This document shows positions 1 through 37,735 of a stretch of DNA of 37,735 bases, piece by piece. The position numbers were made by a program, and so were the translations under genes. Positions within the stretch are counted from its first letter, which is position 1. Each line of letters begins with the position of its first letter. The stretch comes from a virus (Duplodnaviria; Caudoviricetes): IMG/VR virus record IMGVR_UViG_3300037483_000349, positions 1 to 37,735 of that record; one strand, written 5' to 3'. Below the pieces are notes generated by a model. That model saw only the letters and a list, made by a program, of their open reading frames with translations, was not told the origin of the DNA and did no database searches.

Positions 1-31
1 ATATTCCGCGTCCGGGTCTATCCCGTTGCGG
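1..31. repeat. 31-bp terminal direct repeat (identical to 37705-37735); circular assembly overlap
   Basis: atattccgcgtccgggtctatcccgttgcgg at both ends; an ORF reads across the join. Confidence 0.95.
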
Positions 32-93
32 AGGAAAAACAGGTCTTCAAGTTGTATCCCGGCTGCTTCTTCGTGGGCTTCTCTGTTGGTCAT
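1..93 (-). CDS. 5' part of a 59-aa hypothetical cassette protein spanning the origin (continues 37704 to 37618)
   Basis: AAGGAGGAG RBS then ATG at 93; MTNREAHEEAAGIQLEDLFFLRNGIDPDAEYTNQEHFRRLLMQHNDPIVIDKTGGNRSA*; flanked by GTTAGGC and GCCTAAC. Confidence 0.7.
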   Translation of the reverse strand, partial: MTNREAHEEAAGIQLEDLFFLRNGIDPDAEY

Positions 94-114
94 ATTCTCC
101 TCCTTGGTAAAATC

Positions 115-218
115 GCCTAACCATAAAATAAACACGGACTGAACAACATCCGAGTGCCCCGAATGGGGCGGTGGTTCGCTTATAGTACGTCGCAGCCGGT
201 TATTTATAACCGTTATCC
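115..218 (+). mobile_element. attC-like site A
   Basis: R'' GCCTAAC; aaata[a]ac[a]cgg[a]ctg pairs with cagccggttattt; R' GTTATCC overlaps the stop of ORF 213-452. Confidence 0.65.
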
Positions 219-452
219 CCCTCGAATTTCCCCGACAATATCCCCCTCGATTTTCTCCCTCTCCCGGTCCACCATCTTGTCTTCCAACCACGGCGCAGGG
301 CGGCCGCGCCGGTCGCACACGGTAAACTCGACTTCCGCCCCGCCCTGGCAATCCTCAGTGCTCGGTGCCGTCCGGGCTGGCAACGGCTTGAAATACCGGC
401 ATGAGTCAACCCGGATCAAACAGGGAATTCCGGCGATGCGGGTTTCAATCAT
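213..452 (-). CDS. hypothetical phage protein (79 aa)
   Basis: ORF overlaps the upstream gene's stop; its own stop lies in attC A. Confidence 0.75.
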   Translation of the reverse strand: MIETRIAGIPCLIRVDSCRYFKPLPARTAPSTEDCQGGAEVEFTVCDRRGRPAPWLEDKMVDREREKIEGDIVGEIRGG

Positions 453-603
453 GATACCACCGCTGGGCTTCAGCGTGCCGGTTGTCCATCTCGGTCATGA
501 TCCCCTGGACGCTCATGCCAACAATTGCGGCGGTCATCAACATGACAATGACAACCGCCAGTGCAGTGCTCAGGACACCCGCTCCAAAACGCTTCCTTTT
601 CAT
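445..603 (-). CDS. small membrane protein (52 aa)
   Basis: MKRKRF followed by a hydrophobic helix; ATGA overlap with the upstream ORF. Confidence 0.65.
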   Translation of the reverse strand: MKRKRFGAGVLSTALAVVIVMLMTAAIVGMSVQGIMTEMDNRHAEAQRWYHD

Positions 604-755
604 TTTCCCGCTCCTTTTCGCGCATAATCCCTCCGTTCGATTTTTGCCATCTCGACAGCATAACAGGGAGGGCACGCGGTGCTTGTGACTTCCCTGTTTT
701 CCAGCGGCTCTTTCTCTCCGACAACGGTATCGCAATAGCAACATTTGACAATCAT
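600..755 (-). CDS. small Cys-rich protein (51 aa), first gene of the leftward operon
   Basis: AAGGAGG RBS; CxxC ... CxxC. Confidence 0.65.
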   Translation of the reverse strand: MIVKCCYCDTVVGEKEPLENREVTSTACPPCYAVEMAKIERRDYARKGAGK

Positions 756-787
756 CTGACCCCTCCTTGAGTGGTTGATTTTCCAAA

Positions 788-816
788 AGACTACCAGCCG
801 CACCTTCAAGTGTCAA
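788..816 (-). promoter_or_regulatory. leftward sigma70 promoter
   Basis: TTGACA-17-TAGTCT on the minus strand. Confidence 0.65.
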
Positions 817-850
817 TAACCTTTTTTAAAAATAAATATAGAAAAACTAC

Positions 851-879
851 TTGCAGAATCCGCTTTGCCGTGGTAATTT
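851..879 (+). promoter_or_regulatory. rightward sigma70 promoter
   Basis: TTGCAG-17-TAATTT with an A-rich UP-like tract upstream. Confidence 0.55.
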
Positions 880-908
880 TTCCAAAACAAACACAAAGGA
901 GACAAACC

Positions 909-1097
909 ATGAAAATCGAAGAAATCAGGAAACAGGCCGGTCTCAATCAGCAGACCATGGCGCAGGAGGTCGGGGTATCCCTGCAAACTATCTCAAATTG
1001 GGAAACGGCCGGGAAAACCCTTGACCAACTCCGGCCCCTGGCGCGTATGGGGGTAGAGCGGTTTGCCAGGCAACACAAGATTGCTATTAATGTCTAA
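909..1097 (+). CDS. XRE/Cro-like HTH regulator (62 aa)
   Basis: IRKQAGLNQQTMAQEVGVSLQTISNWE is a typical HTH_3 motif; AAGGAG RBS. Confidence 0.9.
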   Translation: MKIEEIRKQAGLNQQTMAQEVGVSLQTISNWETAGKTLDQLRPLARMGVERFARQHKIAINV

Positions 1098-1143
1098 AAA
1101 AAAGTTTTGCGGCGCACAGCGTCCGCAACAACGGGAGTTAAAG
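1092..1143 (-). mobile_element. mini attC-like site H, R' core apparently mutated (TTT instead of GTT)
   Basis: minus strand CTTTAAC TCCCG TT[G]TTGCG G[A]CGC tgt GCGC CGCAAAA CTTTTT TTTAGAC; overlaps the HTH stop. Confidence 0.65.
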
Positions 1144-1154
1144 GGAGGAAAACA

Positions 1155-1652
1155 ATGATTGATTTACAGCAGTTTTGCGGCGAGATGAAAGCGATATCTG
1201 CACCATGGTCAGAAGGGGACTACTCTTTTGCAACCAATGGGTATGCCCTTATCCGTGTCCCGCGCCGGTCGGACATTGCCGAAAATGAAAAAGCCCCGCC
1301 GATAATGGGACAGAATATCGGGTCCGTGTTTGGGAAAGAACCCGCCGCATGGTTGGGAATACCGGAATTCCCCCCGCCTGCCGACGAGGAATGTGCAGAG
1401 TGCGGGGGGGATGGGGAGGTCCGCCCGAGCACCCCATATAACACGTATGACGAGCAGGAGTGTTTATCCTGTGGCGGCAGTGGTAAATCAGGGGGAATCA
1501 ACCCGGTACAAATCGGCGGCGTTTATTTTTCCGATAGGTTGCTCGCAAAGTTATTGACACTGCCGAACGTGAAGGTTGGTGTTTTTGGGCCAACAAATAC
1601 GGCCCGCATTATGTTTGATGGTGGGGATGGGCTGATTATGCCCATAAAATAA
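1155..1652 (+). CDS. phage protein with DnaJ-type Zn finger, possibly sliding-clamp-like fold (165 aa)
   Basis: two CxxCxGxG motifs; ATNGYAL and C-terminal GLIMP motif; GGAGG RBS. Confidence 0.65.
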   Translation: MIDLQQFCGEMKAISAPWSEGDYSFATNGYALIRVPRRSDIAENEKAPPIMGQNIGSVFGKEPAAWLGIPEFPPPADEECAECGGDGEVRPSTPYNTYDEQECLSCGGSGKSGGINPVQIGGVYFSDRLLAKLLTLPNVKVGVFGPTNTARIMFDGGDGLIMPIK

Positions 1653-1678
1653 TAAACACAGGGACAACGGAGGAGACA

Positions 1679-1969
1679 ATGACCAGAGAAGAAGCAATGG
1701 CAAAAGCGCGGCAACTGAGCCGCACCGGCGTTTGTTCGGTGGGGGTATCCGAGTCCGATTATTTGAATGATGATGGGACAATCGGGCATTATGCTTTTTT
1801 TAATGTGACGGTTGACAGGTTCGGTCTGCATTCTGAGCCGAGCTACGAAAGCTGTTTCAAAAAGATCGAAAAGCAAATCGAAACCGAGCGGGTCAAAGTT
1901 GTCGAGCGGCTGCGCCGGGAACTGGCGGTGGCCGAAGCTGCGATCACGCCAGAAGGAGATGAATCATGA
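1679..1969 (+). CDS. hypothetical protein (96 aa)
   Basis: GGAGG RBS; operon context. Confidence 0.75.
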   Translation: MTREEAMAKARQLSRTGVCSVGVSESDYLNDDGTIGHYAFFNVTVDRFGLHSEPSYESCFKKIEKQIETERVKVVERLRRELAVAEAAITPEGDES

Positions 1970-2628
1970 ACACACTTTTTTTAGATCTGGAAACCATCCC
2001 GACACAGCGCCCCGGTGCCATCGAGGAATTCCGCGCGAACGTGAAACCCCCCGGCAATATGAGCAAGCCGGAAACCATCGCTGCATGGATGCAAAACAAC
2101 GCCGACGCAGCTGCGGAAGAAGCTTTTCGCAAAACATCATTTGACGGTGCGCAGGGGGAAATTCTCTGCATCGGCTTTGCTGTCAATGACGGCACGCCAT
2201 GTCACATCGGAAGAGCCATCACCGGTTGTGAATCAACGCTGTTGCATGATTTTTATTCCGCGATGTCAGGGTACAGGGTGGATCGCATTGTCGGCCACAA
2301 CGTCAAGGACTTTGACCTGCGGTTTTTGTTCCAGCGCTCTGTTATCAACGGGGCGAAACCTTCATTCCCGCTGCGGACGGAAAGCCGCTACTGCGGCGAC
2401 TATGTTTTTGACACCATGCTTTCGTGGGCAGGGTGGGGAAACCGGATCAGTCTCAAGAACCTGTGCGCGGCTCTCGGTATATCGGTCAAGGAAGGCGACA
2501 TTGACGGGTCGAAGGTGTGGGACGCGGCCCAAGATGGGCGGTATGAAGAAATTTTCTCTTACTGTGAATCTGACGTTACCGCAACGAGGGAAGTCTATAA
2601 CCGCATGACCTTCGGGGGGGAATTATGA
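1966..2628 (+). CDS. DnaQ/PolB-like 3'-5' exonuclease
   Basis: DLET, GHNVKDFD and YCESD exonuclease motifs. Confidence 0.9.
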   Translation: MNTLFLDLETIPTQRPGAIEEFRANVKPPGNMSKPETIAAWMQNNADAAAEEAFRKTSFDGAQGEILCIGFAVNDGTPCHIGRAITGCESTLLHDFYSAMSGYRVDRIVGHNVKDFDLRFLFQRSVINGAKPSFPLRTESRYCGDYVFDTMLSWAGWGNRISLKNLCAALGISVKEGDIDGSKVWDAAQDGRYEEIFSYCESDVTATREVYNRMTFGGEL

Positions 2629-3218
2629 ACGCGCTGCAATCCATTCAATCGGAGTTGAGAGCACCCAAAAATCAGACTAATAAGTTCGGGGGGTATAACT
2701 ACCGATCCTGCGAGGATATTCTTGAGGCGGTCAAGCCCTTGTTAAAAACGTATGATTCTGTTTTGACTATCTCTGATGAAATAGTGGAGGTAGGCGGGAG
2801 AGTCTACGTCAAGGCCACGGCACGACTCACCGAAAAGGCGGGCGTCGTCACGGAAACAACGGCCTTCGCCCGCGAAGCCGAAAACAAGAAGGGGATGGAC
2901 GAGAGCCAGATAACCGGCGCCGCATCATCCTACGCCCGTAAATATGCCTTGAATGGTCTGTTTTGCATCGACGACAACAAGGATGCCGACACCGGGCACC
3001 ATGATCAACAGCCGCGCAAACCCGTCACCGAAGCACCGGCCACACCAGTCAAAATCCCGCTTGAAAACGTGCTGGCGGAAATGGAGGGGGCGTTCAGCCT
3101 GAAGGAACTCGGTGACATTTTCAAATCCCGGTCGCCGATGGCCCAGGCTTGTTATTCCAAGGGCGAACTTGATGCCATGATCGCAAAGAAGGATGAACTC
3201 AAGGGCAGGTTGAAGTGA
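2625..3218 (+). CDS. erf: ERF-family single-strand annealing protein
   Basis: APKNQTNKFGGYNYRSCEDILEAVKP; SQITGAASSYARKYALNGLFCIDD. Confidence 0.92.
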   Translation: MNALQSIQSELRAPKNQTNKFGGYNYRSCEDILEAVKPLLKTYDSVLTISDEIVEVGGRVYVKATARLTEKAGVVTETTAFAREAENKKGMDESQITGAASSYARKYALNGLFCIDDNKDADTGHHDQQPRKPVTEAPATPVKIPLENVLAEMEGAFSLKELGDIFKSRSPMAQACYSKGELDAMIAKKDELKGRLK

Positions 3219-3613
3219 ACCTCAAGCTAACCCTAATATCGGATGCGGTAAGGGATCGGGCGCTGTCCGTGGTCCGGTCCCTGCCGCTGGGACACGAGAT
3301 TGTGATTCGACCGGCGAAGAGCAAGCGGAGCAATCAGGCGAATGCACTTTACTGGCGCTGGATTGACGTTATCCGGCTCCACGTTCTCGATTCCACCGGA
3401 CAGGCTTACGGCGCCGATGCTCTCCACGAATGGCTAAAGGGCAAGTTCTTGCCGACCGTGACCGTTGAGATTGGCGGGGAGGTGCAGCGGTGCAGGCTCA
3501 GCACAGCAAAGCTCAACACCAAGGAAATGAGCGAGTACATGGAAAAAATCGACTTTTATTGTGTAAACAACCTCAGTTTGTATTTGCCAATTCCCGGAGT
3601 TGAGGAAGAATAA
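3215..3613 (+). CDS. ninB: NinB/YbcN-family recombination protein
   Basis: KRSNQANALYW and STAKLNTKEMSEYMEKI motifs. Confidence 0.8.
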   Translation: MNLKLTLISDAVRDRALSVVRSLPLGHEIVIRPAKSKRSNQANALYWRWIDVIRLHVLDSTGQAYGADALHEWLKGKFLPTVTVEIGGEVQRCRLSTAKLNTKEMSEYMEKIDFYCVNNLSLYLPIPGVEEE

Positions 3614-3648
3614 TGTTGAATTTTGTCAGCGAAAATGGGAAAATCGTG

Positions 3649-3776
3649 GTGCTGACAAATAGTTGCATTGTTGTTCGTCCCACCACAAACCATACGCTTA
3701 GGCCATCCAAGGCCGAACGCCCCCAAACGGTGCAGCTATTTGTCAGCGCAAATGCAAGCCTTGGGGGCGTTTTTTT
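3649..3776 (+). promoter_or_regulatory. attenuator-like leader
   Basis: 3649-3667 is complementary (17/19, both others G-U) to 3731-3749, which lies in the loop of stem cgcccccaa/ttgggggcg followed by T7. Confidence 0.6.
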
Positions 3777-3789
3777 ATGCCCCAACGCT

Positions 3790-4075
3790 TATGCTCTGGC
3801 AGTGGGGCGCGGAAAAACATCATTGCCCGGGAAGATCGCGACTTCCGTTTCCGCCGAGCATCGCGGCCCAGTCGATGCAAAAACAAAAGTGCTGGCAACC
3901 GTGTCCCATAGGACCAGCGACCTGATGCCCCGAAAGGGGTTGCCTCATCAGACGCCCGTAAGGGTGGGGGAGAGGGCTAAGTCTCCCAGGAGGAACGCAC
4001 CGTTTATGGTGCGGGCTGTAAAGCCGGGGACCCGATTACTTCCGAGACTACATCAGGGAGGAAAGGGGTATACCT
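3790..4075 (+). ncRNA. candidate structured non-coding RNA
   Basis: about nine consecutive stems, three capped by GNRA tetraloops (cccc-gaaa-gggg, cgccc-gtaa-gggtg, ggct-gtaa-agcc). Confidence 0.55.
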
Positions 4076-4102
4076 GTCACTAAAATAAAAAAGGAGGATA
4101 AA

Positions 4103-4312
4103 ATGGAGTGCAAGAACTGCGGTCACGAGTGTTACAGGGACGAGGTTCACGTTGGAGTTGGGGTTGTTTCCGGCCCATGGGGGTGTCCTTGCGGATGGAG
4201 CGAGGATGATAGATACAATCTTCTGGATGGACCCAAGAAAACAGCGAAGGGCGGGACCATAGATCAGTATGGCGGGGTTATCCCGAATCGCGACAATGGA
4301 GGCATGAAATGA
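4103..4312 (+). CDS. small Cys-rich protein (69 aa)
   Basis: AAGGAGG RBS; CKNC and CPCGW. Confidence 0.8.
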   Translation: MECKNCGHECYRDEVHVGVGVVSGPWGCPCGWSEDDRYNLLDGPKKTAKGGTIDQYGGVIPNRDNGGMK

Positions 4313-4440
4313 AAGAGCTATTTTGGAGGACGATCTTTCGAAGCACCCCTGCCAAGTGGATATGCTGCGGTTGCAATGGATGGGACACCCGGCGCGGAGC
4401 CTTTGGCCGGTGGATAACCGAGAAATATGGAGACGCCTAA
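4309..4440 (+). CDS. hypothetical protein (43 aa)
   Basis: ATGA overlap with the upstream gene; MKELFWRTIF... Confidence 0.45.
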   Translation: MKELFWRTIFRSTPAKWICCGCNGWDTRRGAFGRWITEKYGDA

Positions 4441-4481
4441 TTCTTTAACAGCCCCATTCATGGCGGAACAGGAGGGAAAGG

Positions 4482-4652
4482 ATGAGTGAAAATCGCAAAT
4501 ACATCGAGTGTGAATGCGGATGCGATAAAATTTATGTTTCGGCAACCGATAAATCCCCGCTCAAGGGGATGTGTGCCAGGTGCCGCAAAGATGTTGATCT
4601 TACCGATGGTGTTGACGACTTGGCCGGGTGCAAGTTGGTTTTAACTAGATAG
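4482..4652 (+). CDS. small Cys-rich protein (56 aa)
   Basis: GGAGG RBS; MSENRKYIECECGC...CARC. Confidence 0.65.
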   Translation: MSENRKYIECECGCDKIYVSATDKSPLKGMCARCRKDVDLTDGVDDLAGCKLVLTR

Positions 4653-4670
4653 CGGGACAGGAGGAAGAGG

Positions 4671-4853
4671 ATGTGCGAAAAAAGCGAATCCTTAACAATT
4701 ATAGTTTATGTTGGAGAGCCTGCCCGCGAGTACCAGGGCGGAAATTTTCTGAATGCTATTGACGAGGTAGCAAGTTACTTTTGTCTCGCCCGGACTATGG
4801 ATATTGAAGAGATCAAAAAACTGCTGGCCGTCTATGCCGAGAGGGAGGGATGA
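4671..4853 (+). CDS. hypothetical protein (60 aa)
   Basis: AGGAGG RBS. Confidence 0.65.
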   Translation: MCEKSESLTIIVYVGEPAREYQGGNFLNAIDEVASYFCLARTMDIEEIKKLLAVYAEREG

Positions 4854-4892
4854 GCCGCAAGAAGCCCACCAAGGCCGAGCAGGAGGAAGAGA

Positions 4893-5207
4893 ATGCAATT
4901 TTCTAAAAACAAACCGTGGAGATCAAAGAAATACCGCGACGCCGCAAGGGGCCAAGACTGTAAAATGCGCCTGCCGGGATGTCAAAATAACACGGAAACA
5001 GTTGTACTTGCACATCGCAACGGGTCCGGGATGGGGATGAAGGCCAGCGACCATAATGCGGCGGATATGTGCCATCATTGTCACGAAATTTACGACCGCC
5101 GCCGGCGATATCCGCCGCCGGGCGACTACATGACCGCCGTCTTGAAATTCGAGCAAGCCCGCCTGGAAACCATTATCAACCGGATATCAAGGGGTATTTT
5201 AAAATGA
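4893..5207 (+). CDS. YbcO/DUF1364-like Zn-binding putative nuclease
   Basis: ARGQDCKMRLPGC...ETVVLAH...GMGMKASD...CHHCH. Confidence 0.85.
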   Translation: MQFSKNKPWRSKKYRDAARGQDCKMRLPGCQNNTETVVLAHRNGSGMGMKASDHNAADMCHHCHEIYDRRRRYPPPGDYMTAVLKFEQARLETIINRISRGILK

Positions 5208-5353
5208 CCGTCTGCCCATTCGGTGCGTGCCAACATTTCACGTTTAAAAAGCTCGTCAGGTGGTGCAGACTCCACAACAAACCGATCACCGGCCAAGGAT
5301 GCGGGGGTGAGGATTTATCCCCGTCTGCGGTTAAAAAAGGAGGAACGTCATGA
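5204..5353 (+). CDS. small Cys-rich protein (49 aa)
   Basis: overlaps the upstream stop; MTVCPFGACQHF. Confidence 0.55.
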   Translation: MTVCPFGACQHFTFKKLVRWCRLHNKPITGQGCGGEDLSPSAVKKGGTS

Positions 5354-5420
5354 TACCCAAACGGCACAATTTGATTATATCCATGGTTTGCCTGCTGCTG
5401 CGGTGGTCGCGGTGTGGTGT

Positions 5421-5523
5421 TGGTAACGACCAAGCTCAGGGGCGCCGCACCGAAACCTGAGTACCACCGAACTTATCGAGAACCACGGACGCCGAAGGCG
5501 TCCCTTGCAGCGCCTGGTTATGG
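5421..5523 (-). mobile_element. attC-like site G
   Basis: minus strand CCATAAC CAGGC GCT[G]CAAGGG[A]CGCC ... GGCGCCCCTGAGC TTGGTC GTTACCA. Confidence 0.85.
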
Positions 5524-5540
5524 CGCGGATCGGAGACGAG

Positions 5541-5852
5541 ATGTACGGAAAAATGAAAGGGCACCATTGCTGGTGGCTGACAAGAGACGGAAAAGAGCTT
5601 GCCAATTTCGACAATGAAGAAGAGGTGGACCGAATCATCAACATGGAGGCCGGAAGGCGTGACGTTGCTACATGCCTCGAAAACGCGATTGTGTCCGCCA
5701 AGTCGGCCTACATTGCCGGGGTAGCAGAATCCCCAGAAAAGGGCATGGAGTGGTTGCACAACTACCTGTGGGGGCCTGGACTTCTTCCGACAGACGAAGA
5801 GCTTGAGGCCGGGGCGCAAGCATTTTTCGATGAGAGCCACAAGGGCTATTAG
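5541..5852 (+). CDS. hypothetical cassette protein (103 aa)
   Basis: GGAG RBS; lies between GTTATGG (5517) and ACATAAC (5860). Confidence 0.75.
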   Translation: MYGKMKGHHCWWLTRDGKELANFDNEEEVDRIINMEAGRRDVATCLENAIVSAKSAYIAGVAESPEKGMEWLHNYLWGPGLLPTDEELEAGAQAFFDESHKGY

Positions 5853-5859
5853 CACCCTA

Positions 5860-5909
5860 ACATAACAAAAAGCACACCGGCCGCAGGTCCGGTGCTGTGG
5901 AAGTTAAAA
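5860..5909 (-). mobile_element. mini attC-like site C (50 bp)
   Basis: minus strand TTTTAAC TTCCA CA[G]CACCG G[A]CC tgc GGC CGGTGTG CTTTTT GTTATGT. Confidence 0.75.
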
Positions 5910-5913
5910 CCTA

Positions 5914-6259
5914 TTCGACGGTTTGAATATTTGACAACAAGGAGGAAAAAATGAAATTGGGCGACCGGATCAAGTTTACTGCCAGGCTGGAGCGGAAAAC
6001 GCGCTCTGCTGGCGAGGGTCGAGGATGGAACCGGAAGTGCTGGGAGCGGAGGGACCACGACCCGGCGGAAGGGGTGTTTATCGGAACGCGCACCCTCCAA
6101 GATGGCGTCAGGGAGTGGGACAGCGAATACGGATGGTCTTGGTGTAAGGATAGACATTTCGAGGCCGCACTGGTGGTTTTTTCGGAAAGGCAAGCGCCCG
6201 TTCATGTACCCATCGAGTGCATTTCGCCGGTTTGAATATTTGTAACAACAAGGAGGAAA
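5914..6259 (+). repeat. ~36-bp imperfect direct repeats (5914-5948 and 6223-6259) flanking ORF 5951-6235
   Basis: ttcg(a/c)cggtttgaatatttg(ta)acaacaaggaggaaa. Confidence 0.85.
5951..6235 (+). CDS. hypothetical protein (94 aa)
   Basis: AAGGAGG RBS. Confidence 0.8.
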   Translation: MKLGDRIKFTARLERKTRSAGEGRGWNRKCWERRDHDPAEGVFIGTRTLQDGVREWDSEYGWSWCKDRHFEAALVVFSERQAPVHVPIECISPV

Positions 6260-6261
6260 CA

Positions 6262-6681
6262 GTGGCAAACGACTTAAATTTGTGTCAGTTCATCGGCCGC
6301 ATTGGCCGCGAAGTTGAACAACGATTTTTACCCAACGGGGATGCCGTGTGCAATTTTCCCCTCGCCGTGGGCTGGAAGGGGAAAGACAAAGAGGGTGTTG
6401 AATGGGTCTCGGTTGTCGCTTTCAAAAAGCTGGCGGAAATCATCGTCCAATATTGCACCAAGGGCCAGCAGATTTACATCTCTGGCAAGATACGAACTCG
6501 CAAGTGGCAGGACAAGGATGGTAACGACCGATACTCACCGGAAATCGTCGCTGACCAGATGCAGATGCTCGGATCAAGGGCAGAGCAGGGCCAGGCCGCC
6601 GATAGTGGCCCACAAGGGGAATCTCGCAGCCATAACCGCGTGCCGGGGATAAATGAGGACGAGGAAACAATCCCGTTCTAA
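6262..6681 (+). CDS. ssb: single-stranded DNA-binding protein
   Basis: OB-fold motifs (TKGQQIYISGKIRTRKWQDKDG) and acidic tail ending IPF; GTG start after RBS. Confidence 0.97.
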   Translation: MANDLNLCQFIGRIGREVEQRFLPNGDAVCNFPLAVGWKGKDKEGVEWVSVVAFKKLAEIIVQYCTKGQQIYISGKIRTRKWQDKDGNDRYSPEIVADQMQMLGSRAEQGQAADSGPQGESRSHNRVPGINEDEETIPF

Positions 6682-6694
6682 TCAGGAGGGTCAC

Positions 6695-6922
6695 ATGGAA
6701 TACCGAATGACAATAACACCGGCGTTTGAGGCCGGGAACCATTCCATTACATTCGAGTTTGAAACTGCCGGGCAGATGCTTGCCGCCCAAAATACCGCCG
6801 CCGACCTTCTTCTGTTTCTGCAAAATACCGCCGGGGTAATGGACGACTACTCGAACGTGTTTTGTCTAGAAGAAATGATTGAGGGGGAATGGGAAGAGTA
6901 CGATGATTTAACCGCGTTTTAA
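6695..6922 (+). CDS. acidic hypothetical protein (75 aa)
   Basis: AGGAGG RBS. Confidence 0.75.
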   Translation: MEYRMTITPAFEAGNHSITFEFETAGQMLAAQNTAADLLLFLQNTAGVMDDYSNVFCLEEMIEGEWEEYDDLTAF

Positions 6923-6957
6923 TCTGTATTCCGAATTGAGCCAACACAGGGGGGACC

Positions 6958-7461
6958 ATGTCGAAAACAGCGAGGGAAGCATATCTAAACGGATACATAG
7001 CCACCGGCACCGACCGGTTCGGGACGATCGGAAAGTTTGACCACACATGCCCGAATATGGGGACAGGGCCGAACACCACCAAGGCAAAGTGCATCGAGCG
7101 GCAACAACAGGGCGGCGGATGCCACAATACCCGCTGCAAGATCGGACTGGAGACAAGCGGCTACGCGCCACCGGTCAAAAAAGTCCGCCCGCCGCGCATC
7201 CGCAAATCAAAAGCGGTGATGCCGGGACTGTGCGCGTGTGGTAAAGTTGCGGTGTCAAAGGGCCAAATGCGGTTGGCCAGGATCGACGGGGTGCTGTGCC
7301 GGGAGTGTTTGGACACCAAGCGGGCCGAGTTGAAGCCCTTGCGGCAGCAGGAGCAGCGCGAACACAGAAAAGCAGTCAGGGCGGAAAGACGGATGGCGAA
7401 AAAGCGCGCCCGGCTCGAACAGAAACTTGCGGAAATAAAGGAAAACTTGAACCAACTGTGA
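6958..7461 (+). CDS. basic Cys-containing hypothetical protein
   Basis: operon context; C-terminal coiled coil. Confidence 0.65.
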   Translation: MSKTAREAYLNGYIATGTDRFGTIGKFDHTCPNMGTGPNTTKAKCIERQQQGGGCHNTRCKIGLETSGYAPPVKKVRPPRIRKSKAVMPGLCACGKVAVSKGQMRLARIDGVLCRECLDTKRAELKPLRQQEQREHRKAVRAERRMAKKRARLEQKLAEIKENLNQL

Positions 7462-7474
7462 TATAGGGGGCACC

Positions 7475-7825
7475 ATGAATATTGCAGAAATGGAGGAAGT
7501 AATTCGGCGGCACCGGGTGATGATGCAGGAAATTCTGTGTGCCGCGCTGACACTGGAGAAAATGTCCACACTGGGAGGTAAAAGCTGCATCGGGTATGGG
7601 GCTATCGGCTACGGTGGCGGCAGCGGAGACCCTGCGCATCTGCTTGACCGGGCTATGTCGGTCACGCGGCATATACGGGACGGTGAGCGCAGAGCCTTGA
7701 TTCGGTGGCTGGCGACCAACCACATCGAGCCGCACAAGTGGCCCCGTCTGGCGCTGGCATTCTGGCATAGGGTGCCGGTAGACGCAGCTTCGGATATGGC
7801 GCGGGTTACTGCCGGGGTTGTTTGA
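7475..7825 (+). CDS. hypothetical protein (116 aa)
   Basis: operon context. Confidence 0.65.
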   Translation: MNIAEMEEVIRRHRVMMQEILCAALTLEKMSTLGGKSCIGYGAIGYGGGSGDPAHLLDRAMSVTRHIRDGERRALIRWLATNHIEPHKWPRLALAFWHRVPVDAASDMARVTAGVV

Positions 7826-8355
7826 CCAACAGGAGGAAAATGGATATGGCTTGTAAAAAACACGCAAAAACCCCCGTTAAGGGATATTCCGATTGTGTGG
7901 GTTGTGAAATTGAATATCTCCGCACTGAACTCGCCGAGAGTGAGAGGAAGAGGGGGGAGGCTGAAGAACGGGCGTCGCATTGGGCCGACATTGCTGGTAA
8001 CTTTGGAAAAGAAAAGGATGATGCTCTGGCGAGGATGGAGGAACTTACTAACTCGCTACAACAGATTAAGGATGAAAGCAACGGCGTCGAGGTTTTCTAT
8101 GCCGACATTGATCAGGTATTAAGTCGCTTAGAAGGAACCTATATCATCGCCCATCATGCCCTTTCACTCCCCACTACCGGAGCCGCCGACCGTCTCCGTA
8201 TCGAGGAACTCCAGGGAATAATCGAATCGGTCAAAAGCAAAAAGATCGGAATAAACAATCATGACGACTATTCCGACCTGTTGCATGATGCCCTATGTAA
8301 TGACATCATTACGTCTATCCGCTCCCGCATAACGGAGATGAAAGAGGAAGGTTAA
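7822..8355 (+). CDS. coiled-coil hypothetical protein (start may be ~7840)
   Basis: AGGAGG before ATG near 7840; converges on 8352-8762. Confidence 0.7.
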   Translation: MTNRRKMDMACKKHAKTPVKGYSDCVGCEIEYLRTELAESERKRGEAEERASHWADIAGNFGKEKDDALARMEELTNSLQQIKDESNGVEVFYADIDQVLSRLEGTYIIAHHALSLPTTGAADRLRIEELQGIIESVKSKKIGINNHDDYSDLLHDALCNDIITSIRSRITEMKEEG

Positions 8356-8762
8356 CGCCGCACTGCATTCAAATACCAGCCGACGCTTCGGGTGTCGCCG
8401 CCCGGAGAGTCTTTGATTAGCAGCACATACCCCGGCCACCGCGTCACAATATAGTCGGGGTTGTGCTCATGGCGGTAGGCTTCGCGCTCTTCCGGTTTGT
8501 CCCGGTATTTCTGGTTGAGCGGGAACAGGTAGTGTCCCAGAAACGACATAATGGCGGACAGACGTGAGCCGCCAAGTTCCTGCCCTCTGTCCTCAAACTG
8601 GCAGACGTGGATCAGTTCGTGATTGATCAGGTTCCGGTCCACGTTCTCGCCCCGGAAATGGATCGTGCGCCCCAGGGTCACGCCGTCAATTCTGCGCGGG
8701 AAGAACCACAGCAGTTTCGAGTTGTAGATGATTCGGACCTTGATTGCCTTGATTGTCTTCAC
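8352..8762 (-). CDS. HExxH metallopeptidase-like protein (DUF4157-like)
   Basis: GVTLGRTIHF...LINHELIHVCQ...PEEREAY. Confidence 0.7.
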   Translation of the reverse strand: MKTIKAIKVRIIYNSKLLWFFPRRIDGVTLGRTIHFRGENVDRNLINHELIHVCQFEDRGQELGGSRLSAIMSFLGHYLFPLNQKYRDKPEEREAYRHEHNPDYIVTRWPGYVLLIKDSPGGDTRSVGWYLNAVRR

Positions 8763-9310
8763 GCCATCCTCCCCAAGTAAACGGGCCGCTGATCAATTAT
8801 GTTGCCCTGCTCGTCCGTCACGTCTTCGGTGCCGACTTGGAACAGCTGGGTTTCGTAGACCGTCTCTGTCTCCCCAGTATCGTTCCCCTCGTCATCTAGG
8901 ATAGGCTTTTCAACTGCTACCTTATCCTGCCCCATTCTCTCAACGCGGATAAGGGTTCCCACTGAGTTATCACCCATAGCCTCTAGCGCGTTCGCTGCGT
9001 AGTCGTCGATGAGCACGCGGACGTAGCCGTTTGAGACGGGGGTGTTAACCCACCCGAGAAATTCCTCAACCTGCGCAGCGGTGGGATTACCTCCCGTCCC
9101 GAAGAGGTCAAGCGCCGTCTGTGCCAGCAGCGCCAACCCTGTTTCGTGGTCGGTGTCGTAAGGGGGCTTGAATTGCAAAATAACCGTTACCATATGTTCA
9201 CATCTCCCGCATCTGTCGCATTCGCTGTCTGCACCTTCATAATGCACATTCCCCCCACAGTGACAAGGTGTTGGCGTACACTCCGGGCAATCCGGTCCTT
9301 GTTTGTGCAT
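8759..9310 (-). CDS. hypothetical protein (183 aa)
   Basis: GGAGG RBS; Cys-rich N-terminus and acidic C-terminus. Confidence 0.7.
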   Translation of the reverse strand: MHKQGPDCPECTPTPCHCGGNVHYEGADSECDRCGRCEHMVTVILQFKPPYDTDHETGLALLAQTALDLFGTGGNPTAAQVEEFLGWVNTPVSNGYVRVLIDDYAANALEAMGDNSVGTLIRVERMGQDKVAVEKPILDDEGNDTGETETVYETQLFQVGTEDVTDEQGNIIDQRPVYLGRMA

Positions 9311-9325
9311 TCCCCCTCCATATTT

Positions 9326-10708
9326 TTAGCCCAGTGTGGTTTTGTACCACGTTGCGTCAGTACCCTCAAACCCACCAATATTCGGAAACCATCCAGCAAA
9401 ATGATCCGAGTCTGCTGCGTCGCGCCCTAGCTTGACACTCGCCGGTGTCCAAGCAACTACACTGCCTGTTGCGTCCGTATCAATGTCAACAGTGTCCAGC
9501 GATAGTGCCCAGTCTCCGGCCAAGCCCTTGACGCCTATCGTGTATGTCTCCCCTGCGGTGAGAGTTGCGGCTGCACTAAGGGTTGTCGTACCATCCGTGA
9601 ATATCAGGTTGGCTCCGTCATAAGACAGCTTGTTCGTGCCATCATCAAGCAGCGTTCCGGCTGTATCCGTTGCTGCGGGAATTACTACAAGTTGTAGCTG
9701 CGTTCCTACTTCTTCAAGGGGCTCATCTAACTCCGTCGCCTGACGGGTGACTGTGGTTCCCTCAGTCTCAATCCAAGGGCTTGCAAATGCTCCCGCCTCT
9801 ACCTGAACCCTTGAGAGCGTTCCTGTGACGGTGCAAGTGAGTGTCCCTGCGGTAGCCGTAACGGTCAGTGGTGAGCCTGCTGTTGCTGTTCCCGTTGCTG
9901 TTCCAGACACAGCAACATCCCCTGTACCGAGAACGCTGATGGTATACGCCTGCGCTGTCGTGGTGATGTTTTGCGTAACCGGAGCGTTGGAGTTGAGAAA
10001 GAGATTCGTCCTAGCAGGCCAGTTGGAATACCCGAACGGCCCATCGAAAGGCTCTGTGTACCACTTCCTTGTGCCTGCTTTGGTGGACAGCGAGACGAAG
10101 GGTTGAATGGGATTGCCGTCTGTGTCGGTGTCGTACCAGACGGGGATGACTTCGCGGACTGAGACGTTGTCGAGGGAGCCTGTGAAGTCTGCAGAACCAA
10201 GATAAAAATAAGAAGATCCTTCAGTAAATGGAAGCAGTAAATTTTTAGCCCCCGATGAGGTTATTGAAGTTGATGTAGAGTTCCCTAGATAAACCTGTAG
10301 TTCACCGCTAACCCTAGTCACATCACATAAGAATTGGTATTTTTTACCTACAACGATGGCTACACTTTTAATAGTGTTACTCCATGATGTAGCTGCAACA
10401 TTAAGCACACCACCAGAAATTGTCCATCCTGCGTTAAGTGTCCAGCCAGTCGCAGACGACATATCGCCACCAGTTACTAACTCCGGCCCTAGCATCGCCC
10501 CTTCTGCCACGGTCGTTGCCAGCCTGCCCCCTTCAAACCCCGCTGTATTAGCTGGAGAGGTGACAAGAGTACCTTCATGATCTGTGACTGTCAGAGCAGG
10601 GCCGGTGTAGGTGGGAGAGTTTTGAAGTAAATTGAATATGTCCGTGACAAAACGGCGCACGGCCCCGCCCCTGCCGAGTCCTAGTTTAAATCCGAGTCCA
10701 AATCCCAT
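9326..10708 (-). CDS. virion fibre/carbohydrate-binding protein (460 aa)
   Basis: GLGFKLGLG N-terminus; G/T/S-rich beta domains (ELVTGGD...SLDNVSVRE; RTNLFLNS; QVEAGAFASPWI). Confidence 0.7.
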   Translation of the reverse strand: MGFGLGFKLGLGRGGAVRRFVTDIFNLLQNSPTYTGPALTVTDHEGTLVTSPANTAGFEGGRLATTVAEGAMLGPELVTGGDMSSATGWTLNAGWTISGGVLNVAATSWSNTIKSVAIVVGKKYQFLCDVTRVSGELQVYLGNSTSTSITSSGAKNLLLPFTEGSSYFYLGSADFTGSLDNVSVREVIPVWYDTDTDGNPIQPFVSLSTKAGTRKWYTEPFDGPFGYSNWPARTNLFLNSNAPVTQNITTTAQAYTISVLGTGDVAVSGTATGTATAGSPLTVTATAGTLTCTVTGTLSRVQVEAGAFASPWIETEGTTVTRQATELDEPLEEVGTQLQLVVIPAATDTAGTLLDDGTNKLSYDGANLIFTDGTTTLSAAATLTAGETYTIGVKGLAGDWALSLDTVDIDTDATGSVVAWTPASVKLGRDAADSDHFAGWFPNIGGFEGTDATWYKTTLG

Positions 10709-10717
10709 CGTATGCTC

Positions 10718-11044
10718 CTATTGCCCCACGGCGTCAACCGTGTGGCCCTTGTCGATTTTATCCAGCGCCCTGTCGATCAACCCCGGCAGACCGTGCAGCC
10801 GGATCGGGTACAACTGGTTTTTAATGTAGGGCGGCAGCGGGCGGTCGATGCGTTTCATCCAGACCTCGCTGACCAACCCGCGCCGGATGGCTTTCTTCAA
10901 TTTCTTGACGCCCAGCCGGTGGCTGATGGTGCGGTCGATGTCAGCCCTTGGGACAAAACTGTGCAGAAATTGATCGAAACCAATGGCGATTCCGAGCAGA
11001 TAACCGATGCGCTTGCCGTTGTGAATGGCGTACCATTTTTTCAT
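10718..11044 (-). CDS. hypothetical protein (108 aa)
   Basis: overlaps the holin stop; DQ...DRTISHRLG...LDKIDKGH motif. Confidence 0.75.
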   Translation of the reverse strand: MKKWYAIHNGKRIGYLLGIAIGFDQFLHSFVPRADIDRTISHRLGVKKLKKAIRRGLVSEVWMKRIDRPLPPYIKNQLYPIRLHGLPGLIDRALDKIDKGHTVDAVGQ

Positions 11045-11496
11045 GCCTTGCCCCTGATCCTTTCAAAGCTGCGAAATCCGCCAAGACCGAGCAGACCGCC
11101 GAGCAACACTGTCAATTCACCCATGTCGATAGCGGGCAACGGCGGCACTTGCCAACCAAGGACAGCGGCAACCCACGGCAGCAGTGGGCGCAGCAAAAAA
11201 GTGTAGCCAAGACCAAAGACGCACACCCACCCGACCGAAGGACGCCAGCCACTTTTGAACAGCGAGGGGTCAGCAGCTTCGATTTTGTTGATGTCAAGCT
11301 GACCCTGGATCACCGTCAAGTCGGCCTGCAAGACAGCGGCTTCAAGAGCTGCGGACTGTTCGAGCAACCGCGTCCTTTGCTCTGCCGTAATCGATTCCTC
11401 GCCGGTCAGCGCCGTGCGGATGTCCTTGGCAAATTCACCCGCCCCGCCCAGCAGCCCGGAAACCGCGCCGGATGTAATACCGTCCCAAAATCCCAT
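11041..11496 (-). CDS. 3TM holin (GTA-type)
   Basis: QLDINKIEAA...SGWRPSVGWVC...LLGLGGFRSFER. Confidence 0.88.
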   Translation of the reverse strand: MGFWDGITSGAVSGLLGGAGEFAKDIRTALTGEESITAEQRTRLLEQSAALEAAVLQADLTVIQGQLDINKIEAADPSLFKSGWRPSVGWVCVFGLGYTFLLRPLLPWVAAVLGWQVPPLPAIDMGELTVLLGGLLGLGGFRSFERIRGKA

Positions 11497-11913
11497 TCAT
11501 ACCTCCCTGATATCCAAAACAAACGCCTTATATTCGGTGTACTCGATCAATTTGGCAAGGGCTTTCTGGCTGTTCAAAATCATATCCTGGCCGTCACCCC
11601 GCAAACTGCCGAACCCAATGGCAATGCAGCCGAGCAAGTCACTTTTCCAACCCTTGCCCGTATCCCCGGCCCAGTTGCCCGCATGGATCAATATCTCGCT
11701 CCTGGCGGTCACATCCTGCAACCAGAAGCACCTTCCGTGCGTCGGGGAGACATGCGGGGTACAGAGATATACCCCAACCGGGATGCAGGAAATATTGCGA
11801 GCGTTATCCTTCCAGGGCAGCTCGACGGTTTGCATTTCCAGCGCCTCGCCTTCGAGAACGCCGAACGTGCCTTCTTCGGTCGAGGGTTCGCGTGTGAGCG
11901 TCAACCGGATCAT
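11497..11913 (-). CDS. DUF5675-like protein, probable endolysin
   Basis: TVELPWKDNARNISCIPVGVY...RSEILIHAGN...GCIAIG; lies between membrane genes. Confidence 0.8.
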   Translation of the reverse strand: MIRLTLTREPSTEEGTFGVLEGEALEMQTVELPWKDNARNISCIPVGVYLCTPHVSPTHGRCFWLQDVTARSEILIHAGNWAGDTGKGWKSDLLGCIAIGFGSLRGDGQDMILNSQKALAKLIEYTEYKAFVLDIREV

Positions 11914-12194
11914 GTGCGACCCCCAACGGCTATCCTATGCCTTTCCTTACATGTGGCCTTGTGGGATTCCAAATCAGCCCTTAGTCTCCCATAGTGTTCA
12001 ATTCGGTCCTCTCTCTCCTGTCGAAGCTCCGTGCTAAGTTCATCTAGACTCTTTGCCATATTCCCCATTTTGTCGAGAAGAGCCCTAAACCCCGTTCTTA
12101 TAAGCCATGCAAGGACGGGTAGACCCACGGACAACAGGAGGGCGACGAGGGCAGATAGGCCGATGTATACGAGGTCCGGCACCGTTGCGGGCAT
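11910..12194 (-). CDS. TM plus coiled-coil lysis-region protein
   Basis: N-terminal TM helix followed by a coiled coil. Confidence 0.7.
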   Translation of the reverse strand: MPATVPDLVYIGLSALVALLLSVGLPVLAWLIRTGFRALLDKMGNMAKSLDELSTELRQEREDRIEHYGRLRADLESHKATCKERHRIAVGGRT

Positions 12195-12203
12195 TCGTCC
12201 CCC

Positions 12204-12305
12204 CTACTTTTTCTTGCCGCCGTGACAGGGCATCATCTTCCCGCCTGTTCCGCCTTTGGGTCCTTTGGGCTTGGTCGTCTTTCTGGGAGGTCTGGGTGCG
12301 GCCAT
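12204..12305 (-). CDS. 33-aa basic peptide
   Basis: AAGGAG RBS; MAAPRPPRKTTKPKGPKGGTGGKMMPCHGGKKK*. Confidence 0.6.
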   Translation of the reverse strand: MAAPRPPRKTTKPKGPKGGTGGKMMPCHGGKKK

Positions 12306-12353
12306 GGTTGATTCTCCTTTACGTGTGGGGCCACTCTCCGGTGGCGAGTCGAT

Positions 12354-12385
12354 AAAAAACGGCTACGGTCAAGCACCCCGTAGCC
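12354..12385 (-). terminator. intrinsic terminator after the ejection genes
   Basis: minus strand ggctacgg...ccgtagcc then gtttttt. Confidence 0.6.
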
Positions 12386-12430
12386 ATCAAGACAAGTCCA
12401 GTAGGCCCGAAGGCCCGATAAATTGAATAG

Positions 12431-14935
12431 CTAATCAGCGTCCCCATTTAATGCTCCCATTGTCGCACCGCCCATGCCAGCGGCGCGGGCGGCTTCCGTT
12501 GTTTTCCGATAATCGTCCAGTCGGATTATTTTCCCATCGAGAACGGCGGCAAGTTCCTTCTCCGGTATTTTCCCGCCAGCGGCACGAATGAGGGTTTGTG
12601 CATAGTCGGGATCGAACAATGCCCGGTTCACCATGGCGTTGATTTTGTCGTCTCCATACCTTGACAAGATATTCATCAGTCCCTTGGCAACGGTGGCGGT
12701 GCGGGAGAGATACTGAATTTTCCCTATCTGGGTCAGGATGTTCTCCGCCGTATCACTTCCGCCCCCTATAGGGCTTCTGGTGTTGCGGGTGGATATCTCA
12801 TAGGCCCGGCGCATGGTGTTGAGCGTCTTTATTTTCTCCGGTTCCCCTTTATAGAGAACCCTCATGACGGGGGCGTATTTCGCCATGGTTTTCTGAAAGG
12901 CGGCATTGGAAATGATCGGGCTTCCGACAACGTCCTTGGCCGTGGTCTCGATGGTTCCCATGAGGTGATCCGCAAAGGCTTTTTGCAGTCCCTTCTTCCC
13001 TGCCGGGTCCTTTTCGACCATGCGCATGAGCTTTGCCGCTTCCTGTCCTGCGTTTCTGCCCGAGAACGCAGCGGCTACGGCCCTTTCGGGGTCGGACCCA
13101 AGGATTCTCCCGGCTACGGATTTTTCGAACTCTACAGAGGCTTTTTTTGCAGCGTCGGCGGCTTGTTGCGCATTGGCAACGCCTTTGAAATCATCCTCAA
13201 GTCCAAATCGCTTGAGCAGCGGCCTGTTTCTGGCAAACCACTGATTCATCTTGCTTGTGACGATATTCCCCTCTGCGTCCACTGCTTTTTCGAGAAGGTC
13301 ATAGGCGGCATGGTCCCGCATGATGTCGGGTGCATCGTTCGGTGCCGCCTTTAAAAGATCGTCAGCGGCTGACAGGTTGCGAGCGTTCCAGACCTTTGAT
13401 GGTATTTGTGCAAGAGGCGTCCGTGTCGCCTCCCTGTTCGCTCCCGGCCTGAGCAGTTGGCCCACCGTCCCCTTGCGGAACACTCCGGCATAATCTTCCC
13501 TGAAAAAGCGGTTAGCTTCTCTGAGTGCGCCGGTGGCCTCGGTGTCTTCTGCCGCACTAATCACCTTGTCAACAGCCTTAGCCGCCTGGTCATAGCGGGA
13601 CGCCATCCTCCGGTTTGGTGTCTGTGAAGACATTATCCGGCTTGACTCCTCCATTAACTCCGATCTGAGTCCTTGGAGGTCATCCAATGACAGGTTGCGG
13701 GGGAGTCCTTCGGCGGTCATTTCCTTTCCGTATTGGTCAACCAGCCCGCCGCCCACTTTTTGGGGTTTAAATGCCCGCCTGACCACTTCAAGGATGTCGG
13801 GAACATTGGCCGGGTCTTCAAACTTGGACATAGGCTTTGAAAGTCGGGCGAAATCGCCCAGCATGTCATCCACTGGAACAATGGTGCCCGGCACTTCATC
13901 ATAGAGTTCACCGGCCCTAGCCTTCGCCGCCTTTTCACCAATTTTCAGGGTGTCAACAATCCTCTGACCTGTCTGCACCGGGTCCGATGCGGGAAGACTA
14001 CCGGCCTCAGCCCTTGCCGTTCCCATCATGGTCTGTTCCGCCTGCCCCAGTCCTGATCGTTGCCCCTGTAATGAGGTAATGAGGTCGTCGACCCCTTCTT
14101 TTCCCCCAAAGGCTTTACCGTAATATGCGCGGAGTGCTTCGTTGTTCGCCGCCAACTGTTCGGCGTTCATATCCGCACCGGACCCCGGCTGTCTCATCTG
14201 CGCCCGTTCGAGCTTGATTAGATTGGGGTCGTTGGTCTGCTGACCCATCGTAAATTTAAGCCCCGGTATTTCCTTTTCGATGGCGGAGGCTTCGGCGGCG
14301 TTCTTGGCGTAAATAGGCCCCGCCGAGGTGTTGGCTTTGATAATATTCCCGGCAGATGCTTCGGCACCTTTTTGTGTGAAGGCTTTTTGCGCCGGTTCGG
14401 TGATGGCACGAAACGCCGTCTTCCCACCTGATTTAATTGCCATGAATGCAGGGGCAAGAAGCTGGCCCCCCATTTCAAGAGAAGCCCCATTTGCAAGGTC
14501 GTTGACCGTCTCAAGCGCGGTGTCGGCCATACCTTGAGGGCGTCTAATCCCTAAAGATTCATCAAGGATATCCGCTCCCCTCTTCCCCATGGCATATCCC
14601 AGTCCTCCCCCGGCAACGCCGAGAACAGGGGAAGCCGCTGGCGCACCGGGACCTGTGGCAAGACCGGCACCGGCACCAAACACCGTACCCAGAGCCGCAC
14701 CACCCCCCTCAAGCAGAGGTCTAGCAGCCCTTGAAACGGACCCCCTCCACGTATCGGCGGGATTTTCCAACTGCCCTACCGGGGAGTGGGAGGGGTCAGT
14801 CGCTGTTTGTTCGGGTTCCCTGGCCGGTTCTTTCATCCTCTTGGCGAACTTCAACACCTGTTCAGGGGTCGTGCCTTCAGGGACTTCGAAGCGTCCGATT
14901 CTTCCGTCTGGAAGCTGCACCTTTGCGATAGGCAT
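12431..14935 (-). CDS. large DNA ejection/internal virion protein (P22 gp16-like position)
   Basis: 834 aa, Ala/Gly-rich helical; third of three such genes. Confidence 0.75.
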   Translation of the reverse strand: MPIAKVQLPDGRIGRFEVPEGTTPEQVLKFAKRMKEPAREPEQTATDPSHSPVGQLENPADTWRGSVSRAARPLLEGGGAALGTVFGAGAGLATGPGAPAASPVLGVAGGGLGYAMGKRGADILDESLGIRRPQGMADTALETVNDLANGASLEMGGQLLAPAFMAIKSGGKTAFRAITEPAQKAFTQKGAEASAGNIIKANTSAGPIYAKNAAEASAIEKEIPGLKFTMGQQTNDPNLIKLERAQMRQPGSGADMNAEQLAANNEALRAYYGKAFGGKEGVDDLITSLQGQRSGLGQAEQTMMGTARAEAGSLPASDPVQTGQRIVDTLKIGEKAAKARAGELYDEVPGTIVPVDDMLGDFARLSKPMSKFEDPANVPDILEVVRRAFKPQKVGGGLVDQYGKEMTAEGLPRNLSLDDLQGLRSELMEESSRIMSSQTPNRRMASRYDQAAKAVDKVISAAEDTEATGALREANRFFREDYAGVFRKGTVGQLLRPGANREATRTPLAQIPSKVWNARNLSAADDLLKAAPNDAPDIMRDHAAYDLLEKAVDAEGNIVTSKMNQWFARNRPLLKRFGLEDDFKGVANAQQAADAAKKASVEFEKSVAGRILGSDPERAVAAAFSGRNAGQEAAKLMRMVEKDPAGKKGLQKAFADHLMGTIETTAKDVVGSPIISNAAFQKTMAKYAPVMRVLYKGEPEKIKTLNTMRRAYEISTRNTRSPIGGGSDTAENILTQIGKIQYLSRTATVAKGLMNILSRYGDDKINAMVNRALFDPDYAQTLIRAAGGKIPEKELAAVLDGKIIRLDDYRKTTEAARAAGMGGATMGALNGDAD

Positions 14936-15999
14936 TATTCAAACCCCAGAAACTGGATGCCGCCGGTTGCGGCAGGTTTATTCCCCCCGTTTAGGTCATA
15001 GTCAATCATGAGGTCATACGGCAACGTATCCGACCCCGGCCTGCTCATGGCCTTTTTGGCATCTTTGTTGTAGTTCCGAATGACGTTTTTGTATGCCCTT
15101 TCGTTGATGTCGAGAAGCTTTTTAATTGCCGGGGCGGAAAGTGTGATTTTCCCACCGACAATTTTTTCCGCATATTCACGGTCAGCATCAGACAACCCGG
15201 TTCCCGAACCGAACTGCTTGATGATTTGTCCAACTTGGTTCCCCATAGTTGCCGCGTATGCTTGGGTATTTGCTACCGGGTCTTCAGCAAACTTGAAACC
15301 CAGGCGTGTTGATAGCAAGTTCCCCATGTCCGTCAGGAATTCAGCGCCTGAGCCTGTAATCATCCCTGAGTCAAAAAGGCCCCTTGCGATTTTCAAACTT
15401 TCGAGACCTTGAACCGCGCCTACCGCGTCGTCTCTTCGTTTGATAAGGTTGGTCGCCATCCCCTCGGCAAGTTTGTCCATCCCCTTCTGACCACTGTCGA
15501 CCGTTTGTGATACCTTGGTTGCCCCGGCCTTCTTCTGGTCCATGACGTTCTGCTGCCATGCCGCGTAAGCCTCCGGGCTGTTGGGGATCTCCTTCCCGCG
15601 CAGGAATGTCGCGTAGTCCTGAGACAACCCCTTGTAGGGGTCCCTCTCTTGCCCTTTGCTAATATACTCCATCCCCTTGAACGGATCGCCGCCCCCCTGA
15701 ATAAACCGCCGACCGATATCCTCCATCCCCATCGGGCGGGGTTTTTGAGGGCCTGCGTACCCCTCGGCAAAGGGGCCGGTAGGTTGCAAGGCGGTGGCCA
15801 TGGCGTTTTGGTTCGTCACCCGCTGCTGGTTTGCGCGCTCGTACTCATCCATCTGCATCTGCTGGAATTTCTGAGCAAAGGCATTTTGCTGCTGGCGTTC
15901 CTGGTCAAGCCCGGCCTGCCGTCTTTGCTGGTCGCCGTACATCAAAATATTACCCTGCCGAGAAATCTGGGCAAGGATGGGGTCCATATAGTTTGCCAT
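14935..15999 (-). CDS. DNA ejection protein (P22 gp20-like position)
   Basis: Gln-rich N-terminus; GLSDADREY motif; synteny. Confidence 0.7.
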   Translation of the reverse strand: MANYMDPILAQISRQGNILMYGDQQRRQAGLDQERQQQNAFAQKFQQMQMDEYERANQQRVTNQNAMATALQPTGPFAEGYAGPQKPRPMGMEDIGRRFIQGGGDPFKGMEYISKGQERDPYKGLSQDYATFLRGKEIPNSPEAYAAWQQNVMDQKKAGATKVSQTVDSGQKGMDKLAEGMATNLIKRRDDAVGAVQGLESLKIARGLFDSGMITGSGAEFLTDMGNLLSTRLGFKFAEDPVANTQAYAATMGNQVGQIIKQFGSGTGLSDADREYAEKIVGGKITLSAPAIKKLLDINERAYKNVIRNYNKDAKKAMSRPGSDTLPYDLMIDYDLNGGNKPAATGGIQFLGFE

Positions 16000-16008
16000 G
16001 CTGACTCC

Positions 16009-17109
16009 TTAATAAATCGGCTTGACCCGAGAGGCTGCTATCTGATCTTGCCCCATGTTATAAAGCATGTAGTTGTTCGCCGCCCCCATTCCTGCCCCCG
16101 CCATACCGCCGATCATGTTGGCGCTGTTTTGCCCTTGCTGGTTTGCGAGGTTGGCGAGGGTGTTGCCCTGATTCATGTAGGTTGACGCAACCCCTTGGCC
16201 GGTTGCCATGGCGTTTTGCCCTGCTGTTTGGGCCGCGCCGCTGCCGATTTTTGCCATATCGAGTACGCGCCCGTATTGGCGATCCCCCATGTTGCTCTGC
16301 ATATTGTACAGGTCCATCAGCCGGGAACTGTTGCGGCCGTAGATATCACCCTGTTGTTGATATCCGAGACCATACGTTGTCAAGGCGTTCTGGTTTTCGC
16401 GATTCATGGTATCGAGATTCCGAGAATAACTGTCCTGCATAAACGGCAGCAGGTTGCGCGACATGGCGTCTTCTGCCCCGGACGATGCAAACCGCCCTTG
16501 TGCTCCGTAGCGGCGATTGAGTTGTTTCGTCATCTCCTCGGCTTGCAGTTTATAAATCGGGTCGTTTTCAAGATCGATGTTTACCTGACTTTGCAGACCG
16601 GGGATGCCAGGCATACCGCTTGACGGGTCGAGACGCGACAACGCGTTGACATATTGCCCTTCTTCACCCAAGGTGCCCGGCATGGCGGAGCCGGTAGGAA
16701 GGGGCGTTCGGTCTGGGCCAACGCTATCCATTGCTCCGTTGGCCGCGTTATAGACGGGGCTGATCAAACTGTGCATGGGGCCGCCGCTGGGGTATTGCAT
16801 GGCGTTGCCGAATGCGTTAGAGGTGAACCCTTGTTGGGATGGATCTTGTTGTTGGTATGAATAGTTCGGGCCAAACGCCATCCCGCGCAGGTAGGGTAGT
16901 GATTCACCGAAAAGTTGCCGCTGCCCTTCCGTGTCCGCCCGCGATTGACGATACATGTCCATCTGTGCGTCGGTTGCGTATTGCCCGGCAGCTGCTGCGG
17001 TGTTTGCCGCCGACTGCGTCCCCTTGGACGCTTCCTTACCCCCAAAGTAAGACCCAGCACCCCCAAGTAGGGCACCACCCAAAATTGCCGCGCCGGTTCC
17101 AATAGCCAT
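16009..17109 (-). CDS. DNA transfer/ejection protein (P22 gp7-like)
   Basis: GAAILGGALLGGAGS N-terminus; G/Q/N/A-rich; follows the GNAT gene. Confidence 0.8.
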   Translation of the reverse strand: MAIGTGAAILGGALLGGAGSYFGGKEASKGTQSAANTAAAAGQYATDAQMDMYRQSRADTEGQRQLFGESLPYLRGMAFGPNYSYQQQDPSQQGFTSNAFGNAMQYPSGGPMHSLISPVYNAANGAMDSVGPDRTPLPTGSAMPGTLGEEGQYVNALSRLDPSSGMPGIPGLQSQVNIDLENDPIYKLQAEEMTKQLNRRYGAQGRFASSGAEDAMSRNLLPFMQDSYSRNLDTMNRENQNALTTYGLGYQQQGDIYGRNSSRLMDLYNMQSNMGDRQYGRVLDMAKIGSGAAQTAGQNAMATGQGVASTYMNQGNTLANLANQQGQNSANMIGGMAGAGMGAANNYMLYNMGQDQIAASRVKPIY

Positions 17110-17110
17110 A

Positions 17111-17536
17111 TCACAGATCCTTTACATAATGGGTTTCCATTTCTGAATACCCTTTGCGTTTGTACAACATTTTGAGCCGTTCCGGCATAGAATCCGAAAG
17201 ATGGACCATTATGGCCTTGGTGGCTCCAACTGCGCTCGCCCACTGTTCATAGGCGGACAGAAGCTCTTGCCCCTTCCCCCGGTGTTGAGGATCTACCCAC
17301 CAAAACATTTCCGTAGCGATTGTTTCACCACTGTTCGGGTCGGGGTAGGCCATGGCCCCGAGCATTCCGTGAAAATCATCCTGCACCAGCAAAACGCCAA
17401 ATCCGGAATCGATCAGACTTTCCCACGTCCTGCGGAAAACATCCGGTTTGTACTTAACAAAATGGGATGCCTCAGAAAATTGACGGCACAGCACATCGAT
17501 CTGTTCCAAATCTTTTTTTTGGGCTAACCAAATCAC
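17111..17536 (-). CDS. GNAT acetyltransferase-like protein (P22 gp14 position)
   Basis: EMFWWVDPQHRGKG and LYKRKGY motifs. Confidence 0.85.
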   Translation of the reverse strand: MIWLAQKKDLEQIDVLCRQFSEASHFVKYKPDVFRRTWESLIDSGFGVLLVQDDFHGMLGAMAYPDPNSGETIATEMFWWVDPQHRGKGQELLSAYEQWASAVGATKAIMVHLSDSMPERLKMLYKRKGYSEMETHYVKDL

Positions 17537-17639
17537 GCCACCTCCTTATGCAATAATGTGTCGGACCCTTCCTCAGGCGCTCTCCATTAGGCCCATTTCT
17601 GCGGGTTTATCACTCATCAATCTGTCCTTTTATGCGGGA

Positions 17640-17843
17640 TTACATCACCAAAAACATTCGATAGTTTGATGGGGTGCCGGTTGTGGATCTCACTACTTGG
17701 ACATGCTGCTGCACCAGCCGCGCTACCGGAGTAGCGTACGGCTGTACCGTCTGCACATGCTGCTGCACCAGCCGCGCTACCGGAGTAGCGTACGGCTGTA
17801 CCGTCTGCACATGCTGCTGTATGAGTTTGACGGTTTCGGGCAT
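17640..17843 (-). CDS. 67-aa tail-region peptide with 18-aa repeats
   Basis: QQHVQTVQPYATPVARLV x2; starts 4 nt after the upstream gene. Confidence 0.6.
   Translation of the reverse strand: MPETVKLIQQHVQTVQPYATPVARLVQQHVQTVQPYATPVARLVQQHVQVVRSTTGTPSNYRMFLVM
17701..17819. repeat. perfect 54-bp tandem repeat x2.2
   Basis: units at 17701, 17755 and partial 17809. Confidence 0.95.
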
Positions 17844-17846
17844 GTC

Positions 17847-18893
17847 TTATGCCGTTACTTCGATGCCAAACTCAGCAGCGTTAATGCTGGTTACATCCCA
17901 AGCCACACCGGTGTCCGGGTCCGTCTCCAAAATCTGCGGCGTGCGATTGTAAAGGTTGGACAGGGTGACTTCGCTGCCTTGCACTTCCGTTGACCCGGAT
18001 TTGGCAATTGGCTTGACTTTGCGGATACCGCCGCCTTCTGGGTTGTTGCAGATATTGGACGCCACGACGCCAAGGATTGGCAGCACATTGCCCAGCGCAT
18101 CGGTCTTTTCAACGGCAGTGATTTTCGTGGATACCTTGTGCCCGACCGTGGCCGATGATACATAATCAGCTACGGTCGGCGGGTTTTCGTCGAGCAGGGC
18201 ATATGCGTCTGTGCCAGTCGATAGATCGAAATCTTGATAGATTCCGTCGCTGGTCGGTAGGTATGCGTCTACTCGCACGTCGCCAAGGAAGTCGTTGTTG
18301 GTTGTTCCGGTATCGTCGCAGAGATAGAAATCGTCCCAATTCAAACCACGACCATTATTGGTTCCCGTAGTGGTGGGATAAACATTACAAGCCGATATCC
18401 CAGTCGTTCCAAGATTAAGGCTGGTCAGATTAAGAACTACGACACCGTCAAAACGGACTTCCACCGACCCAACCGTATCACTTACAACGACCTTAACCTC
18501 CACAAAGGTCCATACATTAAGTTGTAGCGGTAATGACGTGGCGCCAAGCAGGGTCCCCCCTTCGCCACCATGCAAAACTTCCAGGGTATATGACCCATCA
18601 GCGAACCGAATAAATACGGGGTCCAGCCAGAGAAAACGCCTTGATGATAGACTCGAATTATTGCCACTAGTCGTACGGCGTACTGCACTGCCTGCAATCG
18701 CTACAGCCACTGCTGAAAAATCCTTGCGTATTCCCGCATTGCCATACAGATAGGTATCACCAATACCGTTCGACCCGGCACGCCTGCCCCATGCAGACGA
18801 TATGTCCACACCACCATCCCAGTAATCCCAGTGGCATGTCTCTCCAGACCAATCACCAATACCGTCAAATCCGTCTGCCCAGAGTAGCGCCAT
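17847..18893 (-). CDS. virion protein with ConA/LamG-like lectin domain (348 aa)
   Basis: MALLWADGFD...LNVWTFVEVKV...WDDFYLCDDTGTTNNDFLGDVRV. Confidence 0.7.
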   Translation of the reverse strand: MALLWADGFDGIGDWSGETCHWDYWDGGVDISSAWGRRAGSNGIGDTYLYGNAGIRKDFSAVAVAIAGSAVRRTTSGNNSSLSSRRFLWLDPVFIRFADGSYTLEVLHGGEGGTLLGATSLPLQLNVWTFVEVKVVVSDTVGSVEVRFDGVVVLNLTSLNLGTTGISACNVYPTTTGTNNGRGLNWDDFYLCDDTGTTNNDFLGDVRVDAYLPTSDGIYQDFDLSTGTDAYALLDENPPTVADYVSSATVGHKVSTKITAVEKTDALGNVLPILGVVASNICNNPEGGGIRKVKPIAKSGSTEVQGSEVTLSNLYNRTPQILETDPDTGVAWDVTSINAAEFGIEVTA

Positions 18894-18910
18894 GGTTAAA
18901 ACCCTTTGTT
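18881..18910. repeat. 30-bp direct repeat, copy 1 (copy 2 at 20759-20788)
   Basis: agag(t/c)agcgccatggttaaaaccctttgtt, 29/30 identical. Confidence 0.9.
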
Positions 18911-19330
18911 GGTTGCAACACAGTCGTATTTATCTGCGGTAGCAGAATAACGGAATCCTATGTAATCGGTCTTGGATGCCCCCGTGGAAAGGACCGCACC
19001 CGGCAAGTCAGTGCTGAACCGAACCATGCCCCCCCATGTTACTACTCGGCCGCCGGTTCCATCCTGAGTGAGGCGCAGCGTGATTTTTTGCCCGTCATCC
19101 CCACCGGCAAAATTGACTGTGATATTCCCGGTCAGCGGCCCGATATCCACCAGATCCCCGGTAACCGTAGACAGATTTATCGTAACTTCCGCACCATATG
19201 CCACCGTGTCCCGTTGTGCCATGGCGTTGTTGATTTCCCGCGCAACTTCCAATAAAAAGCGAAATCCAGGGAAGGTAACTCCGGGAAAATTTCGGGGGTC
19301 TGGCGGTCTAAGTATTTCCTTAGCGGCCAT
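18896..19330 (-). CDS. tail needle/adapter-position protein (144 aa)
   Basis: follows gp10-like gene; LTQDGTGGRVVTW beta domain. Confidence 0.7.
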   Translation of the reverse strand: MAAKEILRPPDPRNFPGVTFPGFRFLLEVAREINNAMAQRDTVAYGAEVTINLSTVTGDLVDIGPLTGNITVNFAGGDDGQKITLRLTQDGTGGRVVTWGGMVRFSTDLPGAVLSTGASKTDYIGFRYSATADKYDCVATNKGF

Positions 19331-20738
19331 ATTCGAAACTCTCCGTTGCGCTCAAAAGCGCCGCCTGCGTTGCATCGGACATGACAAATTCCCACTGCCT
19401 GCGCTTGTATCTGCCGCATCTGCGGATGTTCACCCGTAGCTCGGTTTGGCTCTGCGCTTCAATTTCCGCTTCCCGGTATGGATGCCAGTCGGTCGAACCT
19501 TCGTCACGCCAGCGAACCATCATTTTCTTGGGCGTCGTTGCGGTGTCGGCTCTCTTGAAAATCAGAGTCAAGGAAGAGTGGGTTTTCCACCGGTCGGGAG
19601 CCCCCCGGTCGATAATGTCGGTTCGCAACACCGTGCGGATGTCCGCCCCGTCATCGGTCGTGCCCTCAACATCCCAAATCTTGCCCGTCCTACGGTCGCC
19701 AACCAGGGTCTTGTTCCAGTCCGGGACCTCGGCAACCCAGTTGCCTAGATATGCTTCATGCTGGGCAAGGGCGGAGTTGTAATAACTCCATTCGTACCAC
19801 TGGTTCAGCCCGATGTCGAAAACGAGGGTCTTCCCTTCGACCGGGAAGGTCAGCACGTAAAAGTGCTTGCCGCGCATCTTGAGATAATCGCCCCGCGCAT
19901 CGGAAAACGTCGAAAACGTCCGCAAATAACGCGACAGGGCAGGGGCGGAAACGATCTCAGGGGTCAGGCCGTTGAGCCGCACAACCTCCCGGTTATCATC
20001 AAGCCAGTAAAATGTGCCGTTGATGTTGGTCACGCTGTAGGGTGCGATGCAGCCCCTTTGAATGGCCCCTTGCAACTCTTTTACGAAAGTCGCGCCGTCA
20101 TCCCGCCACACCTCAAGGCTGTTTTGCCCCCAGAAATACAGGTAGGCGTTTGCCACCTGGAAACTGTTTGTCAGGTCCGGCAAGGTTTCGTTATTGGCAA
20201 ACGAAGAACTCCACGCTGTAGGATCGCCGGAATCTGCCCAGTCAAACCGCTCCGAATCGGACTGAAGGCCGACTAGAATCTGATTGATGGTGCCAATGTG
20301 TTTCACCGCCGTTGGGGCGTCCCCGTCTGTCAGATAAGCGCCCGTTGACGCGGCGGGGTATTGCCCTATCTTTCCCCCGGAAGCAATGTACAGGTTTGTC
20401 CCGGCCACGTCCGCGAAAGAGGGCCGTACCCTTGACACCATGGATGCCGTGCCGGTGACGTCCGTTTCCGCCCCGGCGGAGTCGATTCTGAACACCTTGC
20501 CGTTACACGCCGTCACCAGCTTCTGTTGTCTGGTCCAGTAATACCCACCGTCTACAGGCCCGGCTTCGGACAGGTCGGAGAACAGCGTCAGTCCGGGCCG
20601 CTTGTGCCAGACGAATTTAGGCCCGTCCGGTCCTTCGTACATATCCCAATATCCGTCTATCTGATTCTGGCTAAACCCCGGCAGGGACTTGTCGACGGAT
20701 TTGTTCAGGCTTGTGAAGGGGATCGGCTGTGTCGGCAT
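19320..20738 (-). CDS. P22 gp10-like tail hub/DNA stabilisation protein
   Basis: 472 aa; KRPGL, GCIAPYSV, FYVLTFPVEGKTLVFD...WYE. Confidence 0.88.
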   Translation of the reverse strand: MPTQPIPFTSLNKSVDKSLPGFSQNQIDGYWDMYEGPDGPKFVWHKRPGLTLFSDLSEAGPVDGGYYWTRQQKLVTACNGKVFRIDSAGAETDVTGTASMVSRVRPSFADVAGTNLYIASGGKIGQYPAASTGAYLTDGDAPTAVKHIGTINQILVGLQSDSERFDWADSGDPTAWSSSFANNETLPDLTNSFQVANAYLYFWGQNSLEVWRDDGATFVKELQGAIQRGCIAPYSVTNINGTFYWLDDNREVVRLNGLTPEIVSAPALSRYLRTFSTFSDARGDYLKMRGKHFYVLTFPVEGKTLVFDIGLNQWYEWSYYNSALAQHEAYLGNWVAEVPDWNKTLVGDRRTGKIWDVEGTTDDGADIRTVLRTDIIDRGAPDRWKTHSSLTLIFKRADTATTPKKMMVRWRDEGSTDWHPYREAEIEAQSQTELRVNIRRCGRYKRRQWEFVMSDATQAALLSATESFEYGR

Positions 20739-20758
20739 TTATTTGCGTCCAGATATTG

Positions 20759-20788
20759 AGAGCAGCGCCATGGTTAAAACCCTTTGTT
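20759..20788. repeat. 30-bp direct repeat, copy 2 (intergenic)
   Basis: duplicates the 18896/18893 gene junction; creates mini-ORF MALLSISGRK*. Confidence 0.9.
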
Positions 20789-20801
20789 TGGTGTAGCTCG
20801 G

Positions 20802-21923
20802 TTATTCAACAACTTCAATCGCAAACCATGTGTTTGAACCAGTTCCACCGCCACTCACATCAAGGTTCCCACCCGAATACTGTTGAGCCTCAAGTTCAAA
20901 ATAATCACCTTCCGACACAGATATAACCGGGCTGGCAGTAATAGCTTGCCATGTATCTGTCCCATTGTTATTTAAAAACTGCTTAGACCCACCAACATAA
21001 CCCTGGGATCCATTTTTTGTAATACTGATAACCCTCCCACCTGTTGCATCCCCGAAAAAATTTATTTTCCCGGTGAGTCTTACCCTTGACACTTCTGCGG
21101 GGATGGTGAACCGGCTAGTATTTGTTGCCAAGTCATGGAATGCTGAAGTATCGTATTCTTCTGTGTCGAAATTAATCGCGGTCAAAGTTGAGTCCGGTAT
21201 AGTTTGACTCCCCGCAAGATGTACCAACGCCCCTCTAAACACCATTGACCCTGGGATAAATCCATCCGAATCCCTCACCGGTATTGTATCCGCCGTGGTC
21301 CCGGTGTCTGCCGCAACCCCCCCCAAGGTATCGGCATCCCCCACCGTTTGGAACACATACCAGTTACTGCCATCCGACTGAAAAACTCCGGTGGAGTTGA
21401 TCGCCGTATAGGCCACCGAAGCCGCCCCGTTGACCAGCTGTCCCGATGCTGCGGCCACGGTCAGCGTATTGGCTGCAACGGATTTGGCAATCTGGATGAT
21501 CTTACCGGCCATCAAAGCCGCGTCGGGGAGGGTATAGGTGATGCTGTTCGAGGTCGTATCCCCGACCACCAGCGCATCATCGACACTCCCCGCCACTGTC
21601 GCAGACGTGACCGTTCTGGTATCCCCGGCAACCGCTGTGACTTTGTAATTGTCAACCTCGAACAGCTTGGTTCCCCCTGCGTCGGGATCTCCGCTGTAAA
21701 TCTCAATCTTGTAGATGCCGTCCCCGTAGACCGATGCGCGCCCCTGCGAATCAAGGGCCTTTTTCGTAATCGCCACAGCCTTACCGGAGTCGTCATAGGC
21801 ATTTTTCGCGGTAGAGGTTCCGGCAACAAGAAATTTGGCATAGGGGGTCGTAATCTGTGCGCCATCGTAAATGACGCCTGCCGACAATAACTCTATTTGA
21901 TGGGCGCGTGTGGGCACAATCAA
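20802..21923 (-). CDS. tailspike/tail fibre with head-binding N-terminus and C1q/TNF-like C-terminus
   Basis: AGTSTAKNAY...LDSQGRA...GIYKI N-domain; C-terminal SRFTIP...EGDYFEL...TWFAIEVV. Confidence 0.75.
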   Translation of the reverse strand: MIVPTRAHQIELLSAGVIYDGAQITTPYAKFLVAGTSTAKNAYDDSGKAVAITKKALDSQGRASVYGDGIYKIEIYSGDPDAGGTKLFEVDNYKVTAVAGDTRTVTSATVAGSVDDALVVGDTTSNSITYTLPDAALMAGKIIQIAKSVAANTLTVAAASGQLVNGAASVAYTAINSTGVFQSDGSNWYVFQTVGDADTLGGVAADTGTTADTIPVRDSDGFIPGSMVFRGALVHLAGSQTIPDSTLTAINFDTEEYDTSAFHDLATNTSRFTIPAEVSRVRLTGKINFFGDATGGRVISITKNGSQGYVGGSKQFLNNNGTDTWQAITASPVISVSEGDYFELEAQQYSGGNLDVSGGGTGSNTWFAIEVVE

Positions 21924-22624
21924 CTCCTGTAGTAAGTGTCACCGTCGATGTCATAATCCCGCCCCTGTTGCCCGAATATGGCGGTGTTGGCCCTTGGAAC
22001 CGGTTGCGCATGGAGACGCTTCAGGGACTTGAGGGTTTGCCCGGCACGAACAGCTATAATCTGCGACAGACTTGCTCCGAATTCCGGGGCGATTTCCATA
22101 GCCAGGTTGTACTTGATTGCGGGTTCGTATTCGGGCGGCAGCCCGAGACTTTCGGAAAGCGAGGTATAAGACCCCAACGGCTTGTGCGAATACAAATGAA
22201 GGGTATAGGATTGGTCCGGCACCGGGTATAAGAGAACGGTCCCAGAAGACCCCCCGCGCTCGAAATACAGATCGTAGGGGCGGGATTCGGTGCTCTTCAG
22301 CGCCAACCTTGCATAATCCTCCGCCGCGATAATCCGCACCGGGTAGTCGGTTGACGAATCCCGCACGAAGGCCCGCACAATCCGTTGCGGCAATGCCGTA
22401 TCGAACGTCTGGTTGCTGCCGATGGTGTAAGATCCAACTCCGGCCGAGATGCTGAAACTTTCTCTCGTCACCTGGTACAAACCGGCAGGGCTGGTTGCCC
22501 ACTCCTGAAGCATGAGGTTCAGGGCTTCCATAATGTCGTTCTGCTCGGACGCGTCCGGGTTGGAATCACCAGTGACCAGCCGGAACGCGACCTTAACCAT
22601 CTCAGCCACGGTCATCGATGGCAT
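21920..22624 (-). CDS. head-tail adaptor (P22 gp4-like)
   Basis: EALNLMLQEW and LPPEYEPAIKYNLAMEIAPEFG. Confidence 0.8.
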   Translation of the reverse strand: MPSMTVAEMVKVAFRLVTGDSNPDASEQNDIMEALNLMLQEWATSPAGLYQVTRESFSISAGVGSYTIGSNQTFDTALPQRIVRAFVRDSSTDYPVRIIAAEDYARLALKSTESRPYDLYFERGGSSGTVLLYPVPDQSYTLHLYSHKPLGSYTSLSESLGLPPEYEPAIKYNLAMEIAPEFGASLSQIIAVRAGQTLKSLKRLHAQPVPRANTAIFGQQGRDYDIDGDTYYRS

Positions 22625-22853
22625 CCTCGAAGTCTTTGAGCATGTTCAGTTTGCTTTTGCGCCGGTCGAGTTCAACCCCGAAGGTTCTGGCGTGTATTTC
22701 CAGTTCCTCTTTGCTCATTTCGTTGATGCTTTTTGCCTCTTGCCCGAATTTGTCAGGGGTGTCAACCCACCCGGCGGGGATCTCCTGCCCCTCATCGAAA
22801 ATTCGCGCCTCATGGTTCGGATGATATCGCCAGCAGCGTTCCGTCGCTTTCAT
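22602..22853 (-). CDS. small protein with C-terminal HeH/Rho-N-like motif (83 aa)
   Basis: MSKEELEIHARTFGVELDRRKSKLNM; ATGA overlap. Confidence 0.7.
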   Translation of the reverse strand: MKATERCWRYHPNHEARIFDEGQEIPAGWVDTPDKFGQEAKSINEMSKEELEIHARTFGVELDRRKSKLNMLKDFEDAIDDRG

Positions 22854-23446
22854 AATGTCCCCGTGTATGCGTAGGTTCCGATGTGTTTGATTGTCACGTC
22901 CGGCAAAATATCGATTTCCCCGCCGAGTTCCCGCCATCTGCGACAAAAGGTGTAATCCTCGCCCCAATACTGGCCGTTATGCAGATCAAAATCGAAAAGG
23001 GCATGATATTCCTTACCGTCATGCTCATAGTGTGTCTGCGGGTAGGCGGCTACCATCTTTTCCAGGGCTTCCCGTTTCAGGGCAACAAACCCCGCACCAA
23101 CCGCTTCGGCTTTCCCTTCCCCTGCCGGGTTCCAGTTGAAGACCAGTTCCTGTTTTTTCTGCCGGTACACCCCGGCCGTGAACAAATGCGGAGAACGAAT
23201 CAACCGCACCAGATCAACCGGATTCCAGGCTAAGTCCGCATCGATAAACACCAGCACATCAAAACCGCTGGAGAGAAACCGTTGTACGATCTCGTTGCGG
23301 GCGCGGGGGAGGACGGAGCACCCGTTATGGATGTCCGTCTCCACCTCATAGCCGACACGATCCAGCACAACGCGGGATTTAACGAGGGAGCTGATAAACT
23401 GTGCATCAGCCCCCCCGTACATCGGTATGCCTAGATAAACTCTCAC
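22850..23446 (-). CDS. GT-A fold glycosyltransferase-like protein
   Basis: ARNEIV, FIDAD (DxD), GAGFV, GEDYTFC, KHIG. Confidence 0.8.
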   Translation of the reverse strand: MRVYLGIPMYGGADAQFISSLVKSRVVLDRVGYEVETDIHNGCSVLPRARNEIVQRFLSSGFDVLVFIDADLAWNPVDLVRLIRSPHLFTAGVYRQKKQELVFNWNPAGEGKAEAVGAGFVALKREALEKMVAAYPQTHYEHDGKEYHALFDFDLHNGQYWGEDYTFCRRWRELGGEIDILPDVTIKHIGTYAYTGTL

Positions 23447-23655
23447 GCGTCGATGATACCGACACCAACGAGGGCGGCGCGGATTTCCGCCAGTTCGAGA
23501 ATAACGGTTGCCAGGTCGGTTCCGACCGCGACGGACATGGTGGGTTGTACAACGGCCTCGCCATAGAGCCCGACCTTTTCAGTCGTTGCCCGGCCGAGAG
23601 AGGTGCCGTCCGGTTGCCCGGTGCCAACAATTTCTACTGCCATTTTTGCCTCCAA
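23443..23655 (-). CDS. small capsid-associated protein (start may be 23643)
   Basis: directly follows the coat gene; GGAGG RBS. Confidence 0.7.
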   Translation of the reverse strand: MEAKMAVEIVGTGQPDGTSLGRATTEKVGLYGEAVVQPTMSVAVGTDLATVILELAEIRAALVGVGIIDA

Positions 23656-23680
23656 AAGAAAGGGGGGCCGAAGCCCCCCG
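23655..23680 (-). terminator. terminator after the coat gene
   Basis: minus strand ggggggc-ttcg-gcccccc then tttctttt. Confidence 0.7.
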
Positions 23681-23685
23681 TGTTT

Positions 23686-24891
23686 TTAGCCGATAACCCG
23701 ACATGCCATGCTGGGCCGCTGTGCGAGGCTGCCGAAGAAAATATCGATCCGGCAGGGGTGATTGGAGTTGTTGATGTCATACTGGCGCAGGATGCGCATG
23801 TTGACCCCGTCAACCGCCATCTGCGACTTGAACGACACGTCCGAGGGCATTTCCAGGTTTGCGGAAGCAAAGGTGAACGCCTCCTTGTGGAAACCCATGT
23901 TTTGCGGGTAGGCCGTCGATGCGGTGCCGACAACGGTAACAGCTGCGTCGTTGGCGGGAAGCGCCGAGATGGTCTGATAGGCCCCGTCAGAGATGAGCGC
24001 CGGAGACACGGTCAGATCAACCTCGCTGGAACCTGCGGTCGCGTCGGCGGTAACAACGAACTGTTGCAGGCTGCCGGTGCTTTGCTTGGTGTCGGGGTTG
24101 ACGGAGTAGACACCGGCGACGGTGAACACATCCCCGGCCTTGAAGGTCTGGGTTGCGCCGCCGAGTCCATCGACGTGCAGGGTCGAACTCCCTTCGTCCG
24201 GGGCACCGTCAACCAGGATGGTTCCAGACCGTGAGCCGCAGGTATGCACCGGCACGTTCTGGCTCATGTACCAGTCCGTGAAACCCAGCGCCTCGCCGCC
24301 CATGCGCCCCTTGGTGTATTGCTTGGAAACGGCTGACCCCGGATTGAACAGGCCCTTAAGCCCGTCCACGGTGGACGCTTGAGCTGCGGGGTTGATAACC
24401 ATGCAGCGCGGATCTTCCGGCGTCGCGAAGTCGTTCATTTTCTGGTTGGCCTGGAGATAGACCAGAGCACTTGCGGGGGTCGTCCCGGCGGTGCCGACCA
24501 GGTTGTACACGCTGCGGTACATGTTCTGAAAGGTGATCAGATCGACCTCGGAAGCAAGCCGGGTGATCGCCGGTTGGATGAACCGCTTGGAAAACTCGTT
24601 GATTTCCAGGGCGAGGTCCGCTTCGGTGAAGTTCATGTCCACCCCGCGCACGGTCCCGATAGTCAGGGTATCGCTTTGCTCGTTCTGGTCCTGGGCGTCG
24701 ATGGTCCAGCCGGTGCGGACGGTGTACTGGTTGGGCTTGCGGATGCGGATCGATGCCCCGCGCTTCTGGCCGCCGAACGTGGTTTCTTTATCGTGCTGCT
24801 TGTCAATGTTTTTGACAAACGGCAGGTTGTTGTGCAGGATTCGCAGCGCCTCGGCCGTGATGGCGTCGGGCTTCAAGTACGCGTTAGCCAT
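23686..24891 (-). CDS. major capsid protein, P22 gp5 family
   Basis: ITAEALRILHNNL, GASIRIRKPNQY, QNMGFHKEAF, CRIDIFFG. Confidence 0.92.
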   Translation of the reverse strand: MANAYLKPDAITAEALRILHNNLPFVKNIDKQHDKETTFGGQKRGASIRIRKPNQYTVRTGWTIDAQDQNEQSDTLTIGTVRGVDMNFTEADLALEINEFSKRFIQPAITRLASEVDLITFQNMYRSVYNLVGTAGTTPASALVYLQANQKMNDFATPEDPRCMVINPAAQASTVDGLKGLFNPGSAVSKQYTKGRMGGEALGFTDWYMSQNVPVHTCGSRSGTILVDGAPDEGSSTLHVDGLGGATQTFKAGDVFTVAGVYSVNPDTKQSTGSLQQFVVTADATAGSSEVDLTVSPALISDGAYQTISALPANDAAVTVVGTASTAYPQNMGFHKEAFTFASANLEMPSDVSFKSQMAVDGVNMRILRQYDINNSNHPCRIDIFFGSLAQRPSMACRVIG

Positions 24892-24905
24892 GTCTTATTA
24901 CTCCT

Positions 24906-25742
24906 TTAAATTTTGCCCTCGTTCCGCAGCCGGATCCATTCTGCGGGGTTTTCCTTGAGCAGCTTGTCCGGGTCGTGCCGGGCCGGCTCTCTGCCGCCAA
25001 TCGGATTCGGTGGGGGAGGGGCTGTTGTTTGTTTGCGTTCCGGGTTTGTCAATTTCGCTTCCAGTTTCCCGAGAGCAATCGCTTTCTTGAAAGGCGGCAA
25101 TGCAGAAATCCGCGCAGCCTCCTTGGGGTTTTTGCCCAGGTAGTAGGCCACGTCTTCGGGTGCGTCGGCCTCAAAAATCGCCGCAGCCATCTCCATGTCC
25201 AAGACATCGCCGGGAAGCGAGAACACCACCTCCTCGAAATCTGCGTGTTTCCCCCGGCCCTTGTCAACCGTGGAAGCCCGGCGCTCCTCGAAGGTTTGTT
25301 GCGCCTGCTGCTGCCGATATTCGGCTTGGCGCTTTTGCTCTTGAGCGCTGCGTTTCGCCTCGGCCTGCTCCAGTTTCCAATCCGCCACCGCCTCGATATA
25401 CGCATCGTCGTCAAAATCGAACTGTTCCCGTGTCGGCTTTTGGCGGGTTGCTGGCACTTCCACGGGCTCCACTTTTTCAGGGGGGCGCTGTTCCACCACC
25501 TTGCGCAGGGCCTCTTCCAGCCGGTCCGCTCGTCGCCGTTCGTCTTCTCGCTGCCGGGTCAGGTCGTCAAACCGTTTGCGATACCAGGGCTTTTGCCGGG
25601 TTGCCTCTTCTTCCTGCTGATCTCGTTCCGCCTCCTCTTCGGGAGTTGGTGCCCCGTTCCCGGGTTCTTCGGGCTGTGCGGCGGGATCGTCCGCGAGTTC
25701 GGCTCCCTCTTCTGCGGGTTCTACACCCTCGATCTCTTCCAT
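24906..25742 (-). CDS. scaffolding protein
   Basis: acidic coiled coil; AYYLGKNPKEAARI, TTAPPPPNP; lies between portal and coat. Confidence 0.85.
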   Translation of the reverse strand: MEEIEGVEPAEEGAELADDPAAQPEEPGNGAPTPEEEAERDQQEEEATRQKPWYRKRFDDLTRQREDERRRADRLEEALRKVVEQRPPEKVEPVEVPATRQKPTREQFDFDDDAYIEAVADWKLEQAEAKRSAQEQKRQAEYRQQQAQQTFEERRASTVDKGRGKHADFEEVVFSLPGDVLDMEMAAAIFEADAPEDVAYYLGKNPKEAARISALPPFKKAIALGKLEAKLTNPERKQTTAPPPPNPIGGREPARHDPDKLLKENPAEWIRLRNEGKI

Positions 25743-25772
25743 TTTGTCTCCTTCTTGCCTGCGTCAGCAGTG

Positions 25773-26117
25773 TTAAGTGAGCCTGCGATACGTCACATGC
25801 AGTGTTCCGCTCGCAGTATCTTGGATGGCCGCGATTTTCGGCCGGTTTTGGTCTGTCCCTCTCGGGATGGGGATACCGGATTTTTCCAAAAAGGCAGGCA
25901 GAAAAAACCCGGTGATTCCCGTTTTTTCCGCGCCAGGAGCGGCGGCGGTCGGTGTTGCTCCCGGTTCGCCGATGAACACCCAGCAATCTGTGTCCGAGTA
26001 AAAATCCAGGGCCTCAACACCTGACGGGATTGTGATTGTGTCTGAGGTTCCGTCAACGGTCAGATACTGCCCCCCGCCGACAAACGCCAGGTTTTCGTTG
26101 CCGTATGCTCCACTCAT
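25773..26117 (-). CDS. hypothetical virion protein (114 aa)
   Basis: abuts the portal stop. Confidence 0.7.
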   Translation of the reverse strand: MSGAYGNENLAFVGGGQYLTVDGTSDTITIPSGVEALDFYSDTDCWVFIGEPGATPTAAAPGAEKTGITGFFLPAFLEKSGIPIPRGTDQNRPKIAAIQDTASGTLHVTYRRLT

Positions 26118-28025
26118 CTATGCACCTCCCATCATGCGCGTAAGAATTTGTTCAATTTGGCCGATCCTCTGAGCCAGTTCCTCAACTCCCATGCCCGACT
26201 GCATCATTTCCATTTGCTTTTTCTGGTTGTCGAGTTGTTTGCCCTCGATCTCCACTTGCCCTTTTGCCATATCCATCTGTTCTTTAGGGTCCGGCCCTTG
26301 TTGCTGCGGCTGGTTCATGGCGCGGATCTCTTCGGCCAGCTCGTCAGATTCCGGCCAGTCCAGGTTTTTAGCAATGCGCGGGACGATCAGCGGGGCCAGA
26401 TTCGGCGCAGCCGACAGGATTTGCACCAGACCATCGGCGGACTCTAACCGCTTGGTCATGTACCCCGGCCCGGCGTCAACCACAACATCATAGCGGCCAA
26501 CGGACAAATCATTCGCCACCGATTCACCAGTCACCGGATCGGTAACATTTATTTTGTCCCAACCCTCGGAACCATCCTCGTTGAGCAGGCGGACAACCCG
26601 TTCGGTATCGTAAATTTTGGGTATCAGATCAACTAAAATTTTCCCGGTGTATTTGAGTGCGCGGGTTTGATTATCAGTGAAAACAAATGTCGCCGTGTCG
26701 CTTTCGCGCTGCCGGGCAATGATGGCCTTGCCGCTTGTCTCGTTACCTTGTGCCCCGAGAGAGGCATCAAACAGACCGGTGGTCGCCTTGATGTCGTCTG
26801 CGGCCTGCATGGCTTCTTGCAGCGCCCCGGAATCTCCAATACTACCGGTCAACCGCTGCGGCGGGGTCTGCCCTGGGATGTTGTTGTACAGCAGATAGCT
26901 TTGCGGCTTGCGATGAGCCTCCTGCCATTGTGACTCGTGCCCTTCAACCTGTTCTTCCGAAATAATCCACGGCTGTTTAGGAGCCAGGGCGATAGTTTCC
27001 GCTGCCGTTGACCGCGCCCAGTTGTAGAGCTTTTGGGGATCTTTACTAAACCGGATGGCAGAGCGCAGTATCCTTTCGCCTTCAATCCAGATTTCTTCCC
27101 CCAGACAAGGGACAATCGGGATGTATTTCCCGGCCCATTCCTGCGGACCTTCCAGCACTTGAGACGCGGTTATTTTTGCCCATTTGACGCGATGGCATTT
27201 GACTTTGCGGGACCGGCGGTACGGAAGCGGGTTTTCGATCCCCTCGCCGGTGACAAACTGAACCGTTTGCCCCATACCGTCGTCCATGTCAAAACTCTTG
27301 GGCTTTTTAACCTCAATTACTCGCCCGTCGATGAGTTCGTAAATTTCCTTCGTTGCCGGTTCGCGCCACCAATATTCCGCAACCCGCACCGAGTCGGGCG
27401 AAAACCATCCCTGCGACGCCTCTCCTGTGCCGGTATCCAAATCGTTCGGCTCGGCGTTTGGGTAGGTGTTTTCGAACTCCTCCCGCGTCATGGTCTCGCA
27501 AATAAATGCGTAACGAGCATCCGAATAGTCGGTCTCGACAGCCGCTTGGTCAAAATACACCGCATGCGGGTTGACGATGCGCCGGATCATAATGTCCTGC
27601 TCAAACGTCAGGTCGTCGGCATAGTCGGTTAACACCCGCCAGTAGCCATAACCACCGCGTACTGCGGACTCGAATCCGTTGTCATAAGCCGCTTCAGCAT
27701 CGCTGACATTTTCGATGTTGCGGATCAGCCCGGTCAGCAACTCGGCAGTTTTTGGGTCGGAATGATCGTCAACAGGGCGAACTTTGATACGCGGCCGGTT
27801 TTGCCTAGCATCCCCGATTATCTGCTTGACCACCCCAGCGGTTTTGTTAATGACGAGGCAGGGCCTGCCCTCCCGCTCCTTCAGACTCTGCGAGTCCCAC
27901 TGCTCGCCGTTTTCAAACCGGATATCCGACAGCGATGATTCCCGGTTGGCATCCTCGGCGGTCATAGATTCACCAAACCGTTCGAGGGCGAGCTGGATTA
28001 TCTCATCATGCTTTTTTTTCGCCAT
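26118..28025 (-). CDS. portal protein, P22-like
   Basis: GEQW...RPCLVINK, KYIPIVP, NETSGKAIIARQ, GRYDVVVDAGP. Confidence 0.95.
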   Translation of the reverse strand: MAKKKHDEIIQLALERFGESMTAEDANRESSLSDIRFENGEQWDSQSLKEREGRPCLVINKTAGVVKQIIGDARQNRPRIKVRPVDDHSDPKTAELLTGLIRNIENVSDAEAAYDNGFESAVRGGYGYWRVLTDYADDLTFEQDIMIRRIVNPHAVYFDQAAVETDYSDARYAFICETMTREEFENTYPNAEPNDLDTGTGEASQGWFSPDSVRVAEYWWREPATKEIYELIDGRVIEVKKPKSFDMDDGMGQTVQFVTGEGIENPLPYRRSRKVKCHRVKWAKITASQVLEGPQEWAGKYIPIVPCLGEEIWIEGERILRSAIRFSKDPQKLYNWARSTAAETIALAPKQPWIISEEQVEGHESQWQEAHRKPQSYLLYNNIPGQTPPQRLTGSIGDSGALQEAMQAADDIKATTGLFDASLGAQGNETSGKAIIARQRESDTATFVFTDNQTRALKYTGKILVDLIPKIYDTERVVRLLNEDGSEGWDKINVTDPVTGESVANDLSVGRYDVVVDAGPGYMTKRLESADGLVQILSAAPNLAPLIVPRIAKNLDWPESDELAEEIRAMNQPQQQGPDPKEQMDMAKGQVEIEGKQLDNQKKQMEMMQSGMGVEELAQRIGQIEQILTRMMGGA

Positions 28026-28079
28026 TTTATACCATCATCCCTGGATATTTTGGCATCGCGTACCATATCGTGTGCATCG

Positions 28080-29411
28080 TTACATGCTCATCCAGCTACC
28101 CGAAGTCTGCGGCTTCCCGGTTTTCCTCCTGGCCTTACCCAACTTTTCGTAGACCAGAGCCATCAGTCCGAAAGAATCAGAACCGTGACTTGACCAGTCG
28201 TGTTCTGGGCCAAGGCCGACATCCCGTGTTTCGTCTTTCTTTTCGTGATACCAACCCAGAGCATCGAGCCCTGCGGAACAATTCTTTTCGTCAATCCAGA
28301 CGTTCGGGAATACCCGCCTTATCGCCTCCACCCGCTGCATAGCCGCCCCTGTGCCTGCATTTGGCACGACCTCGACATGGAAACCGGCTTTCCTGAGCTC
28401 CGATTCGTAGCTGACGCGGTAAACGCTGTCCTTTTTGACACCATCATGGGGTAGATAAACATTTGCCTTTTCGTACCCCCCGGCCCGCAACCATGCAACG
28501 TGATCAGAAAGTTCCTGCCCAACCGCTTCGTAGTAGTCTATGACCCGGATCTCTTTGCCGACGATCTGGATAATCCATATTGCACAGGCGTCCGCCTTGG
28601 CTCCCGTCCCCCCAATATCAAAAAATGCGTAGGTTGCCATCAGCGGGTCCCTAGGGACTTTGCCTATACGATTTTCCTGCCGCGCTATCGCAAGTTGCTT
28701 TGCAAAATACGCCCCGTCTTGGGCGGTGACGTAACCACCCTCCCAGACGTGATCATATATCTCCGGTCTGTTGTTGAGATCGTCCAGTCTCTCCTGCTCA
28801 AGCACCGCCGGGAACCATGGGTTATCTCTCCAATTCGCTTTTACAACTATCGCGCCGGTTGGTAATAAACCCCCACGCAGCAGGATATCCACTGCGTCGT
28901 GTTTCCTGGTGGGATTCCAACTAAACCACAGCTCCGACGCCATTCCGTTTGTTTTGTTTTCCCAGCGGATTGTCGGCCGGACCAGGTTAACCGACCGCTT
29001 GCTGAGACTCTGTGATTCCTCTCCCCAAAAAATGTGGAACCCCTCAAAGGATTTGACGGACTCGGTTGTGTGATCCTGGAGCCCCTGGAAAACAATTACC
29101 CCGTCTTTGGGGGTTTTAATCACGTCCTTGTAGACCTTGAATCCTTGTTGTTCTCCGAGCCCAAGCGCTTGTAACTTTTTCTCAATCAGCGGTTTTGCCG
29201 AGTGTTGCAGCGATTTTTGCACTTCCCGACCACAGATAACCCGCAGCCCTTCCCCCGCGTCACCTGGCCAACTGAGACCCAAATCACACAAATTTTCCGC
29301 AAAAAAATGAGATTTCCCGGACCCCCGGCCACCGTATGCACCCTTGTACCGCGCTGGGGATAACAGCGGTGCATAAACCTCAGCTGTCGGGATTTCCAGA
29401 TGGCCGGACAA
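28080..29411 (-). CDS. terL: terminase large subunit (PBSX/XtmB-like)
   Basis: Walker A GGRGSGKS, SWNP, FFDIG, HDWSSHGSDSF. Confidence 0.96.
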   Translation of the reverse strand: MSGHLEIPTAEVYAPLLSPARYKGAYGGRGSGKSHFFAENLCDLGLSWPGDAGEGLRVICGREVQKSLQHSAKPLIEKKLQALGLGEQQGFKVYKDVIKTPKDGVIVFQGLQDHTTESVKSFEGFHIFWGEESQSLSKRSVNLVRPTIRWENKTNGMASELWFSWNPTRKHDAVDILLRGGLLPTGAIVVKANWRDNPWFPAVLEQERLDDLNNRPEIYDHVWEGGYVTAQDGAYFAKQLAIARQENRIGKVPRDPLMATYAFFDIGGTGAKADACAIWIIQIVGKEIRVIDYYEAVGQELSDHVAWLRAGGYEKANVYLPHDGVKKDSVYRVSYESELRKAGFHVEVVPNAGTGAAMQRVEAIRRVFPNVWIDEKNCSAGLDALGWYHEKKDETRDVGLGPEHDWSSHGSDSFGLMALVYEKLGKARRKTGKPQTSGSWMSM

Positions 29412-29664
29412 TAACTCGCCTCACTGCATGATATATGGGTTTGCCCTCGTCACCCGCCACAGTGATATCTTTCGGCAACACTTTGCCGAGTAGTGTCATA
29501 AATGCGACAGGGTTCTCTTCCGCCTGTTTAACAAGATACTTTTCGCCGCCGCTCTTATCGAGAGCGCTCAGAATCATATCCTTGAGCTCCCTTGTTACCT
29601 TGTTCGGGGTCCCCTTACTCCTCCCCCCGCGTCTTTCCCCTGGTTTTGACCCTTTACCTGCCAT
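29380..29664 (-). CDS. terS: terminase small subunit
   Basis: GGRSKGTPNKVT...FMTLLGKVLP; upstream of terL. Confidence 0.85.
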   Translation of the reverse strand: MAGKGSKPGERRGGRSKGTPNKVTRELKDMILSALDKSGGEKYLVKQAEENPVAFMTLLGKVLPKDITVAGDEGKPIYHAVRRVIVRPSGNPDS

Positions 29665-29666
29665 CG

Positions 29667-29840
29667 CTACAAATTGCTACTAGAGCAATCTCCCTTTAGT
29701 TTGTTATCTCTCAATCTCCGTTGCATCTTTATACACGGCTCCCGATCCCCAGGGCATACCGTGGGGCATCTGCGGCGCTCCATGCACTGCCAGCAGCATC
29801 TAGCCATGTATGGTGGTTGATCGCATTTGCAGGGGAGCAT
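29667..29840 (-). CDS. possible Cys-rich 57-aa protein
   Basis: MLPCKCDQ...; ends 2 nt before the terS ATG; weak RBS. Confidence 0.4.
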   Translation of the reverse strand: MLPCKCDQPPYMARCCWQCMERRRCPTVCPGDREPCIKMQRRLRDNKLKGDCSSSNL

Positions 29841-29891
29841 CGCGGCCTCGGATTTATTTTCACTTTTTTTATAAAAATGTTGATATTGTTG

Positions 29892-29920
29892 TTGACACTG
29901 CTCTGCTAGCAGTCTATAGT
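29892..29920 (+). promoter_or_regulatory. strong sigma70 promoter with palindrome in the spacer
   Basis: TTGACA-17-TATAGT; ctgctagcag palindrome. Confidence 0.8.
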
Positions 29921-29960
29921 TTAATCACACAGAGGGACAAACCAACCACAGGAGGAAATC

Positions 29961-30137
29961 ATGAAATCTTTTGCTGAGATCCAAGCCGAATTGGCAATAG
30001 AGCACGCCGCACGCGACGAAAAAAACCGAGAAACCACACGCCGCGCAGCACCTACCAAATTTCGCCGGACCACCAACAAAAATCGCGTTTGCCCCCGTTG
30101 CGGAACTTACTGCTACGGTGACTGCCAAGCCAACTAA
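29961..30137 (+). CDS. 58-aa Zn-finger protein
   Basis: AGGAGG RBS; C-terminal CPRCGTYCYGDC. Confidence 0.8.
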   Translation: MKSFAEIQAELAIEHAARDEKNRETTRRAAPTKFRRTTNKNRVCPRCGTYCYGDCQAN

Positions 30138-30150
30138 AGAGGATATAGAC

Positions 30151-30330
30151 ATGAAAGCAATCATCCAGGGGACCTTAGGCACCGACATTTACAACCAGGG
30201 CAAAAAGCTCGCATCCAAAGGGGACACCGTGAAAATTTACACAAGCGGAAACGGCTACGAGGCTGACAACAACGGGAACCGATTCCCGATAACCCCGGCT
30301 CAAATCCGGGCCATCCTTTACAAAGTTTGA
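30151..30330 (+). CDS. hypothetical protein (59 aa)
   Basis: GAGG RBS. Confidence 0.75.
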   Translation: MKAIIQGTLGTDIYNQGKKLASKGDTVKIYTSGNGYEADNNGNRFPITPAQIRAILYKV

Positions 30331-30377
30331 ACCAACCCAGAGCCAAGCCCCGGCCTTGTAGGGGCAAGGAGGAAATC

Positions 30378-30554
30378 ATGAAAAAACACAATTATCGTTT
30401 TGACCAGTACGGCAGCGTTTACGAATACAACATTGATCATGGCGCTTATCTGTTTATCGGTAGGCTTAACGGCCGGTCCAAAAAAGCTTTTATCGCTGCA
30501 CATGAACGCGATGATTATTGCGAAACTGATTGCAACTGCGATTGTAGTGAGTGA
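30378..30554 (+). CDS. hypothetical protein (58 aa)
   Basis: AAGGAGG RBS. Confidence 0.75.
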   Translation: MKKHNYRFDQYGSVYEYNIDHGAYLFIGRLNGRSKKAFIAAHERDDYCETDCNCDCSE

Positions 30555-30557
30555 CCA

Positions 30558-30701
30558 ATGACCCTCACCGACCTAAAAGCCGCCGTCAAAGCCCTGGATG
30601 TTGCCGATCTGCGCAGCCTCCGGGCCACCATCAACGCCATACTCTCCCACCAGAGCGGGGCAAAGCGAAAATCCAGGAAGGGGATATCGCTGAAGAAATA
30701 A
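30558..30701 (+). CDS. 47-aa helical basic protein
   Basis: MTLTDLKAAVKALDVADLRSLRATINAILSHQSGAKRKSRKGISLKK*. Confidence 0.6.
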   Translation: MTLTDLKAAVKALDVADLRSLRATINAILSHQSGAKRKSRKGISLKK

Positions 30702-30871
30702 AAAAACCCCGCTTGCCGACAGGAGGAGGGACCGCCACCCCGGCAAGCGGGGAAACCACACAGGGGGAGGGGAGGCGGTCGACTAAAAAAGGCCCGAGCA
30801 TTTTCATGCCGGGCCTTAGTGACAAAAATTAATGATGAGAGCATTGTCTACTAAATCTGTTTCCCCGTCAA
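30700..30871 (-). promoter_or_regulatory. late promoter-like element followed by two terminators (pR'/tR'-like)
   Basis: TTGACG-17-GACAAT, then aaggcccggcat...atgctcgggcc-T6 and ccccgcttgccg...cggcaagcgggg-T7. Confidence 0.55.
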
Positions 30872-30887
30872 GCCCTTTGATACCAAA

Positions 30888-30937
30888 TTTTAACTCCCGC
30901 TGCGCTGGACCTGCGGCCAGCGAACTTTTTGTTAGCC
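30888..30937 (+). mobile_element. mini attC-like site D (50 bp)
   Basis: TTTTAAC TCCCG CT[G]CGCTG G[A]CC tgc GGC CAGCGAA CTTTTT GTTAGCC. Confidence 0.75.
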
Positions 30938-31102
30938 CTGTGGATCATCGTCTCCGCATGTGCGGCAGCAAAAACCAGTGACAACAGGGTGTCCGCAACG
31001 CTTGCATGGGTAGATCGGTGGCGCATGATCTATCGCAAGCCGAGCGCGTTCCTTGTAATATTGTGGATTTTCAAAGGGGTTTTCTATTTTGTCGTAAGCC
31101 AT
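30932..31102 (-). CDS. 56-aa Zn-ribbon cassette protein
   Basis: GAGG RBS; MAYDKIENPF...CKRCGH...CCRTCGDDDPQG*; stop lies in R' of site D. Confidence 0.75.
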   Translation of the reverse strand: MAYDKIENPFENPQYYKERARLAIDHAPPIYPCKRCGHPVVTGFCCRTCGDDDPQG

Positions 31103-31254
31103 TTTTGTCCTCTATTCTTCGGGCCTTTTATGCCCATATTGGTTGGGGTCTGCGAAAAAAGCCTGGCTACGGTTCCGCTCTCCATCTGACCAGTTAAGAA
31201 AAAAGTGGCATCTCCCCAACCTGTCCATGGTTTTTGACCTATATTCGATTTGAG

Positions 31255-31385
31255 GGCTAACCAAACGCTCAACGGCGGACTTGCTGCCGCAAGTCGCGCT
31301 CGCCTCGCTCTGCTCTTTTTGGTCATTCTGCTTTTCCATCCGTTTCTACTCCTCTGGCCGCAAGCCCGTTAGCTAAGCGTTCGCC
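31255..31385 (+). mobile_element. attC-like site F (131 bp)
   Basis: GGCTAAC CAAAC GCT[C]AACG ... CGTTAGC TAAGC GTTCGCC. Confidence 0.85.
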
Positions 31386-31394
31386 CGTGGCCAT

Positions 31395-31877
31395 TTAAAG
31401 GCCGCGCTCCTCCTGCTCGAAGCCTTCAACAACCACTTGGCTTTTCAGCAACTCCGTTGTGTTCTGGAATGCCAGCATCAACACTGCCGGCGAAATGTTC
31501 AGCGGGTACACGCTCCCGGCCCGTCCCATGCCAGCCATGACGCAATCCACGATCATGTCCAGCACGTCGATCAGGTTCACGTCTGCCGGTATCCCGTCCT
31601 CTTGCAGAAGATGGTGGCGCATGATCTTGCGGTGATTGTCCCACCATCCCGTCTGCTTGAAGCCGGTCAGAAAATCACGGTGAAACCCGTCGATGTCGTC
31701 CAGCTTGTCGGCGTCGTGCATATTGGCGGCTCTGTCGAGTAGCCCCTTGAAAAACTCCAACCCTTGAATCACGTCGCCGCGATGTTGCACACTGCTGTTG
31801 TAAAGCTGCTCCTTCGTCACCTTGGCGAAATCGCACGTTCTGGTATCGGCTGTTTGGCTCTTGCGAATGTGAATCAT
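31395..31877 (-). CDS. HD-like metal-binding protein (DUF5662-like), between attC F and E
   Basis: QHR...HDADK...HRKIMRHH...DVLDMIVD; AAGGAG RBS. Confidence 0.7.
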   Translation of the reverse strand: MIHIRKSQTADTRTCDFAKVTKEQLYNSSVQHRGDVIQGLEFFKGLLDRAANMHDADKLDDIDGFHRDFLTGFKQTGWWDNHRKIMRHHLLQEDGIPADVNLIDVLDMIVDCVMAGMGRAGSVYPLNISPAVLMLAFQNTTELLKSQVVVEGFEQEERGL

Positions 31878-31902
31878 GTCGTTTCTCCTTCTGGGTTGTC
31901 AT

Positions 31903-32008
31903 TCCTAACCAACGTAATGCAGCGGACGGAACAACGCTGGTAGTAAATTTTAAAATCTCAGTGGTTCGCGGGCGGTCCGTCGCCGTCCGCTGATCGGGGG
32001 CGTTATTC
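31903..32008 (+). mobile_element. attC-like site E
   Basis: TCCTAAC ... AT[G]CAGCGGACGG ... CCGTCCGCTGAT CGGGGGC GTTATTC; R' overlaps the stop of ORF 32003. Confidence 0.8.
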
Positions 32009-32293
32009 GTTTGCCCTCTTCCGACAAAAACTCAGATCATCCATCCCATACTGCCGCAGCAGGGTATCGAGAGACCCTCGGGCTATCCCCAACTGGTAGG
32101 CCGTGTCCTTTTTGTTGTAAACGCTCGCCAACCGGGTAATTGCCTCTTTTGGACCCATCCCGCAGTTGTTGCGGATTTTCTCCACGGTTGAAATGCCACC
32201 GCCTGAAATAAAACGTTTTTTGCAGTGGATGCAGAACGCTGCGGCAACGTGGATAGATGTACGGCAGACAGGGCATTTCCTGCGGCCCTTCAT
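32003..32293 (-). CDS. Zn-ribbon plus Fis-like HTH protein (96 aa)
   Basis: CPVC...CIHC; NKKDTAYQLGIARGSLDTLLRQYG. Confidence 0.75.
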   Translation of the reverse strand: MKGRRKCPVCRTSIHVAAAFCIHCKKRFISGGGISTVEKIRNNCGMGPKEAITRLASVYNKKDTAYQLGIARGSLDTLLRQYGMDDLSFCRKRANE

Positions 32294-32448
32294 TTCTCGC
32301 ATGTGCAACGGTCCTGGCGCCACCGCCGTTCCGTTTCGGCCAGGGCTTTTTCCAGACGTTCAACCTCGGACACCAACCATTGCGCGTTTTCGTAGCTGGC
32401 CGCTTTCAAAATCATGAGTTTTGTTTTGATACTTTTTAACTTGTCCAT
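32290..32448 (-). CDS. hypothetical protein (52 aa)
   Basis: AGGAGG RBS; MDKLKSIK...WLVSEVERLE; ATGA coupling to the next gene. Confidence 0.7.
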   Translation of the reverse strand: MDKLKSIKTKLMILKAASYENAQWLVSEVERLEKALAETERRWRQDRCTCEK

Positions 32449-33722
32449 GATCCCTCCTGTTTGTTTTCAAACCGTGAATATTCGCCGTGCCACGACAGCG
32501 GGACGGTCCCCGTTGGCCCGTTGCGCTGCTTGGCAATGATGGCTTCCGCCTGCCTTGAATCGGCCTTCTCATTGTAAACCGCGTCCCGGTACATAAAAAT
32601 GATGGTGTCTGCATCCTGTTCTATTTCGCCGGAATCCCTGAGGTCAGACATAACCGGGCGTTTATTTGTGCGCTCTTCCAGTTTCCGGGACAGCTGGCAC
32701 AGCGCGACGACAGGCACGTTCAATTCCTTTGCCATCCCCTTCAAACTCCGGGATATAAAGCCGACCTCCTGGACCCGGTTTTGTCCCTCTCCCCTGAGCA
32801 GTTGCAGATAGTCGATGCAAACAAGGCCGATTCCCTCCTTTCTTTTCAGCCTCCGCGCCCTGGCCCTCAACTCCGAAACGTGAAGACCCGGCGTGTCGTC
32901 GATAAAAACCGGGGAATCAACCATACTCCCGACTGTATTCGCCATCCTTGACCAGTCCCCATCCTGAAAATTCCCGACCCTTGCCCGAGCCCCGTCTATT
33001 CTCGACCGTCCGAATATCATCCGCTTTATGAGCTGCTCTTTGCTCATTTCCAGCGAGAAAATAACGGCAGGCACCCCCCTTTCGATTGTTGCCCCCTCTA
33101 CGATGTTCCCCATCATGGCGGATTTGCCCATTGCCGGGCGGCCTGCCAAAACGATCAAATCCGGGGCATTGAGACCGTTCAGTGACTGATCAAATTTCTC
33201 AAACCCGGTCTCTATCCCGGCAATTTTCCCCCGGTTGTTAAATGCGGTTTCGATTTCTTTGAATGCTTTGGGCAGGGTGATTTTGATCCTTTCAGCCCCT
33301 CCTCCTCCCGTGTGCATGTCGAACAAAGCAGCTTCAATTTTCGCCTGCAACTCGTCGGCCGGTAGGTCTGCGTTGCGCTCAATGGCCTTTGCAATATTCA
33401 TCAACTGGCGTTTTTTTGATGCTTCTTTGAGCTGTTTGCACGAATACCCGATTATTGCAGACGATGGGGCAAAATCCACCAGCTCCGCTATGTATTCCGG
33501 CCCGCCGACCTTATCCAGTACCCCCATTTTTTTCAGTTCGGTTGCAAGCGTCACCGTGTCGGGGATAATCTGATTTTCCGCCATGTTTGCCATCACCCCG
33601 AAGAGCAGTTGATGTGACGGCAGAGTAAAATCCTTCGCGCTCAGGGTTGACAGGGCGATATCAAGGGCTTCCTCGTCGATAAAACAAGCCCCGAAAACAG
33701 CCTTTTCGTTGTCGATGTCCAT
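32436..33722 (-). CDS. dnaB: replicative DNA helicase
   Basis: AGRPAMGKS, FSLEM, IDYLQL, SDLRDSGEIEQDAD, KQRNGPTG. Confidence 0.98.
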   Translation of the reverse strand: MDIDNEKAVFGACFIDEEALDIALSTLSAKDFTLPSHQLLFGVMANMAENQIIPDTVTLATELKKMGVLDKVGGPEYIAELVDFAPSSAIIGYSCKQLKEASKKRQLMNIAKAIERNADLPADELQAKIEAALFDMHTGGGGAERIKITLPKAFKEIETAFNNRGKIAGIETGFEKFDQSLNGLNAPDLIVLAGRPAMGKSAMMGNIVEGATIERGVPAVIFSLEMSKEQLIKRMIFGRSRIDGARARVGNFQDGDWSRMANTVGSMVDSPVFIDDTPGLHVSELRARARRLKRKEGIGLVCIDYLQLLRGEGQNRVQEVGFISRSLKGMAKELNVPVVALCQLSRKLEERTNKRPVMSDLRDSGEIEQDADTIIFMYRDAVYNEKADSRQAEAIIAKQRNGPTGTVPLSWHGEYSRFENKQEGSWTS

Positions 33723-33726
33723 GGCG

Positions 33727-34410
33727 TCAATCCAGCAGGTTCGGCATTAGCCGATACGGTGACACCGATTGTTCTTCGCTACCCTGGTTCAGGTACGCCT
33801 CAAACTTTGTGCCGAATAATGTCTCAGGCCGCAGATACTCCACCATTTTTGGGTCCCCTCTCCATTGATCCGTTTTGGTGTCAATGACACTTTCAAAATC
33901 CGCCAGCCGGAAACCCTCTCGCCATCGCGCCTGAATGATCTGTCTGGTTTTCGGTGTTGTGGGGCGGAATGCCTTCCCGGTTTTGTCGTTCAGGTGGTTT
34001 ATAATTTTCTGAAAAGGGACAATGTCTGGTGGTTGTTTATATGATGGTTCTTTATTACGGTTTATGTGACACTGTGTCACCTCGTATATGTCGTCAATGT
34101 CACACGGTGCGGTCGTCAATGTCACATCGTTGTGACACTGTGTCACATCGTGGATCGGAAGGGTATAGAGGTTTGTTTTTTTTATCCCTTGGGCTGTCCT
34201 TTTTCTGTAGAAAAGTAGTTTTTTGTCGTTCAGGGATTTTACCACCCTGATAATCGTCCGTCTTGAAACCCCTGTTTTTTTTGCTATCCCCTGCATTCCC
34301 GGCCAGCATACCCCTTCGTTGTCAGCGTGGTCTGCAAAGGCAATCAGCACAAGTTTCTCTGTCGGTGAGCAATTTTGTTTCCATGCCCACGACGTGGCTT
34401 CTACACTCAT
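33727..34410 (-). CDS. phage replication initiator (N-terminal wHTH, conserved phage C-terminal domain)
   Basis: KLVLIAFADHADNEGVCWPG; YLRPETLFGTKFEAYLNQ; upstream of dnaB. Confidence 0.9.
   Translation of the reverse strand: MSVEATSWAWKQNCSPTEKLVLIAFADHADNEGVCWPGMQGIAKKTGVSRRTIIRVVKSLNDKKLLFYRKRTAQGIKKTNLYTLPIHDVTQCHNDVTLTTAPCDIDDIYEVTQCHINRNKEPSYKQPPDIVPFQKIINHLNDKTGKAFRPTTPKTRQIIQARWREGFRLADFESVIDTKTDQWRGDPKMVEYLRPETLFGTKFEAYLNQGSEEQSVSPYRLMPNLLD
34064..34150. repeat. iteron cluster, probable replication origin inside the initiator gene
   Basis: tgtgacactgtgtcac x2 (palindromic) and gtcgtcaatgtcaca x2. Confidence 0.8.
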
Positions 34411-34432
34411 TTTGCCGCTCCTAAAAATAGCA

Positions 34433-34590
34433 ATAAAAAACCCAGATCAAGAGAGGTGCCGCTCTCCTAATCTGGGTGCATGGGTCAAGGACCCTTGAAC
34501 ACTATTTCATTGCAACTCGCCCGGCACGGTTCGTTACAACTGTCTGTTTTTTTGTAGTTCAAATCTACCACAGCATTGATTATGAATCAA
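34433..34590 (-). promoter_or_regulatory. promoter plus attenuator-like leader of the replication gene
   Basis: TTGATT-17-TAGATT; GTGCCG in a first hairpin loop complements the CGGCAC loop of a 16-bp terminator stem followed by a T run. Confidence 0.7.
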
Positions 34591-34616
34591 TGATTATCGC
34601 GCCTTTTATCCCTATT

Positions 34617-36209
34617 TCATGCAACTATTTGTAGCCGGCTATGGGGAGCAAAAACGGGCTTTCCGGCATTCTCCTCGTAACTTTTGCGACCCTCAAATGC
34701 CTCGGCTACAGCCTGTTCCTCATGCGTGAGCCGAGCGAAATCCTTTTTGCCGTAATCCTCCGGGAGCCAGCCCTTACCCCGGCAAGCTATGGTGTTAAAA
34801 CGGCGCAGAATATCCATGTCCTTGAACGTCAGATGAATTGTCCCTTTCTTGTAGGCGATCATCTTAAAGTAGGTATTTTCGGCCTTCAATTCGCCTTCCG
34901 CAAACGCCGCCTTTAGTGCGTCCGCCATCGAAAGATATTCGCTCCCGCCGTCAAAATAATTCATCACCTTGTCGATGTCCCCGAGTTGTTCCGCTGCCCT
35001 ATGGTCGAGTTGTGGGCCGTTATAGCCGAAGAACGGACTGCCATAGCTGGCGCGGACAGGGACGACAACCCGCTTCCCGACCTTGAACGCCTTGTTCGTC
35101 TTCCAGCCGTTGTAATAATGGATGTTCTTCTCATATTTGTTGTCTTCGTGCCAAGAGTGGCGGATCGTGAACATATCGAAGATATCCAACACCGCATCGG
35201 TCAGCGTCTGCTCGTAACTGCCGATCAGGTTGATCACGAATTGCCGAATATTCCCCTCCGTGAAATCCATGTGGCAGCGGTCATTCAGCGCGTGCTCGAA
35301 CTCCTCCTGTTTTTTCGACGTGAGCCGAGAACGAACCTCTTTTAGATCCAACGTCCTCCGCCAGTAGTCAACACGCACGTCTTTCAGGAGGGCGTTCAGG
35401 GTGCCCTGCATCCTTTCGGTCAAATCGCCGGACGCCATACTATGCAGCTTCGGCTCGGCGTTAATCCCCAAATATTTACCGACCCGTCTAAAATTGCGAT
35501 AGTAGTTGATGATTACGTCCGTCCCGGTCTGGATTGTTTGGTTGTATTCGGCAACCAGCTCATCAACGGTCTTGCCGGTCGACACTTCGTGCTTATCCTC
35601 CACCGTCTCGTAAGAGCGTGAGCCGTGGTCGTCACAGTCGGCAAAGAGGTCGTCTTCCACATGGCGATCAACCTTGAGGTAAACAAGAGCCACCTCAACC
35701 CCGGTCTTGCGCTCGGCCGAATTGAACGCTCCTTGAATGAATTCGATATCGGCTCCCAACTCGTCCAGTCGGCGAGTCAGTTCCTTGCGGGTGTTGGTGT
35801 GGGGGTTGCGGATCGTCTCGGCGTTGAGCAGACAGACAATCTCGCCACGGTAAAGAATCTCGATGGCCTTTAGCAGGTGCCGGTCGCCGTTGTCGAAGGG
35901 AGGGTTCATAATAATGGTGTCGAATTTGTCCGGCCCGGCATATTCCAGAAAGTCGGAATCCAAAACCCTGACCCCTTTACCTCGCAGGGTAGCCTGAAGT
36001 GTCGGATCTATCTCGATTGCGTAGATGTCGGCGTTTTCAAACGGCCGGTGGTGGTAACGCTCATAGGCCCGGCCGTGGCTCTTCAGGGCCTCAATCAGAT
36101 CCCCTTTCCCCGCTGAGGGTTCCAACACTTTTCCGGCGTGTTTGATCTTCGCTACCATGCGAAACGCCAACTCTGGCGGTGTTGGGTAAAATGTTGCGTT
36201 TTCAAACAT
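34617..36209 (-). CDS. SAM-dependent DNA methyltransferase with DUF4942-like domain
   Basis: FYPTP, VLEPSAGKG, IIMNPPF; C-terminal YFKMIAYKKGTIHLTF. Confidence 0.9.
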   Translation of the reverse strand: MFENATFYPTPPELAFRMVAKIKHAGKVLEPSAGKGDLIEALKSHGRAYERYHHRPFENADIYAIEIDPTLQATLRGKGVRVLDSDFLEYAGPDKFDTIIMNPPFDNGDRHLLKAIEILYRGEIVCLLNAETIRNPHTNTRKELTRRLDELGADIEFIQGAFNSAERKTGVEVALVYLKVDRHVEDDLFADCDDHGSRSYETVEDKHEVSTGKTVDELVAEYNQTIQTGTDVIINYYRNFRRVGKYLGINAEPKLHSMASGDLTERMQGTLNALLKDVRVDYWRRTLDLKEVRSRLTSKKQEEFEHALNDRCHMDFTEGNIRQFVINLIGSYEQTLTDAVLDIFDMFTIRHSWHEDNKYEKNIHYYNGWKTNKAFKVGKRVVVPVRASYGSPFFGYNGPQLDHRAAEQLGDIDKVMNYFDGGSEYLSMADALKAAFAEGELKAENTYFKMIAYKKGTIHLTFKDMDILRRFNTIACRGKGWLPEDYGKKDFARLTHEEQAVAEAFEGRKSYEENAGKPVFAPHSRLQIVA

Positions 36210-36235
36210 GAAGCGTTTCCTCCTGTTTTCCTGAT

Positions 36236-36751
36236 TTACAACGGAACCACCGTGATTTCCGCTCTCGGGTTTTCTTTGTCAAACCCCCACTCGACAAACC
36301 GCATTTTTACCTGCCGATCGTTGTGGTAGGCGTGCCCCTGCAAAACGTCCAGAATCACCGACTCGTCCAAATCGGGTCGGCGGCTTGCGTAATAGATTTT
36401 CATGACCACGAAAACATCACCGTCAATCGGGGTCAGCTTCAGGGCATTAAGCTGGTATCCTGCGGCCGTAACGTAGCCTCTCGCCTTATCCGACTTGATG
36501 GAGCGGGTCTTGCCACCTATTCTGACAATTTTGCGACTGTTGGCCTTGCTGGCGGGTTCGCCGTGGATGATAAAGTCAGGCTCCGCGCCGATGATGGACC
36601 TGACCAGTTCAATCGCCTGCTGCGGCTGCCAGTACGGGCATTCGTGTTTTGCAATTCCCTCGGTTGCGGGGATGCAATTCCAGGTTTCTCCGCTGTCGTG
36701 GTTGCAGGATAGCGGCAGGTCGGCATTATCTGCAAAGCAGGCGCGCATCAT
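36236..36751 (-). CDS. rusA: RusA-family Holliday junction resolvase with Cys-rich N-extension
   Basis: GEPASKANSR...RRPDLD...LDVLQG...NDRQV...DKENPRAEI. Confidence 0.85.
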   Translation of the reverse strand: MMRACFADNADLPLSCNHDSGETWNCIPATEGIAKHECPYWQPQQAIELVRSIIGAEPDFIIHGEPASKANSRKIVRIGGKTRSIKSDKARGYVTAAGYQLNALKLTPIDGDVFVVMKIYYASRRPDLDESVILDVLQGHAYHNDRQVKMRFVEWGFDKENPRAEITVVPL

Positions 36752-36752
36752 T

Positions 36753-36926
36753 TCACAATCCCCCGCGCGGTGTCATAGCTAACACTTTCCCGCAATATGG
36801 ACAAAAGACAAAGTTGTTGTCGTCAGGATCGCCGTCATCGAAAGCAAACATATTGTTGCATTCCGTTCCCCAATTTCCATCGTCGTCAGCGGTCCAAATA
36901 CACGCATTCAATCTGTGTTTTTTCAC
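36753..36926 (-). CDS. 57-aa Zn-ribbon protein
   Basis: GTG start; CIW...WGTEC...FVFCPYCGK. Confidence 0.75.
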   Translation of the reverse strand: MKKHRLNACIWTADDDGNWGTECNNMFAFDDGDPDDNNFVFCPYCGKVLAMTPRGGL

Positions 36927-36970
36927 AATTCCCTCTCTTCCAGTTGTAAAGGATTTCTTGACAACTCATT

Positions 36971-37165
36971 TTACTGATACCAAACGGACAATATAACGCT
37001 GACAAAAGCTGTTATAATCCCACCAAATATCATGACCGTCTGCACAATCATTATAAATGTCGGGGGATATTCCCCCTCGTCCCGGCAACACTTGTCAATG
37101 TGTATCCAGCACACCCCCGCCAAAGTTATCAGAGCTGCGGTTATATAGATTTTCAAAAAAAACAT
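36971..37165 (-). CDS. two-TM membrane protein (64 aa)
   Basis: AGGAG RBS right after attC B; AT-rich. Confidence 0.7.
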   Translation of the reverse strand: MFFLKIYITAALITLAGVCWIHIDKCCRDEGEYPPTFIMIVQTVMIFGGIITAFVSVILSVWYQ

Positions 37166-37176
37166 TATTTCTCCTA

Positions 37177-37245
37177 TTCTAACTACCGCAGCACCGGACC
37201 TGCGGCCGGTGTGCGTCCCCGGTCCCGTGAGATCAATCGTTAGCA
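37177..37245 (+). mobile_element. composite attC-like site B
   Basis: TTCTAAC TACCG plus the same core as site C, then a different right end ...GGTCCCGTGAG ATCAATC GTTAGCA overlapping the stop of ORF 37240. Confidence 0.7.
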
Positions 37246-37608
37246 GGCAGGTAATTCGGGCTCAATCAGCCTGATCCACCGTCCGCGCATCTCTTCCACA
37301 TATTGATGGCGGGTCCACCCGAACTGTCCCTTAGAGGCAAAACACCGACCGTCCATCCCGCTTGCCAAAATTGATACCGGTATAGGTACATCATCGGGGT
37401 CTTCGTTCCACCACCAGTACCACCCCTGATCAGTCGGTAGCTCTTTCGACCAGGCGCCTGCTAACCCCGCAATTGAGCCGGACGAGTTTACCTTTAGCAA
37501 TTCGCGCTTCCACGGTATCGGTGTGTTGTCACATCGGCAATAATCTTCACTCATTCCGCATTTCGCACATTCCATGTCGTCCTCCCATGTTTCGTTGTCG
37601 CCGCTCAT
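37240..37608 (-). CDS. hypothetical cassette protein (122 aa, Trp-rich)
   Basis: WSKELPTDQGWYWW; flanked by GTTAGCA and TGTTAAC. Confidence 0.8.
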   Translation of the reverse strand: MSGDNETWEDDMECAKCGMSEDYCRCDNTPIPWKRELLKVNSSGSIAGLAGAWSKELPTDQGWYWWWNEDPDDVPIPVSILASGMDGRCFASKGQFGWTRHQYVEEMRGRWIRLIEPELPAC

Positions 37609-37623
37609 TGTTAACCGTTAGGC
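37609..37623 (+). mobile_element. collapsed attC (R''-C-R' only)
   Basis: TGTTAAC C GTTAGGC between two cassette ORFs. Confidence 0.5.
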
Positions 37624-37735
37624 GCTTCGATTACCACCAGTTTTGTCAATAACGATTGGGTCGTTGTGCTGCATGAGTAGCCTCCTGAAATGTTCTTGGT
37701 TGGTATATTCCGCGTCCGGGTCTATCCCGTTGCGG
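37618..37735 (-). CDS. 3' part of the origin-spanning 59-aa protein
   Basis: in frame with ATG at 93 across the circular join; ends GCC TAA C. Confidence 0.7.
   Translation of the reverse strand, partial: RNGIDPDAEYTNQEHFRRLLMQHNDPIVIDKTGGNRSA

Follow-up and report, generated by a model that had tools for sequence, protein, structure and literature searches.

The window, the whole stretch of 37,735 nucleotides that was analysed, is a complete circular P22-like phage genome with a 31-bp repeat at its two ends. Nine attC-type sites (A to I) are found in its early arms and nowhere else, with their top strands antisense to the genes in both arms. The sites are arranged in three arrays (D-C, E-F-G, and H-I-A) that carry five cassettes in total, and a short phage-specific attC (D, E or H) stands at the head of each array. 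We propose, with slightly better than even confidence and from sequence comparison, that the five antisense cassettes are inserted and excised at the G|TT point of these sites by an integron integrase acting in trans, most likely one from co-infecting or resident phages that encode IntI. The sites, the cassettes, and the recombination module of the phage are as follows:

1..212, + strand: cassette A, part 2; missing in relative L002 and replaced in relative L030
115..218, + strand: attC A, 104 bp, three bulged bases; crossover G|TT at 212|213 (+), where TTA is the stop codon of gene 213-452 (- strand)
1092..1143, - strand: short-family site B, 52 bp, R' TTT, after a cro-like gene; also a T-tailed hairpin
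1966..3613, + strand: module for homologous recombination encoded by the phage itself (exonuclease, ERF annealing protein, and NinB), a rival route for gene swaps
5421..5523, - strand: attC C, 103 bp, canonical 5+6 spacers; G at 5427
5427..5865, - strand: cassette C, 439 bp, top strand -; gene 5505-5852 on + (antisense)
5860..5909, - strand: short-family site D, 50 bp, head of the C array; G at 5866
30888..30937, + strand: short-family site E, 50 bp, head of the E-F-G array; G at 30931
30932..31379, + strand: cassette F, 448 bp; ORFs 30932-31102 and 31112-31339 on -
31255..31385, + strand: attC F, 131 bp; G at 31379
31380..32002, + strand: cassette G, 623 bp; gene 31395-31877 on -
31903..32008, + strand: attC G, 106 bp, hybrid, without the second bulge; G at 32002
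37177..37245, + strand: site H, 69 bp, head of the H-I-A array; G at 37239
37240..37617, + strand: cassette I, 378 bp; ORF 37240-37608 on -, starting within attC I
37459..37623, + strand: attC I, 165 bp, three bulged bases; G at 37617
37618..37704, + strand: cassette A, part 1; 299 bp in all, crossing the circular junction, with a 60-aa ORF on -

The five cassettes amount to 2187 bp (2.2 kb), i.e. 6% of the genome and about 13% of the early arms, and an earlier note on this DNA, in which the early arms were said to be "built from" cassettes, therefore overstated their share. At least two clustered attC sites and no intI are present in each array, as in a CALIN; the window contains neither the intI gene nor the attI at the array head of a complete integron, and its arrays begin with short attC-like hairpins. 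Profile searches of the complete genome with PF00589 (tyrosine recombinase) and PF00239 (serine recombinase) gave no match, bearing out the earlier claim that no tyrosine recombinase is encoded, and Rfam and tRNA scans of the window were also without a match.

Eight of the sites had been predicted in the earlier note and all eight were confirmed at the positions above; six of them (A, B, C, E, G, and H) overlap a stop codon, as had been claimed, and so does I. The remaining one, 37609-37623, had been described as collapsed and is actually the 3' end of a full three-bulge attC of 165 bp that overlaps ORF 37240-37608. A structural detector, designed after the window sites had been seen and built on AAC, a spacer, an L box containing a bulged base, a stem of 6 bp, a second bulge, and GTT, returned six window sites at a score of at least 11.5 (A, C, D, E, G, and the 165-bp site), against a mean of 0.13 and a maximum of 1 in 30 dinucleotide shuffles; 6/6 lie in the early arms, in agreement with the confinement noted before. 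A covariance model trained solely on 65 bacterial attC sites, a surrogate for the IntegronFinder attC model, placed the four best of its 9 hits at F (28.4 bits), C (24.7 bits), A (18.8 bits), and H (14.9 bits), each on the strand assigned previously. Site D gave a 6.8-bit partial hit, at background level only, and G, I, B, and E gave none; among F, G, and E, the sites named beforehand for this check, F alone was recovered.

In the sections of a published description of integrons drawn on here (PMC5027507), attC sites have paired L boxes with bulges on one arm, the last being T on the bottom strand, a 6-bp stem from first to last bulge, spacers of 5-6 nt, and a length of 57-141 bp. All of A, B, C, D, E, and I show the paired boxes, bulges, and stem, as does H in its left part; F carries an additional bulge and G is without the last one. 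Core sites R'' (..AAC) and R' (GTT..) are present in 8/9 sites, the exception being B (TTT); the earlier description ascribed R'', paired L boxes, and R' GTT to most of the sites. On the top strand, the first bulge is a G at six sites (B, C, D, E, G, and H) and another base at the other three (C at F, A at A, and T at I); a G is also found there in 20/85 bacterial cassettes. Sites C, F, and G fall within the published ranges of spacer and length, A and I have a 7-nt right spacer, and the short family (4-nt spacer, 50-52 bp) and the 165-bp site I lie outside the length range. The array next to an IntI-like gene of KX853513 likewise has 4-nt spacers together with a G bulge. H and G are both hybrid sites, the left and right halves of each matching different attC families: H consists of a short-family left part joined to the right arm of a longer attC (its intact short form is present in L002, L030, L239, and run X6), and G resembles L318 sites on the left and L003/L314 sites on the right. 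Folding of the bottom strands, proposed as a check in the earlier note, gave minimum-energy structures for the long sites A, C, F, and I that differ from the recombinogenic fold.

Hairpins of this kind might serve as transcription terminators or RNA-processing elements and not as recombination sites, since E, which lies where the replication operon ends, is scored as a + strand intrinsic terminator and a run of T closes the top strand of B, D, and E. T runs are lacking in the long sites, however, and such an account would leave unexplained the conserved one-arm bulges, the complementarity of cassettes to their own start, the G|TT exchange, and the connection with IntI; we regard it as highly improbable. 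The short sites may have a second role as terminator or RNA-processing element, besides recombination.

The ORF of a canonical cassette is co-oriented with the attC top strand, and 5/5 window cassettes are antisense, which upholds the earlier claim of a polarity opposite to the genes in both arms. With one detector, 69/85 bacterial cassettes were sense, whereas 22/27 phage cassettes were antisense; across 51 viral intI loci, 19/47 cassettes scored as sense. The first 20 intI regions of the control set yielded just 3 sites, since right spacers can be as long as 8 nt and many arrays run to the end of a contig; the counts above come from a widened detector and a further 20 regions. In 24/27 phage and 58/85 bacterial cassettes, R'' fits the start of its own cassette better than it fits the neighbouring R'. 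This match holds in 4/5 window cassettes (F 9/10, I 10/10, A 9/10 bases) and fails in G (4/10). The window cassette genes run along the phage early operons, opposite to a Pc reading in from the intI side; ORF 31112-31339 begins within attC F, the loop of which contains a ribosome site and an ATG. Lagging-strand exposure was considered as the cause of the polarity and dropped: with an origin assumed in the replication-initiator gene (33727-34410), the bottom strand would be on the lagging template at E, F, G, B, C, and D and would not be at H, I, and A.

Exchange of cassettes was followed in relatives, run contigs being compared over 29800-37735 and the region 1-7000 with IMG/VR relatives alone. 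Relatives (one about 99.5% identical in shared blocks) carry empty or different arrays and diverge at G|TT. At 212|213 the window, L002 (empty), and L030 (another array) have three different left neighbours, with 40/40 bases in common to the right of the cut and only the G to the left. L030 departs from the window at 5428, where cassette C is replaced, and site D is followed, after 32-35 identical bases up to G|TT, by different cassettes in L030, L002, and L239. L111 departs from site E immediately past GTT; the start of cassette G stands behind an H-type site in a contig from run X6; and in contigs from runs X4 and X8 other sequence reaches 37614 and 37616 at attC I. The gain and loss of genes at G|TT for which the earlier note proposed to look is seen in relatives, but 9/15 variable segments in three relatives are unrelated to attC sites, and 2 more end at the R'' side. 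No excised-circle junction, another sign named in the earlier note, was seen in the run contigs aligned to 29800-37735.

Phage mosaicism is usually explained by homologous or illegitimate recombination, and in lambdoid and P22 phages it involves single-strand annealing proteins (ERF, Red). The cassettes could have been built by IntI in other genomes and could then arrive only as whole arrays, by ERF/NinB homologous recombination between the flanks, with no integrase now acting on this genome. The window encodes ERF, NinB, and the exonuclease, the differences that separate it from relatives for the most part resemble common mosaic swaps and sit at direct repeats or ribosome sites, the hybrid sites G and H suggest events not due to IntI, and homology would likewise stop at G|TT. 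Unlike in lambdoid mosaicism, the cassette points share only 1-5 bases across the junction, and the sites joined there (as at 212|213) are unrelated in sequence. In addition, three fillings (empty, two cassettes, and a 2.7-kb array) are found between the same short site and the same gp49-like gene in related phages, and PF00589 detects an integrase neither in the window nor in the L030 record, which is 90% complete; some genome with those flanks must have been a substrate. We consider this whole-array route quite unlikely.

An integrase acting in trans, as we prefer, could be supplied by other phages. IMG/VR contains phage contigs with a full-length IntI just before the terminase, together with attI and backwards cassettes. 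The viral IntI proteins scored above the TIGR02249 cut-off in 32/32 cases tested, and the terminase large subunit is closely downstream of intI in 7/10 loci given. Among 28 chosen viral intI loci, an attC with the opposite top strand lies upstream of intI in 26, the gene runs with intI in 22, and R'' fits the attI core in at least 9/10 bases in 21; the attI-like core is 20-90 nt before intI. One 338-bp cassette occupies the first position in L314 and the third in L003. The attC types F, C, and G are common to the window and the IntI-phage contigs: attC F matches IntI phages L318 (92%) and L246 (91%), each time followed by another cassette, and IntI phage L348 has a site with 90% identity to attC C across 90 bp. 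These attC types are the only common elements, the window cassette genes not being found inside the IntI-phage arrays.

The earlier note had the same cassettes served by an integrase borrowed from a chromosomal integron of the host. The window sites are similar to bacterial attC sites in anatomy, intI above the cut-off is frequent in two sampled bacterial groups (39/201 and 57/151 genomes), neither of them the likely host, and in the part of Qi et al. 2023 (PMC9892861) drawn on here IntI1 recombined 5/6 phage attC sites tested. However, F, C, and G have their best matches in phages, several of which encode IntI themselves, the bacterial loci matching over just 23-34 bp. The E-F-G region had no attC match in 401 genomes of one GC-rich phylum, probably not the host's, where two weak hits fell within a gene; nor was an attC match obtained for site C against plasmids or for the E-F-G region against annotated phages. 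A search of bacterial genomes with the short-site pattern was rejected as GC-rich chance hits (0/120 loci listed had an attC-like flank). Because related phages carry IntI beside the same attC types, a phage would be at least as likely a source as the host, and a host integron as the supplier seems to us unlikely. Those L030 SSB homologs named to family or genus are from Desulfuromonadales, the L314 IntI group has a single named member, which comes from a MAG of Geopsychrobacter (the IntI tree is a quick version), and the IntI-encoding helper phages are likely phages of Desulfuromonadales; DnaB homologs indicated no clear host.

Clusters of attC without intI have been published for phages, virulent ones included (Qi et al. 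2023, PMC9892861), so that the phage version on which the earlier note was uncertain is in part described already. In the sections of that text considered here, cassettes are typical in direction or divergent sites are noted; nothing is said there of antisense genes, G|TT exchange among related phages, short docking sites, or phage-specific IntI groups. Genome MW202573 (their Fig. 2), which is P22-like, has five model hits on the - strand among + strand genes, inverted as in the window; the TJE1 array from the same study has the normal sense orientation, unlike the window. No description of the mirrored, antisense layout was found in the portions of the literature searched. The attC anatomy, the G|TT unit boundaries, and the own-start complementarity are those of bacterial integrons as given in the sections of PMC5027507 cited above, and IntI phages have the usual intI-attI-array geometry. 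In contrast to bacterial integrons, the phage genes lie antisense to the top strand, frequently with their start inside the attC loop, and the window has no intI or attI and carries short arrays dispersed over both early arms with 50-bp attC-like heads.

The inversion may have its reason in the IntI phages, in which intI would be the last gene of the early operon and the array would lie between the phage promoter and intI; the top strand of such an array is antisense to the early transcript, so only backwards genes would be expressed. The stop codon would double as the TTA of the core site, and the long attC loops would provide the ribosome site and start codon. Sites D, E, and H may act as docking sites by attC x attC recombination, occupying the place that attI has in IntI phages, and B (identical in L030, 98% identical in L002, and matched by a 33-nt spacer in L239) is probably an empty and dead one. 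Integrase-less phages, the window phage included, would use the same cassette pool as the IntI phages. A wider reading, to which we give a little less than an even chance, is that phages of anaerobic sediment bacteria have a mirror-image integron system of their own: some would have, as their last early gene, a phage-specific intI accompanied by attI, integrase-less users would have evolved 50-bp attC docking sites for use with the helper enzyme, both would share backwards cassettes, and competing phages would target the docking sites by mini-CRISPR spacers.

With integrases named (L314, L318, and L348) and sites matched to them (C, D, E, and F), the system is directly testable. It would give phages a site-specific, integron-type route for gaining and losing small early genes, with helpers and users split between phages. 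If this is true, part of the environmental diversity of IntI and cassettes is viral, cassette surveys that read top-strand genes miss or misread backwards cassette genes, and attC x attC docking without attI functions in nature.

Backwards arrays of attC-type sites and cassettes are a real feature of the window, which carries five cassettes totalling 2187 bp. The eight sites (A to H) read from sequence alone in the earlier note were all recovered at their positions, and a ninth, described there as collapsed (37609-37623), is, according to our detector, the last part of a complete 165-bp attC (I) beginning at 37459. Along the top strand of the sites the order is short site, cut point (G|TT), cassette and attC, and each cassette is named after the attC that closes it.

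Cassette arrays of the window, written along the attC top strand
D (5860-5909)-[439 bp]-C (5421-5523): one cassette
E (30888-30937)-[448 bp]-F (31255-31385)-[623 bp]-G (31903-32008): two cassettes
H (37177-37245)-[378 bp]-I (37459-37623)-[299 bp]-A (115-218): two cassettes, the 299-bp one spanning the circular origin
B (1092-1143): empty, no cassette

A structural attC detector, designed after the window sites were known, scored six of them at or above its threshold of 11.5, versus 0.13 in 30 shuffles; none of the six lies in the 21-kb structural block, in agreement with the confinement to the early arms reported before. The earlier note had also proposed a covariance-model check, for which a surrogate was built from 65 bacterial attC sites (57-73 bp) chosen by the same detector beside intI genes, with phage sequence excluded. 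Sites F, C, A and H rank top of its nine window matches, on the strands assigned to them, D is at background level only, and G, I, B and E have no match; in relatives the model reaches 47.7 bits. Sites B, D, E and H belong to a family of short sites, 50-52 bp long with a left spacer of 4 nt, in which H is joined to a foreign right arm and B has lost its GTT; G and H are hybrid sites. The anatomy of the sites is established at this level.

All cassette genes of the window lie on the strand opposite to the attC top strand, which bears out the claimed inverted polarity (5/5 cassettes). A gene transcribed towards the site takes its stop codon from the TTA just behind the cut at 7/9 sites, and at F and I the reading frame begins within the attC loop; F-type sites provide a similar N-terminus to three otherwise unrelated proteins (in the window, in the short provirus record L318 and in the IntI phage L246). 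That these hairpins at gene ends are simply terminators is very improbable. Ahead of four small + strand genes converging on site E (29892-30724) there is a sigma-70 promoter matching 11/12 of the consensus.

For a bacterial control the right spacer of the detector was widened to 8 nt and gene direction was called from the longest ORF, a crude rule; of the 85 cassettes detected (17 of 40 intI regions) 69 were sense and 16 antisense, and in the phage set 22 of 27 cassettes (6 of 7 loci) were antisense. In an independent test, the pairing of R'' with the first bases of its cassette was compared with its pairing to the neighbouring R'; the former should be the better if the unit closes into a circle at G|TT. 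The own start was favoured by 58/85 bacterial cassettes (8 the reverse) and 24/27 phage cassettes (3 the reverse), and in the window four of five pass (10, 9, 9 and 6 of 10) while G fails with 4. From this test and the polarity control together, the assigned polarity and unit boundaries are therefore correct.

Across long shared blocks the related phage L030 and the window are 99.5-100% identical, yet L030 has a different 2.7-kb array separating its H-type site from gene 213-452, and differs in content between 5428 and 5861; in L002 the H-type site is empty. At the cut 212|213 the window, L002 and L030 have 40/40 bases in common on the right and G alone on the left, and at D, E and F the match with relatives runs as far as G|TT and is lost in the next 2-5 bases. 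Gene gain or loss at G|TT, suggested earlier as a check, is thus seen at 212|213, D, E and F, and exchange at the cut is established. Variable segments in L030, L002 and L111 (n=15) end at G|TT in four cases, at the R'' side in two and elsewhere in nine, and these nine count against the integron reading. Arrival of the arrays by homologous exchange only is unlikely.

Of the 21 sediment and soil runs listed, four supplied contigs, which were aligned at 90% likeness to window positions 29800-37735; some of the contigs come from other phages. Nine loose ends fall at site edges among the 24 listed of 84, five of these at most 7 bases from a cut; one contig has cassette G behind an H-type site, and no circle junction was seen in contigs of the four runs. 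The genes next downstream of H and B (36968-37185 and 1143-1653) are variably present among relatives and their ends lie on the R'' side of these short sites, possibly through wrong-strand recombination; for H the break recurs as a joint in runs X4 and X8. In L030 a tRNA-Ile(TAT) gene (8173-8246) begins directly after TAA|C, where the window (5427) has attC C. A 35-37 bp direct repeat (5914-5948 and 6223-6259, 92%) flanks gene 5951-6235, which is absent from L030. The replication module of L001 (1-1800 vs window 32300-34103) is diverged (DnaB 83%) in an otherwise identical phage, as it is in L002.

The window, a circular virus record, is complete and has a terminal repeat of 31 bp; its products (66 ORFs scanned) include P22-type portal and coat, terminase, DnaB, replication initiator, RusA, ERF, NinB, SSB and a Cro-like protein. 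Six-frame searches of the window gave no match to PF00589 (tyrosine recombinase) or PF00239 (resolvase), with positive controls matched in 14/14 and 12/14 genomes, respectively, which supports the claim that no tyrosine recombinase is encoded. A small late ORF (17640-17843) contains a 54-bp tandem repeat (17698-17819).

An integrase from the host, as first proposed, is possible but doubtful. The host itself is likely a member of the Desulfuromonadales, judging from homologs of the L030 SSB (among 120 matches listed, eight are organism-named: seven Desulfuromonadales-group, one Deltaproteobacteria only); the L314 IntI group contains one named protein, which a Geopsychrobacter MAG encodes. Phage L239, which has genes and sites in common with the window, carries a two-repeat mini-CRISPR array (6033-6130) whose 33-nt spacer equals window 1108-1140 inside site B, preceded there by TTT and changed at its second position in L002. 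Because of this match and the common genes and sites, L239 and the window may share a host; the L239 repeat resembles those of type I-C.

Integrases are carried by phages beside the same types of site. The distant relative L003 (DnaB 55%) has a long backwards array headed by a truncated intI (16320-16852; TIGR02249 positions 147-313), an internal deletion having removed its N-terminal half. With this intI as query, 80 IMG/VR loci were found, and the 32 full-length IntI tested among the best 52 are all above the TIGR02249 cut-off. The terminase large subunit follows intI closely in 7/10 loci given and lies at greater distance in L321 and L348; L318 has primase genes upstream. Among 28 chosen loci (27 from phage-rich groups plus L003), 26 have an attC at most 1.5 kb upstream of intI, always in normal geometry to it, and in 22 the intervening gene is co-directional with intI; in 21 loci R'' agrees at 9 or 10 of 10 positions with a core that lies 20-90 nt ahead of intI, the best being taken from several AAC candidates. 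A 338-bp cassette that stands first in L314 is the third in L003, and another, the third in L314, ends at attI in both L311 and L348. Across all 51 viral loci, the 47 cassettes divide into 28 antisense and 19 sense, and therefore some loci are ordinary captured integrons. In a quick tree (64 rows) three of the viral proteins fall within bacterial branches, and two IntI groups (SH-aLRT 100) contain none of 25 sampled chromosomal IntIs, a sample excluding those of Desulfuromonadales. Window F shares 92% identity with a site of L318, and window C 90% with one of L348; no window cassette gene was found in the IntI-phage arrays.

Backwards arrays are also carried by two unrelated phages, L087 (no PF00589 match in its record) and L114 (ordinary phage integrase and a short-family-like site). 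Virus Rctr41k (KX853513, 4680-10101) has an IntI-like gene annotated xerD, then five or six attC-like sites, in normal gene orientation and with spacers of 4 nt.

In its available text, Qi et al. 2023 (PMC9892861) describes 17 CALINs and three complete integrons among 10,705 phage genomes, with IntI1 active on 5/6 phage sites tested. Cassettes of its phage TJE1 are in sense orientation, unlike those of the window, whereas its CALIN phage MW202573 is inverted by covariance model, like the window, a point that text does not mention; sites at 2069-3738 of MW202573 are antisense to annotated genes. Our literature searches, with most subscription journals outside their coverage, found no paper reporting phage cassettes in antisense orientation or IntI groups specific to phages.

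In L003 DnaB is followed by the array, attI, intI and terminase, in the window by G, F, E, four small genes on the opposite strand and terminase. As source of the integrase we incline, with modest confidence, to phages. IntI supplied in trans would act on the short sites as docking sites, and inversion of the cassettes would follow from intI being the last early gene.

What the first reader, a model, noticed from the sequence alone, without database searches (positions are those of the whole stretch)
3790..4075. ~300-nt hairpin-dense structured RNA candidate
Stems: ggcagtg/cattgcc (3798-3827), whose loop gcggaaa can pair with tttccgc (3848-3854) as a possible pseudoknot; ggaag/cttcc; gcatcg/cgatgc; gctgg/ccagc; ctgatg/catcag enclosing cccc-GAAA-gggg; cgccc-GTAA-gggtg; gggaga/tctccc; cgcacc/ggtgcg; ggct-GTAA-agcc. 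cctgatg has an alternative partner catcagg at 4051. Three GNRA loops in ~100 nt point to a + strand RNA. It sits between ninB and small ORFs in an otherwise tightly packed arm. I recognise no known family; ribozyme, regulatory or primer RNA roles are speculation.
Basis: partly seen in the sequence, partly recalled or inferred. Interest (0 to 1): 0.72.

Follow-up and report, generated by a model that had tools for sequence, protein, structure and literature searches.

The report
Swappable k-turn RNA in phage operon
An uncultured sediment phage carries, among its early genes, a roughly 190-base stretch that related phages swap or lack and that matches no catalogued RNA family; it is predicted to fold into a kinked, multi-hairpin RNA that would likely be cut out of the message and bind a host protein, but its fold, expression and job are untested.

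Summary
All listed stems are present, but 3790-4075 is not one RNA. Related contigs break the region at 3620-3625, 3846/3847 and 4075-4088, giving two modules. Module 1 (3614-3846) is a terminator/antiterminator-like leader (z -5.2). Module 2 holds a core of about 190 nt (3889-4081) between two A-tracts. Its signals exceed chance: three GNRA hairpins (1 of 2000 shuffles), a 3' tail that pairs back in nested order (5 of 2000), and the genome's only canonical kink-turn at the base of the closing helix (0 of 3000). All three tests were chosen after seeing the sequence, and folding energy alone is only moderate. No Rfam family and no alignable homologue were found, so covariation is untested; no RNA run was listed. 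A 156-codon frame spans both modules and is unexpectedly open (p about 0.003), but it is not conserved as protein. Best reading: an orphan phage RNA cassette, excised from the early transcript and acting as a protein-bound RNA (0.35). It is probably a real structured RNA (about 0.7).

The parts
3215..3613 (+). ninB, the gene upstream; its stop overlaps the next ATG (TAATG)
   Evidence: PHROG 72 and Pfam PF05772; sequence
3613..4083 (+). 156-codon open frame across both modules, started by the ATG coupled to the ninB stop; likely translated, not conserved as protein
   Evidence: open in 0.35% of 20000 shuffles; codon score not significant, 104 of 1000; only self-like proteins found
3614..3846 (+). 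Module 1: attenuator-like leader, shared unchanged by allele B
   Evidence: z -5.19 for 3640-3790; run X8 contig identical over 3591-3846
3649..3749 (+). 24-bp hairpin (3649-3672 with 3726-3749), predicted antiterminator; its 5' arm can instead pair with 3622-3631
3715..3776 (+). Predicted intrinsic terminator: 12-bp stem 3715-3726/3761-3772 with a 34-nt loop and U7; competes with the 24-bp hairpin and with 3764-3783
   Evidence: constrained folds -57.1 against -54.2 kcal/mol at 3776, and -60.0 against -65.8 at 3790; not called by the simple scanner, whose loop limit is 8
3798..3846 (+).
3846..3847 (.). Natural swap point: allele B continues with unrelated sequence
   Evidence: loose end in run X8; protein P0122 identical for 78 residues, then unrelated
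3858..3878 (+). 6-bp hairpin ahead of the 5' A-tract
   Evidence: pair probability 0.97-0.99
3879..3888 (+). A-rich linker, proposed 5' cutting zone
   Evidence: sequence; role inferred
3889..4081 (+). Module 2 core: candidate ~190-nt structured RNA
   Evidence: 3' 42 nt seen before a different gene in run X16
3914..3920 (+). Kink-turn, bulged strand: C-helix CC, bulge AGC, then G and A; partner strand 4058-4061
   Evidence: definition in PMC8191799
3921..4057 (+). 7-bp closing helix CCTGATG/CATCAGG (3921-3927 with 4051-4057); alternative local partner at 3946-3951
3928..3939 (+). GAAA-capped hairpin
   Evidence: pair probability 0.98-0.99
3953..3966 (+). GTAA-capped hairpin
   Evidence: pair probability 1.0
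3980..4049 (+). Inner domain: helices 3980-3985/4044-4049 and 3989-3993/4039-4043 enclosing hairpins 3996-4013 and 4014-4025 (GTAA loop)
4082..4097 (+). 3' A-tract and ribosome-binding site (GGAGG, 4093-4097); mosaic joins at 4075, 4081 and 4088
4103..4312 (+). 69-aa gene downstream; occurs without the RNA in other phages
   Evidence: 8 of 8 non-self relatives lack the RNA upstream

Best explanation
Positions 3889-4081 are a swappable cassette that likely encodes a small structured RNA, predicted to be made by read-through of the upstream attenuator-like leader, likely cut out of the early message at its A-rich flanks, and predicted to fold into a kink-turn-closed, multi-hairpin shape that would work bound to a host protein as a decoy or scaffold. 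Shown: the stems, the kink-turn consensus, the GNRA cluster, the swap points and the absence from relatives. Inferred: transcription from the rightward early operon, the fold in which the 3' tail zips back onto 3921-3993, excision by host nucleases, and protein binding. The last rests on the published rule that a Watson-Crick pair next to the G-A pairs (here C3921-G4057) stops a k-turn folding in metal ions alone, so a protein or tertiary contact is needed. The open 156-codon frame would let ribosomes follow the polymerase across the cassette and limit polarity; the excised piece would lack that start codon.
For: Three GNRA hairpins against 0.11 expected, 1 of 2000 shuffles, none on the minus strand. 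Kink-turn consensus on a 7-bp helix: the only one in the genome on either strand, 0 of 3000 shuffles; 0.9% if a 5-bp helix is accepted. Nested pairing of the 3' tail: 21 bp against a mean of 12, 5 of 2000. Core z -3.16, 0 of 200. Run X16 holds 4040-4081 with 2 differences before a different gene, and its visible upstream changes fall in a predicted unpaired junction. Independence from neighbours: NinB relatives at 62-65% identity have no insert; 8 of 8 non-self relatives of the downstream gene lack it, and L116 joins at 4075. K-turn rule: PMC8191799, first fifth of the text.
Against: No alignable homologue, so no covariation: 5 pattern scans of viral contigs, 1 of metagenomes, BLAST of 401 and 239 genomes and two single-sequence models gave only the same phage or chance hits. 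All three motif statistics were chosen after seeing the sequence. The whole 3889-4081 stretch folds only at z -1.95 (8 of 300), and the model with the k-turn arm is 5 kcal/mol above the computed minimum. A local fold without the k-turn is about as likely (0.26-0.65). The C-helix is only 2 bp. The 156-codon frame is open beyond chance and stays open for 70 more codons in allele B. The X16 evidence is one 151-nt contig of depth 2. No partner protein is identified.
Confidence: 0.35

Rival explanations
1. Cis-acting punctuation element: the fold marks a processing site or shields the 5' end of the downstream message, and is swapped with other such devices at this junction.
For: At least three states at the junction (this allele, allele B, none). 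A tRNA-like element lies about 280 nt ahead of the homologous 69-aa gene in L121. A short helix 3893-3897/4075-4079 could close the RNA like an acceptor stem.
Against: No T-loop or tRNA call; no known self-cleaving core; 190 nt with a k-turn is more than a cut signal needs.
Confidence: 0.23
2. Conformational switch in cis: the two folds, toggled by a ligand or by ribosomes on the 156-codon frame, control the small genes downstream, in the manner of IsrK/orf45 or P4 immunity leaders.
For: Two near-equal folds; attenuator-like module 1; open frame with a coupled start; IsrK and P4 precedent in PMC4825925 passages.
Against: No terminator after the core; the ribosome-binding site is mostly unpaired in full context (about 0.72); the downstream gene occurs without the RNA and the RNA end before another gene; no C4-family Rfam hit; no tyrosine integrase found.
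Confidence: 0.13
3. The 156-aa ORF is a real, fast-evolving protein with an exchangeable C-terminal half, and the hairpins are incidental.
For: Coupled start and ribosome-binding site; frame open in 0.35% of shuffles while the other five frames carry 4-5 stops; allele B keeps the frame open.
Against: No homologue beyond the two alleles among 5.8 billion and 1.84 billion proteins, apart from one borderline hit at E 1e-3; codon score 104 of 1000 shuffles, against z 2.0-6.4 for five of six control genes; model pLDDT 0.23; the X16 variant has a 1-nt shift and an in-frame stop just before 4040 (read).
Confidence: 0.1
4. A self-cleaving ribozyme of a new class.
For: Compact multibranch fold with GNRA loops, a k-turn and a possible pseudoknot 3894-3898/3940-3944.
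Against: No conserved catalytic core can be shown; no known core motif.
Confidence: 0.07
5. Non-functional mosaic DNA whose stems are chance.
For: Whole-region z -1.68; 7 of 263 genome tiles fold as well as the core; no conservation shown.
Against: GNRA, k-turn and nested-tail signals coincide on one strand; the 3' end recurs in another context.
Confidence: 0.12

Closest known systems
P4 CI RNA / P1 c4 antisense RNA / Gifsy-1 IsrK leaders (Rfam RF01695; PMC4825925 passages)
   Same: Structured leader inside a phage operon, with a terminator, one segment complementary to sites up- and downstream (3650-3659 against 3622-3631 and 3739-3748), an overlapping ORF, and a downstream RNA released by processing.
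   Different: No Rfam match at E up to 10; no antirepressor among the neighbouring ORFs scanned; no tyrosine integrase found; the core RNA is larger and carries a k-turn.
GOLLD and ROOL ornate phage RNAs (passages of bioRxiv 10.1101/2024.12.08.627333, and PMC5737381)
   Same: Phage-borne, multibranch RNA of unknown function.
   Different: About 190 nt against more than 800 nt for many GOLLD members; no tRNA in this genome; no Rfam match.
K-turn orphan motifs Actinomyces-1, drum, HOLDH, RAGATH-18 (PMC8191799)
   Same: Standard k-turn with a C-G pair at -1b:-1n in an RNA of unknown function (HOLDH has U-A there).
   Different: Those have a non-Watson-Crick 3b:3n pair and were predicted to fold in metal ions; here it is C-G, predicted to need protein. 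No Rfam match.
6S RNA (RF00013)
   Same: Similar length and a long irregular closing arm.
   Different: Multibranch rather than rod-with-bubble; no similarity to a profile of 30 6S RNAs.

Membership tests
Any Rfam 15 family | Covariance-model score at the gathering cut-off | tested here: not met
   0 hits in the window; best local scores 13.9-17.7 bits, far below their cut-offs
Standard k-turn | 3-nt bulge followed by tandem G-A and A-G pairs between two helices | tested here: met
   bulge 3916-3918, G3919/A4059, A3920/G4058
Standard k-turn | C-G pair at -1b:-1n and a canonical helix beyond it | tested here: inconclusive
   C3915-G4060 present, but the helix is 2 bp before an internal loop
Standard k-turn | Kinked fold on protein or ion binding | not testable with these tools
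   needs FRET or probing; the rule predicts poor folding in ions alone
c4 / CI antisense immunity RNA | Match to the C4-family models | tested here: not met
c4 / CI antisense immunity RNA | Antisense segment with targets on both sides | tested here: inconclusive
   present in module 1; 9-10 bp complements from module 2 to 3725-3749 exist, but module 2 against module 1 is not significant (514 of 1000)
c4 / CI antisense immunity RNA | Controls an antirepressor operon of a temperate phage (recalled) | tested here: not met
   no antirepressor hit among 30 ORFs; no PF00589 integrase; other integrase types not searched
Hammerhead ribozyme | Both conserved core strands around stem II (core motif recalled) | tested here: not met
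   first core strand only on the minus strand, second absent within 70 nt; no Rfam hit
HDV-like / theta ribozyme | Nested double pseudoknot with P3/L3 and J4/2 (recalled) | tested here: not met
   3798-3854 has no room for P3/L3 or J4/2 (sequence); no Rfam hit; partner strand absent in allele B
Group I intron | P7 strands in the order R then S, forming the P3-P7 pseudoknot (recalled) | tested here: not met
   the complementary strands occur in reverse order and nested
tRNA / tmRNA | Cloverleaf with a T-loop | tested here: not met
6S RNA | Sequence and structure similarity to 6S | tested here: not met
   30-sequence profile: no nhmmer hit on the element; 37 of 100 shuffles score as well for this allele and 27 of 60 for allele B
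Retron / DGR primer RNA | Cognate reverse transcriptase nearby | tested here: not met
   no PF00078 in the complete genome
GOLLD / ROOL | Family model match, large size, often near tRNAs | tested here: not met
Conserved structured RNA in general | Covariation among homologues | not testable with these tools
   only identical copies and fragments of at most 52 nt of variants were reachable

The most novel reading that the evidence does not exclude
A class of exchangeable phage RNA cassettes: self-closing k-turn RNAs swapped like accessory genes at one junction of the early operon, gated by an attenuator, shielded from polarity by an open dummy reading frame, and released to sequester a host k-turn-binding or defence protein.
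Probability: 0.15. Interest if true: 0.75.

Novelty: new variant of a known kind. Interest (0 to 1): 0.45.

Why it matters
Phage non-coding RNAs of unknown function are a growing class, and few carry a motif that predicts a biochemical partner. A k-turn predicted to need protein makes a pull-down a direct test. Natural alleles at one junction (this RNA, allele B, none) give ready comparisons. If confirmed, it would show phages shuffling folded RNAs the way they shuffle accessory genes. For now it rests on one sequence and a few short contigs.

Tried and rejected
Homologue searches that gave only the same phage or chance: INPHARED blastn, 2 short hits; PLSDB, none. Viral pattern scans gave 1, 1, 24, 3 and 24 matches, one in each being the same phage and the rest not alignable. 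Metagenome scan: 78 matches, 77 unrelated. Allele-B peptide in viral contigs: none. NinB alignment in genomes: none. 29 Erf loci without the element. BLAST of 401 genomes (5 with E up to 0.01) and of 239 genomes (6 with E up to 0.005): all short chance matches; only 2 candidates per genome were scored. Model R1 over 73 sources and 151 genomes: one 26-bit hit inside apparent coding sequence. Model R2 over 68 sources and 151 genomes: self only. Five virus records with DNA and both models. Closing-helix pattern in 239 genomes: 64 genomes matched, 30 of the loci were scored, best 13.9 bits. No RNA holder listed among 21 runs; this is no evidence on expression. 8 of the 21 runs were laid, and one of them gave nothing. 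Rejected ideas: internal duplication of the two modules (301 of 1000 shuffles); antisense target elsewhere in the genome; homology of allele B to this allele from its translation (6 of 60; a six-residue likeness near 3980-3999 stays unproven); structure in allele B from a codon-degenerate profile (test insensitive, it fails on this allele too); 6S mimicry (two of ten pairwise tests beat all 25 shuffles but in different parts of 6S; the profile test was negative). The host is not identified: DnaB N-terminus 25-39% across 118 of 121 genomes, so the genome sets searched may be the wrong clade. Literature: no paper with structured RNA + phage + NinB; two riboswitch reviews for Geobacter + phage + noncoding RNA + k-turn (listing only). 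Six supplementary files of PMC10690425 had no match; files 1, 2 and 4 were not searched and could hold this RNA.

Full report
Setting. The window is a complete 37.7-kb phage record with direct terminal repeats. It has a P22-type coat protein, portal and terminase and a rightward operon with exonuclease, Erf, NinB, a YbcO-type nuclease and SSB. No tyrosine integrase, reverse transcriptase or tRNA was found. Runs that hold the stretch are sediment and soil metagenomes. The host is not identified.

Observation. Taken as one unit, 3790-4075 is marginal (z -1.68, 10 of 200 shuffles), and its hairpin count is not beyond chance (p 0.20). The 5' part has no excess stability (z +0.79). The core 3920-4062 gives z -3.16 with 0 of 200 shuffles as good, a level reached by 7 of 263 genome tiles. 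Energy alone is therefore moderate evidence.

Boundaries from natural variants. In run X8 a contig is identical to 3591-3846 and then runs on with unlike sequence. Protein P0122 is identical to the overlapping ORF for 78 residues and unrelated for the next 70, which places the same junction at 3846/3847. I call this allele B. Other contigs leave the window at 3620 and 3625 (runs X8, X10, X15) and join it at 4075 and 4088 (runs X14, X8). Locus L116 has a NinB-family fragment abutting the same 69-aa gene, joining at 4075 with no RNA. NinB relatives at 65% and 62% identity run directly into other genes. One contig in run X16 carries 4040-4081 with 2 differences and continues into a different ribosome-binding site and start codon. 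The partner strand of the proposed pseudoknot (3848-3854) lies just beyond the swap point and is missing at that place in allele B.

Module 1 (3614-3846). This is the most stable structure in the gap (z -5.19). A 24-bp hairpin (3649-3749) competes with a 12-bp stem followed by seven U (3715-3776). The segment 3650-3659 can pair either upstream (3622-3631) or downstream (3739-3748). Constrained folds favour the terminator by 3 kcal/mol when transcription has reached 3776 and the read-through form by 6 kcal/mol at 3790. I read it as an attenuator-like switch; this is inferred. The layout recalls the P4 seqA/CI/seqC scheme described in passages of PMC4825925, but no C4-family model matches.

Module 2 core (3889-4081). 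It lies between A-tracts at 3879-3888 and 4082-4092. Three signals stand out, each tested after I had seen the sequence. First, three GNRA-capped hairpins against 0.11 expected (1 of 2000 shuffles; none on the minus strand; 3 of the 13 on the plus strand of the genome). Second, the 3' tail pairs back in nested order onto 3989-3993, 3980-3985 and 3921-3927 (21 bp against a mean of 12; 5 of 2000). Third, the outer end of the 7-bp closing helix carries a standard kink-turn: bulge AGC at 3916-3918, G3919 and A3920 facing A4059 and G4058, and C3915-G4060, C3914-G4061. It is the only such consensus in the genome on either strand (span up to 200 nt) and appeared in 0 of 3000 shuffles; with a 5-bp helix allowed the rate is 0.9%. 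An irregular arm (3901-3907/4065-4071, 3893-3897/4075-4079) can extend it to both ends. The rules in PMC8191799 (first fifth of the text read) say that a Watson-Crick pair at 3b:3n gives poor folding in metal ions. Here that pair is C-G, so the kink would need a protein or a tertiary contact.

The overlapping frame. The ATG at 3613 overlaps the ninB stop and follows a purine-rich ribosome-binding site. The frame stays open for 156 codons, which happened in 0.35% of 20000 shuffles; the other five frames carry 4-5 stops. Allele B keeps it open for 70 further codons. This is real evidence that an open frame is favoured. The product does not look like a conserved protein: no homologue beyond these alleles except one borderline hit, no Pfam or PHROG family, a codon score matched by 104 of 1000 shuffles and a model with pLDDT 0.23. 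The X16 variant shows a 1-nt shift and an in-frame stop just before 4040, although its frame then ends on a stop that overlaps the next start codon (read). The one substitution between P0121 and the window falls in a hairpin loop at 3869 and changes the residue. I read the frame as a spacer that keeps ribosomes moving across the cassettes; this is inferred.

Mechanism. Most likely (0.35): read-through of module 1 transcribes the cassette, host nucleases cut it out at the A-rich flanks, the tail zips back to form the k-turn-closed fold, and the RNA acts bound to a host protein. The motifs and the mosaic boundaries are shown; expression, fold, excision and partner are not. Rivals are a cis processing or stabilising element (0.23), a cis switch (0.13), chance (0.12), a protein gene (0.10) and a new ribozyme (0.07).

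Comparison and novelty. No Rfam 15 family matches. Hammerhead, HDV-like, group I, tRNA/tmRNA, 6S and primer-RNA membership each failed a defining feature (several core motifs recalled). It resembles c4/CI/IsrK loci in layout and GOLLD/ROOL in being a phage multibranch RNA of unknown function (passages seen) but belongs to none. No homologue long enough for covariation was found in any collection (see Tried and rejected). Searches found no paper on such an element; three supplementary files of the largest phage RNA survey (PMC10690425) were not searched. Verdict: a credible orphan phage RNA cassette with a testable motif, unproven. Interest 0.45.

Noticed in passing
window 36997-37012 (minus strand): A third exact copy of the 10-mer repeated in module 1, extending to about 15 of 16 bases; 9 matches with up to 1 mismatch against 2.5 expected, three of them the module's own. 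Possible antisense target or protein site; local alignment to the rest of the genome was not significant.
   Followed up: partly
window 34064-34151: Direct and inverted repeats inside the replication initiator gene, likely origin iterons.
   Followed up: partly
window 3771-3777: The terminator U-tract forms an in-frame T TTT TTA heptamer in the 156-codon frame (slippery type, recalled); the -1 frame stops at 3909.
   Followed up: no
window 30558-30701: 47-aa ORF with a weak match to the H-NS N-terminal domain (E 0.0019, below the cut-off).
   Followed up: no
L116:1354-1450: Two identical 32-nt repeats with a 33-nt spacer in a phage record, a mini CRISPR-like array (likeness to type I-C repeats recalled).
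   Followed up: no
L121:2140-2220 (same flank in L122, L123): tRNA-like element (tRNA-Sec model 39.6 bits, cut-off 47; GUA anticodon loop) about 280 nt upstream of the homologue of the 69-aa gene.
   Followed up: partly
L133:1165-1555 (also L134, L141, L142): A 390-nt hairpin-rich stretch with GNRA loops in another phage, z -4.88, no Rfam hit, unrelated to this RNA: a separate candidate structured RNA.
   Followed up: partly
L181:1501-1521 and L186:1501-1520: A dispersed repeat in genome G365 shares 20-21 exact bases with window 3874-3894; probably chance.
   Followed up: partly
order of G076: 14 of 37 genomes have two or three 6S RNA matches, several over the cut-off.
   Followed up: no
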